In this document: positions 1 through 64,000 of the stretch, piece by piece
Position numbering within the stretch: position 1 is the stretch's first letter
Layout: the number at the start of each line of letters is the position of its first letter
Assembly (NCBI GenBank): GCA_000092065.1
Contig: CP000594.1
Source of the DNA: Ostreococcus lucimarinus
Lineage: Eukaryota
Direction: 5' to 3' (one strand)
Length of the DNA: 64,000 bases
The notes under the pieces: generated by a model
Seen by the model: the letters and a program-made list of their open reading frames with translations, nothing else
Database searches by the model: none
Told to the model about the DNA's origin: nothing
Program-made: the position numbers and the translations under genes

Positions 1-52
1 ATGAGACGCGCGATGGATGAATACTGACGATGAATACTTTTCACGCGCACAG

Positions 53-479
53 ATTCTCGATGTGCTTCACCCGGGTCGCGCCAACGTCGCCAAGGTGCGT
101 CCAACATCGTGACGGCTTGGGGTTTTTTGACCCTAAAATGCCCGCGCGAGCGACGCGGCTGACTCGAACGCGACGACTGACGATTGATTGGTGTTTAACG
201 ATGTAGGCTGAGCTCCAAGAGAAGTTAGCTAAGATGTACAACGTGTCCGATGAGAAGTGCGTGTCCATCTTCGGGTTTCGCACGGCGTTTGGTGGCGGTA
301 AGTCCACCGGGTTTGGTTTGATCTACGACAACCTCGACGCGTTCAAGAAGTTCGAACCGAAGCACCGCCTCATCCGCGCTGGCTTGAAGGATGCCGTCCA
401 AAAGTCCCGCAAGAACATCAAGGAGAAGAAGAACCGTGTCAAGAAGCTCCGTGGTGGCGCCAAGAACAAGGTTATGTAA
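53..479 (+). CDS. RPS24: 40S ribosomal protein S24 (eS24), partial. Exons 53..94 and 207..479, with the 5' exon(s) upstream of the window.
   Basis: Translation (Q)[14 protein letters not shown]|[60 protein letters not shown]...[17 protein letters not shown] matches eS24 along its length. Intron 95..206 has a GTGCGT donor, two CTGAC branch motifs and a TAG acceptor. Positions 20..52 look like the 3' end of an upstream intron (CTGAC, pyrimidine tract, CAG). Confidence 0.85.
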
Positions 480-863
480 ATCTTTTGGCTTGGTTCTCAG
501 AGTGTATGGGGGATGTGTAGGCGAGCGCGCCTTGAAATTAGTTTGGGCACAGCTGTGTGCGACATTAGAAGACGAAGCTTTTACGTAGCGATTGTACTCG
601 GCTGTTTCACGGCATCGAGTGATTGTAAAACGAGAGAAAGCTGTTTCGGATAAACTCAGCGCCGCGAATCCCGCAACTCGCGCGAGGCGCTTCGCGTCGC
701 GTCCGAGCGCTTTGAACATAGCGCAGATGAAGGATTTTCGAAACAAAATCAGTCTAATGATCACCTAGGCCCGTATATAACTATTGGAGGGTTTGTGGCG
801 CATTTTTTATTAGTGCGCCTCGCCCGAGCGCGTCTCTTGAGTTTCACTTCGCGCGCACGCCAG

Positions 864-2294
864 TTAGCTCAAGACGTTCATGCCCATCTCGAACGCTCTT
901 TCTTTCTCAAACGTCTCAAAGTATTGATAAATGATCGTGACCGCGAGCAAGATACCAGTACCAGAACCAATCGCACCGAAGAAGTCGGCCACGATCGTCA
1001 ACGCGCCGATGCACATACCGCCGAACGCCGCGGCGATGGGGATGTACCTGTTGAGCTCCTTTTCAATCTTGACGTCGCGATGACCTTTGATGATCATTTG
1101 TTGTTGCTTGAGCTGCTTGGCAACATCTCTGGCGGAAGAACCCGCGACTTCGATCCAAGTCTTAGAGAACAACGCGCAAGCGGAGAGCATGAAGGTGACG
1201 TAGAAGATGGCGTGCAGCGGATTTGCCGCGACGTCAGCCAAAGACGTCGGCGGCGAAATGTAATATACCAAACCACCAGTGGGGATGAGCTGACCATTGC
1301 TTTCGCTCTCGTGCCAGCGACCAAAGAGTTGGATGAAAAAGTTACCACCGTATCTCTTGTATAAGAGTTGGGAGATGAAGTACAAGTTTGACACCAAGGC
1401 AGACTGCAAGATGATCGGCATGTTGGACGTGTAAAAGAGCTTGATGGGATAGTTTTGCACGTAGCCGCGGTTTTGCTTGGATTGGATCGGCAAGTCGACG
1501 CGGAATCCTTGGAAATAGATGACGATGAGGAAGATAAGGATTGTCGACAGCAGATTGGTGATGTTTGGCAAGTTGGTGCGGTAGAACGCTTCCTTGAGCG
1601 CGCGAATCTTGTCCGTGCGCGTGAGCATCAAGTGGAAAAACGCGATGATCGCGCCCTCGAATTCGGTGCCTCGGCCGGTGTTCACCGTGGTCGGAGAGAA
1701 CGCCTTCCAGATGATCGATTCGCACTGATTCGTGGCGATGAACAGAGAGATCCCCGACCCTAAACCGTAGCCCTTTTGCAACAATTCGTCCAAGCAAATG
1801 ACGATTATTCCCGCAAAGAAGAGCTGAATGATGATGAGCAACGCGTTGCCCACCCCCAAGTCGCGCACATCACCGTAGATCCCGCTCACGACGTACGCCA
1901 CGGCCTCGCCGATGGTGATCAACACCCCGAGAAGTTTCTGCGCGCCGTTCAACAGCGCTCTATCTTCCTTGACGCTCTCGTCCACCTCGATGATCTTCGA
2001 CCCCGACAAGAGCTGAATCACCAGCCCCGACGTCACGATTGGCGATATCCCGAGCTCCATGCACGTCCCTCGATTGCTCGCCATGATCACCCGCGCCCAG
2101 TAGAACGGATCCGCTCCGCTCGCGGTGTTGATCCCGTACAGCGGCAGCTGCGAGCACACCAAGAACACGAACAACGCCACGCACGTGTAGAGCGTCTTTT
2201 CGCGAAACGGAATCTTGCGATCGGCCGCCTTGACTTCGGGCAGGAAGCCCAAGAAGGGGCGCACGAGGTGCAGCACGCGGAATCCGCTCGACAT
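864..2294 (-). CDS. SEC61A: Protein transport protein Sec61 alpha subunit (SecY family), single exon, 476 aa
   Basis: Near full-length identity in pattern to Sec61α: [75 protein letters not shown] at 2294 and TAA at 864 were verified. Confidence 0.95.
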
Positions 2295-2615
2295 CGCGCG
2301 CGTGCGTTATCTCAACACCAGCGCGCGGCACTGCGGGGACGCACACGCACGAAATCGAAATCCACCCCACTCGAAATCGCCGCGCGCGCGCGCCGACGAC
2401 GCGACGCGGGCGCGGTCGATCCCCCGATGCGCGCGCGAGATCCCTCGATGCGCGCATTCGAGCGACGCGAAACGCCATCATTTACGCCTAAACCGATCAT
2501 GGACAAAAAAATGACGGAAAAATCGTAAACCCCGACAACGCGCGCGGGCGCGCGGGCGTTCGCGCGTTCGGCGCGCGCGGCGTCGCGGCACTGGCGGGCG
2601 TCGTCGTCGCGCGCG

Positions 2616-3512
2616 ATGGATGCGGAGGCGCGAGAGGTGTACGAAGAGATACGCGCGCTGGAGCGGGAGGCGTTGGAGAGGGTGAACGAAGCCCTCGATG
2701 ACGGGCGCGAAGACGCGGAAGCGTCGCGCGAAGACGCGCTGACGAGGGCCAAAGCGTGCGCGCTTCGAGTGCGAGCGCTGATTGAGGAATTGCGGGAAAT
2801 CGGTGACGACGCGGAGAGCGTGGACGCGCGACGAGCGATCGCGAGCGCGGTGAGCGAGCGGGAGTTGGCGTTAGAGAACACGCGGGCGATCATGAGACAC
2901 GCGGTGATCGAGGCGGCGTCGAAAGGGCGAGCGAGAGAAGCTCGAGAACGCGAGGCGCTGCTGACGGGACAGAGCGGGACGAGTCGACACGACGCGACGA
3001 AGGCCAGCGGCGCGGTGTCGATCGCGAGCGAAGCCACGGAGGGATTACGAAGGGCTCGACAAATGATGGCGACGGAGTTGGAGAAGGGCGAGAAGACGTT
3101 GGCGGCGATTACGGAATCGACTGCGACGATGGAGCGAACCGGAACAGAGTACTCAAACCAAACCACAAAGCTTAAATCAGGTCGCCGTTTGCTGACGACG
3201 ATCGAGAGGCAAACATTCATGGATAGAATCATCCTTTGGTTCGGGTTCACGGTCTTTTTGTTGGTCGTTATACACATTTTGTGGAAGCGAACGCCCGTGC
3301 TCGCGAGGTTTCATCCGCTGTACTACAAGTGGTCTTCAAAGACCGCGGCTGTGGCACCGGTCCTCGGTGATTCTTCCAAAGAATCGGCGCATTCGTTCGA
3401 AATTACTCAGCATCCGTCCGATGGTGCGGTGAGCGGGGAATCTGGTGTCGGTGAGGAAGACGACCCTTACAAGATCGGCGTCGAGACGCGTCGCGGCGAC
3501 GGCGAACTTTAG
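2616..3512 (+). CDS. Sec20/BNIP1-like tail-anchored SNARE, coiled-coil protein with a C-terminal TM helix
   Basis: N-terminal coiled coil, then ...KSGRRLLTTIERQTFMDRIILWFGFTVFLLVVIHILW, a Sec20-like C-terminal motif plus a single TM anchor. ATG verified at 2616. Confidence 0.5.
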   Translation: MDAEAREVYEEIRALEREALERVNEALDDGREDAEASREDALTRAKACALRVRALIEELREIGDDAESVDARRAIASAVSERELALENTRAIMRHAVIEAASKGRAREAREREALLTGQSGTSRHDATKASGAVSIASEATEGLRRARQMMATELEKGEKTLAAITESTATMERTGTEYSNQTTKLKSGRRLLTTIERQTFMDRIILWFGFTVFLLVVIHILWKRTPVLARFHPLYYKWSSKTAAVAPVLGDSSKESAHSFEITQHPSDGAVSGESGVGEEDDPYKIGVETRRGDGEL

Positions 3513-3571
3513 ACATTTAGCGTCGTTTTAGTCGTGTAAATTACATATTAGCGTAAAGAATCGCGCGCCGT

Positions 3572-4348
3572 TCATTGCGGCGGCGGAACACCTCGGCGCT
3601 TGCGCGGTCGATTCGCTTCGAGAACGCGCTGCTCAGCGGCGCGTTCCTCCTCGGGCGTCAACTTTTCCTTCGTCGCCCACGGGTGGTTTGCAGGAATCTC
3701 CGCCTCGGAGAGGGACTTTTCAAAGTTATCGTTCCCGGCCGCGGAGGCTCGACGACGCTCGCGCGCCGCCAATATTTGTTCCTCCGTCAGTTCGGGCATC
3801 TCCACCGTTCGCACGGATTTCATCATGCCCTTGAAGAACTTTTCCTCGTCCACCTCTCGGTTTTCGTCCAACATCCCGCGCTCCTCCAAATCTCCGAGCG
3901 ATCCTTTGCTACCACTACGTCGCCCGAATAAGAGTTTTTTCAAAATCAACAGCGCCAACGCTCCTCCGGCGTACACCACCGGTCGAGGCGCTTGCTCCAA
4001 CGCGCGCGGTATCCCCTCCGGCACGTCCACGGCCACCGAACCAATCTTCAGCGTCCTCGTCCCCTCCGTCGGCGGTTTCAAGTGCTTCGAGCTCTTCTTC
4101 CCCGACGTCTTCGCGTTCTTCCCATCGCTCTTCCCTCGCTTGACGTTCTTTTTATTCTTTTTATCGTTCGCGTTCACCGCCGCGCTTTTCCGCGCGCGCG
4201 TCACGATCGCTTCACCGCGACCGTGGGTTCGGCGCCCGCGCGCGCGTTTTGAAGTCGAGCTCGAGCTCGAGCTCGACGACGGCCGCGCCGCGTTCGGCGC
4301 GCGCGCCGAGCCCACCATCGCGACGCTCGCGCGCATTACCATCATCAT
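3572..4348 (-). CDS. Hypothetical Lys-rich protein with a transit-peptide-like N-terminus and one TM helix (258 aa from the first ATG)
   Basis: Long ORF 3572..4942. The region upstream of MMMVMRASVAMVGSARAPNA is Arg-rich and looks like artefact, so the start was set at ATG 4348. The N-terminus is Ser/Ala/Arg-rich and organellar-presequence-like. Hydrophobic helix GGALALLILKKLLFG, acidic C-terminus. Confidence 0.45.
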   Translation of the reverse strand: MMMVMRASVAMVGSARAPNAARPSSSSSSSSTSKRARGRRTHGRGEAIVTRARKSAAVNANDKKNKKNVKRGKSDGKNAKTSGKKSSKHLKPPTEGTRTLKIGSVAVDVPEGIPRALEQAPRPVVYAGGALALLILKKLLFGRRSGSKGSLGDLEERGMLDENREVDEEKFFKGMMKSVRTVEMPELTEEQILAARERRRASAAGNDNFEKSLSEAEIPANHPWATKEKLTPEEERAAEQRVLEANRPRKRRGVPPPQ

Positions 4349-4825
4349 CACGCGACGTCGCGACCGTCGCGCGCCCGTCCGATCGCGTCGCGATGCGCCG
4401 TCGACGCGCGCGTCGCGATCGAGCGCCTTCGCGCCGTCGCGCCTTCGCGCGTCCGAATGTCCGAGCTGTCGCGCCGCGTTTGAACGCGTCGCGTGCGGGC
4501 GTCGGTTTCGCGATCGCGACGCGATATTTGAGATTTGAGATTCGAAACGCGTACACCGGCGGTTCGGAGCGCCATGTGGCACGATTCGAGTCGCCGACGT
4601 CGCGCGCGCGCCGTCCGCCGTCCGTCCGCGCGTCCGCGCGTCCGTCCGTCGTCGCGCGCGCGCGCGACGGTGCGAACGACGCGCGGGCGACGGTGCGCGC
4701 ACAGCGCGACGCGACGCGCGCGCGCACGGCGACGGCGAGGAAGACGCGAACGCGAACGCTCGAGACGCCCCGCGCGCGCGGAGGCGAGGCGACGGCGAGG
4801 AAGACGCGGACGCGACGCGAACGCG

Positions 4826-7006
4826 ATGGCGACGACGGCGACGGGCGACGACGGGCGATGGGAAATTGGCGGGAACTTTGACCGCGACGACGGCGCGGGA
4901 CGGGCGCGAAGCGCGATCGAATCGAACCGCTCGAGCGCGCAAACGCGCGATGGATCGCTCGCGCGCAAGCGCGCGACGGAAAGCTCGCCGACGAACGTCC
5001 TGAGCGCGGGCTCGTGCGCGAGCTCCGAGACGAGCGAAGATGGCGATCGGGACGGGCTCGATCGGGGAGGCGAGGAGACTCGGAAGTTTGGCGCGCGTAA
5101 CGTGGCGGTGACGACGGAGTCGTTCGAGTCGAAGGGCGACAAACGCGAGGCGAGGTCACGGGATGGGAGATTGATGCGCCCGATAGCGCCGAGCGCGGAG
5201 AACGACGGGTTGCAAAAGCGCGTGAGCGAGCTGCGAACCGCCTTGAGAACGGCGGAACAAGTGCTAGATAGAACGCAAAATCGATTAGAACTCGCGGAGG
5301 GGGCGAAACGAGCGGCGGAAGCTGAATCGGCCACTTTACGCGCGCGCGTTTGGTCGCTCGAAGGCGCTGAAACGCTGGCGAAGGGCGCCGAGAGCGGTGG
5401 TTCTCTCGACTCTTTGCGAGGACGGCTGCTGAAGGAAGCGACGGTTGAACTCTCGTACGCCGTAAAGATGACTTCTGCGGCCGATCGTAAGGTTCAGATC
5501 CTTCGCCAGGACTGCAAAAAATTACAAGACACTGTCGCCGCGCTTTCCGCGGCTTCTGCGGCTGAACACGCTACGCTATCGATGGAACTGGAGCAAGCGC
5601 GAATGCGCATTCGCTCGGACGCTCGCGAAATCGCCTCGCTCACGGATAGAATGAGACACGCCGAAGCGAACTCCGATCGATTGTGCGGGGCGGATGAATC
5701 AGCAAATAAAGCCATATGTCAGTATCAGGCGGCCGAGAAGGAGGCCCAGCAAGCGAAAGAATCTTTGGCGGAGACGATGCGCCACAACGAATTTCTGCAA
5801 GGACGCGTGAACGAGCTCGAAGAGATGGTCAAGTCTGACGGCACTGCACACTACGATCAAGAATTACGTCGCGTGCGAGAGCATTTGGGTAATGAAATCG
5901 CGCGACTGAACGCAGATTTGAAGCAGGAACGCTCTGGTCGAAAGGCGTTGGAGGTTGAATTGCGCGGCGCGATACAAACCGACACTCCAAAGCGCATCGG
6001 TTCGACAGAGGACGCCGAGCTTGACGCGGAAAGATCGAAGAACGCGGCATTGGTGATAGAAATCGGAGAGTTGAAAGCGCGACTTGAACAAACTCACAGT
6101 CACAGTGGGTCTCCGCGTAAAGATGACTGGTCCAATGCCCTGGGCCTTGGCGGTGACGAGGAGGACGACGACGGGTCCGTCGAAGCGCTGAGTCCTTCAG
6201 GGACGCCGTCTCGAGTACGCGACGCCTTGTTGGCCGCTGCTCGTCTCGAGGTCCAGAAGCTTGGTGAAATGAATCGTAAGCTCGTGCAAGCGAAGCTCGC
6301 GGCGGAAAATGAAAGCATTTCCAAGGCAGAATACGAAGCGGCGCTCACGCGACACAACGAAGCGTGGGCCTCCAAGGTCGCAGAAATCGAATTGGAAGTC
6401 ACGAAAACCAAAGAACAGCTGGCGACGATGCAAATTCAAAACGAAATACTCTCCAGAGAGGTCGAAACGAGCCGACTGGAGTTGGATGAGACGAAAATCG
6501 CCAATCGCGAGCTCGAGTCGTCCCTTGTGTCTCGAACCTCGAACCAACAACAAACGACGGATGAAGGAAGCTGGTTGAAGTTACTCCCGAGAAGGCACTC
6601 CAGCCCAGGCGTTTGTACTCAGCAAGATAATAATTTAGTGTGCTTGGGATCATGGGCGAGTTTAGCGGGCATGGACAACAGCAGTGATGATGATCTGTGC
6701 CGCTTGGAGGAGAATGACGTCGCCGAAGAAGCGACGCAAGAGTCCATTGAACAACCTTCTCGCAAGCAATTGCTGGAGGAGAAATCTCGAAACATCCGTG
6801 AAAGGTTAGCTTCGAGACGGATTAAGCCACCTCTAAGCCCGTTGAAGTTATCGGAACAAGCCATGGAACGATCTATTCGTGAAGGTAGACTGGCCATGGA
6901 AGCCATGAAGGCGTCGAGATCGTCTTTACTTCGCGCTTCGACGTCGTCTCTCAGGAAAGTGCTCTCTAATACGAGTACGATAGATAGACGCGATGGCGAA
7001 TGTTAA
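4826..7006 (+). CDS. Long coiled-coil protein (726 aa), function unknown
   Basis: Continuous ORF. Upstream of ATG 4826 the frame is poly-Arg junk. From about 5160 the protein is heptad-rich (LQKRVSELRTALRTAEQVLDRTQNRLELAEGAKRAAEAE...) with SMC/myosin-tail-like composition. Confidence 0.55.
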   Translation: MATTATGDDGRWEIGGNFDRDDGAGRARSAIESNRSSAQTRDGSLARKRATESSPTNVLSAGSCASSETSEDGDRDGLDRGGEETRKFGARNVAVTTESFESKGDKREARSRDGRLMRPIAPSAENDGLQKRVSELRTALRTAEQVLDRTQNRLELAEGAKRAAEAESATLRARVWSLEGAETLAKGAESGGSLDSLRGRLLKEATVELSYAVKMTSAADRKVQILRQDCKKLQDTVAALSAASAAEHATLSMELEQARMRIRSDAREIASLTDRMRHAEANSDRLCGADESANKAICQYQAAEKEAQQAKESLAETMRHNEFLQGRVNELEEMVKSDGTAHYDQELRRVREHLGNEIARLNADLKQERSGRKALEVELRGAIQTDTPKRIGSTEDAELDAERSKNAALVIEIGELKARLEQTHSHSGSPRKDDWSNALGLGGDEEDDDGSVEALSPSGTPSRVRDALLAAARLEVQKLGEMNRKLVQAKLAAENESISKAEYEAALTRHNEAWASKVAEIELEVTKTKEQLATMQIQNEILSREVETSRLELDETKIANRELESSLVSRTSNQQQTTDEGSWLKLLPRRHSSPGVCTQQDNNLVCLGSWASLAGMDNSSDDDLCRLEENDVAEEATQESIEQPSRKQLLEEKSRNIRERLASRRIKPPLSPLKLSEQAMERSIREGRLAMEAMKASRSSLLRASTSSLRKVLSNTSTIDRRDGEC

Positions 7007-7052
7007 AACTTGATGTAAGATATATATACAACATGCCTACATGCTATCACTT

Positions 7053-8645
7053 CTAATATTCCACTCCTCGTTCTTGTGGCGTGAGCAACGTTCCGGCTCG
7101 CATACCGTACGTATCAACAATTTGTTCCTCGCGAGTTCTGAATTCCCACAAGTCTTCCAACTTTGGCCCAAGATCTTTGATGTCGAGCCATTTTTGATCC
7201 AACTTCATCGGTGCTCGCTGTGTCTTCAGTACCACCTTTTCAGGAATCTTGAGAACATTGGGGTACACTCGCTCGTCGCGCGGGATTGTTCGACTAACTT
7301 TCGCCGCCGCCTTGGCGTGAATGTGTGCTTCCGTCAGACGTCTGATTTCGTCCGGATCAGTTACGCCTAAAGTTGCCATATGATCGATCAATTCTGCTTC
7401 GACGTCGAAATCGTCCTCGACCGCCGTGTTTACCGGTTCCCAAACCGCTTCCTCTTGTCCGTCGTTGATGTTCACTTGCGGCACGCTCGATGGGACGTCA
7501 TCAGGCGTCGCTACCTTCGCTCGCGATGGCGTGGCGGCTCTGTCTTTCCTCAGAGCAGAGATCTGAAGCGCTCCTTCGAATATTTGAGGAGGAGTTTGCG
7601 GCGTGCACACCAAGAGTCGGTCGTTCGAAGATACCAAATAATCGCACGTCAGGCAGGCCGAGACGAGCTCGTGCGACGCCACTGTGGACCAATCCTTCGT
7701 GTCGAAAAGTTGCACCGTTCCCTTTCCGATAGTTTCCCCTATCTCTTGCGTACCTAAAGCGAGGATGGCTTCGTCAGCACGGAACGACAGGCAAGTGATA
7801 GCTAATCCTTCGTTATGATCCAACACCTTTTCCAAACGAGCGCTCGCTGCTTCGGTGTTCACACGCCAAACGTGCAAGCATCCATCAGAAGACCCAGCGG
7901 CTACAGTGATATCAGGATCTTTCTGCGTTACTGCTAACGACACGACGTACTTCAGCTGTTCAGATGCGAGTCTGTGCATCATTCGCAACCGAGGCCCGTC
8001 TGCTGCGACACTCCAAATTCTCACCACACCGTCTCTTCCGGCAGAGACGAGCGTACGATTCCCCGAAAGCGCAACGCATCGCACTAAGCCATCGTGCGCA
8101 GTTGTCATACTTGCCACTCGTCGCCCGTCGTCCAAAGCCCAGACCGCTAAGCTTCCATCTTCAGTTCCAGTTGCTGTAATGCTTCCATCCACGCTCACTG
8201 CTAAGCTCGTCACGGGCGCGCTGTGCTTCCCAAGAAGATACACCAAACTAGGCTCGGACTCGCTCTGGGGCAGCGACGTGAAGAGCAAATTTTGTGACTC
8301 CGCCTGGACGACAAGTATGGCCCCCGGTTGGCCTGGGATGAAAGCGAATTGCCACCACGGGCGTCCAGTCGGCGTCGCCACGCCGTCCTTGGCTGTTTGA
8401 AATTGGAACCGCCTGACTTTGCTATCGCCTTGCGTCACCCTGATCGTGCGCAACACCCCCATGTGTTCGATGACGGCGACTAAAGTGCAATCGTTCGGGT
8501 CACCGTGTCCACCGTCGTACAGTTTCCCATCTCTCACCTCCTTCGACGCGTCCTCGAGCACCGGTGCGCCTCGCAGCCCAGCGGCATGTCTCGGCGATGC
8601 GTCGTCCGCGTCGAGCGGTAGCGCGACGAGCTTGAGCCTAGACAT
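7053..8645 (-). CDS. WD40-repeat protein (530 aa) with a C-terminal α-helical domain
   Basis: Multiple WD-like units (SGNRTLVSAGRDGVVRIWSV, AAGSSDGCLHVWRV, GSITATGTEDGSLAVWAL). ATG 8645 verified. The stop at 7053 is convergent with the upstream gene, 46 bp away. Confidence 0.7.
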   Translation of the reverse strand: MSRLKLVALPLDADDASPRHAAGLRGAPVLEDASKEVRDGKLYDGGHGDPNDCTLVAVIEHMGVLRTIRVTQGDSKVRRFQFQTAKDGVATPTGRPWWQFAFIPGQPGAILVVQAESQNLLFTSLPQSESEPSLVYLLGKHSAPVTSLAVSVDGSITATGTEDGSLAVWALDDGRRVASMTTAHDGLVRCVALSGNRTLVSAGRDGVVRIWSVAADGPRLRMMHRLASEQLKYVVSLAVTQKDPDITVAAGSSDGCLHVWRVNTEAASARLEKVLDHNEGLAITCLSFRADEAILALGTQEIGETIGKGTVQLFDTKDWSTVASHELVSACLTCDYLVSSNDRLLVCTPQTPPQIFEGALQISALRKDRAATPSRAKVATPDDVPSSVPQVNINDGQEEAVWEPVNTAVEDDFDVEAELIDHMATLGVTDPDEIRRLTEAHIHAKAAAKVSRTIPRDERVYPNVLKIPEKVVLKTQRAPMKLDQKWLDIKDLGPKLEDLWEFRTREEQIVDTYGMRAGTLLTPQERGVEY

Positions 8646-8801
8646 CGTCTACCGCGCGCGAAGACGTTTGCGAGCGCGTTTTCGACCACGTTCGAGTTCG
8701 AGCGCGCCGCCGAGTGCGGTGCTCGTCGCCCGAGCGTCGTCGAGGCCCTTCGATTCAAAACGCCCACACTCTCGCGCGCTCGTTTCGATAACTACCAAAC
8801 C

Positions 8802-10346
8802 ATGGCGACGTTCGCTCGGGCGCTCGGATGCGAGCCGACGGCGATTCGGGAGCGCAACGAAATGAATACGCGACGTCCATCGCGTTCATCCGTCTCGCAT
8901 CGCGGGCGACGCGTCATCGCCGCGGCGCAGGCCCCGGACGGAACTGAGCTCGCGCGCGTGCTCGAGGTGCGTGCGCTCGACGAGTTCGTCGCGCTCGACT
9001 GACGCTCGCGAATTTTCTAGGTGGCCGTGGGCGCGGCGAAGGAGGGTGGAATCATCATGGCTCGAAAAGTCGGCGCAGATGTGATTAAAACCAAAGTGAA
9101 CGCGCGTGACTTGCTCACAGAGGTGGACGGAGAGGTGCAGCGCATCATAGAGACGCGCGTGGCTGAGGCTTTCCCAGAACACGGATTTTTGGTGAGTACT
9201 GCGCGAGCGAAGGCAACGGTATGAAACTCACGATGGACGTAGGGTGAAGAAAGCGTCGCGGCGGGCAAAGACGCGAGCGCGGACGCGCTGAGAGACGTCC
9301 TGCGACAAGGTAAGCTGTGCGCGACTCAGGGATTCGTGGGAATAATTTAATTAATTTTTTATATATAATAAACGAGTGTCGACGAGCGAGTGCGCACGCG
9401 ACTGACGATTCATCGCATTTACAGGACCGAACTGGCTTTGGATTGTCGATCCCATCGACGGCACGACGAACTTCGTGCACGGCATGCCATTATCCGCGAT
9501 TTCTATTGGCGTGGCGTACAAAGGGTGAGTATTAAATGATTTCCCGTCGGTTGTTTCACGCGCAAACGTCGCTCGCACGTGGCCTTTCGAGGCGCTGGTT
9601 TCACACGCGTACTGACAATAATTCATAAAACAGGGAATTACAAGCGGCTGTGATTTTAGATCCGTTCCGAGACGAATGCTTCACCGCTACGCTCGGTGGT
9701 GGCGCTAAATTAAATGGTTCGCCCATGAAGGTGGGAGAGGAGAGTACTGCGTTGGAAGCAGTCGTCGTCACTGGATACGCACCCACGGATGCATCGACAG
9801 ATGTCATGCTCAAAGGGATGACAGGTAAACACGCGCTCGCGCGTCGTTAACGTCGAAAATTGATTTCGTGACAAAATATTCTGACCAATTAATTATTTCG
9901 CTCGCAGCGCTGGCGAATTTACCCGTTCGTACGATCCGCATGTTAGGAAGTGCAGCCATCATGCTTGCGTGGGTGGCTTGTGGAAGGGTAACGGCGTACT
10001 TCGAGGCTGATTTGAATAGCTGGGACACCGCAGGTGGAGCTTTGTTGGTGGGTATTTCTATTAATTTAATTCACCAGAATTTAATTAGTTCTCGATGCAG
10101 ATCAGAGAAGCGGGCGGGCAAATGACGAACTTGGTCGGCGAGGAGTACGGTACGTCAGATAAAAAATCGAGCGATCGAAATACGACGGTATTGCGAACTT
10201 ACGCGCGGTCCACGCGATCGAAGATAACTGGACTGATTAAATAAATTCTTGTGCGCACAGACTTGACCACGCGCCCCATTTTAGCGAGCAACAGGGCGAC
10301 GCACGCAGAGCTCTTAGCTTGCCTGATGGTTTCTCTACGCCATTGA
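8802..10346 (+). CDS. Inositol-monophosphatase family protein with organellar (plastid-like) presequence, 8 exons: join(8802..8966,9021..9191,9243..9309,9425..9524,9634..9824,9908..10047,10101..10149,10261..10346)
   Basis: The spliced product contains canonical IMPase motifs: ...[21 protein letters not shown]..., [55 protein letters not shown]. Every junction keeps the reading frame. Donors are GTGCGT, GTGAGT, GTAAGC, GTAAAC, GTGGGT and GTACGT; most introns carry CTGAC 20–30 nt before the AG. Exon 1 is a Ser/Arg-rich presequence. Confidence 0.85.
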
Positions 10347-10400
10347 ATAATTCACTACACTTTCTACAATCTATATCGCGTTCTATGCATTCGCGCACCG

Positions 10401-10814
10401 TTACTCACGCGCAGGCGCTTTCTTCTTTGTCCGTATGCCGAACGCCTCGAGGTCTTGCGTTGGTTTGTTCGCTCGACCTTTTAGCTGCGGAGGTAGGAGC
10501 GTGTTGATCTTGCCTAAAGACTTCGAATACTTCTGTTGCGCCGGTCGTGGATTCAGTGCGGGCGTCGGCGCGGTGCGTTTCGTTCCAATCGTCGTCGGCG
10601 CTCCAGCCGCCGCCCGTGTTGAGCTCAATTCCCGCTCAACCGTCTCGGCCTCGTTTGAAAACATCGCCGCCGCGGACGGTAGCCCCCCGGTCGGCTTCAC
10701 GCTCTTCACTGCCAGCACCGCGCTCTGGTCTTCCTCGGCGACGCCCTTCCCGACGCCCTCCGCGACGTCGGTGTCGGCGTCGTCGTCCGACGACGAGTAG
10801 TCCAGTCCGAGCAT
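10401..10814 (-). CDS. Hypothetical small acidic/proline-rich protein (137 aa)
   Basis: ATG at 10814 verified. Composition is protein-like (MLGLDYSSSDDDADTDV...AQQKYSKSLGKINTLLPPQLKG...TKKKAPARE), unlike the overlapping Arg-rich ORFs. No recognisable domain. Confidence 0.35.
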   Translation of the reverse strand: MLGLDYSSSDDDADTDVAEGVGKGVAEEDQSAVLAVKSVKPTGGLPSAAAMFSNEAETVERELSSTRAAAGAPTTIGTKRTAPTPALNPRPAQQKYSKSLGKINTLLPPQLKGRANKPTQDLEAFGIRTKKKAPARE

Positions 10815-11051
10815 GTTCGCGCGCCGCGGACGCTACGCGAAGACTCCGCGGCCGTGGCGTTTGTCTGCGCGAGCAGATGAGCGCGCTGCCCCTGGTCGTT
10901 GCCCAGACTCACGCCGAGCGCGCCTCGAGCGCGCGTCGATGTGCGCACACGCGCCTGACTGACGACGACGACGTCGACGTTCCTCGACACACCGACGCGT
11001 GCGCGAGCTCAAGCGCGCGACCGAACCGGACCAAAACCCCGACGCAGGGTG

Positions 11052-11993
11052 ATGATGAAAGTCTTCGCATCACGCGCGAACGTCGGCGCGTGTACGACGG
11101 CGACGACGCGCTCTCGAACGACGACGACGATTCGCGCGTCGTCTCGCAAGTCCACCGGCGTGGACGCTGGTAAAGCGTCGGTCAAGGAGTGGAGCACGTC
11201 CAGGCGGAGCGCGTTCGTGGCGCCTGGTGCGTCTGCAATCTTGCGCACGATCGGTGCGGGCAGTGCGATGTTCGGGGGCGGGAAGGCGTACGCCAAGGCG
11301 CCGCGCGCGAAGGCGGACCCCTTTGCGGATGTTCTGAAGGACCCGGGCTTCCCGGCCGAATACCCGTTCGGAGAGAAAGAGATGGCGAGATACGACGAGA
11401 GCTCTGATTTTATCTTTTACTCTCAACCTAGATTCGTGACGCACATCGACGACGAAGCGATCGGCGCGTTGACGAAGTATTACGAGCGCTCGTTCCCACC
11501 GGCGAGCGAAGACGTGGCGATTTTGGACGTGTGCAGTAGCTGGATCTCCCATTATCCCGAAGGATACAAGGCTGGGAAGATTTCTGGGATCGGGATGAAC
11601 GAGGACGAGTTGAAGAAGAACCCTATTTTAACCGATTACGCCGTCCGGGACTTGAACGAAGATCCGACGTTTCCGTATGCGGACAATACCTTTGACGTCG
11701 TCACGAACACGGTGAGCGTCGACTACCTCACCAGACCTTTGGAAGTCATGAAAGAAGTGAGCAGAGTGTTGAAACCGGGTGGCACGGCGATCATGAGTTT
11801 CTCGAATAGATGCTTCCCCACCAAAGCCGTGGCCATTTGGACCGCCACGGGGGACTTGGATCACGTTTGGATCGTCGGCGCGTACTACCATTTCGCCGGC
11901 GGTTTCGAGCCGCCCGCGGCTGAGGACATCTCGCCCAATCCCGGCAAGACGGATCCCATGTACGTCGTCACAGCGAAGAAAATGACCGCGTGA
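11052..11993 (+). CDS. Class I SAM-dependent methyltransferase with a plastid-type presequence
   Basis: Methyltransf_11-like core ...ILDVCSSWISHY...FDVVTNTVSVDYLTRPLEVMKEVSRVLKPGGTAIMSFSNR... The N-terminus is Ser/Thr/Arg-rich. The true ATG is at 11052; the ORF-track start at 11049 is GTG. Confidence 0.7.
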   Translation: MMKVFASRANVGACTTATTRSRTTTTIRASSRKSTGVDAGKASVKEWSTSRRSAFVAPGASAILRTIGAGSAMFGGGKAYAKAPRAKADPFADVLKDPGFPAEYPFGEKEMARYDESSDFIFYSQPRFVTHIDDEAIGALTKYYERSFPPASEDVAILDVCSSWISHYPEGYKAGKISGIGMNEDELKKNPILTDYAVRDLNEDPTFPYADNTFDVVTNTVSVDYLTRPLEVMKEVSRVLKPGGTAIMSFSNRCFPTKAVAIWTATGDLDHVWIVGAYYHFAGGFEPPAAEDISPNPGKTDPMYVVTAKKMTA

Positions 11994-12104
11994 TAGATTT
12001 ATCATGTAGCACGTACGCACCACGCTTTGTTTGTTACGCATAGATTTCGACTTCCGCAAACGCCGCTCGCGCTCGCGTCGTCGCATACCTCGACTCTCGT
12101 CGAC

Positions 12105-12674
12105 ATGTTCGCCACGACTTTGACGACGCACACCGCTCGCGCTCGCGTTCAGGCGCCCACACGTGCGAGGACGCACTCTCACGCCGACGCGCGCGTCGTC
12201 CGGGCGTCATCCACGCCCTCGCGCGCTGTCCACGCCGCCGACTCGACCACCCGTCGACGCGCGTTGGCGTCCACGGCATCGCTCGCGCTGGCGCTCGTGA
12301 TGACGCCCGCGAACGCGCACGCCAAGGACGGTAAAAATGGAGTGTATTTCATCGAACCGCGCGGTGATAACCCCGTCGTCGGCCAAGAGTTCGTCGCCAA
12401 GTTTGGTGTGAAGGGTTACGAGCTCGCCCCGGCGTCCGCCGGGTTGCAAGAGGGCACGGGACATCACCACTTGATCATCGATGGACCGGCGTTCGTGGAG
12501 AAAGGACAAGAGATCCCGTTCGATGACACGCATTTACACTTCGGGAAGGCGCAAAAAGAGGGAACGGTGAAATTGAGCCCGGGCGAACACACGCTCACGC
12601 TGCAATTCGCCGACGCCAAGCACCGGTCGTTCGGGAAAAAGTTCGCAAAGCGAATCACGGTCGTCGTGGAGTGA
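12105..12674 (+). CDS. DUF4399-family protein with a bipartite transit peptide plus twin-arginine thylakoid-lumen signal
   Basis: The mature part (KDGKNGVYFIEPRGDNPVVGQEF...TGHHHLIIDGPAFV...HTLTLQFADAKHRSFG) matches DUF4399 as I recall it. The N-terminus contains ...TRRRALASTASLALALVMTPANAHA|KD, a classic RR plus hydrophobic plus AxA TAT-type lumen signal. ATG 12105 verified; 12027 is TTG. Confidence 0.65.
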   Translation: MFATTLTTHTARARVQAPTRARTHSHADARVVRASSTPSRAVHAADSTTRRRALASTASLALALVMTPANAHAKDGKNGVYFIEPRGDNPVVGQEFVAKFGVKGYELAPASAGLQEGTGHHHLIIDGPAFVEKGQEIPFDDTHLHFGKAQKEGTVKLSPGEHTLTLQFADAKHRSFGKKFAKRITVVVE

Positions 12675-12757
12675 TCGTCAATCGCGGGCCTTGGTAATTA
12701 TATTAATGTGTGTGTGTAAGCAGTACAGAATGAGAATTGAACGAACGACGTACGCGC

Positions 12758-13258
12758 TCAACGACGTTTCGATTTCGAGCGCTCGCCTTCGTCCGCGCCT
12801 CGAAACGCCGTCGCCGCGAGGCTCAGCGTCGCCGCCGCCGTGAGCCCGTAGCGCATCGGCAGTAACCATCGCGGGTACCCTCCCGCGCGCGCGTACACCG
12901 TGTCGACGCCCGCACACGCGAGTAAACCTCCCATGAGCGTCCCGCACGCCGCCACCTCGCTCGGCGCCGACAGCGCGGCCCACGCCAGCAGGCTCGGCGT
13001 CACCGACCACGCGTACCTCGCCGTGAGCTGCGCGGGCGTTGGATTCCAATGCTTCACCACCGTGTGCTTCACCGCGGCCAGGCCCCAGTGGATGCCACCG
13101 AGAAAGCTCAAAATCGTCGCCCCGTACGCGATTTGCGCTCGAGCGCACGTCTCGCCGCTCGCCACGGCGCGCAGACCGAGCGCGTCGCGCGCTTGCGGCG
13201 TGAGACCGACGAACGGCACCGCACCGAGCGCGCCCATGACGTGCGCCGCGTGCGCCAT
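12758..13258 (-). CDS. DUF3429-family small membrane protein (166 aa)
   Basis: Multi-TM hydrophobic protein with ILSFLGGIHWGLA, a motif characteristic of DUF3429. The overlapping 12678..13427(-) ORF is an Arg-rich artefact in another frame. Confidence 0.55.
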   Translation of the reverse strand: MAHAAHVMGALGAVPFVGLTPQARDALGLRAVASGETCARAQIAYGATILSFLGGIHWGLAAVKHTVVKHWNPTPAQLTARYAWSVTPSLLAWAALSAPSEVAACGTLMGGLLACAGVDTVYARAGGYPRWLLPMRYGLTAAATLSLAATAFRGADEGERSKSKRR

Positions 13259-13379
13259 GACGCGCGCGCGAACGCGCCGCGGACTGACGAATTCCGAACG
13301 CCGCGCCCGGGACGACGCGCGACGCCGTCACACGTCGACGCGCGTCGCGTCGCGTCGCGTCGACGCGCGGACGATCGCG

Positions 13380-14570
13380 ATGACGTCGTTCGAGTACATC
13401 GAACCGCGCACGCGCGTGGAGATTCACGGGATCAAGGCGAAACCCGAGCTGAACGGACGCGTCGGGACGGTGATGGAGTACGTCCCGGCGCGCGCGAGAT
13501 ATCGCGTGCGCGTGAGCGACGGCGACGACGGCGCGACGACGGGAGGAGGGAAGATGGAGGAGGTGTATTTGAAGCCGGATAACGTGCGGAAAGCGGAGAC
13601 GAAGGCGAAGGCGACGACGACGAAGGCGACGAAGGAGGTGGAGGCGGAGGCGGAGCCGACGCGGCCGACGGAGACGACGACGCGGGACGAGGTCGCGACG
13701 ACGTCTGAAAAGAGCGTGGATGAGATTTTGACGACGCAGAAGGCGATGGAAGAAATTGTGCCGAACCCAGACGCGGTGGCGGCGCCGATCGAGGAGATAA
13801 GAGATAGTGAGACGCTTTTGAAGGAATTCTTTCGGGACGTTTCCGACGCCACGCGAGACGCCGAGGTGGAACGTATTTTGTCTTGCTTCAAGCTGAATCC
13901 GTACGAGTTCTTAAACCTTCCGTTTGATTGCGAAAGGAAGGCGATTCCTCGCTCGTTTCGTAAGATTTCTTTGCTCGTACACCCTGATAAGTGCAAACAT
14001 GCGGATGCAAAGGCGGCGTTCGACGCGTTGGGACAGGCGCAAAAGCTTTTGCTCGACGAAGACTTCAAGCGCACCTTGGACTTTCACCTCGAGCAAGCGA
14101 AGGAATCTGTGCTAAAAACTTGGAAAAAAGAAGCCCGAGATGACGTGGCGCTTCGTGTGAAGTACGAAGGCAATAAGGAGGGGATGCTTGAAGACTTTTG
14201 CAAGACGGATGAATTTCACGAGCGCTGGAAGTACGAGGGACGCAACTACATCGTCGAATTAGAGTGGCGACGCCGTAAGATGGCGCTGCGAATCAAGGGA
14301 GAGGAAAAGCGGGTGACTGAGGAAGAGAAGGCTGAACTCGCGCAGCGTCGTAAAGAACACAAGGAAAAGAAAGAATGGGACCAAGACGAGAGGCGCGAAG
14401 CGCGAGTCGGCGGTTGGCGAGATTTCATGAAGGATAAAAAGGTTAAGAAGACAAAAACTGCGGGCGAGTTCAAGAGTTACCTAAAAACTGAAGTGAACCC
14501 GAGCAAGAAAGCGTTCGCGCTCGAAAAAGATAAAGTGCTTCGCCCTGATGAGATCAAGAGAGCGTTTTAA
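13380..14570 (+). CDS. J-domain protein, DNAJC8-like (396 aa)
   Basis: J domain NPYEFLNLPFDCERKAIPRSFRKISLLVHPDKCKHADAKAAFDALGQAQKLL followed by a Lys/Glu-rich tail, as in DNAJC8/SPF31. ATG 13380 verified. The upstream part of ORF 12900.. is artefact. Confidence 0.75.
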   Translation: MTSFEYIEPRTRVEIHGIKAKPELNGRVGTVMEYVPARARYRVRVSDGDDGATTGGGKMEEVYLKPDNVRKAETKAKATTTKATKEVEAEAEPTRPTETTTRDEVATTSEKSVDEILTTQKAMEEIVPNPDAVAAPIEEIRDSETLLKEFFRDVSDATRDAEVERILSCFKLNPYEFLNLPFDCERKAIPRSFRKISLLVHPDKCKHADAKAAFDALGQAQKLLLDEDFKRTLDFHLEQAKESVLKTWKKEARDDVALRVKYEGNKEGMLEDFCKTDEFHERWKYEGRNYIVELEWRRRKMALRIKGEEKRVTEEEKAELAQRRKEHKEKKEWDQDERREARVGGWRDFMKDKKVKKTKTAGEFKSYLKTEVNPSKKAFALEKDKVLRPDEIKRAF

Positions 14571-14595
14571 GATTCTCGCTAATTTGTATTGAAAT

Positions 14596-17430
14596 CTATG
14601 ACTTCTCTTCGCTAGTTTCATCAACAGTCACCCAACTCGACGTTGGATTCGCTGTTTGCTTCACATCGTCCTTCTCTTCTGTTTCCTTATCGTCTTTCTT
14701 CTCTTCGTCGGGTTGAACCGCCTGAGGCTTGAAAGCGTTTCGTTGCGCGGCCGTCAAACTCTCGCCGCGAGGCGGCGAAGCGATACCCGGTTTCGATTTC
14801 TTCAAATTCTCCCCTGACTCTCCCGGTGATGCATCGTCCAAGCCAGGTGGTGGACTAATGGATCGTCCCCGCTTGCCCAACTCACCGTGCGTCGGCCCAG
14901 TGTCGACTTCATCCTCGAACACCGAGTGCGCCATGGGCGGCGGCGCAAAGCGCGAACCTTGGAAGTGGAGTACGGGCGGACTGTGAACTGCAGCTAAGTG
15001 CGGAGGCTGCTCGACGCCCGAGTCTGGATCATCATCGGATTCGAAGTAATCTTCTTCATCTTTGCTCATCGAGCTATCACGCCTCGCGCGCTGCTCTGAG
15101 AGCGCCTGCGCCGCCGCAATTTCTTGTCTCCCGTACGCCGTGGGGGCAACTCCGGCAAGCATAACTCCCGGGGGAAGCTCGATCGTCGTTGCGCTAAGGC
15201 CTTGCTGGTATCGAAGCTTGAGCAATCTAAACGTATCGACGTAGTACACCTCTTCGAACCACTCTTCGTACTTTTCTACTAGATGATGGATCAAGTTTCG
15301 AATGTTTTCACGACGAATAAAGTCGATCAATTCGAGCACGGAGCTGTTCAACAAGTTGTACTTGTCGCCATTAATCTTGAAGACTTTCATCACAGGATCG
15401 AATGCATTCATTTTAATGAAGTAGCGGTTGTAGAACTCATCTTTCAGGCTCACGCACGCGCGCAAGAAACGAATGGCTGACACCACGACGTACTTTTCTT
15501 TGCGCTCTGTGAGATGAAGGACGTGCTGCAACACGTGATTCCTCAGCATGTAATACTTGATTCGATATTGATGATTCTGCACCAAGAAGATGAGCAGATC
15601 GACGATCTTCGTAAGCGCCCATGGAGGGACGCTCTTTTCGTCGGGCGTGACGTCTTCTTTGCCGAGGGTTATGCGTGCCACCACCGCATCCATGTGCTTG
15701 TCGTAAAAGATGTCCAAAAGTTTATCCTTGTCTGAGGACGTGCCCTCCATCGTCTCCGGATCCATCAAAAACAACAAAATTTCCAAGTACGTCGCCTGAA
15801 TTCCGTCGCTCCCGACAAGAAACAGGCGCACTAATTCCGAGAGCATGTTCCGCTCCGCCGAGCTAGCTTGTTGCACCATGAAGTCTCGAAGCACCGCTGG
15901 ATCGTTTTGCAAGCTAGACATGATGACGTCCGCGGCTTTTAACTGCGAATATTCACCACCATGAATTAAGATGTCCGTCAACACGTCAAACAGCCCGTGG
16001 TTTTGCAGAGTTGAAAATACTTGCAAACGCGAGGCGTTTTGCAGGTGCCTCGCCAGAGTGCACAACTCTTGAAGGAATCCTACCAGGTCGTTCCAGTCTT
16101 CATCGCCGGGTTTGGACGCTTTTAACCTTTTGAATAACTCCCCGAAGAATTCTGGATCTCGATGGAGCTCTTGCACCACCTCGACGTTGTTACACATCAT
16201 CATCGACGTGAGCGTGCTAAACGCCGAGTCGTCGAGTGCACGAGGAAGAATGACATCTTTGAGATACCCTAAACGGCACGTCTGATGGATTTTCTCGCGA
16301 ATCATCGTATTTGTGATCGGTACCACCTCTTTAAAGGCGACATTTTTCTTTAAAAACTGTCGATGATGAACCCGCTCGATTTGGTCCGGGTCGTACTCCA
16401 ACGCGCCCACGAAGTCGAATACAAATTCTTCGCTCAGTAACGTTTCGTACAGACTCGGATCGTTCAGCATCACCATCGCCCTGAATATGGCGTAGAACAA
16501 ATGCAAGTTCTCGATGTCGTCCACGTCTTCGCACTGCCTGAATAGCTCGAATAGCCTGGGCAGATACTCTTTCGATTTCAAAATTTGCATCGGGATGCGC
16601 TCTCGAGCAAACAGCGAGCTCCCCGAGATGAGGTTGTAAAGCTGCTCCAAATTCTTCGTCTCGGGCTCGGGAAGTTCTATTTGCACGTCACGTTGCAGTC
16701 CTATGTATCTCACGCCGCCTTGCGCCTCGACGGCCTGAAACTGAAGCAGCTCTGACCCGACGTCCATCGCCGCCACCTTGGAACCGTCCTCCAAAGGCAA
16801 TCCTCCCGCGAGCTGCTCCACATCACCACCAGTCTGCTGCATGTACGCCCTCTGTACCGATTTGATCTGTTCCCAAATAAAGTTACATCCCATCCCTTCC
16901 TGAAAGCTCAGCGCTATGTCCGTCTCGAGCTCGGCGTCGACCCAGGAAATAATGGTCTCGTCCTCTTGTCTCGAGTAAAATCCCACCTCAGGCGATATCG
17001 CGTGCACTAAAAGCGGTTCTTGACTGTGTTCAGACATCACCACCAACCCAACCGATCCCGATTGCTGCGGAATCGCGAGAGACCCGTCAGTCGCGTCGTC
17101 TACGCGCGCGCGCCAGTCGTTCATTCGCACCTCCATGTACTCGCACGACGCGAACCCCGTGCCTTTATCGTCCCAATGTCCTCGGTCGTTCAGCCTGTAC
17201 AGCTTCACCCGCGCCATGGCGTTCCTTTTCTCTCCATCTTGCGCCGAAATCACCGAGCCCGGAACGTCGAGGTCGTCCGCCGCGTCGCCTCGCCGCGCCA
17301 CCAGAATCGTCTCCTCTTCCCTCGCGTCCCCCACCGTCGCGTCCGCCGCCGTCGTCGACGCCTCGATCGCGTCTCGCGCGTCGTCATCCCCGCCTTCATC
17401 CGCGCCGTCCATCGCGTCTGAATTCTCCAT
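14596..17430 (-). CDS. Protein phosphatase 4 regulatory subunit 3 (SMEK/Psy2/Falafel family), single exon
   Basis: N-terminal EVH1-like RVKLYRLNDRGHWDDKGTGFASCEY... followed by a long armadillo/HEAT-like region typical of PP4R3. The true ATG is at 17430; the ORF-track start at 17436 is GTG. Confidence 0.75.
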   Translation of the reverse strand: MENSDAMDGADEGGDDDARDAIEASTTAADATVGDAREEETILVARRGDAADDLDVPGSVISAQDGEKRNAMARVKLYRLNDRGHWDDKGTGFASCEYMEVRMNDWRARVDDATDGSLAIPQQSGSVGLVVMSEHSQEPLLVHAISPEVGFYSRQEDETIISWVDAELETDIALSFQEGMGCNFIWEQIKSVQRAYMQQTGGDVEQLAGGLPLEDGSKVAAMDVGSELLQFQAVEAQGGVRYIGLQRDVQIELPEPETKNLEQLYNLISGSSLFARERIPMQILKSKEYLPRLFELFRQCEDVDDIENLHLFYAIFRAMVMLNDPSLYETLLSEEFVFDFVGALEYDPDQIERVHHRQFLKKNVAFKEVVPITNTMIREKIHQTCRLGYLKDVILPRALDDSAFSTLTSMMMCNNVEVVQELHRDPEFFGELFKRLKASKPGDEDWNDLVGFLQELCTLARHLQNASRLQVFSTLQNHGLFDVLTDILIHGGEYSQLKAADVIMSSLQNDPAVLRDFMVQQASSAERNMLSELVRLFLVGSDGIQATYLEILLFLMDPETMEGTSSDKDKLLDIFYDKHMDAVVARITLGKEDVTPDEKSVPPWALTKIVDLLIFLVQNHQYRIKYYMLRNHVLQHVLHLTERKEKYVVVSAIRFLRACVSLKDEFYNRYFIKMNAFDPVMKVFKINGDKYNLLNSSVLELIDFIRRENIRNLIHHLVEKYEEWFEEVYYVDTFRLLKLRYQQGLSATTIELPPGVMLAGVAPTAYGRQEIAAAQALSEQRARRDSSMSKDEEDYFESDDDPDSGVEQPPHLAAVHSPPVLHFQGSRFAPPPMAHSVFEDEVDTGPTHGELGKRGRSISPPPGLDDASPGESGENLKKSKPGIASPPRGESLTAAQRNAFKPQAVQPDEEKKDDKETEEKDDVKQTANPTSSWVTVDETSEEKS

Positions 17431-17738
17431 CGCCACGACGTCGCGTCGACGCAGATTTCAATCGCCTCGAATCTTTCCTCGTCTCCGCGCGCGTCGCGCG
17501 GAGACCGAGCGTTCGTCTCCCGCGCGCCGGACGCGCTCGATCGCGCGTCGCGCGGTGCCAACCGTTCGTCTCCGCGCGTTCGCCGTCGCGTCGCGCGAAC
17601 GCGCGCCCGCGCGGTCGCGTCGCGCGTCGACGTCTGCGCGCGCGCGGCGCGCATTCGCGCGACGCCTCGACCCGAAACATAAAAAAAAATCACGAAAAGT
17701 CTCGCACCGTCGCGCGCGCGAACGGTATCAAAAAGTAG

Positions 17739-17844
17739 TGACAATGACGGGATTTGAACCCGCGCGCGTGAGCAGTGGAAAGTTTCGCGCGTCGATCCGC
17801 GTGCGGCCTAAATCCACCCCCTTAGACCACTCGGGCACATTGTC
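17739..17844 (-). tRNA. tRNA-Leu(UAG) with an approximately 26-nt intron in the anticodon loop
   Basis: Reverse complement: GACAATG/CATTGTC acceptor, D loop GAGTGGTCTAAG (Leu type), anticodon stem GTGGA/TCCAC, loop TTTAGG + intron (CCGCACGCGGATCGACGCGCGAAACT) + T, long variable arm, T arm GCGGG-TTCAAAT-CCCGT, discriminator A, then a T5 terminator. Confidence 0.85.
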
Positions 17845-18180
17845 GCGCGGTCGGCGGGCGCGCCGGCGTCGTCGCGCGAGGCGCGGATGGGGGTTAAGAG
17901 GGCGCGCGGTCGCGCGCGGCGGCGCGCGGGACTCGAGACCGAGCGAACGCGCGCGACGGTCGCGCGTGAGGATCGAGCGTTGGATACACGCGCGCTACGT
18001 GCTAATGATGATCTACGAGGGCGAGACGGGGACGAAGGACGATCACGGCGACGGCGGCGCGGCGGAGACTTTGGCGGCGCGCGACGCGGGGTCGAGCGCG
18101 GCCGCCTTCTTCAGAGCCTTCTCCACGCCCTGGATCAATCTGGCGTTTTTCTGCGAGTCCGTGGAACGACGCGCGCGGCG

Positions 18181-18517
18181 TCAGTCGTCGAGTTTCGCGC
18201 GCGGGCGGCGCGCGAGCGAAGGATGCGAGCGTCGCGCGTCGACGGCGCGCACCAGGGCGTTGCGTTGGCGCGTTTGGGACATCTTCGCGAACGCGTGCGT
18301 CTTCCAGATGATCCCGCCTGCGCGCGAGCGACCGCGCGTGACGCGCGCGATGCGTCAGTCGATGATCGCGTTCGGCGCTCGCGCGTCTCGGCGCGCGCGT
18401 CGGGCGCCAGCGGTCGCGCGCGATCGAGTCGAGGTCGAATCCAGCGGTGCGCGCGCGCGACGTACCTCGCGCGAACGGGCCTTTCTTGACCGCCATGAGC
18501 ACGAACGAGGTGAACAT
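18181..18517 (-). CDS. Putative small two-exon gene (62 aa): exons 18466..18517 and 18181..18317. Weak resemblance to ribosomal protein bL35.
   Basis: ATG 18517: ...MFTSFVLMAVKKGPFAR|GTACGT donor. The 148-nt intron contains CTGAC 37 nt before a CGCGCAG acceptor. Spliced product: MFTSFVLMAVKKGPFARGGIIWKTHAFAKMSQTRQRNALVRAVDARRSHPSLARRPRAKLDD*. KKGPF...G.G...W/KxxHAF is reminiscent of bL35 (KKRFKxTGxGK...RHAF). Confidence 0.3.
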
Positions 18518-18781
18518 GGCGTCGACGAACGCGTCGACGCGCGCGCGTGCGTCGCGCGCGACGTCGCGCGGGACGGTGCGGGACAGCGCGCGACAGTGCG
18601 GGACGGTGTTCGAGGACGGCAAAGGGCGCTCGTCCAGTCGTCGCGCGGGCAAAAAAATGCCGAGACCTACAACATCGACTTGTCTATTGCAGTTTCTATT
18701 GCGGATTCGAGTCGCCCCGTGTCGTGACCGTCGCGGCGCTGAAGCTTACGGTTTCTTTCCTACACGATGTAACAATGACTT

Positions 18782-19564
18782 CTATTCTAGGCCGAGTCCG
18801 AGGATTTCGGCCGACTCGCGCGTCAATTCTGCGATCCGCACGCGCCCTTTCTCGGTGATGAAAGCCGCCACGCGTTCCATCTCTTCGCGCGAGACGTAAA
18901 TGAACGTCCCGCGGTCGTCCATGATGCCCGTGATTCGCCCCTCGGCTTCGAGCATTCGCACGCGCCGCACGGCGTCGGCGGTTCGCAAGCCAAATTTGGC
19001 GGCTAGTTCCTCCAAAACGACCACTTTTTTCGTCTTGATCTCGTCGGCAAACGCAACGAGCGCTTCCTCAGACTCATTTGCGGACGTCTCGTCCGCGGAA
19101 CTCGCCTCTTTGCCGCCGAATAATCCCCTCCGAGTCCCGCGCTGCTTGTCCTCCAGTCGACGCCGCTCCGCGCGCGCGGCGGCGGCGGCTTCCATCTCCG
19201 CCCTATCCTTCGCCTCGCGCTCGGCCCACTTTCTCCTATACTTTTCCTCTTTCTGTTCCTTCCACGTCAGCCCTCGCTGCTCGCGCTGCGCCGCCGCTTC
19301 GGCCTCCGCCTCCGCCTCGGCGCGCGCGCGCATCGCATCCGCCTCGCCGTTCGCGTCTTCATCCCTCCCTCGTCGTCTCCGCGCCCCCCCCCCGCGCGCC
19401 TGACCACGTCGCGCGCCTCCTCCGCCGTCGTCGTGCGCGTCTGCCTCCTCCAGCGTCGCTCTCATCCGCGCCTCGTGCGCGCGCCCGAGCACCAGCACCG
19501 AAGTCACGCCGAGCGCGAACAGCACCACGAACGCCACCAGCGCGCTCACCAGCGCGCGATCCAT
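18782..19564 (-). CDS. DDRGK1: DDRGK domain-containing protein 1 (UFM1-pathway ER protein), single exon
   Basis: N-terminal TM helix, charged coiled-coil region, then a C-terminal DDRGK/PCI-like region ...VVVLEELAAKFGLRTADAVRRVRMLEAEGRITGIMDDRGTFIYVSREEMERVAAFITEKGRVRIAEL. ATG 19564 and TAG 18782 verified. Confidence 0.85.
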   Translation of the reverse strand: MDRALVSALVAFVVLFALGVTSVLVLGRAHEARMRATLEEADAHDDGGGGARRGQARGGGARRRRGRDEDANGEADAMRARAEAEAEAEAAAQREQRGLTWKEQKEEKYRRKWAEREAKDRAEMEAAAAARAERRRLEDKQRGTRRGLFGGKEASSADETSANESEEALVAFADEIKTKKVVVLEELAAKFGLRTADAVRRVRMLEAEGRITGIMDDRGTFIYVSREEMERVAAFITEKGRVRIAELTRESAEILGLGLE

Positions 19565-19780
19565 GACGTGCGACCTTTTCGCCCTTCCCTCGCGCGCCCG
19601 CGGGTCGCGCCGCGCGCCGCGCGTCGTCCACTGGCGTCGTTCGCGCGGATTCGGAGACGCGATGGTGGCGCGAACGACCGTGCCTAGGGTTTTGTTTTAC
19701 ACTACTGTAGACCCACGAACGCCATCAAGGGTTTTTATCGGCACCGCGCGACACGTCCGCCGGGACGTCGCACATCGGCG

Positions 19781-19820
<40 letters not shown>

Positions 19821-19831
19821 GCACCTCAGGC

Positions 19832-20704
19832 ATGTCCGGCATCGCGCGCGCGCCGACGCGCGCCCGCGCGCCCGCGTCGTCGTCGTCGTCGTCGCGGGAC
19901 GGCGCGCGACGACGCGCCCCGACGCGCGCGCGACGCGACCGCGCGCGCGCCTCGCGCGTCGTCGCGCGCGCGTCCGCGCCGGCGACGGAGTCGTACTCGT
20001 TCTTCAACCTCGCCCGGGCGGAGTTCCCGGAAAACTGGCGCGAGCCCGCGGTGAAGGTGCGGTACGAGGACTCGGCGCTGGACCTGGCGCTCATGGCGTG
20101 GTTCATGGCGAAGATCGGCGCGGCTATCGACGCGCCGAAACCGAAAGAGATATCGTACGACGAGTTCATCGCGCTGTGTTTCTTGCAGATGAAAGGACGA
20201 GACGCGGTAGGGATGGGTGACGTGACGGCGGGGGTGATTCGGTCGCTGGTGCCGCCGGGAGGGAACGCGGCGTTCAGGGCGCTGTTCCCGCCGAATCGAT
20301 TTTCTTGCGAGCTCAACGCGACGATCACGAAAATCGTGTTCGCGTGGATGGTGGGACCGATGGAGGTGGAAACGACCACGGAGAATGATCTTGGGATCGA
20401 GATGGCGTCCAAGGTGCACATAAAGAAGTGTCGGTGGCTTCAAGAGAGCGGGTGCACGGCGATGTGCGTGAACATGTGCAAGTGCGCAACGCAAGAAGTT
20501 TTCACGGACGATTTCGGGTTGCCGCTCACCATCAAGCCGAATTTTGAAAACAAAAGTTGCGATTTCTACTTTGGACTCACACCACCGCCGATTGAAAAGG
20601 ATGAAGCGTTGTTGTTCGGATGCAATGCGTTGTGCGCGACGGCGGCGCCGGATTCGGAAGGCACGCCGTGTCATAAACTCCGTCCGTACGAAGGAGAGCT
20701 TTAG
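19832..20704 (+). CDS. D27-like beta-carotene isomerase family protein (DUF4033), plastid presequence
   Basis: C-terminal KKCRWLQESGCTAMCVNMCKCATQEVFTDDFGLPLTIKPNFENKSCDFYFGLTPPP closely matches the D27/DUF4033 signature. The N-terminus is Ser/Arg-rich. ATG 19832 verified. Confidence 0.8.
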   Translation: MSGIARAPTRARAPASSSSSSRDGARRRAPTRARRDRARASRVVARASAPATESYSFFNLARAEFPENWREPAVKVRYEDSALDLALMAWFMAKIGAAIDAPKPKEISYDEFIALCFLQMKGRDAVGMGDVTAGVIRSLVPPGGNAAFRALFPPNRFSCELNATITKIVFAWMVGPMEVETTTENDLGIEMASKVHIKKCRWLQESGCTAMCVNMCKCATQEVFTDDFGLPLTIKPNFENKSCDFYFGLTPPPIEKDEALLFGCNALCATAAPDSEGTPCHKLRPYEGEL

Positions 20705-20948
20705 AAGATCACGCGTCTCGTTGGTTGTGTAATAGTAAACGTTAGTAAGCGCGCGCGCACATGATGCGAAGTCGACGTATGGTTATATCTTGCATGACTA
20801 AGGAATTATCTAAATTGTATGACGAGCCTGTTTCAAAACTCACGCTGAAACGGAAAAAATTATGACATGAATATGGATGGTACAGTGGGCAGGTGATGTG
20901 GATGGTACAGTGGGTAGGTGAAAACATCATCGCATCTTAAGCTCGTAG

Positions 20949-22160
20949 TCACGCGCTCGAGGAAGACTTGACCAAAGCTTGCGCCTTGATAACGAGGTCT
21001 TTGTAGTCCTTACTCTTGCAAACTTGGAGCACGAGTTCGCGGAATGCCATGTCGACGTGTCCAGAGATTTTGGACGAAAGCAATTTCCACCGTCGCATGA
21101 TTCGAGACAAATCACGGCCCCGAACAGTCGACGCCCATGGCACAGCTTCGGCAGTCATCGATCTGTACTTGATGACGTTATTCAACATCTCGTAGTCTTG
21201 TTCGACATCCCACTCGCCCGTACTCGTCATTGGAGGCGAGATTTGATACCATCGTTGCAAACAAGCCTGCTCGTTTCGAGTGCCCATTTTGGCAGAGATG
21301 GTGACCCAGTTGATATTGTCGCGAAGTGAAAGGTGTTCGTTGCCCGTTCCCGGCCCGCATCCAGCTTCCGCGCCTCGCTGGCGGAAGTGTTCCTTCACGA
21401 GCTCACACAACTTGTCGGTTTCTTCCTGGCTCCAGTGCCCCGACTTTTTGTGTTCACCTCCCTTGGCGAGACGCCACTTGTCACGGCACGCCGACGCCGG
21501 CCTGCCGACTATTTCCGCGATCTTGGACCATTTCGGGCCCAGTTTCGTGTATTGCTCGAGCAAAGCTTCCGTCTCCTCCTTCTGCCACTTCCCCGACTTC
21601 GACTTTTTGTCCATGTTTCTCAAAATCCAGCCGTAAATTTGCTTGGCGTTTCTTGTCGGCGTCTCGCGAGCGACTTCGATAAACGCGCGTCGCTCAGATA
21701 GCGGTAAGTGTGCACCTTTACCTCCTTGCTTTTGACGACGGTTGAACAAGAACTCATAGTTGCCATTCATGAAATCTTCTGCGAGCCCGTGCTCGTTGGC
21801 CCATTTCTCGAGCGAGCGCTTCATCTGTTCCACCTCGAGCGTGCTCCACTGCCCGAATCTCTGCCCCGGAAACTTGACGTCCCACTCGCTACTATCAGAA
21901 ACAGTTTGCAATTCCTTCTCCGAAGCCTGCGCCACCGGCAAGTCTGCATCCTTTGACTTGTCGTGCATCAACGCCGCGTACGCCGCGTCGTCGTCCAGCT
22001 GTCGCTTGCTCAACGGCGCCCTGACGTCGAGTTCCGCCTTACGTTTCTTCGATTCCTTCTTCATGTGAGCCTTCTTAATCGTCTCAGTCGCGGCGGCGAT
22101 ATCAGCCAACGCGATCGTCGCCGACTTCTCCGCCGGCTCCTCGCCTCGCGTGCGAGCCAT
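20949..22160 (-). CDS. Myb/SANT-repeat DNA-binding protein (REB1/TTF1/DMTF1-like)
   Basis: Several tandem Myb-like repeats with spaced Trp residues (GKWQKEETEALLEQYTKLGPKWSKIAEIVGRPASACRDKWRL; GHWSQEETDKLCELV...; NINWVTISAKMGTRNEQACLQRWYQI). ATG 22160 verified. Confidence 0.7.
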   Translation of the reverse strand: MARTRGEEPAEKSATIALADIAAATETIKKAHMKKESKKRKAELDVRAPLSKRQLDDDAAYAALMHDKSKDADLPVAQASEKELQTVSDSSEWDVKFPGQRFGQWSTLEVEQMKRSLEKWANEHGLAEDFMNGNYEFLFNRRQKQGGKGAHLPLSERRAFIEVARETPTRNAKQIYGWILRNMDKKSKSGKWQKEETEALLEQYTKLGPKWSKIAEIVGRPASACRDKWRLAKGGEHKKSGHWSQEETDKLCELVKEHFRQRGAEAGCGPGTGNEHLSLRDNINWVTISAKMGTRNEQACLQRWYQISPPMTSTGEWDVEQDYEMLNNVIKYRSMTAEAVPWASTVRGRDLSRIMRRWKLLSSKISGHVDMAFRELVLQVCKSKDYKDLVIKAQALVKSSSSA

Positions 22161-22575
22161 CGCGCGTTCGATGACGCCCCGAATCTTGCCAGTCAGCCGT
22201 CACCCTCGAACGTGCGATCGACGCGACGCTTCGACGCGTCCCGTCGACGCTGAGACCGCGCCTCGATCACGCGCGCGCGTCGTCGCCGACCGCGTCGACC
22301 CGCCGCGATCGTCGCGCGCGCCGAACGCGAGCTCGATTCGATTCGCCGGCGACGTTTCGCAGTCAACGGCGAGCGTTAATTGCGCCTCCTCGGTGCGCTC
22401 TTCGCGCGTTTCCCGGCGTGCGCGCGATTCTCGCGGTGCGTTGACGCGTGGGCGTCGGAAATGCGACGCGCCTCGATCGCGGGCGTCGGAAAGTGCGGCG
22501 CGCGCGTCGTTCGCGAGGGGTACCGAGTCGCCAAAATCGGTCGCGATGGCGCGTGCGTTCGCGAGCGACAGGGAG

Positions 22576-22651
22576 CCTGACTCCCGGGTGTTTTCGGATC
22601 GGCGAGTCAGGATTCAAAAACGAGTCCCCCCTCGAGGGGGCCTCGTTTTCG
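22576..22651. other. Two adjacent inverted-repeat hairpins in a bidirectional intergenic region
   Basis: Hairpin A: CCTGACTC–22-nt loop–GAGTCAGG (22576..22611). Hairpin B: near-perfect 37-nt palindrome CAAAAACGAGTCCCCCCTCGAGGGGGCCTCGTTTTCG (22615..22651). Function unknown. Confidence 0.4.
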
Positions 22652-23158
22652 GGTGTTTCGAGAACGCCCGCGAGATAGACCCCCCCTCGCGGCGACCGAC
22701 CGACATCGCGTTTCGTGGACGTCGAATACGAGCGCGGGCGCGTTTGTGCGATAAATCTGGCGATGTCGGTCGGTCGCCGCGCGGTCGCCGCGCGCCGCTC
22801 GAGACGTGACTGGGAAAGGAGCTGGACTACACGCGACGACGACGACTACGGCGGGGCGGCTACGAGCGAGTCGACGCTCGAGCGCTCGCGCGCGCGTCGG
22901 CGCGCGTTCGCGAGGTAGGTTTCGCGTCTTCGCGCTCGTCGTCGTCGTCGTGGACTCGGACGCCGCGCTTCGCGAGCTCGCGCCTGGCGCGCGCGACGTC
23001 TCGCGCGAGCGCCTCGGCTTCGGCTTCGCACGTGGGGAACCAAATCACGCCTCGCGCGATGACGACGACGGAGTACAGCGCGAACGCAACGACGGCGTAG
23101 ATCGGGGCCTGTGGATTTGGATTCGATCGCGCGCGCGTGGGGTCAGCGTCTTCGTCTC

Positions 23159-23194
23159 GCGTTCGCGTTCGCGTTCGCGTTCGCGTTCGCGTTC
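23159..23194. repeat. (GCGTTC)6 hexanucleotide microsatellite
   Basis: Six perfect tandem GCGTTC units. Confidence 0.9.
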
Positions 23195-23621
23195 GCGCGC
23201 GTCGAGCGTCGTACCGCGACCACCAGCGCTCGCGCGCTCGGCGTGAGCTCGGCGTTGCGAAGCGTGGCGTACCACACGCTCAGTAATACCGCTCCAACGC
23301 CACCTGCGACATCGCGCGGGGTCAGTCGTCGTCGTCGTCGTCGGTGCGCGCGACGTCGAGACGGTGCGTCCGCGTCGATCATCATCGCGCTCGATCGCGA
23401 CGACGCGCGCACGCACCGAACTGCTGCGCGCGCGTCATACCGCGCGCGCGCGCTCTCGACGCGCGCGCGCGATCGCGCCTCCAACGCGCGCCGCGTCGCG
23501 AAGTGCGGGCGACGAATCGACGACGCATCGCGACGCAACCACCGCGGAATCGCGCGATCGGCGACGTCACACGACGACCCCACCCGCGCGCGCGTCGACG
23601 CGACGCGCGAGCGACGCGAAT

Positions 23622-24485
23622 ATGTCGGACGCGCTCGACGCGCGCGCGGTGCCGCGAACGGGACGATATCGAGTGCGAAAACGCGTCGCATCGCGCGTCG
23701 TCGTCGCCCTGGTGGTGGTGTCGACGGCGATGTTTTCGCGCGTCGCGCGCGCGCACGGCGTGCCCGCGGCGGTGACGGCGGCGGTGCGAGGTGACCTGGC
23801 GTGGTTCGATGACGCCGCGCTGGCGTACGACGAGGAAGAGTTGAAGACGATGCTCGACCGACAGGAGAGCGACCACGGGTACGGCGCGCTCGTGACGGCG
23901 GTGGCGCGCGGCGACGAGACGACGGCGAAAAAAGTGCTCTCGATGGGTGCGGACGCGCGGAGCGAGGATCACGAGGGGCACACGCCGATGGATATGGCGG
24001 CGGTGTCGGGGAAGGTGAGCATGGTGAAATTGTTGCGCGAACACGGGGTGGACGCGGGGGCGCGAGCGCGAGACGGATTTACGGCGCTGCAGCGCGCGAC
24101 GTGGGGACAGACGGACGCGCACGCGGAGGTCGTGCGGTATCTCGTGCGCGAGTGCGGGATGGACGTGGATGAAACGGACGCCATGGGGATGAGCGCGACG
24201 TTCAGGGCGGTGGATCGCGAGAATACGTTCATGCTGAAGATATTGTTAGAGCTCGGGGCGGATCCAAACTTTGCGAACAAGCGCGGCGACTCGTTGCTCG
24301 CCACGGCGGTTCGTAAGCAAAACGCCGAACTAGTGTCGATGCTCTTGGAGGCGAACGCGGACGTCACGAAAGGAGATTCGAAAGGGCGAAACTTGCGCAA
24401 GCTCGCCAAGCAGCTTCGATCGAAAAAGGTGCTAAATTTAATCTCCGAGGCGTACGCCTCGGCGATGGGTTCCGCCGAGTTGTAA
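23622..24485 (+). CDS. Ankyrin-repeat protein with an N-terminal signal anchor (287 aa)
   Basis: TM helix VVVALVVVSTAMF, then canonical ANK repeats (GYGALVTAVARGDETTAKKVLSMGAD; GHTPMDMAAVSGKVSMVKLLREHGVD; GFTALQRATWGQTDAHAEVVRYLV...). ATG 23622 verified. The upstream part of ORF 23364.. is artefact. Confidence 0.75.
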   Translation: MSDALDARAVPRTGRYRVRKRVASRVVVALVVVSTAMFSRVARAHGVPAAVTAAVRGDLAWFDDAALAYDEEELKTMLDRQESDHGYGALVTAVARGDETTAKKVLSMGADARSEDHEGHTPMDMAAVSGKVSMVKLLREHGVDAGARARDGFTALQRATWGQTDAHAEVVRYLVRECGMDVDETDAMGMSATFRAVDRENTFMLKILLELGADPNFANKRGDSLLATAVRKQNAELVSMLLEANADVTKGDSKGRNLRKLAKQLRSKKVLNLISEAYASAMGSAEL

Positions 24486-24490
24486 TCACG

Positions 24491-24928
24491 TCATTCCTCC
24501 ACGTCGTCCTCGTCGTCCTCGAACGTTTGCGTCTCGCGAGCGAGCGCGCTCAACAAAAATTCAGAGCTCTCGAGTATGCGATCGAGCGATGATTCACCCT
24601 CTTGAATGACTTTGTCGTACGCCTTGACGCGCTCGCGGTCCCGCGCCACGCGTTGTTCGAGCTCCTTCACCCGTCGTCGGAGCGTCTCTCCATCGCGCGC
24701 GCTCGCCTCGATCCGCGCCAGCGTCGCGCGTTTTCGTCTCTGCAGCTCGCTCAAACCTTTCTCGCGCGCGTCGTTCGTCCGCGTCAGTCACTCGTTCTCG
24801 GGCACACGAACCGTCGAGTTTTCCCATCCTTCATTCGTTCGACGCGCGCCGACGCGGGACGCACTCTTTCCCACGGCCTCTTGCGTCTGGCGCATCACGA
24901 GCGTCTTCGTCGTCTCCCCGGACGCCAT
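24491..24928 (-). CDS. Putative small coiled-coil protein (~109 aa), two exons: 24865..24928 and 24491..24756
   Basis: ATG 24928: MASGETTKTLVMRQTQEAVGK + GTGCGT donor (24864..24859). The 108-nt intron contains CTGAC 26 nt before the AAAG acceptor. Exon 2 continues in frame: S LSELQRRKRATLARIEASARDGETLRRRVKELEQRVARDRERVKAYDKVIQEGESSLDRILESSEFLL...DDVEE*. The exon-2 ORF has no ATG of its own (the track 'M' is TTG), which supports an upstream exon. Confidence 0.45.
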
Positions 24929-25141
24929 GAGTTCGCGACGGCGCCGTCGCGAAGTGCGCGTCGTCGACGGCGCGGCGTCGCATCGCGCGGCGTCCTCGGG
25001 ATCGATGCTCGATGCGTAATATAAAAGACGAAAAGAGAACCATGTGTGAACGCGCCCGATGGCTAAATCGACGACGCGGTCCCGAACCCTCGCGCGGCGC
25101 CGACCGCGCGCGTCACTGCGCGACGCCGACGTTCGCGCGCG

Positions 25142-26007
25142 ATGCTCGCTTCGCAAGTCTCCACGTTCGCCCGAGGCGATGCCACGATTTCCCCGCAATC
25201 CACCGCGCGCGGTCGCACCGTCGTCCGCGCGACGATCGAGGCGAAGGAGTCGCGCATCGGGAAGCAGCCGGTGGCGGTGCCGAAGGGGGTGACGTACACC
25301 CTGAAGGATAACCATCTCGCGGTGAAGGTGCGCGCGGCGCGATGCGACGCGCGCGACGCGGGAAAGCGCGCGAGGGATTACGTTTCATCGACGCGCGCGA
25401 TCCGCGACGGCGTGACGGGGGAAAACGCGCGACGACGACCCCAATCCCACGCGACCAGGGCTTGAGGTTGTAGGGTTTTCCGCGCGCGTCGGACGGCGAA
25501 GAGACGAAGAGACTGACGAGAACGCATCGATCGCCGCGCGCCGCATCGCAGGGACCGAAGGGTAGCTTGGAAATGTCGTTCCCGGACACCATGGTGTTCA
25601 CGGAAGAGGGTGACTCGATCAAGATTTCTCGCGCGAACGACACCCCGGACGCGCGCAAGGGTCACGGGTTGTACCGCACGCTCGCGAACAACATGATGGT
25701 GGGCGTGTCTACTGGCTTTGAGAAGAAGCTGAAGTTGTTGGGTGTGGGTTACAAGGCTTCCATGCAAGGGAAGGACCTTAACTTGGCGTTGGGCTACTCC
25801 CACCCGGTGATTATGAAGTTGCCGGAGGGGGTCCAGGTGACGTGCCCGTCGAACACCGAGGTTGTCGTGAGCGGCTACGACAAGGTTGAAGTTGGTAACT
25901 TTGCGGCGATCATTCGCTCTAAGCGTCCGCCGGAGCCTTACAAGGGTAAGGGTATCAGGTATGAGAACGAGGTCGTGATTCAAAAGGAGGGTAAGCGCGG
26001 GAAGTAG
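25142..26007 (+). CDS. RPL6: Plastid 50S ribosomal protein L6 (uL6c), nuclear-encoded, two exons: 25142..25327 and 25552..26007
   Basis: Spliced product ...IGKQPVAVPKGVTYTLKDNHLAVK|GPKGSLEMSFPDTMVF...MMVGVSTGFEKKLKLLGVGYKASMQG...IRSKRPPEPYKGKGIRYENEVVIQKEGK is collinear with bacterial L6. The 224-nt intron has a GTGCGC donor, a CTGAC branch and a CAG acceptor. The N-terminus is a transit peptide. Confidence 0.85.
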
Positions 26008-26248
26008 GCGCGCGCTTCGATTCGTTTCGGGAAACGGCGCGACGAATGATTTTGATTCTTCATTCGCCGGCGTCGGAGCCGTGTACTTCTTGATTCAAAC
26101 CAACCGACGACGAACGAACACCATTAGTGATATTCTTACATCGACCGACCGACCGACGAGCAAAATAATCATCGCATCATGTAGCTTGTGATAACAATCT
26201 TATCTCTCATCGCGAGAAATATCGTCGAGCGTTGTGTAGGCGATCGAT

Positions 26249-27241
26249 TCAGTCATGAGCTATCAAGTTTCGAACGACTTCTAAGTGCGCGTCGCGGTAA
26301 CCTTCTCTGTGCGCTACCCATAACGGCAGGAACTCGCGCATGGAGATCTCGCCGTCGTTCGCTCGCTGGAACTCGAGCGCGACGTCGACGCCGAATGACT
26401 CGTCGACGTCTGGGATGACGACTTCGTTCAGCGCCTCGGCGTACCGATCGGAGCCTGGACATTTGCGAGCGCACGCGTACTTCAAACACTCCAACTGTCC
26501 ATACTTGGCGGCTCCCTCGCACGTCCGCTTGTCCCAACAACACCCGTTCTCGCGCGCGTATCGCAAACAGTCCAAGTGTCCATTCGAGGCGGCATGCGCG
26601 CACGTCACCTCGTTCCAAGGACACCCGTTCTCGTGCGCGTATCGCAAACAGTCCAAGTGTCCATTCGAGACGGCAAACAGGCAAGTCCACTCGTTCCAAG
26701 GACACCCGTGCTCGCGCGCGTATCGCAAACAGTCCAAGTGTCCATTCAAGGCGGCATCACGGCACGTCCACACGTCCCAAGGACACCCGTGCTCGTGCGC
26801 GTATTGCAAAGATTGCAAATTGCCGAAACCAGCGGCATACGCGCACGTCCATTGGTCCCACGGCGCCCCGTGCTCGTGCGCGAACTTCATACAAACCGAA
26901 CCTGGAATGCGCGTAGCCCGCGTGCACGGCGCCGCATATTCTGGAAAGACTCTCCTCTCGTCGTCCGCTTCAAAATACCCGCGACCGTGGCCAATCGAGT
27001 GCCACTCGACGCCATCGCGTCTCAAATCTTGTAAAAACGACGCCACCGCATCCCTTGCATCGCTCGAGACGTCCTCACGCTCGAGTTCACCGATGAGTCT
27101 CTCGTAGACTTCCTCGCGCAGTATGGCCTTCGTGAGGTCCACCCCGCCCGCCCGCACATGCTCGAGTTCAGCAATGTACGCACGCTCGAGTGCGTCGTAG
27201 ACTTCATTCTGCCTCCGCGCCTCTTCCTCGTCGAACTCCAT
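26249..27241 (-). CDS. Ankyrin-like repeat protein, paralogue A (about 5 GHLDCLRYAHENGCPW units), 330 aa
   Basis: Repeats ...TCxxAAxNGHLDCLRYA(H/R)ENGCPW(N/D)E.... The N-terminus (EVYDAL...DARDAVASFLQDLRRDGVEW) and C-terminus (GCPGSDRYAEALNEVVIPDVDESFGVDVALEFQ...ISMREFLPLWVAHREGYRDAHLE..RNLIAHD) are shared with the gene at 41755..43206. ATG 27241 verified. Confidence 0.75.
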   Translation of the reverse strand: MEFDEEEARRQNEVYDALERAYIAELEHVRAGGVDLTKAILREEVYERLIGELEREDVSSDARDAVASFLQDLRRDGVEWHSIGHGRGYFEADDERRVFPEYAAPCTRATRIPGSVCMKFAHEHGAPWDQWTCAYAAGFGNLQSLQYAHEHGCPWDVWTCRDAALNGHLDCLRYAREHGCPWNEWTCLFAVSNGHLDCLRYAHENGCPWNEVTCAHAASNGHLDCLRYARENGCCWDKRTCEGAAKYGQLECLKYACARKCPGSDRYAEALNEVVIPDVDESFGVDVALEFQRANDGEISMREFLPLWVAHREGYRDAHLEVVRNLIAHD

Positions 27242-27268
27242 CCCGCGCGTCGCGCCGTGGCGCGCGTC

Positions 27269-27303
27269 GTCTCGTCTCGTCTCGTCTCGTCTCGTCTCGT
27301 CTC
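27269..27303. repeat. (TCGTC)7 pentanucleotide microsatellite in the 5' flank of paralogue A
   Basis: Perfect tandem TCGTC units. The same repeat, as GAGAC on the other strand, lies 5' of paralogue B. Confidence 0.9.
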
Positions 27304-27619
27304 GGAGGACCCGAACCGCCGCGAGTGACGGGAGGGTCAGCCAAAGTTACGTACTGTTGGAGCGTCGACCTCGCAAAAAGCGGACCATCGATAGGTAAAA
27401 ATGCCGACACGAGCTCACAGTTAAACTAAAACCCAAAAAATATGACCCAACCGGTTGGAGACGTGAAGTGGAGGAATGAGCGCCGCACTCGGGCGCCCCG
27501 CGCGCGGCGCCGCTGTGGCGAAAGTTACGGTTTTCTACGGACATTCGGGTATAGAGAGCAATACGACGAAATAAATAAAAAGTGGAAAAATGATAGGATA
27601 AAAAAAGTTAATATACGGC

Positions 27620-27751
27620 TCCTCCCTACCCGAATCGAACGGGTGACCCGCTGATTACCACGTGGTCCTTCGTTCGCGATGACGCTGTGACGCGCCGTAT
27701 TTCAGGAGTGTATCCTACAGTCAGCTGCTCTTCCATCTGAGCTAAGAGAGG
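27620..27751 (-). tRNA. tRNA-Tyr(GUA) with an approximately 59-nt intron
   Basis: Reverse complement: CCTCTCT/AGGGAGG acceptor (one GU pair), D arm GCTC-AGATGGAA-GAGC, anticodon stem GCTGA...TCAGC with CTGTAG then an intron (GATACAC...ACGTGGTA) between positions 37 and 38, T arm ACCCG-TTCGATT-CGGGT, discriminator A, T6 terminator. Eukaryotic tRNA-Tyr genes characteristically carry introns. Confidence 0.85.
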
Positions 27752-27873
27752 CTTTATAGCGCGTACAACGACGTTGTAATCGCTATCAACGAAATAAAAA
27801 GCCGATCGCTCGCCCCCCGATCGCGTTCGCGGTCGTCGCGGTGAAGTTACGGGTAGAACCGCACACGCGCGCG

Positions 27874-28899
27874 ATGGTCGTCTTCGATCGCCCGCGTCGC
27901 GTGTTGTTCTCGACGACGCTTCGCGCGTTCGTCGAGTCGCGCCCGCCGCGCGCGATCGCCCTCGCGACGCCGCGCGACACCGTCGCGAATTTACTTCGAA
28001 TCGCTCGACGCGCGCGCGCGTCGCAAGTCCTCGTCGTTCAGGACGACGCGGCGGAAAACCAATCGACGAATCCGTCGCGGCGAACGCGCGCGGTGAGCAT
28101 GCGCGACGTCGCGCGAGGGTGGATGCGCACGTCGCTGAGCGACGGCGCGTTTTAAGAAAGATTCACGACGCGCGAACTGTGCGACGCGATCGGGGCGACG
28201 ACGCCGGAGATCGTGTGGTACGACGAATCGACGCGCGCGTACGACGCGCACACGCTGTTGGACGTCTGCACGGCGTTGTCTCGAGGACGGAAAATCGCGG
28301 TCGTGCACGACGGCGGAGGCGCGATCAGGGACGTCGTGACGAAGTATGATTTGGTGTACTTTCTGTCGCGTCGAGCGGCGCACTTGGGAGAGATCGCGGA
28401 CATGCCCGTGGCGTCGTTGTTCCCGGGACGACGCGTCGTCTCGGCGCCGGCGTCGGCGTCGGCGCGGGGCGCGGTGCGCGACATGCTCGACGCCGACGTC
28501 TCCGCCATCGGCTTGACCACGCCGGTCGGCGACGGCGCCCCGAACGAAATCATCGCGTGTCTCTCCTTGAACGACTTCCGCCGCATCGATTCTCACGTCG
28601 ACTTCACCGCGATGAAGACGCGCACGGCGCTCGATTTCGTGTCGCGCAAGCGCGCCGACACCTTTCGCGCCGACGATCGCGTCCCGTTCGAGTCCCAACG
28701 CCACGCCACCGGTTCTCGAGCTCGACGGTACGTCGAGCTCGTTTTCGCCAAGTCCGACACCTCGTTCGAGCGCTTGCTCGCGCTTTTCGCCGAGCACGGG
28801 ATTCACCACGTCTTCGTCCTGCGCGCCGACGACGTCCAGCAGCGCGAGTTTCGCGTGCTCACGCCCTCGGACCTCATTGACGCCCTCGCGACGCGTTAG
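27874..28899 (+). CDS. CBS-domain pair protein. The ORF is interrupted by an in-frame TAA at 28153; a 42-nt intron (28119..28160) is one possible resolution.
   Basis: Upstream ORF (...TVANLLRIARRARASQVLVVQDDAA...AVSMRDVARG) and downstream ORF (FTTRELCDAIGATTPEIVWYDESTRAYDAHTLLDVCTALSRGRKIAVVHDGGGAIRDVVTKYDLVYFL... with two more CBS-like units) are in the same frame, separated by one stop codon. First ATG is 27874. Confidence 0.55.
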
Positions 28900-28924
28900 C
28901 GTTGTCACGTCGTCACTCACCCCG

Positions 28925-30556
28925 ATGCTTCCCGCGCTGCGATACGACGTCGACGACGTTCGCGACGCGAGCGACGACGACGACGACCGCGACGACGCCG
29001 GCGACCGCGACCGATTCGTCCCCGGGACAGATGCGACCGTGACGACCGAAAACGCGCTTCTCGCGGCGCGAAAACTGGCGTTCGTCGAGCGCGCGTTCGT
29101 GGACGTCGAAGCGTCGCGATCGATGATGGCGCACGAGGTGCTGGAGCGGTGTAAACAACACGGGATGACGAATAAAGAGTACCAAAGCGCGTGCGCGGAG
29201 CGCGCGGCGTGCGGCGCGTGCGGCTGGACGCCGTGCCCGAACGCGCCGACGCGGGACGATGGGACGACGCAGCGGTACGAGATCGATGGGAAAGCTCGAA
29301 AAGTGCGAGAGATGGCGTTCGTGCGAGCGTTCTGCTCGCGAAAGTGCATGATGATGGCGGAGGCGCTGGGCGAACGCTTGGGCGAACGCGCCGACGCGGT
29401 GAGCGCGCGCGAGGGCGCGGCGCGAGGACGCGCGGCGATGGACGGCGAGGCGAGCGTGGTGAAACAAGACGTGCGCGAGCGCGCGACGACGGCAAAAAAA
29501 GCATTCGATGCGAAAATGCCGGTGCGAAAATCGGACGCCATGGCCAAAGCGGCGACGGTGGACGGGTACGTGCCCAAGGCGGCGCGGAAAAGGATCGAAG
29601 AGGAAAGGGAAAAGGAAAAGACCCATCGAGCCGCGTCGATCACGTGGAACGAGCCGGAGATTGAAAAGATAGAAGAAGAATTGTGGCGAGAGAAACGAGA
29701 GGCCTCGGGCGTCGACCCCGCGGGTGGGGTGTTTTATTTCGACACGTTCGGAGAAGGGAAAAAGCCCGAGGGCGACTTCGTGCCGAGCATCGGCGGCAGG
29801 TTCTCCGAGGGACAACTGCGCACGGAACCGCGCACGGTGGTGGACGAAACTTCGCGAGCGATGGAAAACTTATTGTTAGAGCGCAATGACGGCGAAGATA
29901 CCGAGTCACACGTCGCGTTGGAGGAAGACGTCGCGGAGACGACGCGAAGGATGCTCGCGTCCAAGTTGACGGCGACGCCGATTCCCGGGTTCGTGGACGA
30001 CGGCGACGACGACGACGACGACGCCATGACGGCGGGCTCAGAAGAAGAAGGAGAAGAATCGTTCACCACGGGTGCTCCGAAGATTTCGCAATTCGGCTTG
30101 ACGTGGATGGCGGTTGATAATTTAGTCACCGACGCGACGTTTGCTCTCGTCGCCGGCGACGGCGCGTTCGTGGACAAGCTTCCGCCGCGAGACAGGTACA
30201 CGGTGTCCGTGAGCGAGGCGTGGAACGAAAACTTGGCGAGAACGATTCCGAATTTGTGCGTCACGCTGAATATAAGCGCCGAAACTCGGCGCGTGGAACA
30301 AAATTTGACAACGCTTTTGCGAACGTTTGCGTTCGATCGCCCCGTGCCCGCGTTTACGAGCGAGCGGTGGGCGATGATGGCGCTGTTGTTTATTGAATTG
30401 TTGCTCCACGCCGATCTCGTGAGCAAGGAATCTATCGGGAAAGAAGTATTCGACAACGCGAACGCCATCGCGGTGTTCGCGAACGCGGGGGCGACGAGCG
30501 AGGAGGTGAACATCTTGCGCGAGCGTTTGCGCGGCGACGGCGTGAACTCGAATTAA
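28925..30556 (+). CDS. RPAP2/Rtr1-family protein (RNA polymerase II-associated protein 2-like), 543 aa
   Basis: Rtr1-type zinc-finger region ...YQSACAERAACGACGWTPCPNAP...REMAFVRAFCSRKCM (the CGxxxC ... FCSxxC pattern) followed by a long acidic C-terminal region. ATG 28925; the ORF-track start at 28877 is TTG and overlaps the upstream gene. Confidence 0.55.
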   Translation: MLPALRYDVDDVRDASDDDDDRDDAGDRDRFVPGTDATVTTENALLAARKLAFVERAFVDVEASRSMMAHEVLERCKQHGMTNKEYQSACAERAACGACGWTPCPNAPTRDDGTTQRYEIDGKARKVREMAFVRAFCSRKCMMMAEALGERLGERADAVSAREGAARGRAAMDGEASVVKQDVRERATTAKKAFDAKMPVRKSDAMAKAATVDGYVPKAARKRIEEEREKEKTHRAASITWNEPEIEKIEEELWREKREASGVDPAGGVFYFDTFGEGKKPEGDFVPSIGGRFSEGQLRTEPRTVVDETSRAMENLLLERNDGEDTESHVALEEDVAETTRRMLASKLTATPIPGFVDDGDDDDDDAMTAGSEEEGEESFTTGAPKISQFGLTWMAVDNLVTDATFALVAGDGAFVDKLPPRDRYTVSVSEAWNENLARTIPNLCVTLNISAETRRVEQNLTTLLRTFAFDRPVPAFTSERWAMMALLFIELLLHADLVSKESIGKEVFDNANAIAVFANAGATSEEVNILRERLRGDGVNSN

Positions 30557-30616
30557 GTAACGAGTGAAATGAATAGTGATTTGTGAGTTGACAAGCTAGA
30601 GCATCGTAGAGATTTA

Positions 30617-31208
30617 TTATTGCGACGCCATAACGTTTGCGTCTCGAAGAGGCGATCGATGCGTCACCGCCGGTCTCGTCGCGCACGCGGACGTGGGCTC
30701 GTCAAACATCGGAGGCGGCGTGCCGAGCGGCGACGCCCCGATGGCGACGGCGTTGCCGGAATCCACGCGATCGAGCGTCGTCGCCGCCAATTTCGTTTCG
30801 ATAGCCTCGAGCGTGACCGGTACTTCAACCACAGTCGCTTTCGGCGGCGTACTTTCCGGAGCGTCGTCCTTCGAAACGACGTTCGCGGTCGTCTCTTTCT
30901 CCTCGGCGAAGCACTCGGCGATGATCGCGTCCACGTCGGCTTTGCCGTCGGTGTGATACAGAATGCGTTCGACGACGTTTTTCAACGGATTATTCTCAAA
31001 CTCAGGACGTTGGCACACGTACTCGACGTCTTGAAGCTTTTCAAAGTAAAACTCTCGCTCTTGCTCGGCGCGCTCGACTTGAAGCGCCAACGCGGTGTTG
31101 GTCTCCGTCATTTCTCGCGCGCTCGCGCCGTTCCCCGTCGTCGCTCGCGCGTTCGCCCCAGACGTCGCTCCCGCCCCACTCGTCGTCGTCATCGAGCCTC
31201 GATGCGCT

Positions 31209-31241
<33 letters not shown>

Positions 31242-31762
31242 CTCGATCCTCGCCCCCGAGCGTTCCCTCCTCGATGTCCCGCGCGTTCGCTCGTCACGCT
31301 CGCCTTGCGCGCGCCCGCGTACTCCGCCCCTCCCCGCGCGCACGCCCGTCGCTCCTCGGCGTCGTACGTCGAGTTTTCCACTCCCGCCCCCCCCGTCGCG
31401 GTGTCGTAATAGCGTTTCATCCACTGCAAAAACTCCAAATTATCCAACGGCCGTCCCTTGATCAACTTTTGCACCTCCACGTTCTTCGCCACGTGCATTC
31501 GCTCAAACACCAATTGCAACACTTTATAATTTTGCACGAACTCGTGCTCGCTCTTCGCCTCGAAGTTCACCCTGCGCATCGGCACCACGTCTCCACCGCC
31601 TCCGCTCCAGTGCGCGGCGTCCATGATCTGGCAGTACACCGCCCCGCTCGCGCACTGCTCCACCTTGGTCAGCCGCAGCGCGAGCAGCGCGTTCACCCAC
31701 GCGATCAATTCGTTCCGTCCCACGAAGAACGCGTCGTGCATCATCCCGGTCGTGGACGCCAT
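30617..31762 (-). CDS. Microtubule plus-end binding protein EB1 (RP/EB family)
   Basis: Calponin-homology domain GRNELIAWVNALLALRLTKVEQCASGAVYCQIMDAAH...VNFEAKSEHEFVQNYKVLQLVFERMHVAKNVEVQKLIKGRPLDNLEFLQWMKRYYD, plus a C-terminal EB1 dimerisation region (REFYFEKLQDVEYVCQ). Contains a poly-Thr tract encoded by an (ACG)n repeat. Confidence 0.85.
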
Positions 31763-32026
31763 ATCGTGCGAACCGTTCGTCGTCTCGTCGCGCGTCCCTC
31801 GTCGTCGTCGCGCGTCGCGGTGTGCGCGCGCGCGCAATCATTCATTCATTCCGTCGACGATCCTTTCGCCCGTCGATTCGCGTCCCCGTGGTTCCCCTCG
31901 ATCGTGTTATATACACCAGCGCACTGTATACGCATAGAGACCATTCGGACAAACGGATACTGATGGGCCCAAACGCCCTCGAATGCGTGAGAGCGCGCCG
32001 CGGTCGGATCGCGCGTCGCGCGCGCG

Positions 32027-32956
32027 ATGCCTCGCGGCGGCGCGTCGCGCGTCGCGGTGCTCGCGCTCATCGCGCTCGCGACGTCGGCCGCGCCGCGTCG
32101 CGCGACCGCCGATCGCGCGCGCCTGCCGAGAGACGCGCGCGACGAACGATTGGACGACGACGACGCGCGATTGCGCGCCGAGGAGCACGTCGCGTACGCC
32201 TCGGACGCGCGATCGCGCGTCGGACTGCGACGCGACGGCGCGGACGCGCGGCAGTGGATCGAGCGAATCTCGGAGTCGCCGCGGGCGTACGTGTACAGAA
32301 ATTTCCTGACGCGCGAGGAGGCGGAGGCGACGATCGCGGCGGCGCGGCGGACGATGCGACGGAGCGAGGTGGTGAACGAGGCGGACGGAACGTCGAAGAC
32401 GAGCGATGAGAGAACGTCGAGCGGGGGGTGGGTGAGCGGGGAGGATTCGGAGGTGATGGCGAACATCGAACGACGGGTCGCGGCGTGGACGATGCTGCCG
32501 AGAAATCGAGGCGAGACGACGCAGGTGATGCGGTACGAGGCGGGGCAGGAGTACGCGGCGCACGATGATTACTTTCACGATGAAGTGAACGTGAAGAATG
32601 GTGGACAGCGCGCGGCGACGGTGTTGATGTATCTGAGCGACGTCGAGGAGGGGGGGGAGACGGTGTTTCCGCGAGGGACGCCGCTGGGGGGGGCGGCGCC
32701 GGAGAAGAGCGGAGTGACGCAAGGAAACGCGTGCGAACGCGCGTTGAGGGGAGACCCGAACGTCTTAGCTGTGAAACCGCGACGCGGAGACGCGCTGCTG
32801 TTCTTCAACGTGCATTTGAACGGCGAAGTCGACGAGCGCGCGCGACACGCCGGGTGCCCGGTGGTGCGCGGGACGAAGTGGACGGCGACTCGCTGGCAGC
32901 ACGTCGGCGCGCTCAATATCGGGAGTTTTGCGCGCACGGATTCGCAGACGACCTAG
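32027..32956 (+). CDS. Prolyl 4-hydroxylase α-subunit-like 2OG-Fe(II) oxygenase with an N-terminal signal peptide
   Basis: Signal peptide VAVLALIALATSAAP; P4H core ...RAYVYRNFLTREEAEAT...WTMLPRNRGETTQVMRYEAGQEYAAHDDYF...ATVLMYLSDVEEGGETVFP...RRGDALLFFNVHLNGEVDERARHAGCPVVRGTKWTATRWQH (the HxD...H...R Fe/2OG motif). ATG 32027 verified. Confidence 0.8.
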   Translation: MPRGGASRVAVLALIALATSAAPRRATADRARLPRDARDERLDDDDARLRAEEHVAYASDARSRVGLRRDGADARQWIERISESPRAYVYRNFLTREEAEATIAAARRTMRRSEVVNEADGTSKTSDERTSSGGWVSGEDSEVMANIERRVAAWTMLPRNRGETTQVMRYEAGQEYAAHDDYFHDEVNVKNGGQRAATVLMYLSDVEEGGETVFPRGTPLGGAAPEKSGVTQGNACERALRGDPNVLAVKPRRGDALLFFNVHLNGEVDERARHAGCPVVRGTKWTATRWQHVGALNIGSFARTDSQTT

Positions 32957-33053
32957 CGTAGTACACGAGTAAAAGATTGTTTTCATAAAACGGACTAGAC
33001 GCGCGCGCGTCGCGATTTATCTACTACGTCTCGCGACGACGACGTTGGCTCGC

Positions 33054-35255
33054 TCAAAGTCGTCGCTCGAATTGGGCGAGTGTCGTGAACTCTTTCTTGT
33101 TGCTGGCTATGGTCATCTCTTCGATGACGGCCGCGCGCTCTTGACGTCGCGCGAGCGCGATGCGCGCGTCCGTGATGCGCGCGAGTAATTCGCGATGAAC
33201 TTCCTCCACGGCGTCGAGTTGACCAAAACTCAAGTGTTCGAGATCGATGCCGAGAACGTGTCCGCAGCCGACGCCCGAAGCGCACGCCTCGAGATGCACG
33301 GCTTCCATTCGTCTCGACGCGCGAGCGACCCAACCTAAGGCATCCCAGTCCGCATCTATGTCCGTGGTGAAGATTTCTCGATCCCAATCGGGCATAGTCG
33401 CGGCGGCTGATCGCGGCGGCGGCGAAGGCGCCCCGACAGAGGAGTGCACGGCTTGCGGGATGTGGGACCAAATCGACCCATCGCCTCGCCATTGATTTAA
33501 TCTCGACTTACTCTGGTGTAGTTCTTCCTGGGATTCTCGCTGTTGCTCTGATTGCTGCTGCGCCGGCATGACCATCTCGTGATGCTGCATGAGCTGCTTT
33601 GGAACATCCACGGACGCCCAAGCGGGCTCTTCTTCCTCGGCGACGCGACCACTATGTTGCTCTATGGGCGCCTCGGGCGCCGTGGATTGACTATAAGCGC
33701 CATTTCGATCCAGTATTGATCCAGGTTGCGCGGATGCTTTATCCGCGTCGACTTGCCGCTTTCGCGCATTTCTTTCGGGCATATCATCCTTCGGTTTTGT
33801 CCCCGCCTTCGTTCTCCCGCTGCGTTTGCGTCGCAAAACGGTGGCGGCTGAAGGTGTGTCCTCGTCTTCAACGTCTTCCTTTGCGCTCGCAAACGGACTA
33901 TGCTCCACGGCATAATCCACCAGCTGTCGAGGAATGATTTCATCAGCCAAATCAAGCGCCGTTTGAGTCGTGCCCGTCGAAGTCTCGTCCGAAGCTTCGC
34001 GTCCGTTGAGCACCGACGGTGGACTCTCGCTGTTATCATCTTTCGCCATTTTGCTAGGAGTGGCCGATTCCGGCTCCGGCTCCGGTTCCGGCTTCGGTTC
34101 CGGTTCCGGCTTCGGTTCCGGTTCCGGCTCCGGCTTCGGTTCCGGTTCCGGCTCCGGCTCCGGTTCCGGTTCCGGCTTCGGTTCCGGTTCCGGCTTCGGT
34201 TCCGGTTCCGGTTCCGGCTTCGGTTCCGGTTCCGGTTCCGGCTTCGGTTCCGGTTCCGGCTTCGGTTCCGGTTCCGGCTCCGGTTCCGGTTCCTTCACAT
34301 TGTCCGGCTTGTCCTCCTTCTCCGGTTCCGACTCTGACCCTTCTTGGGCTTCCTCGGCTCCTTCTTCCGTCGCAAGCTTTTTCCTCTGACTTCCAGTGAG
34401 CTTTTTCTGTTTCTTCTTCTTTTTCTTCGGCTCATCGTCGAACAACGCCAGAGACTTGTCAAAGGTCGACATCGTTTGCGCCTCCATCGCGCTATCGAGC
34501 AAATCGACAATCGCAGTGTGGCCGCGCGACTTTGCCACGTCGCTCGCCGTATCGATCGTCCGTTTCGAACGCGACGAAGGCGTCCTGAACGGATTGAGCT
34601 TCTTTCCGCCGCGAGAACCGCCCTTCGAACAGGCATCGTCCCACTCCTTAGCCTTTCGTTCCATCTCGAATGAAATTCTGTCAAACGGACTGGCGCCGTG
34701 CTTTAACAAAAGCTTGACCACGTCCAGCGTACCAGCTCGAGCGGCGTGGTATAACGGAAAGCACGCATTACAATCCGACACAAATCCATTCTTCGTGAAC
34801 CGTCCATCCTCCAACAATATTTCCATGCACTCTTTTCCCGAGGTGTACGCCCCCAAATCCTTGTCGCGTTCGAAATCCTTGTCCAAAACTTTCAACGTCG
34901 CGTCATCGACGGCCGCCACCGCGCGCTCTCGCGCGTCGCAAGTCGAGATCAGTAAGTTCACCGGATCTTTACCGAGAAGATTCAACACGTGCTGATCGGC
35001 ACCGTGCTTTAACAGCCATCGCACCGATTTCGGCGACCCCGTCGCGCACGCCGCGTGCAAGGGCGAGTTGAGCGCATCATTCGGCGCCGATAAGAACGCC
35101 CGCAGCACCTGCTCCTCGTCGCATCGCTGAAACTCACTCGACGCACCGTCTCGCCTCGCTATTTCGCGAAACGGCCCCATGAAATTAAACTGTTCGTCGT
35201 GAAACATCACCAACCGCGCGACGAAGCGCAACCCGTCCAACAGCGCGTCCAGCAT
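33054..35255 (-). CDS. Ankyrin-repeat protein with a long (PEPEPK)n low-complexity region
   Basis: N-terminal ANK repeats ([25 protein letters not shown]..., [24 protein letters not shown]...). A central tract of about 40 PEP(E/K) units, an acidic middle, and a conserved-looking C-terminus. First ATG is 35255; the ORF-track start at 35282 is GTG. Confidence 0.65.
34060..34292. repeat. Tandem 18-nt coding repeat (GGTTCCGGTTCCGGCTTC)n encoding (PEPEPK)n
   Basis: About 13 near-perfect tandem units inside the CDS at 33054..35255. Confidence 0.9.
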
Positions 35256-35847
35256 CTCCACGTCCCCGTTCGCCGCCGCCACTGTTCACCGCGCGCGCGC
35301 GCGCGTCAGTCTCGCGCATCTCACCCTTCGCGCCCCCTCACCGCGCCCTCGCCGCGTCTTCGCGTCTTCGCTCTTCGAGTCTTCGCGTCGCGTCGCCTCG
35401 CCGCCGCACCGTGCACCGCCGTATCGCGCGTGTTCCTCCGCTCCCCGAACATCAACCACCTGACGCACTCGTTCCCATCTCTCAGCATCTCCTTCGCCGC
35501 GCTCGCGTCCCCCCGTTCGCACGCCCCCAGGAGTCCGCCGCTTTCGTCGTCGACGTCCGCGCTCGCGCGTTCGGCGCTCAGCGGATCCACCTCGGCAAAG
35601 TACCCGCGTATGCCGTCGACAAGGTGTCGCGCCCACGACACCGCGCGCGGGTCCTCGCTCGCCGCGCCGTCGCGCGCGATCGCGCCGCGCGTCGGCATGA
35701 CTCGCGGCGTCGCGACGCGCGTCGCGACGTGGCGCGATTCGCGACCGACGATTCGCGCGACGGCCCGATCGCGATCGATCGATCGCGCGATCGCGTCGAA
35801 CCTCGACGCGAGGTTCGACGCGACGACAACTCTGTCGATCGCGATCG

Positions 35848-38826
35848 ATGACGCGGCGGCGCGACGCGCGCGCGAAGAAGCGCGACGTCGCGACGCGCGA
35901 CGCGAGCGCGATGCGCGCGGAATCGCGCGCGCGACTGACGGCGGACGACGTCGTCGTCGTCGTCGGCGGCGGCGTCGCCGGGCTCGCGCTCGCGTCGTCG
36001 CTCGCGAGGGCGAGGGACGGGACGCGCGGCGCGGCGGACGCGCCGACGTGCGTCGTGCTCGAGCGCGACGGCTCGAGGGAGGCGCGAAGGCAAGGGTACG
36101 GGGTGACGCTGAGCGAGACGAACGCCGCGCTCGCGGGGCTGGGCGTGGGAGAGGCGCTGCGAGCGCGGTCGTGCGCGTCGAGCGCGCACTGGACGTTTGC
36201 GGCGAGCGGACGCGTGCTGGGGTACTACGGAAACGCGTTCGCGGCGACGGCGGGGGGGAAAGGGGACGGGTCGAGCGCGGGGGGGGCGATGGGGAAGCGA
36301 CCGATGAATCTGCGCGTGCCTCGCGACGCGGTGCGGAAGATTTTGTTGGAGAAGATTCCCGAGGCGTGGATTCGGTGGGGGACGCGAGTGGTGGATTACG
36401 CGGAGGACGACGAAAAGGTGACGGTGACGCTGGACACCGGGGAGAAGATCGAGGGCGCGATATTGGTCGCGGCGGATGGCGTGCGATCGGGAACGCGGCG
36501 AGCGCCCGGCGCGGGCGCGGATTTGAAGTCTGGGGAGCTGCGCTACCTCGGCGTCGCGCTCGTGACGGGATTTACGGATTTAGACGACGCGTTGTTGCGC
36601 GGGCAAGGGTTTTATACCGTCGACGGGCGGTCGAGGATGTTCACGATGCCCTTCGAGGCGGCGAACGAAGCTAAGGGCACGCCGCCGCGAAGCATGTGGC
36701 AACTGAGCGTGCGCGTGGACGAGGAGGAGGCGCGCGGATTGGCAAACGCGCCTCGCGAAGACGTCAAGGCGTTCGTTTTAGAGCACACCAAAGGATGGCA
36801 CGATCCGGTGAGCGCGATGTTCGACAACACGGAGTGGGAAGACGCCTGGGCGGGGCCGCTGTACGACCGAGAGGAGCCGCCGACGAGCAAGGCGCGAGCG
36901 AAGGAGACGCCGCACTTGGTCATGCGTAGCTCGAGCTCTCGAGTGATTTGCATAGGCGACGCCGCGCACCCAATGTCGCCGTTTAAAGGTCAAGGCGCGA
37001 ACACGGCGCTTTTCGATGCGTGGGCACTGTCAAAATGGTTACGCAAGGCGCCGCCTCAGACCGCGTTGGCGTGCTTCTACCGCGAGATGGTAGCTCGAGC
37101 GTTCGTGAAAGTGCGCGCCAGTCGAGAAGCGTGTGAAACGTTTCATAGTCCTAGCATACTCACCGAACGCATCCCAGAGTTTGCTGGGATCGATCCGAAA
37201 AAAATCAAGCTCGTGCTCGACACGCTGAACGAGCGAGGCATCGCGGCTTCGATGTGCGACGATCTAGAACCGGCGGTGCGACAGGTTGTCAACGAACTCG
37301 GCGCCGCAGAAGTCGTGAAACCGTACGCGGTGAAGAAAAAGTACGCCACGACGGCGTCCGAGGACGATCGCGGCTCGGAAACTGGATCCACGGCAAGCGA
37401 TGCGACAAATGCGTCTTTGGCGTCTTTTGCCTCGTCGGCTCTGTGCGGCGCGTTGAGCGAGAGCGTCGCCGACGCCGTAGCTTTGGCGTTATCGCGTTCT
37501 AATCAGCCTCCACTCACGACTGCTGAGCGTGAAATTGTCGGGAAATGTCGAGTGAGCGTCAATGGGCGCCGTCCCGCGAACAATTACGCGAGCAGTGCGC
37601 CCATTCGATTACTGGCCGCGAGAGGCGTGGCGAGAGTCGTCAACGGCGAAGAGGCGAGATTCGCTCGTCAAATCGCAGACGTCATCAATGAACGACAAGC
37701 GGCCCGAAATCGCGAAGATACCGTCGATGCTATCGTTGATGATACCGAAGATGATTATTTCATCTCCGCCAGACCCATGTCTGATGGTAAAGTGTTGCTC
37801 ACGACGAAGAAGCACGACGAGGCGCTGACGTCGCTCGGGTTGAAGCAATGCGAAGGTTGTTTGAAGTACTACGCCGTGCACGGCGGTGGCCTGCGGCAAC
37901 ATTGGGAATCTGGAGGCGATAGTCCCGATTGCGCTTCCGCAGCGCAGCGCGCGATGTCGTGCGAGAACACAGAGACTGAATCCAGCGCGTGGCGCGGCTC
38001 AGGCGCGGGGAAACCCAAGGCGTGGCGCACGGGTGGCAACCGCAAAGAGCTTTCGCCTGGAATGTCGGCCGCGTCACGTGGAGATTTGCTCGGCATGCGT
38101 CGAGCGATCGTAGAAGATGGCTGGGACCCAGTAACGGAGAAGGATGCCTTCGGGAGCAGCGCTCTGATGTGGGCCGCGGGCGGCGGTCACGTGGAGGCGT
38201 GCGAATTTCTCGTCGACGAATGCGGAGTCGATCCCAATCACACCGGCCGCAAAGACGGTCGAGTGCCCTTGCACTGGGCCGCTCGTAACGGCGAACTCGA
38301 AGCGTGTCAGTGGCTGGTGAGTCGAGGCGCGAAACCAGGGGTGGCGTCGTATGACGGTGACTTTCCTTTTCATTTGGCGATTTGGAAGAATCATCGAAAC
38401 GTAGCGGAATGGTTCGCGTCCACGCCTGGCTTTGATTGCGGGACGACGAACAGATGGGGGTGCAACGCCGTGTTATGGGCGTGTACCACAGAAACCAATC
38501 AAGACGATGCGCTGAGCATGGTGAAATGGCTCGTCGAGGATCTGAAGGTGGACTTTTCTGTCGTCAACGTCAACGGCCACTCGGCGTTGCACAAGTGCGC
38601 GATTTACGGCCACGAAAGTGTGATCGATTACTTGCTTGAATCGAAGATTGAATCGACAAAACGGGCAAAATTCATCATACCGGATGATAGAAACCAAGCG
38701 CCGAGCGAGTTGGCGCGCGTGAATGGATTTTTAGAGCTCGAAGTCAAGCTTCGACACATGGAGGATGAGACGCTGCGACTTCCGGCGATCGTCGAACCGT
38801 CCAGAGATTCATTCATTCGTGCCTAG
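35848..38826 (+). CDS. Multidomain protein: N-terminal FAD-dependent monooxygenase (zeaxanthin-epoxidase/salicylate-hydroxylase class) fused to C-terminal ankyrin repeats (992 aa)
   Basis: Dinucleotide-binding VVVVGGGVAGLALASSLAR, DG...ILVAADGVRSGTRR, and GDAAHPMSPFKGQGANTALFDAWAL (flavoprotein monooxygenase fingerprints). The C-terminus has ANK repeats (GSSALMWAAGGGHVEACEFLVDECGVDPN, RVPLHWAARNGELEACQWLVSRGA, HSALHKCAIYGHESVIDYLL). ATG 35848 verified. Confidence 0.7.
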   Translation: MTRRRDARAKKRDVATRDASAMRAESRARLTADDVVVVVGGGVAGLALASSLARARDGTRGAADAPTCVVLERDGSREARRQGYGVTLSETNAALAGLGVGEALRARSCASSAHWTFAASGRVLGYYGNAFAATAGGKGDGSSAGGAMGKRPMNLRVPRDAVRKILLEKIPEAWIRWGTRVVDYAEDDEKVTVTLDTGEKIEGAILVAADGVRSGTRRAPGAGADLKSGELRYLGVALVTGFTDLDDALLRGQGFYTVDGRSRMFTMPFEAANEAKGTPPRSMWQLSVRVDEEEARGLANAPREDVKAFVLEHTKGWHDPVSAMFDNTEWEDAWAGPLYDREEPPTSKARAKETPHLVMRSSSSRVICIGDAAHPMSPFKGQGANTALFDAWALSKWLRKAPPQTALACFYREMVARAFVKVRASREACETFHSPSILTERIPEFAGIDPKKIKLVLDTLNERGIAASMCDDLEPAVRQVVNELGAAEVVKPYAVKKKYATTASEDDRGSETGSTASDATNASLASFASSALCGALSESVADAVALALSRSNQPPLTTAEREIVGKCRVSVNGRRPANNYASSAPIRLLAARGVARVVNGEEARFARQIADVINERQAARNREDTVDAIVDDTEDDYFISARPMSDGKVLLTTKKHDEALTSLGLKQCEGCLKYYAVHGGGLRQHWESGGDSPDCASAAQRAMSCENTETESSAWRGSGAGKPKAWRTGGNRKELSPGMSAASRGDLLGMRRAIVEDGWDPVTEKDAFGSSALMWAAGGGHVEACEFLVDECGVDPNHTGRKDGRVPLHWAARNGELEACQWLVSRGAKPGVASYDGDFPFHLAIWKNHRNVAEWFASTPGFDCGTTNRWGCNAVLWACTTETNQDDALSMVKWLVEDLKVDFSVVNVNGHSALHKCAIYGHESVIDYLLESKIESTKRAKFIIPDDRNQAPSELARVNGFLELEVKLRHMEDETLRLPAIVEPSRDSFIRA

Positions 38827-38869
38827 TATATTTTATTTATTAGTGATTCTTTGTTACACATTGTTGTTG

Positions 38870-41323
38870 TTAAAGCCACGGCGTATCATTTGCAGATAAC
38901 TCAATCTGGCGCTTAAGCCGCTCGAGCTGCGACTCCTCCTCTAATCGCTCGCGCTCGTCTTCCAATTCGACGAGTCGACGGATGCGATCGAGTTCGCCCG
39001 TAATCTCGTCGTCGGCTGACTTCTCAGCCCACCTTTCGATGAGTTTGTGCGCGCGCTCTGTTTGCTCCTTGCTCAAATCTTCAGCGCTTGTGACTTCCTC
39101 CACTCTCGTCGCTGCGGACTCGTTCTCTTCGTCGTTATCCTTGACGTCGCTCGCCGTCGCGGTCTTCTTTTGCGACGTCTCCGCGCCATCTTTTCCGATG
39201 TCGCTCACACTGCGGGAACGCTTCCGATCGAACGACGACGTCTTACCGACTGATGGCGAATCATCGTCAGCACCGCTACTTTCCGCGCTATGCTCGTGCA
39301 TCACCCTGGTGTGCTCGAGATGCGGCCGGTTTGGCGCCACGCCTCGCGTGCGAATTTTCGCCAATTCACCGACGAGCGTATCTCTTTCACCAACTAATGA
39401 TGCCACCATCGCGCGCAAATAGTACGCATACGAGCACACAACGTAAAACAACAACGCCGAGGATGAAAAGAACCACGAAAACGCGGGGAACATGTCCGCA
39501 ATGACGCGGAGCAGGGACGAGTTGGAGTGATACGACGGCACGTACGCGGGCTTCCCGATTTGGTACCTGCACTCATTCGCCACATCCACGGTTTGCGTCA
39601 ACGAGCGCTGCGCCGCCAACAAGTGCGTCTTAGTCTTGGTCAACTTCGACTTCGTATCCGCGGCGTCTTTCTCCGCACTCTCGGCGCGCGCCGTCGCGAT
39701 GTCTTTGGCGGCTTTGAGCTTCAACGCTTGCGCCGACGTGGACTCGCAATACGTCGCTCGCGTCGTCATCTTTTGTAACGACTCTTGTAACTGCGCCACA
39801 GTCATCGCTGACGAACCTAAGCGATTGAATCGGTCTTCGGCTAACTTTTGTGCGCTCTGCGCCGCGGCGACGTCGGCTTTAGCCTTGGTGAGTTTCACCT
39901 CTAAATCGGCAACTTGGACGACGGAATCTGAAACCTTGGCCTCCGCGGAAGCGATTGCGGCGTTTTGACTCGCGTCGGGCACGCCGCCACCGAACGTACG
40001 ACACGCCTCTAATTCTCTTCGCTGCATCGCCGACGCACGCGCTAAAATCGTCACGTTTCGTTGCGCCTCGGAGAGATGCTGGCGCACGACGGAGGTCGCC
40101 CCGGCGCCGACAAAGGAAGGCGAGACGCCAGTCAAGATGGACGCGAGCGCGATGGCGCCGAAAATCGCCAACAGTACGACGACTATAATGATGGTCGACA
40201 TGTGCTGCGACGATGACGATGACGTTCGCGGCGACGGCTGCGAGACCGCGCTCGCAACCGGCGTCATCGTCGTGGCGTCCACCAGCTTCGTCGTCTTCGT
40301 CTTCGTCATCTTCTTCGCATCGGCACTCTTCTTCGTCACGACTACCGTTTCCTCCGCTTCATTTTCTCCGGACTCGCGCACGACGACTTTCCGTCGTCGA
40401 ACTTGCGCGCGCTGCGTTTGAGGCGCGGACGTCGTTGTCGTGGACGTCGTCGACGTCCCCGACGTCGTTCGTTCGACCATCACCGCGGCTTCAATCTCTT
40501 CCACGACGTGTGACACCGGCATCGGCACCGCCGCGGGGTCAGCCTTGGTCCACAATCTGCTCTTCATGTCGCCCACGCTCACGGTGGCGTGTCGTTCCCT
40601 GCGGCGAACCGCCGCCGCCTTGGTCGGCGCCGCGCTCGGCTCCGCCGCCGCCGCGGGTTCCACCGCGCGCTTCCGTCCCCCTCGCGCCTCAACGCTCTCC
40701 TCCGTCGCCTGTCGCCAATGCCTCAAGAACTTCTTCGCCCGCCACACCAAATACTTGTGAATCACGTCGCGTCTCGCCTCCCTCGTCCGTCGCACGCTCG
40801 CCTTCCACTCCCTCAGCGTCCTCAACTTTTTCGCGTGTTCCCGCTGCGCCCTCGATCGCTCCAGCGTCATCTCCCGTCGTTTCGCGTTAAACTTCGTGAT
40901 TCGCGCCCACGCGATCAGCGTTCGCGCGCTCGTTCGTCGCGACCGATCCCGCCACAGCGCCGTCGCGCGCGCGTTCGTCTCCCTTCGTCGTCTCGTCACG
41001 TGCGTCCACCCGCTCCACGCCAACCGCGCGATCGTCGAGCTCGCCATCGCCTCTTCGATCGTTTTCGCCGCGTTTCGCCGCGTCGTCCCGACGTCCGCGA
41101 TCGGCGCGTCGTCGTTCATCGCGTCGCGCGACATCGCGATTCGATTCGATTCGTCGTCCGTCAACAGTACGCGCGTCGCGCGGTCGACGAATTCGCGTTG
41201 GACGCGCGTCGGGCGCGCCGATGCGCGTCCTCGATCGTCGAGTCCGTCGACGGCGAACCCGACGCGCGGTCGAGTCGCGCGGTCGAGTCGCGGCGCGCTG
41301 CGGCGCGCCGACGATCGATGCAT
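38870..41323 (-). CDS. Coiled-coil membrane protein with W/R-rich repeats and two hydrophobic segments; start uncertain
   Basis: Long ORF 38870..41560 whose 5' end overlaps the tRNA-Thr gene, so the start was moved to an internal ATG (41323, or alternatively 41134). TM STIIIVVVLLAIFGAIALASILTG, extensive coiled coil, a second hydrophobic segment FSWFFSSSALLFYVVCSYAYYL, and an acidic C-terminus. Confidence 0.5.
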   Translation of the reverse strand: MHRSSARRSAPRLDRATRPRVGFAVDGLDDRGRASARPTRVQREFVDRATRVLLTDDESNRIAMSRDAMNDDAPIADVGTTRRNAAKTIEEAMASSTIARLAWSGWTHVTRRRRETNARATALWRDRSRRTSARTLIAWARITKFNAKRREMTLERSRAQREHAKKLRTLREWKASVRRTREARRDVIHKYLVWRAKKFLRHWRQATEESVEARGGRKRAVEPAAAAEPSAAPTKAAAVRRRERHATVSVGDMKSRLWTKADPAAVPMPVSHVVEEIEAAVMVERTTSGTSTTSTTTTSAPQTQRAQVRRRKVVVRESGENEAEETVVVTKKSADAKKMTKTKTTKLVDATTMTPVASAVSQPSPRTSSSSSQHMSTIIIVVVLLAIFGAIALASILTGVSPSFVGAGATSVVRQHLSEAQRNVTILARASAMQRRELEACRTFGGGVPDASQNAAIASAEAKVSDSVVQVADLEVKLTKAKADVAAAQSAQKLAEDRFNRLGSSAMTVAQLQESLQKMTTRATYCESTSAQALKLKAAKDIATARAESAEKDAADTKSKLTKTKTHLLAAQRSLTQTVDVANECRYQIGKPAYVPSYHSNSSLLRVIADMFPAFSWFFSSSALLFYVVCSYAYYLRAMVASLVGERDTLVGELAKIRTRGVAPNRPHLEHTRVMHEHSAESSGADDDSPSVGKTSSFDRKRSRSVSDIGKDGAETSQKKTATASDVKDNDEENESAATRVEEVTSAEDLSKEQTERAHKLIERWAEKSADDEITGELDRIRRLVELEDERERLEEESQLERLKRQIELSANDTPWL

Positions 41324-41503
41324 TCGATCCCCCGCGCGCGATCGATAGAACCCGTAACTCGGCGCGATCGCGCGAGCGGGGACGCTCGGCTGGAGATTTA
41401 TCGACAATTTACCTCGTGTGCGACCGTATACGGGCGCGTAAGACGCGGATGTGCGATCGTCGATTTTCGGCGATCGGGACAGACCGCACCACTCGGAGCG
41501 AAC

Positions 41504-41575
41504 GCTTCTATGGCCCAGTGGTAAGGCGTCCCCTTCGTAAGGGGAAGATCCTCGGTTCAATCCCGAGTAGGAGCA
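41504..41575 (+). tRNA. tRNA-Thr(CGU), no intron
   Basis: GCTTCTA/TAGGAGC acceptor, anticodon arm TCCCC-TTCGTAA-GGGGA (anticodon CGT), T arm CTCGG-TTCAATC-CCGAG, discriminator A, downstream T7 terminator. The D stem has only 3 clean base pairs. Confidence 0.75.
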
Positions 41576-41692
41576 AATCGTATATTAAATTTTTTTAGCC
41601 TATCATTTACAAATATTTTATTTATTTCATCTCACTGCGTCACATGCCCGAATGTCCGATTGCTCGATTGTCCAACCGCGGCGGTTCAGGTC

Positions 41693-41728
41693 GAGACGAG
41701 ACGAGACGAGACGAGACGAGACGAGACG
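41693..41728. repeat. (GAGAC)7 pentanucleotide microsatellite in the 5' flank of paralogue B
   Basis: Perfect tandem units. It is the mirror image of the repeat at 27269..27303, and the adjacent 27 bp up to the ATG are identical between the two copies. Confidence 0.9.
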
Positions 41729-41754
41729 ACGCGCGCCACGGCGCGACGCGCGGG

Positions 41755-43206
41755 ATGTCGCTCGCGGAGGAACAGGCGCGGAGGGACGATGAAGTCTACG
41801 ACGCACTCATCCGTGAACTCGAGCGCGTCCCGGACGATGCAAGGGATGCGGTGGCGTCGTTTTTACAAGATTTGAGACGCGACGGCGTCGATTGGTACCG
41901 GGTTGGCGACGGTGGCGAGTTTGATGACAAGGAGAGTTTCTTTCGAACAGTACATGCGGGGGCGTGCATGCGGGCTGCGCGCATTATGGGTTCAGGATGT
42001 TTGAAGTTCGCGCGCGAGCACGGGTGTCCTTGGAACGAGTGGACTTGCCTGTTTGCCGCCATGAATGGAAATCTGGACTGTTTGAAGTACGCGCACGAGA
42101 ACGGGTGTCCTTGGGACAACAGGACGTGCGATAATGCCGCCCGTTATGGACATTTGGACTGTTTGGAGTACGCGCACGAGAACGGGTGTCCTTGGAACTG
42201 GGCGACGTGCGATAATGCCGCCTATTATGGACATTTGGAATGTTTGGAGTACGCGCACGAGAACGGGTGTCCTTGGGACGAGATGACGTGCCTGTTTGCC
42301 GCCAAGTATGGACATTTGGAATGTTTGAAGTACGCGCACGAGCACGGGTGTCCTTGGGACGTGTCTACGTGCCAGGCTGCCGCCGAGTATGGACATTTGG
42401 ACTGTTTGCGATACGCGCACGAGAACGGGTGTCCTTGGGACAAGCGGACGTGCGATAAGGCCGCCTATTATGGACATTTGGAGTGTTTGAAGTACGCGCA
42501 CGAGCACGGGTGTCCTTGGGACAACAGGACGTGCGATAATGCCGCCCGTTATGGACATTTGGAATGTTTGGAGTACGCGCACGAGAACGGGTGTCCTTGG
42601 GACGAGATGACGTGCCTGTTTGCCGCCTCGAATGGACATTTGGAATGTTTGAAGTACGCGCACGAGCACGGGTGTCCTTGGGACTATTGGACGTGCTATA
42701 ATGCCGCCTATTATGGACATTTGGAGTGTTTGAAGTACGCGCACGAGCACGGGTGTCCTTGGGACAACAGGACGTGCGATAATGCCGCCCGTTATGGACA
42801 TTTGGAATGTTTGAAGTACGCGCACGAGAACGGGTGTCCTTGGGACGAGGTGACGTGCGATAATGCCGCCTATTATGGACATTTGGAGTGTTTGAAGTAC
42901 GCGCGCGAGAACGGGTGTCCTTGGAACGAGAAGACGTGCATGGATGCCGCCGAGAACGGACATTTGGAATGTTTGAAGTACGCGTGCGCTCACGGATGTC
43001 CAGGCTCCGATCGGTACGCCGAGGCGCTGAACGAAGTCGTCATCCCAGACGTCGACGAGTCATTCGGCGTCGAAGTCGCGCTCGCGTTTCAACAAAACGG
43101 CGGCGAGATCTCCATGCGCGAGTTCCTGCCGTTATGGGTAGCGCACAGAGAAGGTTACCGCGACGCGCACTTAGAAATCGCTCGAAACTGGATAGCTCAC
43201 GATTGA
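41755..43206 (+). CDS. Ankyrin-like repeat protein, paralogue B (about 12 tandem 33-aa GHLECLKYAHENGCPWD units), 483 aa
   Basis: The repeat array NGCPW(D/N)xxTCxxAAxYGHLECL(K/E)YAHE is encoded by near-identical 99-bp tandem DNA units at about 42030..42990. The N- and C-terminal domains are homologous to the gene at 26249..27241. ATG 41755; the upstream part of the ORF is the (GAGAC)n read-through. Confidence 0.75.
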   Translation: MSLAEEQARRDDEVYDALIRELERVPDDARDAVASFLQDLRRDGVDWYRVGDGGEFDDKESFFRTVHAGACMRAARIMGSGCLKFAREHGCPWNEWTCLFAAMNGNLDCLKYAHENGCPWDNRTCDNAARYGHLDCLEYAHENGCPWNWATCDNAAYYGHLECLEYAHENGCPWDEMTCLFAAKYGHLECLKYAHEHGCPWDVSTCQAAAEYGHLDCLRYAHENGCPWDKRTCDKAAYYGHLECLKYAHEHGCPWDNRTCDNAARYGHLECLEYAHENGCPWDEMTCLFAASNGHLECLKYAHEHGCPWDYWTCYNAAYYGHLECLKYAHEHGCPWDNRTCDNAARYGHLECLKYAHENGCPWDEVTCDNAAYYGHLECLKYARENGCPWNEKTCMDAAENGHLECLKYACAHGCPGSDRYAEALNEVVIPDVDESFGVEVALAFQQNGGEISMREFLPLWVAHREGYRDAHLEIARNWIAHD

Positions 43207-43890
43207 ATCGACCGACCGCGCACCGCCGCCGACCAACCGTCTCGCCTCCACGCGCGCGCGCTCTACTCACGAGTGACTATGATCATTACACTTTCTCGCG
43301 CTTCGCCGCGCTTCGCGTTCGTTTCTCGCGCTTTGCGTTCTCGCCCCCCCCGCGCGCGTCTCCCGCGTCCCATCCCGCCTCGCGCCCCGCCCCGCGCCCT
43401 CCTGGCCCTCACGCCGACGGTCGCAGCGCCTTCGCCACCGCCGCCGCGCTCGGCACCGCTCGCGTCGCCTTCCCATCCCTCGAAAACGTCTCCACGAGCT
43501 CGCGCGGCACGATCGCCGGCAGCGCCATCCCGAGCCCACCGATCGCGCACGACCACATCACCACCGGTTCGCGGTGCATCGCGCGATAGAACCACCCCGC
43601 CATGCGCTCGCGCCGTCCCTCGCGCGCGCGTCGCGCTCTCGCGCGCGCGTCGTCGTCGCGAATCGCGAACCCTCGTTCGTCGTATTCAAGCACCACACGG
43701 ACCCATCGCGCGCACCGTCCGGTCCGTGTTCATCTCATACCGACTCGACGGCGCGCGCGACGCGGATCGCGCGCGCCCCGCCTCTCGCGCGCGCGCGTCG
43801 TTTGCTCATCACGCTAAGGCAGAACCTCGGTTCTCGGCTACGAACACGAACGCACAGTAATTCACCACACACACACGCACACCGCACACG

Positions 43891-44447
43891 ATGAAATACG
43901 TCGCCGCGTACTTGCTGGTGCGCACGATCGCGAACGAGCGCGCGAGGGCATCGCGCGCGGGACGACGACGGGACGCGGGGACGCGCGATGGGAGGCGCGC
44001 CGGAACGCTCGAGGGACGCGAGCGAGAGGAAGCGTTCGTTCGTTTCGGGACGGCGCGAACGCGCGCGCGGGCACGCGAGGGGTCGGAAGCGCGGGCGACG
44101 CGGGACGGCGAACGATGGGGCTAGGGCTTTGGGGACGACGACTGACGCGGACTCTCGCTTCGCGACGCGCAGGCGCAACTCGCCGGGAAGGAATCTCCTT
44201 CCGAGGCCGATGTGAAGGCGATTCTCGCCGGAGGTACGTCGCGAACGACGCGCGACGCGACGCGACGCGACGCGAACGCGCGCCTCGAGAGACGCGCGAC
44301 TGACGAGACGACGACGCGCTTCGTTCGAACGCAGCCGCGGCGGAGGTCGACGATTCCAAGCTCTCCGCCTTCTTCAAGGAAATCGAGGGTAAGGACGTCG
44401 CGGAATTGATCGCTGAAGGTAACGCCAAGCTCGCGTCCGTGCCCTCG

Positions 44448-44493
<46 letters not shown>

Positions 44494-44574
44494 CCGGCGG
44501 CGCGGCCGCCGCGGCGGCTCCGGAAGCCGAAGAGGAAGAAGAAGCCGACATGGACTTCGAACTTGTTCGATTAA
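43891..44574 (+). CDS. RPLP2: 60S acidic ribosomal protein P2, three exons: 43891..43917, 44173..44233, 44335..3' end. Apparent +1 frameshift 3 codons before the expected stop.
   Basis: MKYVAAYLL|[20 protein letters not shown]|[43 protein letters not shown]...[14 protein letters not shown] matches P2. Introns have GTGCGC and GTACGT donors, a CTGAC branch and CAG acceptors. In the exon-3 frame the end reads ...ELVRLIVR* (stop 44583..44585). The +1 frame gives the canonical ...LFD* (stop 44572..44574). Confidence 0.8.
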
Positions 44575-44747
44575 TCGTTCGATAGATCCCATCGTTCGCG
44601 TCGCATCGCGCGTTTCAAATCGAATCACCACTAGTCGTTCGTTGTGAAAAGTCCGAGCGCGTTCACTCACTCATCAATCGAGCACTCATCGGTCGCGCCC
44701 GATTGCCGCATTCCTCGGCGCGCCGTTCGATCGGGCGTCCACTCGCG

Positions 44748-46070
44748 ATGTCGTCCTCTCCCGCGCCGGCCGTGCTGACGTTCCAGACGTTTCTGGAAAA
44801 AATGCGTCAACCGAGCGCCGGCGCGCTCGTGCGCGACGTCAAGACGTTCATCGCGAGCCTCGACGACGACGCCTCGACGACGACGACGACGGTTGATGGC
44901 GAAGACGACGATGATGGCGACGACGACGCGATCCTGCGCGTGGCGCGGCGCGTGCAGACGTTCCTGCGCGACACGGAGGCGACGTTCGAGCGACACCCGG
45001 CGTGGCGAGGGGCGTCGATGGCGGAATTGGACGCGTCGGGGGAGGGATTGGAAAAGTACGTCATGACGAAGGCGCACGCGGGCGTCTTCGCGAGACGACG
45101 CGAAGATCGAGCGCGGGACGAAAGGCTGGCGAAACGCGTGGAGACGCTGAAGAAAATAATAGAACCGAAACATCTGGACATCGGGGAGTGCAGCGCGTCG
45201 TGGGCGCTGGCGGAGGTGGAGTTGGGGAAGATGAATCAGTTCAAGGCGCCGCGGGATAAGTTGGTGTGCGTGTTGAATACGTGTCGAATAATCAATAATA
45301 CGCTGACGACGCGGCAGGGTTCGGACGGGGGGGCGGACGATTTCTTGCCGGTGTTGATTTACGTCGCGATGCGAGCGAATCCGGGGCGGTTGGAGAGTAA
45401 TTTAAAGTACATTCAGAGATTTCGCGGCGAGTCGCGATTGGTGAGCGAGGCGGCGTACTTTTTCACCAACCTCGTGAGCGCGGCGCGGTTTTTGGGGCGA
45501 TGTGCGGCGAACGATTTCACAAACATGGATGTCGAGATGTTTGAAAGGGTGATGAACGAGGACGGGGTGTTGGCGAGCGTGGATTTAGACGAAGACGAGG
45601 AAATAGCGGAGACGCCGGTCGAGGCGGCGTCGGCGGAGAACCCGCCGCCGTCCACGCCGCCGCCGCAGATTTCGGTCGAGGAGATGAGCGCGGCGTTGAG
45701 CGCGCTCGAAGGTGGGGACACGTCGACGACGCCCAGGGAAATACCGAAGAACGCTGGCGGTGGCGTCGGCGACTACGCGACCGACGACGATAATTTGCAC
45801 ACGCCGACGTCTCGCGCCGCGGCGCCGTACGTTCCGTGGCGCACGACCGAGGACGTCGAAGCCGAGGGCGCGACGCAACTCACCGCGCTCGACGTCGCTG
45901 GAAACTTGACTTTGAGTTCGGACTATAAGTTTCTGTACGCCAAGGTGGAAGACTTGACCGTCGGCGACGTCGCGAGGTTGCTTCACGACTACAAAGGATT
46001 GGCGCTGCAGTACGAAAGCCTCAGTCGAGGCGTGGCCAAGGTGCTGACGACTCTAGATGCGCGGTTGTGA
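44748..46070 (+). CDS. VPS9-domain protein (Rab5-family GEF-like)
   Basis: VPS9 core ...ADDFLPVLIYVAMRANPGRLESNLKYIQRFRGESRLVSEAAYFFTNLVSAARFL. ATG 44748; the ORF-track start at 44703 is TTG. Confidence 0.7.
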   Translation: MSSSPAPAVLTFQTFLEKMRQPSAGALVRDVKTFIASLDDDASTTTTTVDGEDDDDGDDDAILRVARRVQTFLRDTEATFERHPAWRGASMAELDASGEGLEKYVMTKAHAGVFARRREDRARDERLAKRVETLKKIIEPKHLDIGECSASWALAEVELGKMNQFKAPRDKLVCVLNTCRIINNTLTTRQGSDGGADDFLPVLIYVAMRANPGRLESNLKYIQRFRGESRLVSEAAYFFTNLVSAARFLGRCAANDFTNMDVEMFERVMNEDGVLASVDLDEDEEIAETPVEAASAENPPPSTPPPQISVEEMSAALSALEGGDTSTTPREIPKNAGGGVGDYATDDDNLHTPTSRAAAPYVPWRTTEDVEAEGATQLTALDVAGNLTLSSDYKFLYAKVEDLTVGDVARLLHDYKGLALQYESLSRGVAKVLTTLDARL

Positions 46071-46122
46071 TTTAGATTTTTACAACTTAGACGAAACTTA
46101 GACGTAACCGTTCTCGTCGACA

Positions 46123-47277
46123 TTACTCTTCGCCCTCTTTGTCCTCGGACGGCAACATGAGACTGGCGCCGACGCCGCCGCCGAGCATGGTGACGACGAC
46201 GGCGAGCGAAGCCTCGGTTGGGACCTCGACGCCCGCGTACTCGACGATCATCTTGGCCCCGATAAAGCCGAGCACGAGCGCCACGGCGGTTTGCAAGTAC
46301 TTCAACTCCCCCACGGCTTTGGAAATCAACGTGTAAAGCTGTCGAAGGGATAGAATCGCAAACAAGTTTGAGGTGTACACGATGAACGGATCCTTCGTCA
46401 CTCCGAAAACCGCCGGGATGGAATCCACGGCGAAGACGACGTCGCTAATCTCCACCACCGCGAGCACGAGCAACAGCGGCGTCGCCATTTTCACCCCGTT
46501 TTGCACGGTGAAGAAATTATCGCCGTCGTAATCTTCGCTCACCTCCAAAAAGTTTCCGACAAACTTCACGATGGCGTTATCCCCCATGTCCTCCTCCTCC
46601 TCTTCCCCTTCCGCGAGTAGCTTGTACGAACTAAAAATCAAAATACCCGCAAACACCAAAAGAATGGGTTGGAAATTTTCAATCAACTCCACCCCGGCCC
46701 CGACCATGACGGCTCGCATCACCAGCGCCCCGACGATGCCGTAGTTTAACACCCTCGTCTGCCTCTCCGGCGGCACCTTGAAATACTCAAACAACAGCAC
46801 GAAGACGAATAAATTATCCACACTCAAACTCTGCTCCAACAGGTACCCAGCAAAGTATTCGCTCGCCTTATCCGCGCCCTCCACCGCGCCGATCCCCGCG
46901 CCGAACGCGCACGACACCCCCAAGCACGCCGCGACGATGGCCACGTCCCGATTCTGCTTCGCCTCGCTCGTCATCTCCCCGCTCTGTGCTGTGGTCACGC
47001 TCTCACTCTTCGTCGTCGGTTCCTCGCTCGCCGCGCGCGGTCGCGTCGTCGTCCCTCGCTTTTCTCGCGTCGTCCTCGTCGTCCTCGTCGCCGCCGCCGC
47101 GCTCGGCGTCCATCGTCGCGGCTCCGCCCGCGCCGTCCCGCTCGCCGCCCGCGCGACGCGCGATCGATTACCGATCACCGCGCGCGTCGATCGCGCGCTC
47201 GATCGCGCGCCGAGCGTCGTCGTCGCGCGCGCGCCGAGCGTCATCGTCGTCGCGGCGGATCGCGTGCCGATCACCAT
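46123..47277 (-). CDS. TerC-family integral membrane protein with a long organellar presequence (thylakoid TerC-like)
   Basis: FAGYLLEQSLSVDNLFVFVLLFEYFKVP, many TM helices, and a Ser/Thr/Arg/Ala-rich N-terminal ~110 aa. ATG 47277 verified. Confidence 0.75.
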   Translation of the reverse strand: MVIGTRSAATTMTLGARATTTLGARSSARSTRAVIGNRSRVARAASGTARAEPRRWTPSAAAATRTTRTTREKRGTTTRPRAASEEPTTKSESVTTAQSGEMTSEAKQNRDVAIVAACLGVSCAFGAGIGAVEGADKASEYFAGYLLEQSLSVDNLFVFVLLFEYFKVPPERQTRVLNYGIVGALVMRAVMVGAGVELIENFQPILLVFAGILIFSSYKLLAEGEEEEEDMGDNAIVKFVGNFLEVSEDYDGDNFFTVQNGVKMATPLLLVLAVVEISDVVFAVDSIPAVFGVTKDPFIVYTSNLFAILSLRQLYTLISKAVGELKYLQTAVALVLGFIGAKMIVEYAGVEVPTEASLAVVVTMLGGGVGASLMLPSEDKEGEE

Positions 47278-47526
47278 CCGCGGCGCTCGCGTCGCGCTCG
47301 CGTCGCGCTCGGCGCCCGAAACGCGCGAAGACGCGCGGAAATGCGTTCACGGCGCGCGCGCGCGGCAGGACGTCGGCGCGGTCGTCGCGCGCGCGTGTGC
47401 GGAGGGACGCGCGCGTGATCTCTCGGGGTCCGGTCGGTCGGAATAAATTTTCATAATATGAGGGTTTAAACGTATATTGAAAATGTTTAACGCTATGTAA
47501 TACACATACAACTGTACAAGAACAGA

Positions 47527-48333
47527 TCACGCGCGCGACCGACGCGCGGCGACGAGACGGTGAATGAGAATGCCGGCGGCGACGGAGACGTTCAGAGAGT
47601 CCACGCCCGCGGCGGAAGACGCCGAACGAGGGATCTCTATCAAGCGGTTGCACGCGCGGCGGACGTTGGTGCGCAAACCCGAGCCCTCGTTGCCCATGAC
47701 GAGAATCGTCGGCGCGCGCACGGAGAAATCGGAGACGTCCTCGGCGCGAGCGTCGGCGGCGGCGCCGACGACGTCCCAGCCCTCGTCTCGAGCCTTGGCT
47801 AAAAATCTGTGCATGACGCCCGTCTGATGGACGACCTGAGCCTCCATGGCGCCCGCGCTCGCTTTGCTCACGGTGGCGTTGAACGGGGCGCTGTTCTTGG
47901 CGCAACAGACGACGCCGTCGACGCCTAAAAAGTGCGCGCTTCGCAGGGCGGCGCCCAAATTTTGAGGATCCACGATTTCATCCAGCGCGAGCCACACCGG
48001 GGGTTCGCCTCGCCCGTCCCACTTCGGTAAGTCCTCCAGCGTCGGAATCTCCAACGCCTCGGCGTCGAGCAACACGCCCTGGTGCGGTTTATTATCGCAC
48101 GCCATGTTTAAATCGTGCTTGCTCGCGCGCTTCACCGTCACCGCGCGCGCCTCCGCCAACCGCAAGATCTCCGACTCCGCGCCCGCGCCCTTCCCTCCGT
48201 TCGCCGCGCCGCCCTCGCCCGTCTGCACGTACAGCGCGAACAGCGCGCGTCGATTCCGCCGCAGCGCCTCCAGCACCGGATTCGTCCCGTACACGATCTC
48301 CCCCACCAGCCCCTCCGCGATCGTCGGCGCCAC
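47527..48333 (-). CDS. SpoU/TrmH-family RNA 2'-O-methyltransferase; 5' end unresolved
   Basis: GTNPVLEAL (substrate-binding domain), LDEIVDPQNLGAALRSAHFLGVDGVV, ILVMGNEGSGLR, SLNVSVAAGILIH. The conserved N-terminus starts at GTG (48333), and there is no in-frame ATG before the stop at 48583..48585, which implies an upstream exon or a non-AUG start. Confidence 0.65.
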   Translation of the reverse strand: MAPTIAEGLVGEIVYGTNPVLEALRRNRRALFALYVQTGEGGAANGGKGAGAESEILRLAEARAVTVKRASKHDLNMACDNKPHQGVLLDAEALEIPTLEDLPKWDGRGEPPVWLALDEIVDPQNLGAALRSAHFLGVDGVVCCAKNSAPFNATVSKASAGAMEAQVVHQTGVMHRFLAKARDEGWDVVGAAADARAEDVSDFSVRAPTILVMGNEGSGLRTNVRRACNRLIEIPRSASSAAGVDSLNVSVAAGILIHRLVAARRSRA

Positions 48334-48904
48334 CCCCCGCTCGCGCCTCGCCGCCGCTCGATCGTACCGCGCCTCGCGCTCGCTCCCGCGGCCGCGTCGC
48401 CGCGCGTCCTCCGCGCCCTCCCGCGCCAGCCGCCCTCGCGGCGCCTCCCCGAACCCGTCGTACGACGCCTCGCCCTCGTCGCGTCGCCCACGCGCGTCGA
48501 CGCTCGCGTCGCGCCGATTCTCGCGCGCGCGCGTCGCGCCGATCGTCCCGCGCGTCGTCGTCGTCGTTCGAGCCGCCGTCGCTCATTCGCCACGACGCGC
48601 GTCGCGTCTTCGTCGCGTCGCGTCGTCGCGTCGACCGCGTCAGCCGCGCCAGCGACGGCGACGCGCGCACCGCGCGCATCGCGCGCGCGTCGCGGCGCGC
48701 GAGACGGGCCGACGCGACGCGACGCGATGTGATTTCGATTCCGGCGGCGCCGCAGATTCCGACTCGACATGGCGCACCGGTACGAAATTCGCGCGACGCG
48801 ACGACGCGACGCGACGCGACGACGACACCGAATAGCGTCTCGCGTCGACGCGGCGCGCGACGCGGCGCGCGACGCGGTGCGCGACGCGGCACCGACGCGA
48901 TCGA

Positions 48905-50470
48905 ATGATGATTTTGATCTCGACGACGACGACTGACGACGCCGTCGACGACGCGCGCGCGCGCAGGCGGGACGACGAGTACGATCGCGGACGTCGGGTC
49001 GCGGCGAACGATGGACGGCGCGCGGTGACGGCGACGGGGCCGTACGATCGCGCGCGGGCGGCGGCGCGGTTCGGCGGCGGCGGCGACGAGGGCGCGACGC
49101 GGGCGAACGCGAACGCGGCGCCGGATTTGGCGAATTTGCTGCGACAGGTGAACGAGGCGATGGCGCAGGGAGGGCAGGGACAGGAACATGGACAACAGGC
49201 GCGAGGTGGGCGCGGACAGGCGCCGGCGAGGGTGATATCGGGGGCGGATCCGAGGGCGAGACGGGCGGCGAGGGCGAACGCGAACGCGAGCGCGAGCGCG
49301 GCGGCGCCGACGGCGGCCGGGATGGTGTACGGACAGGGACAGGGGATGTACGGAGCGCCGATGCAGGGGGGAGGACCGCCGCCGCCGCCGCCGGCGGCGG
49401 TGGGACGGTTCGGCGGCGCGAGCGCGGGGTACGGCGGCGGCGTCGCGGCGGCGCCGCAGTTTGGGCCGGGGAGCGTCGGGTACGGCGCGCCGCCGGGGCC
49501 GCCGGGACCACCGCGCGCGGTCGCGGGCGTGCAGGCGATGGACCCGAGCTCGGTGACGGAGTACGTGATGTGTCCGAACGAAAGCGCGGGTAAGGTGATC
49601 GGACACGGCGGGGAAAAGATTAACAGCATACAAACCGAAAGCGGGGCCATCGTGAAGATTCAAAACCAAAACGAAGTCGGCCCGGGACAACCGCGAAGGA
49701 TCACGATCAGTGGCGCGCCCGAACGCGTCGCGCACGCGTCGCAGTTGGTGTACGCGATCATCGGACAATCAAGCGCGAGCCGCGCGGCGCAGGCGCCGCG
49801 CGGCGCGGGCGGCGGTCGCGACGCGGCGGGCGCCGAGATTTTCGTCCCCGTCGAGCCGGACCAGTTCGGTAAGATTATCGGTCGAGGCGGAGAGACGATT
49901 CGTAGGTTGCAAGAAGAGAGCGGCGTGCGCATGCAAGTCGATAGACCGAACAGTCGCGTGCAAATCACGGGCGACGCGTCGGGGTGTGAAGTCGCCCGAA
50001 CGTTGCTTCAGGAAGTCCTCGACGCGACGAACGAACCCGTGGGAATGGGAACGTCGGGCGCGCAGTCCACGGAGATTTCGGCGCAAGGCCAAGAGGGTCG
50101 AATCATCGGTAAGGGTGGGGAAAATATTCGTTCGCTCGCCGCGCAAACCGGCGCGAAGCTGAGCATCATCAAAGAGACGGGCATGGTTCGCATCCAAGGC
50201 GACCCGCGGCAAATCGAAGACGCCGTGCGCGCCGTCAACGAGTTCATCGACGCGCAGGTGAACCCGGTCAAGTACCCCAACGCCGTCGGCGGCGGCGCCG
50301 GGATCCCATCCAACGGCGCGTATCACCCGCCCGAAGATTCCGGCGGGTTGACGCCGTACAAGCCCCTCTGGGAGACGCACCAAAGCCCGGAGGGATACAC
50401 CTACTATTACAACACCACCACGGGCGAGACGACGTGGGAAGAACCCGAGGACTACGACGGGTTCAGCTGA
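48905..50470 (+). CDS. KH-domain RNA-binding protein (3 KH domains) with a C-terminal WW domain (FUBP/KSRP-like)
   Basis: KH motifs: VMCPNESAGKVIGHGGEKINSIQTESGAIVKI; IFVPVEPDQFGKIIGRGGETIRRLQEESGVRMQV; ISAQGQEGRIIGKGGENIRSLAAQTGAKLSI. WW domain: PEGYTYYYNTTTGETTWEEP. Gly/Pro/Gln-rich N-terminus. The start at ATG 48905 is uncertain. Confidence 0.65.
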   Translation: MMILISTTTTDDAVDDARARRRDDEYDRGRRVAANDGRRAVTATGPYDRARAAARFGGGGDEGATRANANAAPDLANLLRQVNEAMAQGGQGQEHGQQARGGRGQAPARVISGADPRARRAARANANASASAAAPTAAGMVYGQGQGMYGAPMQGGGPPPPPPAAVGRFGGASAGYGGGVAAAPQFGPGSVGYGAPPGPPGPPRAVAGVQAMDPSSVTEYVMCPNESAGKVIGHGGEKINSIQTESGAIVKIQNQNEVGPGQPRRITISGAPERVAHASQLVYAIIGQSSASRAAQAPRGAGGGRDAAGAEIFVPVEPDQFGKIIGRGGETIRRLQEESGVRMQVDRPNSRVQITGDASGCEVARTLLQEVLDATNEPVGMGTSGAQSTEISAQGQEGRIIGKGGENIRSLAAQTGAKLSIIKETGMVRIQGDPRQIEDAVRAVNEFIDAQVNPVKYPNAVGGGAGIPSNGAYHPPEDSGGLTPYKPLWETHQSPEGYTYYYNTTTGETTWEEPEDYDGFS

Positions 50471-50605
50471 TCGTCTCAAAATCAAACCTTTCTCTGCGTA
50501 GTTGCGTAGTTGCGATTGAATTGACTCTCCTTTAATCACTTTTGCCCGTCTTCGCCTCGCTCGCGTCTCGCGTCGGTTACGCCCGCACTTCGCCGCGCGC
50601 GCGCG

Positions 50606-52852
50606 ATGTCCCTCCACGCCGCCCGCGATGAGATCGCGTGCGCGACGTGCCGCGCTCGCGGTGCGGCCTCCTTCGCGCCCTCCGACGCCGGCTTCTACGT
50701 CTGCGTGCGCTGCGGGACGCAGAGCCAAACGCAAATCGCAAATCTCGCCGAGATTGGGCTCGAGGACGCGGACGACGGCGACGCGTTCGTCCCGGGCGCG
50801 GGACGCGTGAGCGGACGAAGCCTGCGCGCGCGCCGCGCGAAGAGCGCGCGCAAAAGCGCGACGCGGGCGGGGAAGCGGGCGCGAGACGCGGCGCGCGACC
50901 CCGGGACGGCGGCGGAGGCGTACGCGCGCGCGTTTCAGGCGGTGTTGATGACGCAGACGCGCGCGGTGGCGACGCTGATGGACGACGCGCGAGACGCGAG
51001 CGAAAAAGGATTGGAAAACGCGGTGCGAGACGTGTGGGGACGGTATCTGCGAGCGAGCGGGACGCTCGAGCGCGAGAGCGGAGGGACGACGACGACGACG
51101 GCGAGCGGCGAGGCGGACGACGGCGACGAAGACGAACGGACGAAATCGACGACGGCGCGGTTCGTCAAGGATCGATTGCCGATGGTGATGAGCTTGGGAC
51201 TGTTGTATTTGGCGTTGGCGCGGCGCCGCGCGGCGATTTTGCCGTTTGAGCTCGCGAAGATGGCGGCGGAGGGATCGTTGCCGTACTTGAACGTGTACGA
51301 CGTCGTTCACGAGCACTGCGGCGAGAACACCGTGGAGCTTCTTCCGTCGGATGAAATATTTCTGTTCGAGCATCCGAAGAGGATACCCACGCCGCAGCGC
51401 ATCGTCGCGGCGGCGGCGTTCGCGGCGGCGAAAATTGACGCGCAGTTGCCGCCGATTAACGCAGCGGCGATATTGACGCGATACGTGGGAACGCTGTTCA
51501 ATTTGGACTCGCAAGTATTACACGCAGCGCGTAGAACGCTTTCGGTTTACTTGTCGCCAGCTTTACGATACGGCGCGAAAAATGTCGTCGGCGCGCCCGA
51601 GTCGGCGCTCCTGGCGTACGTCGTCGTGGCGCTGAAGTTTTTGTACGGTTTAGACGGGAGAACGCACACGCAAGCGCGCGTTCAAATTTCGCGTAATGGT
51701 GTTCTGGGTAAAATCGTTCGTCCATCGATCCAGGGCGTGTCTCCGGGTGGATGGAGCGCTTGGGCGCGCGGCGTCGGGGCTTTGGGCGCGCCGGCGCTGC
51801 CGTGGAGCGAGGACTACGTGTCAAAGCTCGACGATTGCGACAAGGATCGTCACATTCGATTCGCTTATCACAGACTATTGAGCGGTCGTATTATGCCGTT
51901 TCCATTCAACAGAATCGAAGAGAAACTGTTGAAAGTCGTACCACCGACGAGATTGAACGCCGACGCGTCGGTGCCGGCGCCGCCACCGCCGCCGGCGCCG
52001 TCCACGACGGATCCTCAGCTCGAGTGTTTGAAAGCAAAACACGCGCTCGCCGAGTCATACGAGACGCGTGTGCGCGTTCACTGCGCGCATGCCGTCATCG
52101 ACGAGCTCAGGCTCGCGAACCCAGAGGTGGGTGTTGACTTCAATAATGAGCTTCGACGCGCGTGCGTGCGATCGGTGCGTCTTCGCGCGGGCGGTCTCGC
52201 GCTGCGTCACGTCACCGATGAACGCGCGAGCTCACTCATCGCTCGCAATGTGAACATTTTCATGCACGAGAAGGAAGAAAGTATTGTGCACGCGGTCGGC
52301 GGCCAGCAGATTATCTCACGCATGCGATTAGATTCGCTGGTGCGCCGTGTTCTCGCGGCGACTTTCAAGTCGGACGACGCGTTCGACGGCGCCCTAGCCA
52401 AGAGATTGATACGAACGATTTTAAAGGCCGTGGAAACCGAGGATCCGGATTTGAACGCAGAATTTACCAACAATGAACGAATCTCGTACATTAAGGAGAC
52501 GATCAGTGACTTGGCTCGCGAGCAAGAGCACTTGAACGCCGTGTTGCGACTCGATCCCGATTGGAAAGGTTACGACGACGGCTCCGAGCGCACCGCCAAA
52601 ATCATCGATGAGCACATCTGTGTGCGCACCGCTGGATCGTACTTACCCGCGGCGAGCGCGAACAACGTATTCGACGCTTGCCCTGCGGAGTATGTGCAAA
52701 TCGTCGAAGCCTTGGCGCGTTTTGCGTGGATTAATCCCGAGGCGTTGCACGAGAGTGTCATGGAGCTCGAGCTCGTGTTACTCGGCGTCGAAAAAATGAT
52801 AGCTGTAGAGAAGACCAAGAATAAAAAGGCTTTGAAGAAACGCAAGCGTTAG
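50606..52852 (+). CDS. TFIIB-related RNA polymerase I initiation factor (Rrn7/TAF1B-like), 748 aa
   Basis: N-terminal zinc ribbon CATCRARGAASFAPSDAGFYVCVRCG followed by a large α-helical body. The size and architecture fit Rrn7/TAF1B rather than TFIIB or Brf1. ATG 50606 verified. Confidence 0.45.
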   Translation: MSLHAARDEIACATCRARGAASFAPSDAGFYVCVRCGTQSQTQIANLAEIGLEDADDGDAFVPGAGRVSGRSLRARRAKSARKSATRAGKRARDAARDPGTAAEAYARAFQAVLMTQTRAVATLMDDARDASEKGLENAVRDVWGRYLRASGTLERESGGTTTTTASGEADDGDEDERTKSTTARFVKDRLPMVMSLGLLYLALARRRAAILPFELAKMAAEGSLPYLNVYDVVHEHCGENTVELLPSDEIFLFEHPKRIPTPQRIVAAAAFAAAKIDAQLPPINAAAILTRYVGTLFNLDSQVLHAARRTLSVYLSPALRYGAKNVVGAPESALLAYVVVALKFLYGLDGRTHTQARVQISRNGVLGKIVRPSIQGVSPGGWSAWARGVGALGAPALPWSEDYVSKLDDCDKDRHIRFAYHRLLSGRIMPFPFNRIEEKLLKVVPPTRLNADASVPAPPPPPAPSTTDPQLECLKAKHALAESYETRVRVHCAHAVIDELRLANPEVGVDFNNELRRACVRSVRLRAGGLALRHVTDERASSLIARNVNIFMHEKEESIVHAVGGQQIISRMRLDSLVRRVLAATFKSDDAFDGALAKRLIRTILKAVETEDPDLNAEFTNNERISYIKETISDLAREQEHLNAVLRLDPDWKGYDDGSERTAKIIDEHICVRTAGSYLPAASANNVFDACPAEYVQIVEALARFAWINPEALHESVMELELVLLGVEKMIAVEKTKNKKALKKRKR

Positions 52853-52902
52853 CAAATATTGGCTTGCTAGTACATTAGAATAGTTGTTACAATAGATTAG
52901 AC

Positions 52903-54375
52903 TCAAAGTTGCGCGCCAAACTTGACTCCGACGCCGGGCTTCCAAGTCTTCGCGCTCTCCGCGCGTGCTAATTTGGCCTGCGCTTTGAGCTTTTCGACGT
53001 AATTCCTCGGTGACTCTACCGCGTTCGCGTCTCCTCTATGACTCCCTACGCTCGGTGGTGGGGCGAACCCATAGTCATCCTCATCGCTGTAAATTGATTT
53101 GGCTTGCGCCGGCGAGCGCTCGTGCCAAACGCGGCGATTCGTCGCCGGCGTCGAGGGCGAGCGTCGCACCGGGAACGGACTACCAGCAGAGGCGTGGTCA
53201 TCGCTCACACCACCCTCGTCTTCAAAAACAGTCTTCAATCCGAGTCGTTCGAGCTTTTCATTCGTGCTCATCTCACCCACTGACTTGAGCAAATCGGAGC
53301 GCAGGACTGACGTGACGAGTTTCGGTGGCTTTTCCGGCGACGTCGGTGTTGATCCCTCGCCGTTGTTGCTCACATTTTCAAACTTCACGCGCATCTCGCG
53401 CGAATTTTTATTCTTAGGATTGAGTATCGTCCCCGCACTGCTCGAGCGCTCCGAGCGAGCGCTCTTTGAGTGTCTGTCACCCGCCCACGAACTCCCTCGT
53501 TCCTCCCAAGGCGCGACTGGTTTCAACTTTAAGTTGTCCACGCGGAAGCCCAAGTCATTAATTTCGTCCCGCACGCGCTCGGCTGTCGACCCAGCGCGTT
53601 CGGCGACGGCGAGAAGTTTATCTAATTGCGTCTCGTACGAATCCTTACCCTCTGCGATCCACCGGTTGGCGTCTTTTTGTCTCTCCGTCGACCGCGGCGG
53701 CAGCTTGATTCGCAAGCTCGATCGCGGCGTCACGACTTCCGGGAGTCTCTGGTCGTCGTCTTCCTCGTCCCGTCTCGGTTTCTCTTGCACCACCGCCGCC
53801 GCTCGGGCTTGTTTTCGCAACTCACGCCTCGCCCGTCGCGCCGCCGTCTCCCTATCCACCGGCGGACGCGCCGCCGGCGTCGATTCCTCCTCGTCGCTCT
53901 TGTTGTACGCGTCCACGTCCGCGGTCGAGGCCTTCGTCGCGCGCGCTCTCCTCGACCTCGACCCCGACGACGTCGACGCCCCACCGCCGCGATACGGCCG
54001 CTCCTTCATCGTCTCCGACGACCATCCCGCGCCGGTTTTCGACGACGCCGGCAGCGTCGCCTCCAGCGCGCGTCTCAGCGCCTCGATCGTCGCCGCCTCC
54101 TCTTCGCGCGCCGCCTCCGCCTCTACCTCCGACGCCCTCTCCTCCTCTTCCCGCGCCGTCTCTTCGACCTCCGGCGCGTCGGCGACGACCGCGACCTCCC
54201 CTCGCGCCTCGCCGTCCCGCGCGCCGCGCGTCGTCGCCGCCGCGTCCTCCTCACCCGCCGCGTCCGCGCCCCCCTCGTCGCCCGTCGACGCGCTCGACGT
54301 CACCGACGGCGTCCTCGACACCACCACGATCGTTCGCGTCGGTTCGCTCGCGTCTTTCGAGGCACACGCGCCCAT
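52903..54375 (-). CDS. Hypothetical protein with an N-myristoylation-type start (MGACASK...), acidic and Ser-rich, 490 aa
   Basis: First ATG 54375 gives MGACASKDAS (the MGxxxS/T consensus). The upstream part of ORF 52903..54702 is Arg-rich artefact. No recognisable catalytic domain. Confidence 0.5.
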   Translation of the reverse strand: MGACASKDASEPTRTIVVVSRTPSVTSSASTGDEGGADAAGEEDAAATTRGARDGEARGEVAVVADAPEVEETAREEEERASEVEAEAAREEEAATIEALRRALEATLPASSKTGAGWSSETMKERPYRGGGASTSSGSRSRRARATKASTADVDAYNKSDEEESTPAARPPVDRETAARRARRELRKQARAAAVVQEKPRRDEEDDDQRLPEVVTPRSSLRIKLPPRSTERQKDANRWIAEGKDSYETQLDKLLAVAERAGSTAERVRDEINDLGFRVDNLKLKPVAPWEERGSSWAGDRHSKSARSERSSSAGTILNPKNKNSREMRVKFENVSNNGEGSTPTSPEKPPKLVTSVLRSDLLKSVGEMSTNEKLERLGLKTVFEDEGGVSDDHASAGSPFPVRRSPSTPATNRRVWHERSPAQAKSIYSDEDDYGFAPPPSVGSHRGDANAVESPRNYVEKLKAQAKLARAESAKTWKPGVGVKFGAQL

Positions 54376-54647
54376 CGCGCGCCGAGATATTTCTCGCGCG
54401 TCGGACGCCCCGCGGATTGATCGCCCTCGCGTCGCGCGCGCGCGCGCGTTCGCGCCACCGCGCGTCGCGCTCGCCGCCGCGAATTTCGGGTCGTCGCGTC
54501 GCGCCGTCGCGATCGCGTCGCTTCGCGTCGCGCGCCGCGCCCGCGCGCCGCGAAGTCCCGCGCCGCGTCGTCGCGACCGCGGCCGCGCGCGACGTGCATA
54601 AATAAAACCACACCGAACCCTAGCGTATACTAACCAACGCGAACCCC

Positions 54648-56951
54648 ATGAACCGCACGGATTCAAACGTCGCGGCGCCGGCCGCCGCGCGCGCGTCCGC
54701 ACGCCGCGACGCGCTCGCCGCGCGCGCGCTCGGCGCCGCCCGCGCGGCGAATCGGCGAATTCGCGAATTCCCCCGTCATCCCGCGCTCGATTCGCGCGCG
54801 ATGTCGCCGGTGTCGCCGCTCGAGCGCACCGACGGCGCGCGCGCGCTCGAGTCCGTCACCGCGAGCGCGATCGACGACGCGCTCGCCGACGCGGCGCTCG
54901 ACGCGGGCGGTGGAGGGACGACGGAGGAAAAGGCCGCGCGTCACGACGGGACGATCGGCGCGCGCGTCGTCGGCCACGGCACGCGCGTCGGGTCGCCCGG
55001 GGGCGGGAGCGGGCTCATCAAGGATGCGCTGCGACTGGTGACGAAGAAGACGAGGGACGGCGCGACGCGGGCGGAGATCGCGCGCGTGGACGAACAGCTG
55101 AGCTTTGATAAGGGGTTTTATCTGACGATACGCGCGATACAGCTGCTGAAGGCGTCGGCGCCGGAGAGGACGATCGTGGTGGGCGTCGCGGGGCCGAGCG
55201 GGGCGGGCAAGACGGTGTTCACGAGTAAGATTCAAGAGTTCATGCCGGGAGCGGTGACGCTGTCGATGGACATGTACAACGACTCGAGCATGCTGCTGGA
55301 GGGGAACTTTGACGATCCGAGGTTGACGGATTACGCGTGCCTGTTGGAGAATTTGAAAGGGTTGAAGAACGGGGAGACGGTGGAGACGCCGGTGTACGAT
55401 TACAAGGAGAGTAAACGGACGGGTTACGTGACGGTGCCGTGTCCAGCGTCCAAGGTTGTGATTTTAGAGGGTATATACGCGTTGAACGAAAAGCTACGAC
55501 CGATGTTGGACCTCAGGGTGAGCGTCACGGGAGGGGTGCACTTTGATTTGGTCAAGCGCGTTTTGCGCGACATTAATCGAAGCGGTCAGGCGCCGGAGAG
55601 CATCATTCACCAAATTAGCGAGACGGTGTATCCGATGTACAAGGCGTTCATCGAGCCCGATCTTCGCACCGCGCATTTGAAGGTGGTGAACTCGTTCAAC
55701 CCGTTCGCTGGGTTTCAAGATCCGACGTATATTTTGAAATCCGACCGCGTCCCCGACGAGGCGCGCATCCACGCCGTCTTGGGCAAGGATTGCCAAGTCA
55801 CGGACGAAATCGAGACGGCGGATATTTATCTGTTGCCCCCGAACGAAGACCCCGAGACGTGCACTTCTTGGCTCAGAATGCGTAATCGCGACGGGCACTA
55901 CACGCTAATGTTCGCCGAGACGGTGACGGATGGGCCGATTATGATTTCGCCGCGCATCAAGTTTGAAGTCGGCGTTCGCATTCTCGGCGGTCTCATGGCC
56001 CTCGGCTACGTCGTCGGCGCCATCATGAAACGTCGAAGCAAAGAGTACAGCGACGACTTACTGACGATCAAGGTCGATTGGGTCGAAGGCCTCGATCGAT
56101 CCTTTGTTCAAGTGCAAGGGCGCCTGCGCTCCGCGGTGGAGGAGGCGGGGAAAAAGCTCGGTCTCAACGGCACCTACATCGCGCACTCCTACATCGAACA
56201 AGTTCAGCTTGAGCAGCTCACGAAAGAGCTCTCATCGCTCACGGATGACTTGAAGGAACGATTCCCGATCACGGAGGCCATGCTGACGTCCAACACCGAG
56301 GCTTCGGACACGTCGAGCGACGAGGTCGGATCGCCGCACAGCGCCAACGGTCACAGTCGGCGTCGCTCGTCGCCCGGGGGAAGCGACAGCGGTGGCCGGC
56401 CGCCGCACCCGCCCCGTCCTCGCTCCGCCGCGCCCGCGAACTGGGGTGGCTACGGTCTCGACGGTCCGGGAGATACGACATTTTACACGCCGCCGCCGCG
56501 AAGCTTGAGCCGCGGCCCGAGCCGCAACGGCAAGTCGTACGACATGGACCGCATGGCGAGCCCGAGCCGTCGCCGCACGAGCCCGAGTGATAAGCGCACG
56601 TCACCGAACGCCTCGCGCGAAAACCTCAACGCGCACGGTTTGGAGATGAAGTTTGATTGGCTCGCCAACCGCGTCGAAAAGCTCGGCGAGCTCCAACGCC
56701 AAGCCTCCATGGAAACCATCTCCGCGAGCGATCAAATGATCACCACTCCCGGCGGTTCTCGCATCAAAGAGTCCGACCTTCTCATCCGTGAGCTCCAATC
56801 GCTCACCGCCAAGGTCGACGCCTTATCGACGAGCTTCCACAAGCAACAACTCGACCTCTCTCGCGTCGAGTCGCGCCAATTCGTCGGTTTCGCCCTCGCC
56901 GGCGCCGCGTGCGTCTGCGCCGCCTTTCTCGCCGGCGCCACCCGTCGATGA
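54648..56951 (+). CDS. Uridine-kinase/phosphoribulokinase-family + CYTH (triphosphate tunnel) protein with a C-terminal tail anchor (plant TTM1/TTM2-like)
   Basis: P-loop VVGVAGPSGAGKTVFTSKI..., UK/PRK core (VILEGIYALNEKLRPMLDLRVSVTGGVHFDLVKR), a middle CYTH-like region, a coiled coil, and a terminal TM FVGFALAGAACVCAAFLAGA. ATG 54648 verified. Confidence 0.65.
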   Translation: MNRTDSNVAAPAAARASARRDALAARALGAARAANRRIREFPRHPALDSRAMSPVSPLERTDGARALESVTASAIDDALADAALDAGGGGTTEEKAARHDGTIGARVVGHGTRVGSPGGGSGLIKDALRLVTKKTRDGATRAEIARVDEQLSFDKGFYLTIRAIQLLKASAPERTIVVGVAGPSGAGKTVFTSKIQEFMPGAVTLSMDMYNDSSMLLEGNFDDPRLTDYACLLENLKGLKNGETVETPVYDYKESKRTGYVTVPCPASKVVILEGIYALNEKLRPMLDLRVSVTGGVHFDLVKRVLRDINRSGQAPESIIHQISETVYPMYKAFIEPDLRTAHLKVVNSFNPFAGFQDPTYILKSDRVPDEARIHAVLGKDCQVTDEIETADIYLLPPNEDPETCTSWLRMRNRDGHYTLMFAETVTDGPIMISPRIKFEVGVRILGGLMALGYVVGAIMKRRSKEYSDDLLTIKVDWVEGLDRSFVQVQGRLRSAVEEAGKKLGLNGTYIAHSYIEQVQLEQLTKELSSLTDDLKERFPITEAMLTSNTEASDTSSDEVGSPHSANGHSRRRSSPGGSDSGGRPPHPPRPRSAAPANWGGYGLDGPGDTTFYTPPPRSLSRGPSRNGKSYDMDRMASPSRRRTSPSDKRTSPNASRENLNAHGLEMKFDWLANRVEKLGELQRQASMETISASDQMITTPGGSRIKESDLLIRELQSLTAKVDALSTSFHKQQLDLSRVESRQFVGFALAGAACVCAAFLAGATRR

Positions 56952-57161
56952 CGTCGTCATCGTCGCCCTCGACGTCCGCGCCTCGACGCTCGACGCTCGT
57001 TCGCTCGTTCGTTCCTCCGCGCGCCGACGGCGCGCCTGTAATCAATGTCTCACTCACGAAATGACCGAAAATCACACCCGCGCGCGCGCCAACCGCGAAA
57101 ATCACCCCTCGCGCGCGCGTCCTCGACGCGGCGTCACCCCGCGACGCGCGACACGCACACG

Positions 57162-57536
57162 ATGTTCGCCGCCGCGCAGACCCGCGCGCAATTCACGCCG
57201 TCCGCCCTCGCGCGCGCGCCCCGCGCGACGTCCGCGCGTCGCGCCCGCGCGCCGCTCGCCGTCGTCGCCGCCGCGCAAACCCTCGAGGGCGTCGTCGTCG
57301 CGCGCTCGGGCGCGAAATCGAAAACCCTGCGCGTCGATCGCAAGGTGCCGCACCCGAAGTACGTGAAGCGCATGAACGTGAGCAAAAAATTCATGTTTCA
57401 CGACGCCGCGGAGGCGTGCAAGGTGGGCGATCGCGTGGTGATCGAGGCGTGTCGACCGATGTCGAAGGCGAAAAAGTTTACGCTCAAGGAGGTGGTGTAC
57501 GCGTGCCAGGTCGACGTGGATTGCGTCGTGGCGTGA
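57162..57536 (+). CDS. RPS17: Plastid 30S ribosomal protein S17 (uS17c), nuclear-encoded
   Basis: Mature part TLEGVVVARSGAKSKTLRVDRKVPHPKYVKRMNVSKKFMFHDAAEACKVGDRVVIEACRPMSKAKKFTLKEVV matches uS17. N-terminus MFAAAQTRAQFTPSALARAPRATSARRARAPLAVVAAAQ is a transit peptide. An in-frame upstream ATG at 57045 is less likely. Confidence 0.8.
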   Translation: MFAAAQTRAQFTPSALARAPRATSARRARAPLAVVAAAQTLEGVVVARSGAKSKTLRVDRKVPHPKYVKRMNVSKKFMFHDAAEACKVGDRVVIEACRPMSKAKKFTLKEVVYACQVDVDCVVA

Positions 57537-57764
57537 TGGACTCGCGGCGGATGGCGCGCGCGCGCGTTTACGTAAGATTTATGCGGAGGGCGTTCGGGAG
57601 GACGGCGGCGCGCGATCGGTCGGCGCGGCGCGAAGATGAAATGAAACCCTAAAGCCTCAAATTTAGATAGAGCTCGCCGCGCGAGCTCCTAGCTTGTAAG
57701 ATGATTGATTCTTTCATGATGAATGCGAATCGAGGGCGAGCTAATAGAATCCGCGCGATGGTGG

Positions 57765-60700
57765 CTAACGCGTGCGCAAGACGCCGCGAGCGACGGTGAG
57801 GAAATCGGCGAGGTTGCGACGGAAGCGACGCTTGTTGACGCGGTCGACGCCCTCGGCGAGGCCGTTGGCGCTCGTGAGGGCGACGAAGGCGTTTTGGAGT
57901 AAATCGACGCTTCGTGGCTCGTCGGCGACGGCGGAGATGAAGGCAGAGGCGAGATTTTGGAACGCCGGGCGCTCGTGGAGGATGATGGGGAGGAGTGCGT
58001 CGGCGGCTTCGTCGACGAGATTGAAGACGGCTTCCTCGTAGACGAGACGGTGGAACAAGAGGCGCATGAGATGGGCGAGGATGGACACGCCCTCGGCGTT
58101 AGGGGCCATGTGTGCGCCTAAACCGATGGTTTGTGTCTTCGCACTGTTGCATTGGAACGTGGCCAGGGCGCCGAGCGCAGTCATGCTCTCCTTACTCACC
58201 GTCTCGTCGGCGTGCTTCAAGCCGAATTCGAGCGTCGACATGAGGGTGCCGAATAAGTCGGGCGCTAGCTGCGCGACTTTTTTGGGGTAGGCCTCGAGCA
58301 TGTACGCCAAAAGCTCGAAATATTGTCTGCAAAGCTTGGGGAACTTGAGCAATTCATCCGTGATGAGCGGGATGACGGCGTTCAAACCGGCGAAGACGAC
58401 GCGAGCGATGTCGATTTGTTCCGCGAGCGCCGCCGCCTGGTCGGGCGGCGCGCTCTCGATGATGGCGTCGTGTAAGTTTCCGCTCGACATGTGCGTGAGC
58501 ATGCGCAATAGCGCGCGAACTTCTTTATACGCCTCTTTTACCGCCTCTTGACTCAATAGCGCGCCGGCTTCCGACTTGACGGCGCCGCGGCCGGATTTCG
58601 CGTACGTCTCCACCACGCGCAGGCAATACCGACACACCCAATCCACTTGTTGGGCGTTGAGATACGGCGAGTTGGCCTCGACGAACTCCTCGGTCAGGCG
58701 CAGCAATAGCTTCATCACTCGTCCTAAATCTTTCGCGAGCGTTTGCAAATTTAGCAAGTGATCGACGGCTGCGACGAAAAAGTTGAAAACCGCCGGTTGG
58801 CTCTTTCCATTCGTCGATCGCACGACGCCTCGCAACGCCTCGAGCGCGGCGCACGCTCGAGCCTCGCCTTCGGGGTGATGTAAACCCTCACGATCGACGC
58901 TTACCGCGGCGATGACTTCGCCCGGGGGCGTGATGAGGGCGTTCACATACGCCTCGCACTGCGCGGGATCAATCACGCTCGCGGCGACGCGCCCGACGCA
59001 CTCGCTCAAACCGCGATGGACTTCGGGCGGGAACGCGACGACGCCGCGCTCATGATGCGCCCCAGCGCACGCCTGACGCAACGCATCCCACGAAGGCATG
59101 TTTACTAAGTGCTTCAACAGCGTCTTTCGTCGCGTGAGCACGGGAAACAACACGAATCCGATTGTTTTTTGTAAACTCGTCTCCCCCGGCCAATCGCTGA
59201 GCGCCTTGACGCCGATTTGCACGAGCGCGTCGAGCGCCTCCACGCCACCGTTTCTTTCGCTGAACATTCCCCCACCGTTCTCAGCGAGCTTGTTCGCGAT
59301 GTCAGCACCTCGTCGCACGCCTCCAGCGGCGGCGTACACCGCAGCGTGTAAGCTACCGCCGGAATCCTCTGGAATCAAATACGTATCCGCCCAACGCGCG
59401 AGCGCCCACACGACGGTTTCGAGCAGGCGAGGCGACAGCGCGCCGCGCGCGTTGGCGTCGAGCGCCAAGCAACCGAAATCGATCAACGCTCGCGCGAGTT
59501 CCACTACGCAGTTTGGTGCGCCTGGTGCCGTGGCTGCGGACGCCGCAGCGAGGGAGTCTGGTGGAATCGGCGTTTCGCCGTCGCCGTCATCCGCGAGCAC
59601 GTGCGCAGCCAGGCGCGTCAGCCACCATAATTCCTCCAACAACTCACTCGGATCTTGACCGCTCGCCATGCACGCGGGAAGCGAGTTTCGCTTTTCAACT
59701 AAAACGTGCTGCAGCGTCGGTAAAGTCGTCGTGGGATGCGCGCGCAAGACTTGGGCGGCGAGTTCGAGTCTCGCGTCGAGCGCCGCCGCCCCGGCTTGGC
59801 CCTCCTCTTCGTGCCCATCGTCCTCTTCGTGCGCGCCCTCGCGCGCGGCTTTCAACCCAGCGACGACGTAAGCGTGCGAAATATTTGCCGCTCCTTCTAA
59901 AACCGCGCTCGGAACCGCCGTTTCCACGCCTCCCGGCGCGCTCATGCCCTTGTTCACCAACGACGCCCACGCCTCGAGGAGCATCTTTAAACAATCATCC
60001 GTCACCGTGCCCTCGCACTGCACCGACAGCGCGTCTTGATTCAAGCACTCTAACGTGAGCTCGCCGAGTAAGTCTAGCGCGGTACGCTCGTTCAACTCCG
60101 GACCGAGCGATAAACTCGCGAAATCGTTGGCGTCGTGCACGAGCGCCAACGCGGACATGGAGCGGCAGCCGTCGATGAGGGCGTCTTCTCCGTGCCCCTC
60201 CAACGCCGCGCGCACGCTCGTCGCAGCCGGTAAGAGATACTTGGCGATCGCGCGCGCGCATCGCACGAAATGGCCCTGTCTCAGGCTATCGTCCGCATCC
60301 CGCGGGGGAAACACGCATCCACTGAGCGTGCAGAGCGCGCTCAGCGTCTTGCGACTCGCCGCGGCGACGCGCTTCGCCTCGACGCCTCCGCCCGCCAACA
60401 CCGCACTCTCCGCCCCAGCGTGCAAGTCGAACAACCAATCCAGCGCGCCTGGATTCAACAACACATCCCTCCACTCCATTCCCGGCGTGAGCTTCACGAA
60501 CGCGTTCGCCGCGCTCTCCGAGCTCGGAAACGCCCGTCCCCGAAACCCGTAACTCACGTCTCTATTAAAATCCCAACTCAACACCGCGTTCATCAACCGC
60601 AGCGCCGCCGCGCACGCCCCCCGATCGCTCCCATCGCTCACCCTCCCCGTCTCCACGCACCGTCTCGCCGCTTCGCACCCGTGCGCGAAGAACGGTTTCA

Positions 60701-61265
60701 AAAAATGTTTCTCCGCGCTCGCTCGACATCCTTCGTGCCGCTCCCACGTCGTCCCCAGTTCGCTCGCCGTCCCCGGCGCGAACTCGCTCACGATCGCCGC
60801 GAACACCTCCAGTCCCATCGTCTCCGCGTCCGATTCCCCCTTCGACGATTCCATCTTCGCCCGCACCTCGCGTTCGCACGCCCCCAGCGTCGCCATCTTC
60901 GTCGCGTCGTCCGCGTCCACCGCCGCGCGCTTCACCAGCGTCGCGCAGCACGCCGTCATCTGATTCCTCACCGCCCTCGCCGCGCCCTCCGCGTCCAGCG
61001 TCCATCGCAGCGCGAACGCGCGACACTCCTCGCGCTCGCTCGCGCGCATCGCGCCCCAGTCTCGCAGCGTCGCGTCGCGAAAGCACCGCGCGGCGTGAAA
61101 CTGGCCGTCGGTCGAGCTCTCGCGCGGGCGTTCGAGGACGCCGCGCGCGATCGCGCGCGCGTCGCGCCGCGCGCGCAGCTCGAGCAGCGCGCGCTCGGCG
61201 TTCGCGCGCTCGGCGCCGCGCAGCGCCGTCGCCGCGGCGTCGAACGCGCGCGCGTCGGCGTCCAT
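57765..61265 (-). CDS. Importin-β-superfamily nuclear transport receptor (exportin-4/exportin-7-like), 1166 aa, single exon
   Basis: All-helical HEAT-like protein of exportin size. The N-terminal importin-N-like region is weakly recognisable. ATG 61265 verified. Confidence 0.5.
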   Translation of the reverse strand: MDADARAFDAAATALRGAERANAERALLELRARRDARAIARGVLERPRESSTDGQFHAARCFRDATLRDWGAMRASEREECRAFALRWTLDAEGAARAVRNQMTACCATLVKRAAVDADDATKMATLGACEREVRAKMESSKGESDAETMGLEVFAAIVSEFAPGTASELGTTWERHEGCRASAEKHFLKPFFAHGCEAARRCVETGRVSDGSDRGACAAALRLMNAVLSWDFNRDVSYGFRGRAFPSSESAANAFVKLTPGMEWRDVLLNPGALDWLFDLHAGAESAVLAGGGVEAKRVAAASRKTLSALCTLSGCVFPPRDADDSLRQGHFVRCARAIAKYLLPAATSVRAALEGHGEDALIDGCRSMSALALVHDANDFASLSLGPELNERTALDLLGELTLECLNQDALSVQCEGTVTDDCLKMLLEAWASLVNKGMSAPGGVETAVPSAVLEGAANISHAYVVAGLKAAREGAHEEDDGHEEEGQAGAAALDARLELAAQVLRAHPTTTLPTLQHVLVEKRNSLPACMASGQDPSELLEELWWLTRLAAHVLADDGDGETPIPPDSLAAASAATAPGAPNCVVELARALIDFGCLALDANARGALSPRLLETVVWALARWADTYLIPEDSGGSLHAAVYAAAGGVRRGADIANKLAENGGGMFSERNGGVEALDALVQIGVKALSDWPGETSLQKTIGFVLFPVLTRRKTLLKHLVNMPSWDALRQACAGAHHERGVVAFPPEVHRGLSECVGRVAASVIDPAQCEAYVNALITPPGEVIAAVSVDREGLHHPEGEARACAALEALRGVVRSTNGKSQPAVFNFFVAAVDHLLNLQTLAKDLGRVMKLLLRLTEEFVEANSPYLNAQQVDWVCRYCLRVVETYAKSGRGAVKSEAGALLSQEAVKEAYKEVRALLRMLTHMSSGNLHDAIIESAPPDQAAALAEQIDIARVVFAGLNAVIPLITDELLKFPKLCRQYFELLAYMLEAYPKKVAQLAPDLFGTLMSTLEFGLKHADETVSKESMTALGALATFQCNSAKTQTIGLGAHMAPNAEGVSILAHLMRLLFHRLVYEEAVFNLVDEAADALLPIILHERPAFQNLASAFISAVADEPRSVDLLQNAFVALTSANGLAEGVDRVNKRRFRRNLADFLTVARGVLRTR

Positions 61266-61369
61266 GCGTCGCGATGTGTCCCACGTAGAACTTAGGGTTT
61301 AGACAGTTTGCCGACACGACACCTCAACTGTCGAGCCTCGTCAGCACACTCCTCGGCGTGACACCGACG

Positions 61370-62308
61370 ATGGTGTACGGCGCCGTCCCCGTTAAGGACG
61401 AGGAGAACCCTCTCCTGGGCGTCCGATCATCTTCGAAGCGACCACGTTCGTTCGCGTACGGCGTTATCGCCGTCGTCTGCGTCGCGGCGCTTGCAATTTC
61501 GGGCGTCTCGCGCGCCACCGATGAATCCTCACGAGAGGATCATCTCTCCGCTTTGGGCGATCTTTCGAATGACTATCTCGCGAAGAGATCCTGGTGGCAG
61601 GACGTGAAGACTGCGAATGAAACCCTCATCACCGCGAAGCAGGCGTCCGACAAGGCGATGGAAGCCGCGGCCGAGGCGGAGGAGAAGTTCGACGAGCTTA
61701 AGCTTGATGCCGAGGAGAAAGACCGCATGTGCACAGATATTCATAAGGCTGAAGACCAAACATCGGGGTGCGACGACCATTGTTCCACCGGCGCTGTCCA
61801 GGCATCGCGTCTTGGATGGGGCTCGTGGTCCGTGTCTTCGTGGTCCTGGTCCGTGTCTTCGTGGTGGCAGTCTATTCGCCAAAGAGCTGCAGAAGCGGCA
61901 AAAAAGGCGGCCGAGGCCAAGAAAGCCAAGTGCATGGAGACGTGCAAAAGTCTCGACTGCGGTTTACCGAAATGTAAGAACGCCCCGGCACATCGAACAT
62001 GTCCTCCCGCATACTCGGGCGACCGGTGCAAAACTGGTTTTGATTTGTACGCTGACAAACCATATAGAAACATCGGGTGGCGTGTAGGAATAACCGGAGT
62101 CGATGAAAGCAGGAAATATTTTAAATGCCTCGGTACATACTGTAACCCTCCGATAGGGGCAGAGTATTACTTTCCAGATAAAAGAACCAACAAGTGCACA
62201 GAACGGGTTGTCATGGAACGGAAGGATACCTGGGGCAGGCTGAAATCCTACCACACCGTGGGTGTTGGCTCCGACTACTTAAGCGAGTGTGGAAAATGTA
62301 CCGATTAA
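61370..62308 (+). CDS. Type-II membrane-anchored, Cys- and Trp-rich extracellular protein (313 aa), in a locally low-GC segment
   Basis: ATG 61370 (the track start at 61358 is GTG). Signal anchor FAYGVIAVVCVAALAISGV, a coiled-coil stretch, a WGSWSVSSWSWSVSSWW repeat, then a Cys-rich C-terminus (CMETCKSLDCGLPKCKN...CPPAYSGDRCKTG...CLGTYCNPP...CTERV...CGKCTD). Codon usage is visibly more AT-rich than in the neighbouring genes. Confidence 0.55.
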   Translation: MVYGAVPVKDEENPLLGVRSSSKRPRSFAYGVIAVVCVAALAISGVSRATDESSREDHLSALGDLSNDYLAKRSWWQDVKTANETLITAKQASDKAMEAAAEAEEKFDELKLDAEEKDRMCTDIHKAEDQTSGCDDHCSTGAVQASRLGWGSWSVSSWSWSVSSWWQSIRQRAAEAAKKAAEAKKAKCMETCKSLDCGLPKCKNAPAHRTCPPAYSGDRCKTGFDLYADKPYRNIGWRVGITGVDESRKYFKCLGTYCNPPIGAEYYFPDKRTNKCTERVVMERKDTWGRLKSYHTVGVGSDYLSECGKCTD

Positions 62309-62730
62309 GTCGGCTTTCACCCTCGCCTATCAAGATTTTCTCAGACAACACCGACGATTTTTCAAACGTCCCCGCGTCGTTGTTTTTTGAGTACTATCCA
62401 AAGTTAAGTTTTACATAAGTCCTTCCAGCTCCTTGACTGAAAAGTTGTATTTTGCAATACTGCGCTCGGTGGGCGGCGTGCCTCGGTCGTGCGCGTTTTA
62501 AACACGTTTTTCGGAGGATTTTCGCCGCATGTTCGTTGTAGTATTGCAATTGGTACAACCCCCTTCGTCTTGTTCCACGAGAACTGAGGGACGCATTGAT
62601 AGACATCATCAAGAACCCGGAGACGCCGAGGGAGGAGGAGGTGGCAGAGTTGCCTCCATTCGCGCGACCAGAGCGTTGACGCGCTCTTCGAGTTCGTCGA
62701 GCGCCGCCGCGCGCGTCGACGCCGCGCGCG

Positions 62731-63912
62731 ATGGCGCGCTCGACGCGCTCGGGCGATGCGACGCGCGTCGACGCCTTGATGCGCGCGGTCGACGCGGTCG
62801 CGGACGCGCTCGGCGACGCGGGCGAGGCGAATCATCGCGCGTTTCGGGACGACGCAGAACGCATCGCGACGGCGCTGGAGCGAACGCTGACGCGCGACGA
62901 GGACGCGGACGCGTTCGCGGTGCTGGGCGTCGAACACACGGCTTCGATGTGGACGGCGTGCGTGGACGCGTGGACGCGGGCGGCGGAGACGCGCGAGGCG
63001 ACGCGCGCGACGGCGGCGACGCTGCGGGACGTCGCGGCGGCGGCGCGAGACGCGGAACGCGCGTGGGCCGCGAAACGCGCGCGAGGGGTGGCGAGAGAAC
63101 TGGAGGAGGTGGAATTGAGACACGACGCGCGAGTGCGCCGAGGCGAGGACGCGGCGCGAAGAGCGCGACTCGTCGGACGATTTCGAGCGGAGGAGACGGC
63201 GGCGCGGGACGCGCTCGGCGACGCGGGCGAGGCGAGCGCGGGCGTGGACGTCGTGGCGCGGTTTCGAGCGCTCGAGGGCGAGTTTTTGTGGCGCGAGGAG
63301 TGCGTGCTGCGAGGCGAGCGCGGGGCGAGCGCGCTGGAGGCGAGCGTGCGGGCGTTCGAGCCGGATTCGAGGGTGGGCGCGTTGGCGCTCGCGGTGACGC
63401 GCGCGGCGCGTTGGCGCGAGCGAGTGGCGACGTTCGAGGGACGGCGCGACGACGAATTCGAGCGCCGATGCGATCAAGACGTCATCGCGCGCATGGAGGC
63501 GCAGCACCCCGCGCTCGTGGCGCAGTACGTGATGTGGATGAAAGACGCCGCGTTGGAGTCGAGCGAACGCGCGGCTTCGAGCGCCGTCGCCGCCGCGACG
63601 ACGCATCTCTACGATTTCCTCCTCGCCCTCGACGCCGACGTCTACGACGCCGTTTTCGACGCCCAAGGCCGCGCGAACGTCCTCTGCGCGTCGTTCAACG
63701 CCCTCCACGTCCTGCGCTCGCGCGCGTCGCCGTCCTCGCCGCCGCCTCGGCTCGCCGCCGACGCGCGCGCGTTAATCTCTCGTCTCGTCGTCCGCGTCGA
63801 CGCCGAGCGCGACGCCGAGATCGCGCTTCACGGCGACGACTGGGGCCAGGCCGCGTTCGCCGTCGTCGCCGCGCGCTTGGCGAGCCAGAGATTACTCGAA
63901 GTCGTCGCGTAG
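62731..63912 (+). CDS. Hypothetical α-helical Ala/Arg/Asp/Glu-rich protein (393 aa)
   Basis: ATG 62731 and TAG 63912 verified. The sense strand has protein-like composition, whereas the antisense ORF 62404..63708 is poly-Arg artefact. No recognisable domain. Confidence 0.45.
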   Translation: MARSTRSGDATRVDALMRAVDAVADALGDAGEANHRAFRDDAERIATALERTLTRDEDADAFAVLGVEHTASMWTACVDAWTRAAETREATRATAATLRDVAAAARDAERAWAAKRARGVARELEEVELRHDARVRRGEDAARRARLVGRFRAEETAARDALGDAGEASAGVDVVARFRALEGEFLWREECVLRGERGASALEASVRAFEPDSRVGALALAVTRAARWRERVATFEGRRDDEFERRCDQDVIARMEAQHPALVAQYVMWMKDAALESSERAASSAVAAATTHLYDFLLALDADVYDAVFDAQGRANVLCASFNALHVLRSRASPSSPPPRLAADARALISRLVVRVDAERDAEIALHGDDWGQAAFAVVAARLASQRLLEVVA

Positions 63913-64000
63913 CCCGGCGCGGCTCGCGGCGGCCCGGGACGTCAACCGTCGACCGCACTCCGTCGCGCGCCATGCGCTCGACCGCGCTCGCGCGCTCGAC

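What the first reader, a model, noticed from the sequence alone, without database searches (positions are those of the whole stretch)
26249..43206. Inverted pair of Mimivirus-type ankyrin-repeat paralogues, each with the same (GAGAC)n 5' flank and an adjacent tRNA gene, bracketing a 14.4 kb gene block
The genes at 26249..27241(-) and 41755..43206(+) are paralogues. They share N-terminal (EVYDAL...DARDAVASFLQDLRRDGV) and C-terminal (GCPGSDRYAEALNEVVIPDVDESFGV...ISMREFLPLWVAHREGYRDAHLE) domains. The 27 bp preceding each ATG (gacgcgcgccacggcgcgacgcgcggg) and a seven-unit GAGAC/TCGTC microsatellite are also identical. The similarity continues a further ~30 bp outward (cgcggcggttc(a/g)ggtc...). Both promoters point into the bracketed segment, so the arrangement is a large inverted repeat. 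Each copy has a Pol III tRNA gene immediately inside it: tRNA-Tyr ~380 bp from A and tRNA-Thr ~180 bp from B. The repeat unit (NGHLECLKYAHENGCPWDExTCxxAA) is, to my recollection, the distinctive variant of ANK repeats that is massively expanded in Mimiviridae ankyrin proteins. That recollection is unverified; if it holds, it raises the question of host–giant-virus gene exchange. Copy number differs sharply between the two copies (~5 versus ~12 units), and the B array consists of near-identical 99-bp DNA units. This indicates recent expansion or concerted evolution.
Basis: partly seen in the sequence, partly recalled or inferred. Interest (0 to 1): 0.65.

Follow-up and report, generated by a model that had tools for sequence, protein, structure and literature searches.

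The report
Recombining tRNA-adjacent ankyrin gene pair
Two outward-facing copies of a fast-changing ankyrin-repeat gene, each just downstream of a tRNA gene, bracket 14.5 kb of an Ostreococcus lucimarinus chromosome, and environmental contigs indicate that recombination among family members changes repeat number, makes mosaic genes and flips the DNA between them; the proposed giant-virus link reduces to a repeat type that is widespread in protists and giant viruses.

Summary
The window is nuclear DNA of Ostreococcus lucimarinus CCE9901. Genes A (26249-27241, -) and B (41755-43206, +) are paralogues in inverted, outward-transcribed orientation. They share a (GAGAC)7.6 microsatellite, an identical leader and an 82-bp segment that starts 3-4 nt after tRNA-Tyr (A) or tRNA-Thr (B).

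Corrections:
- The repeat unit is 81 bp (27 aa), not 99 bp.
- Array units average about 85% identity.

What it is: two members of a lineage-restricted family (N-terminal region, variable 27-aa 'GCPWD' ankyrin units, private C-terminal helical region). In metagenome contigs with flanks about 98-99.9% identical to the window:
- alleles run from 213 to 573 aa;
- A/B mosaics are common;
- both reciprocal junctions of an inverted 14.5-kb segment occur;
- the common arrangement places B next to a TRAF-gene block that lies about 240 genes away in the reference, beside a third, decayed paralogue.

Best explanation: non-allelic homologous recombination plus unequal exchange within the arrays. The main caveat is possible assembly chimeras.

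The same 27-aa unit occurs in Pandoravirus, Bodo saltans virus and giant-virus MAGs, but also in a diatom and an amoeba. The genes have host-like GC, and their C-terminal region was not found in viral contigs. The repeated tRNA adjacency is non-random and unexplained.

The parts
26249..27241 (-). Gene A, 330 aa (XP_001421506, 'predicted protein'). It has an N-terminal helical region, about 5-6 ankyrin-like units of 27 aa and a family-specific C-terminal region.
   Evidence: ORF; Pfam Ank_2/Ank_4; exact match to the O. lucimarinus CCE9901 protein; AF2 ankyrin core pLDDT 75-90
26483..26882 (-). A repeat array: period 81 bp, 4.9 copies, 81% matches.
   Evidence: TRF; 27-aa spacing of GxPW anchors
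27242..27323 (-). A proximal 5' flank shared with B (94% over 82 bp). It holds the 27-bp leader (27242-27268), (GAGAC)7.6 (27267-27304) and cgcggcggttcgggtc.
27324..27537 (-). A-specific 214-bp spacer insertion; B has 18 bp here. Its length varies among environmental alleles.
27538..27617 (-). tRNA-proximal segment shared with B (82% over 82 bp): T-run, 'cctatca', an AT-rich stretch and 'cccgaatgtccg'. It starts 3 nt after tRNA-Tyr.
   Evidence: blastn; sequence
27620..27751 (-). tRNA-Tyr(GTA) with a 59-nt intron at the canonical 37/38 position. It is on the same strand as gene A, 379 bp upstream of its ATG.
   Evidence: ARAGORN with introns; spliced sequence called tRNA-Tyr(GTA)
27752..41503 (.). 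Bracketed segment S2. It encodes a CBS protein, RPAP2, EB1, prolyl 4-hydroxylase, a 742-aa protein, an FAD monooxygenase-ankyrin fusion and an 896-aa protein. It is found in both orientations relative to outside markers in metagenome contigs. No recombinase was called in it.
41504..41575 (+). tRNA-Thr(CGT), on the same strand as gene B, 180 bp upstream of its ATG.
   Evidence: ARAGORN and Rfam at 62.7 bits
41579..41658 (+). tRNA-proximal segment shared with A. It contains an upstream ATG at 41644 that is in frame with gene B through the microsatellite.
41677..41754 (+). B proximal 5' flank shared with A: (GAGAC)7.6 at 41692-41729 and the 27-bp leader at 41728-41754.
41755..43206 (+). Gene B, 483 aa (520 aa from 41644), with 12 units of 27 aa. 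It is the longest B-locus allele seen. No exact copy is in the protein collection.
41997..42984 (+). B repeat array: period 81 bp, 12.2 copies, 85% matches. Units 7 and 10 are identical, and a 111-bp exact repeat lies at a 243-bp offset.
   Evidence: TRF; unit matrix

Best explanation
A and B are two members of a small, Ostreococcus-restricted gene family. Each member encodes a helical N-terminal region, a variable number of 27-residue 'GCPWD' ankyrin-type units and a private C-terminal helical region. Each also carries a conserved ~180-bp 5' module: T-run, CCTATCA, AT-rich stretch, CCCGAxTGTCCG, (GAGAC)n and a 27-bp leader. In A and B this module begins 3-4 nt after a tRNA gene; in another member (L008) a related flank follows a tRNA-like gene.

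Proposed mechanism:
1. Family members serve as dispersed homology for non-allelic homologous recombination.
2. Within an array, unequal exchange or slippage between 81-bp units changes repeat number.
3. Between paralogues, gene conversion and crossing-over make mosaic genes and keep the flanks near-identical (concerted evolution).
4. Because A and B are inverted, a crossover between them flips the 14.5 kb that lies between.
5. Exchange between B and a third paralogue C (beside a TRAF gene, about 240 genes away in the reference) relates the reference chromosome to the commoner environmental arrangement by a rearrangement of several hundred kb, most simply an inversion.

Status of the steps:
- Shown: the anatomy, the allele-length and mosaic diversity, and the alternative junctions in assembled contigs.
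- Inferred: that the junctions reflect real haplotypes rather than assembly chimeras; the inversion geometry of the large event; and the protein's role. I take the protein to be a modular binding protein whose variable residues sit on the canonical ankyrin target-binding face and therefore evolve quickly. Its partner is unknown.
For: SOURCE AND PARALOGY
- The source organism and gene A's identity come from an exact protein look-up.
- Paralogy and shared flanks.

ALLELE DIVERSITY (flanks about 98-99.9% identical to the window)
- A-locus alleles are 214-573 aa. B-locus alleles run from 213 to at least 394 aa, against 483 aa in the window. (GAGAC)n is 5-9.
- Mosaics are common. The window's own gene A carries a B-type tract (RRQNEVYDAL) where environmental A alleles read RRDDAFYDEL.

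JUNCTIONS, written as (5' context, 3' context)
S1 = RPL6 side; S2L = tRNA-Tyr end of the segment; S2R = tRNA-Thr end; S3 = window DNA beyond B; S4 = TRAF block.
- (S2L,S1): the window and L001, L002, L098-L103.
- The whole of S1-A-S2-B-S4 lies on one 31-kb contig, L098. (S2R,S4) also occurs in L004.
- The inverted orientation gives (S2R,S1) in L003. Its reciprocal (S2L,S4) occurs in L006 (15 kb, MEGAHIT k141), L005 and L012, from different samples and assemblers, with different alleles and crossover points. L105 adds an S4-type 3' end at S2L.
- The longest exact A/B match is 78-80 bp, shorter than k=141.

THIRD PARALOGUE
- Paralogue C lies beside TRAF with its own upstream context in L019. It has the same leader and microsatellite and is frameshifted, while neighbouring genes on that contig are intact.
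- The TRAF-adjacent gene is XP_001421208 / A4S742, on the same 708,927-bp chromosome as A (A4S7S6). UniProt numbering is positional within the window.

PROTEIN
- Variable unit positions 19, 20, 23, 24, 27 and 1 correspond to DARPin-randomised surface positions (plus general knowledge of ankyrin design).
- The model is an ankyrin solenoid whose best PDB matches are DARPins, FEM1 and ASB9.

NO DEDICATED RECOMBINASE
- None is called in S2.
Against: - All population evidence comes from assembled metagenome contigs. No read-level or long-read spanning evidence was available.
- L003, the only contig with the (S2R,S1) junction, is an exact chimera of the B 5' end and A 3' end seen on L098 from the same project. 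The switch falls in a 36-bp identical stretch. That is what real recombination predicts, but it is also what an assembly chimera would look like.
- The S2L / A-type spacer is joined to several further 3' contexts on single contigs: L109 (S6), L108 (S5) and L110 (S8). The S4-linked 3' end is joined to yet another upstream context in L011. So much variety could mean rampant exchange, more paralogues sharing the A-type spacer, or some chimerism.
- The several-hundred-kb distance and the inverted orientation of C relative to B are inferred from accession numbering, not read from the chromosome.
- Protein function is untested. The terminal regions are modelled with low confidence (pLDDT 30-59).
- The mechanism does not explain the tRNA adjacency.
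Confidence: 0.65

Rival explanations
1. Static inverted segmental duplication. A and B are an old inverted duplicate pair that no longer recombines, and the rearranged junctions and mosaic genes in metagenome contigs are assembly chimeras made where assemblers cross the shared repeats in mixed-strain samples.
For: - L003 is an exact chimera of sequences seen on L098 from the same project.
- Several contigs end or start inside the shared spacer or the repeats, which marks a graph-breaking repeat.
- Many different junctions are each seen once.
Against: - (S2L,S4) recurs in 3-4 independent samples and assemblers, with different alleles and different crossover points.
- L006 is a k=141 contig, whereas A/B exact identity is at most 80 bp.
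- The finished reference differs from L098 and L004 in what follows B, and L019 independently supports the reference-type C/TRAF junction.
- The clonal reference gene A itself contains a B-type conversion tract.
- Repeat-number variation is seen at loci with unambiguous flanks on both sides.
Confidence: 0.15
2. tRNA-targeted cassette. The unit (5' module plus ankyrin gene, about 1.2-1.7 kb) spreads by duplicative insertion immediately downstream of tRNA genes. This could happen by template switching at Pol III-bound, fork-stalling sites or through an unknown trans-acting activity. The inverted pair would then result from two such insertions, and later recombination would be secondary.
For: - The shared sequence begins 3-4 nt after two different tRNA genes, Tyr and Thr.
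- Another member, in L008, follows a tRNA-like gene with the same kind of flank. L017 starts with a probable tRNA 3' half.
- The genome has only 44 tRNA genes (PMC3673656).
- Variant contigs have breakpoints in or at the tRNAs (L099, L010, L107).
Against: - No transposase, reverse transcriptase or integrase, no terminal repeats and no target-site duplication were seen.
- Paralogue C has no tRNA upstream.
- L107 keeps the tRNA-Thr flank without any ankyrin gene, so the flank may belong to the tRNA locus.
- Only 3-4 loci had informative upstream sequence. The last test locus, L110, had only 121 bp upstream.
Confidence: 0.15
3. Giant-virus origin. The pair is a recent acquisition from, or donation to, a Mimiviridae-like giant virus.
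For: - The same 27-aa GCPWD unit is abundant in giant-virus contigs, with up to 72% identity over 233 aa. It also occurs in Pandoravirus and Bodo saltans virus.
- BsV ankyrin arrays likewise vary from 4 to 17 repeats and form direct and inverted duplications (PMC5871332).
Against: - The unit is also found in a diatom, an amoeba and MMETSP transcripts.
- GC of A and B is host-like (0.59 and 0.56), against 0.27-0.44 for most viral copies.
- The C-terminal region was not found in IMG/VR and is confined to about 17 clusters overall.
- The flanking genes are cellular and syntenic across strains.
- Consensus-driven repeats give inflated identities, so similarity alone is weak evidence.
Confidence: 0.04

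Closest known systems
Inversion polymorphisms produced by non-allelic homologous recombination between inverted paralogous repeats (as at inverted segmental duplications in other eukaryotes)
   Same: Two homologous copies in inverted orientation bracket a unique segment. Both orientations and both reciprocal junction types are observed. The crossovers fall inside the homologous copies. No dedicated recombinase is present.
   Different: The repeats here are short (1.4-1.6 kb), are themselves hypervariable protein-coding genes, and belong to a multi-locus family that also seems to mediate a much larger rearrangement. The organism is a haploid picoalga with a 13-Mb genome. The evidence comes from metagenome assemblies, not from typed individuals.
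Expanded ankyrin-repeat gene arrays of giant viruses (Bodo saltans virus with 148 copies, pandoraviruses; 'genomic accordion', PMC5871332)
   Same: The same 27-residue GCPWD-type unit, variable unit number per gene, recent direct and inverted duplications, and presumed roles as binding proteins.
   Different: This is a cellular chromosome with host-like GC and conserved cellular synteny. The family has a C-terminal region not found in viral contigs (the N-terminal region was not searched separately). It has only a handful of loci rather than hundreds of tandem genes.
tRNA-gene-targeted mobile elements (Dictyostelium TRE5/TRE3, yeast Ty3)
   Same: Family members sit at a short, nearly fixed distance from different tRNA genes.
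   Different: There is no reverse transcriptase, integrase, LTR or target-site duplication. The unit encodes only an ankyrin protein. At least one member lacks a tRNA.
Designed and consensus ankyrin repeat proteins (DARPins) and ankyrin substrate adaptors (FEM1, ASB9)
   Same: Predicted helix-pair solenoid. The variable residues fall at the positions randomised in DARPins. The best structural matches are these proteins.
   Different: The unit is 27 rather than 33 residues, with a shortened hairpin loop. No SOCS box, F-box or PRANC domain was detected. The C-terminal region has no family assignment.

Membership tests
Ankyrin repeat superfamily (Pfam Ank clan) | Significant match to ankyrin profile HMMs | tested here: met
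   Ank_4 E=1.3e-49 and Ank_2 E=2.1e-28 for B; Ank_2 E=8.6e-14 for A
Ankyrin repeat superfamily (Pfam Ank clan) | Canonical 33-residue repeat period | tested here: not met
   The period is exactly 27 aa (81 bp) in A, B and the viral homologues. This is a shortened variant.
Ankyrin repeat superfamily (Pfam Ank clan) | Stacked helix-turn-helix solenoid fold | tested here: met
   AF2 gives paired helices every 27 residues with pLDDT 75-90. The top Foldseek PDB hits are ankyrin proteins and DARPins, E about 1e-5 to 1e-3.
Giant-virus (Mimiviridae-type) ankyrin proteins | The same repeat variant is present in giant-virus genomes | tested here: met
   76 IMG/VR loci, including GVMAGs and Pandoravirus-sized genomes, with a 27-aa period. 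Named hits come from Bodo saltans virus and Pandoravirus salinus.
Giant-virus (Mimiviridae-type) ankyrin proteins | The variant is specific to giant viruses, so that its presence implies exchange | tested here: not met
   Comparable hits in Seminavis robusta (55-56%), Balamuthia mandrillaris and MMETSP transcripts
Giant-virus (Mimiviridae-type) ankyrin proteins | Whole-protein architecture or viral-like composition shared with viral genes | tested here: not met
   The C-terminal region was not found in IMG/VR. GC is 0.56-0.59, like the host. The neighbours are cellular and syntenic.
Recombination-mediated invertible segment (inverted-repeat NAHR) | Inverted homologous repeats flank the segment | tested here: met
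   A(-) and B(+) are 78-94% identical over about 1.4 kb, with exact matches up to 78 bp.
Recombination-mediated invertible segment (inverted-repeat NAHR) | Both orientations exist, with both reciprocal junctions | tested here: met
   (S2L,S1) and (S2R,S4) on L098 and others, against (S2R,S1) on L003 and (S2L,S4) on L005, L006 and L012. Caveat: these are assembled contigs, not reads.
Recombination-mediated invertible segment (inverted-repeat NAHR) | Read-level or single-molecule confirmation in clonal material | not testable with these tools
   No reads or strain assemblies were available.
tRNA-targeted mobile elements | Insertion at a fixed short distance from tRNA genes of different identity | tested here: inconclusive
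   A (Tyr), B (Thr) and L008 (tRNA-like) fit, and L017 probably does. C does not. Few loci had upstream sequence.
tRNA-targeted mobile elements | Element-encoded integrase or reverse transcriptase, terminal repeats, target-site duplication | tested here: not met
   The unit holds only the ankyrin ORF. No terminal repeats or duplications appear at its ends.
Ankyrin plus degron-adaptor proteins (poxvirus ANK/PRANC F-box, ASB ANK-SOCS) | C-terminal F-box/PRANC or SOCS box | tested here: not met
   No Pfam match to the C-terminal 70 aa at E<0.01. AF2 shows two long helices with low confidence.

The most novel reading that the evidence does not exclude
The ankyrin unit with its 5' module is a self-propagating, tRNA-gene-associated cassette family in a minimal eukaryotic genome. 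New copies are laid down immediately downstream of Pol III genes. The resulting dispersed copies act as a built-in system that both diversifies a binding protein (repeat shuffling, as in contingency loci; possibly in the arms race with prasinoviruses) and repeatedly re-arranges a standard chromosome in natural populations.
Probability: 0.15. Interest if true: 0.75.

Novelty: new variant of a known kind. Interest (0 to 1): 0.5.

Why it matters
- In Mamiellales, structural hypervariability has been described mainly on the outlier chromosomes. None of the papers surfaced in my searches mentions this locus or family, though I read only their listed titles and abstracts on this point.
- If the junctions are real, an ordinary chromosome of one of the ocean's most abundant picoeukaryotes carries a small gene family that drives inversions of 14.5 kb and of several hundred kb in wild populations. 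The family itself changes repeat number from about 1 to 14 units.
- That would provide direct, PCR-testable markers of homologous recombination and haplotype structure in an alga whose sexual cycle has not been observed.
- It would also provide a candidate fast-evolving binding protein to test in host-virus work.
- The tRNA adjacency, if general, would be an unusual link between Pol III genes and gene-family spread.
- It corrects a tempting but weak inference: similarity of consensus-type ankyrin repeats to giant-virus proteins is not evidence of exchange.

Tried and rejected
NEGATIVE OR UNINFORMATIVE SEARCHES
- Exact look-up of gene A's product in the contig index found nothing. The organism was identified through the cluster look-up instead.
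- The word-indexed search with the C-terminal 83 aa returned only 24 short fragments, none with an informative name (one is labelled 'partial [bacterium]'). The full HMMER search confirmed that the region is rare but carries no names or context.
- The viral scan for the C-terminal region was negative.
- The search with B found no full-length 483-aa allele, and no B orthologue on the 66-kb contig of L001.

STRUCTURE
- AF2 gave low confidence for both terminal regions. Foldseek returned only generic ankyrin proteins, so no functional assignment was possible.

tRNA DETECTION
- Rfam, at both gathering and E-value thresholds, does not detect the intron-containing tRNAs. Default ARAGORN also misses tRNA-Tyr. 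With introns allowed it first mislabels it Asn(GTT), with a non-canonical intron. Splicing at 37/38 resolved this.

LOOK-UPS THAT FELL SHORT
- The last contig look-up, meant as an independent test of the tRNA prediction (P0021), gave only 121 bp of upstream sequence.

IDEAS CONSIDERED AND REJECTED
- A site-specific invertase system: no recombinase is called in or beside S2.
- An endogenous viral element: the composition and the neighbours are cellular.
- The tRNA-Leu flank at 17738-17844 as a third copy of the shared flank: it is not similar.
- L011 as a second example of the C-up/TRAF junction: its upstream context is different again.

Full report
SOURCE AND ANATOMY

The window is nuclear DNA of Ostreococcus lucimarinus CCE9901, from a 708,927-bp chromosome. 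The ORF at 32027-32956 is exactly XP_001421326 (prolyl 4-hydroxylase). The ORF at 26249-27241(-) is exactly XP_001421506, annotated 'predicted protein'.

Gene A (330 aa) and gene B (41755-43206, +, 483 aa; the ORF is open from 41644, giving 520 aa) are clear paralogues. Their 5' ends face the 14.5 kb between them, so they are transcribed outward.

DNA similarity covers several stretches:
- the coding regions, ending 5 bp after the stop codons;
- the 82 bp before each ATG, at 94% identity; this stretch holds (GAGAC)7.6 and the leader, and microsatellite, leader and ATG together form a 66-bp exact match;
- an 82-bp segment that begins 3-4 nt after a tRNA gene at each locus (27617-27538 against 41579-41658, 82%).

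A 214-bp A-specific insertion (27324-27537) separates the last two stretches in A.

The tRNAs are Thr(CGT) at 41504-41575 and an intron-containing gene at 27620-27751(-). Spliced at the canonical 37/38 site, the second is called tRNA-Tyr(GTA) and has the eukaryotic C1-G72/A73 identity pair. Both tRNAs lie on the same strand as their ankyrin gene.

THE REPEATS

Tandem Repeats Finder gives a period of 81 bp, not 99. A has 4.9 copies and B has 12.2 copies at 85% matches. At protein level the GxPW anchors are spaced exactly 27 residues apart.

Pairs of units typically share 65-76 of 81 bases. Units 7 and 10 of B are identical, and a 111-bp exact repeat lies at a three-unit offset, so part of the B array is a recent block duplication.

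Pfam assigns the units to the ankyrin families. An AlphaFold model shows a regular helix-pair solenoid with pLDDT 75-90, and its best PDB matches are DARPins, FEM1 and ASB9.

The variable positions of the unit are 19, 20, 23, 24, 27 and 1, in the pattern WD-xx-TC-xx-AA-xx-GH. These align with the positions randomised in designed ankyrin binders. That mapping rests on general knowledge of ankyrin design, not on a test made here.

The N-terminal 116 residues and the C-terminal 55 residues are predicted helical, but with low confidence. Neither has a Pfam assignment.

A LINEAGE-RESTRICTED, HYPERVARIABLE FAMILY

Searches with A and B returned thousands of repeat-only matches, plus a tight group of full-length relatives from marine metagenomes.

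The C-terminal region is rare. In a full HMMER scan of 1.84 billion representatives, 26 proteins pass E<=0.001. About 17 of these matches extend beyond the first ~24 query residues, which are still ankyrin repeat. The region was not found in IMG/VR viral contigs.

On contigs whose flanks are about 98-99.9% identical to the window:
- the A-locus gene ranges from 214 to 573 aa;
- the B-locus gene ranges from 213 to at least 394 aa, so the reference B at 483 aa is the longest seen;
- (GAGAC)n ranges from 5 to 9.

Many proteins are A/B mosaics. Even the reference gene A carries a B-type tract (RRQNEVYDAL) where environmental A alleles read RRDDAFYDEL.

REARRANGEMENTS

I name the contexts as follows:
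- S1: the RPL6/SSNA1/Myb side of the window.
- S2L and S2R: the tRNA-Tyr and tRNA-Thr ends of the bracketed segment.
- S3: window DNA beyond B.
- S4: a block absent from the window (zf-TRAF, a 285-aa gene, MINDY, glutaredoxin/DEP).

Junctions are written as (5' context, 3' context).

- The reference has (S2L,S1) and (S2R,S3).
- Among ten contigs fetched around the exact P4H protein, all six that reach S1 show (S2L,S1). One 31-kb contig, L098, spans S1-A-S2-B-S4, so B is followed by TRAF rather than by S3. L004 shows the same.
- L003 joins S2R to S1.
- L006 (15 kb, MEGAHIT k141), L005 and L012 join S2L to S4. L105 has an S4-type 3' end at S2L.

The last two junction types are the two reciprocal products expected if S2 is inverted by a crossover between A and B on the L098-type background. 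The crossover points differ. In L006 and L012 the switch is near the start codon. In L003 it is in the N-terminal region. In L005 it lies further 3'.

A THIRD PARALOGUE AND A LARGE REARRANGEMENT

The 285-aa (177-aa in the reference) gene next to TRAF is XP_001421208 / A4S742, on the same chromosome as A (A4S7S6). Within the window, UniProt accessions run in gene order (S6, T0, U1, U2). The TRAF block therefore lies about 244 genes from A in the reference.

A 63-kb contig, L019, carries the exact reference allele of that gene. On it, TRAF is preceded by a third family member, C. C has the same leader and microsatellite and has its own upstream context (a 372-aa gene, TLC, ProRS, Nup160). It is riddled with frameshifts while its neighbours are intact, so it is probably a pseudogene.

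The reference and the common environmental arrangement thus differ by an exchange between B and C. A haploid genome cannot lose the intervening genes, so the exchange must be balanced. Protein-accession blocks suggest that C and B are on opposite strands, and an inversion of several hundred kb is then the simplest reading. This last step is an inference.

CAVEATS

Everything at population level rests on assemblies.
- L003 is an exact join of the B 5' end and the A 3' end seen on L098, across a 36-bp identical stretch. Real recombination and an assembler chimera would look the same.
- Further single-contig junctions exist: L109 (S2L,S6); L108 and L110, where an A-type spacer precedes other 3' contexts; and L011, where another upstream context joins an S4-linked truncated gene. 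They may reflect more paralogues, more exchange or some chimerism.

Against a purely artefactual reading:
- (S2L,S4) recurs across samples and assemblers with different alleles.
- The A/B exact identity, at most 80 bp, is well below k=141.
- The finished reference genuinely differs from L098 and L004.
- The clonal reference contains a conversion tract.

I put about 0.65 on the recombination explanation as a whole. The small inversion and the large rearrangement are each somewhat more likely than not to be real haplotypes.

THE tRNA ASSOCIATION

O. lucimarinus has 44 tRNA genes in about 13 Mb (PMC3673656), so two paralogues each starting a few bases after a tRNA is not chance. Further observations bear on this:
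- In L008, another member (A-type N-terminus, context S7) follows a tRNA-like gene that has a 206-nt insertion, and it has the same kind of flank.
- L017, a divergent member, begins with a probable tRNA 3' half.
- C has no tRNA upstream.
- Variant contigs break in or at the tRNAs. In L099 tRNA-Thr is truncated. L010 breaks within the tRNA-Tyr acceptor. L107 keeps tRNA-Thr plus about 110 bp of flank but has no ankyrin gene.

I found no transposase, terminal repeat or target duplication. The association is real but unexplained. Targeted duplicative insertion at Pol III genes is the most interesting reading (rival, about 0.15).

THE GIANT-VIRUS QUESTION

The 27-aa GCPWD unit is abundant in giant-virus MAGs (up to 72% identity over 233 aa), in Pandoravirus-sized genomes and in Bodo saltans virus. 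BsV's ankyrin genes likewise vary in unit number and form inverted duplications (PMC5871332).

The unit is equally present in a diatom (Seminavis, 55-56%), in Balamuthia and in MMETSP transcripts. The Ostreococcus genes have host-like GC, 0.56-0.59 against 0.27-0.44 for most viral copies. They sit among syntenic cellular genes, and their C-terminal region was not found in viral contigs. There is no evidence of exchange at this locus.

VERDICT

The locus is an inverted pair from a small, lineage-restricted, tRNA-adjacent ankyrin family. The family evolves by unequal exchange and ectopic recombination, and it appears to rearrange a standard chromosome in wild populations. This is a new variant of known kinds of process and is of moderate interest. 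The tRNA link is the part most worth following.

Noticed in passing
window 41644-41754; L003, L008, L019, L098-L106: At the B, C and L008 loci an upstream ATG (MPECPIARLSN... / ...DCPI...) stays in frame with the main ORF through (GAGAC)n, which then encodes RDETR repeats. The reference allele (n=7) and the common allele (n=5) differ by 12 bp, which preserves the frame. L004 (n=8) and all A-locus alleles lack the in-frame extension. Microsatellite length might therefore alter the N-terminus or translation.
   Followed up: partly
L006:4427-4663; L008:381-661; window 27620-27751: The tRNA-Tyr intron is 59 nt in the reference, but ARAGORN models 147 nt in L006, where about 105 bp of extra sequence is present. 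The tRNA-like gene upstream of the L008 family member carries a 206-nt insertion at a non-canonical position. Rfam misses all of these.
   Followed up: partly
L099:19520-19575; L010:1-125; L107:13873-14030: Some environmental contigs have breakpoints inside or right after the flanking tRNAs. In L099 tRNA-Thr is cut after the anticodon arm. In L010 tRNA-Tyr diverges in its 3' acceptor strand. L107 keeps tRNA-Thr and about 110 bp of flank, then continues into a PsaK/RNF157 context with no ankyrin gene.
   Followed up: partly
window 27522-27530 and 27844-27852 (both on the - strand): The 9-mer CCGTAACTT occurs twice in the window (0.26 expected; 3 of 100 shuffles reach 2). The two copies bracket tRNA-Tyr and its shared flank. 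CGTAACTT-like motifs also lie upstream of paralogue C (L019) and of the L008 member. It may be a promoter element or a repeat boundary.
   Followed up: partly
L023, L024, L028, L034, L041 (IMG/VR giant-virus contigs): In several giant-virus contigs the GCPWD ankyrin genes are much GC-richer than their flanks (for example 0.41 against 0.27, 0.68 against 0.41 and 0.53 against 0.34). This hints at amino-acid-driven composition or at acquisition from GC-richer sources.
   Followed up: no
window 34064-34293: An 18/42-bp tandem repeat encodes a long (K)PEPEPEP low-complexity tract inside the 742-aa ORF at 33054-35282(-). The length of this protein varies among environmental contigs, from 705 to 741 aa.
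   Followed up: no
window 17738-17844(-) and 51209-52096(+): tRNA-Leu(TAG) with a 26-nt intron is a real tRNA (Rfam 48 bits). Its 3' flank is unrelated to the family flank. ARAGORN's 'tRNA-Glu with an 803-nt intron' at 51209-52096 lies inside a coding ORF and looks like a false positive.
   Followed up: partly
L006:14451-15170; L019:3539-3702: Another GCPWD-type ankyrin gene, with repeats about 80-85% identical to B's at DNA level, lies about 8.6 kb beyond TRAF in the S4 block. Further repeat-bearing genes could therefore act as recombination partners.
   Followed up: no
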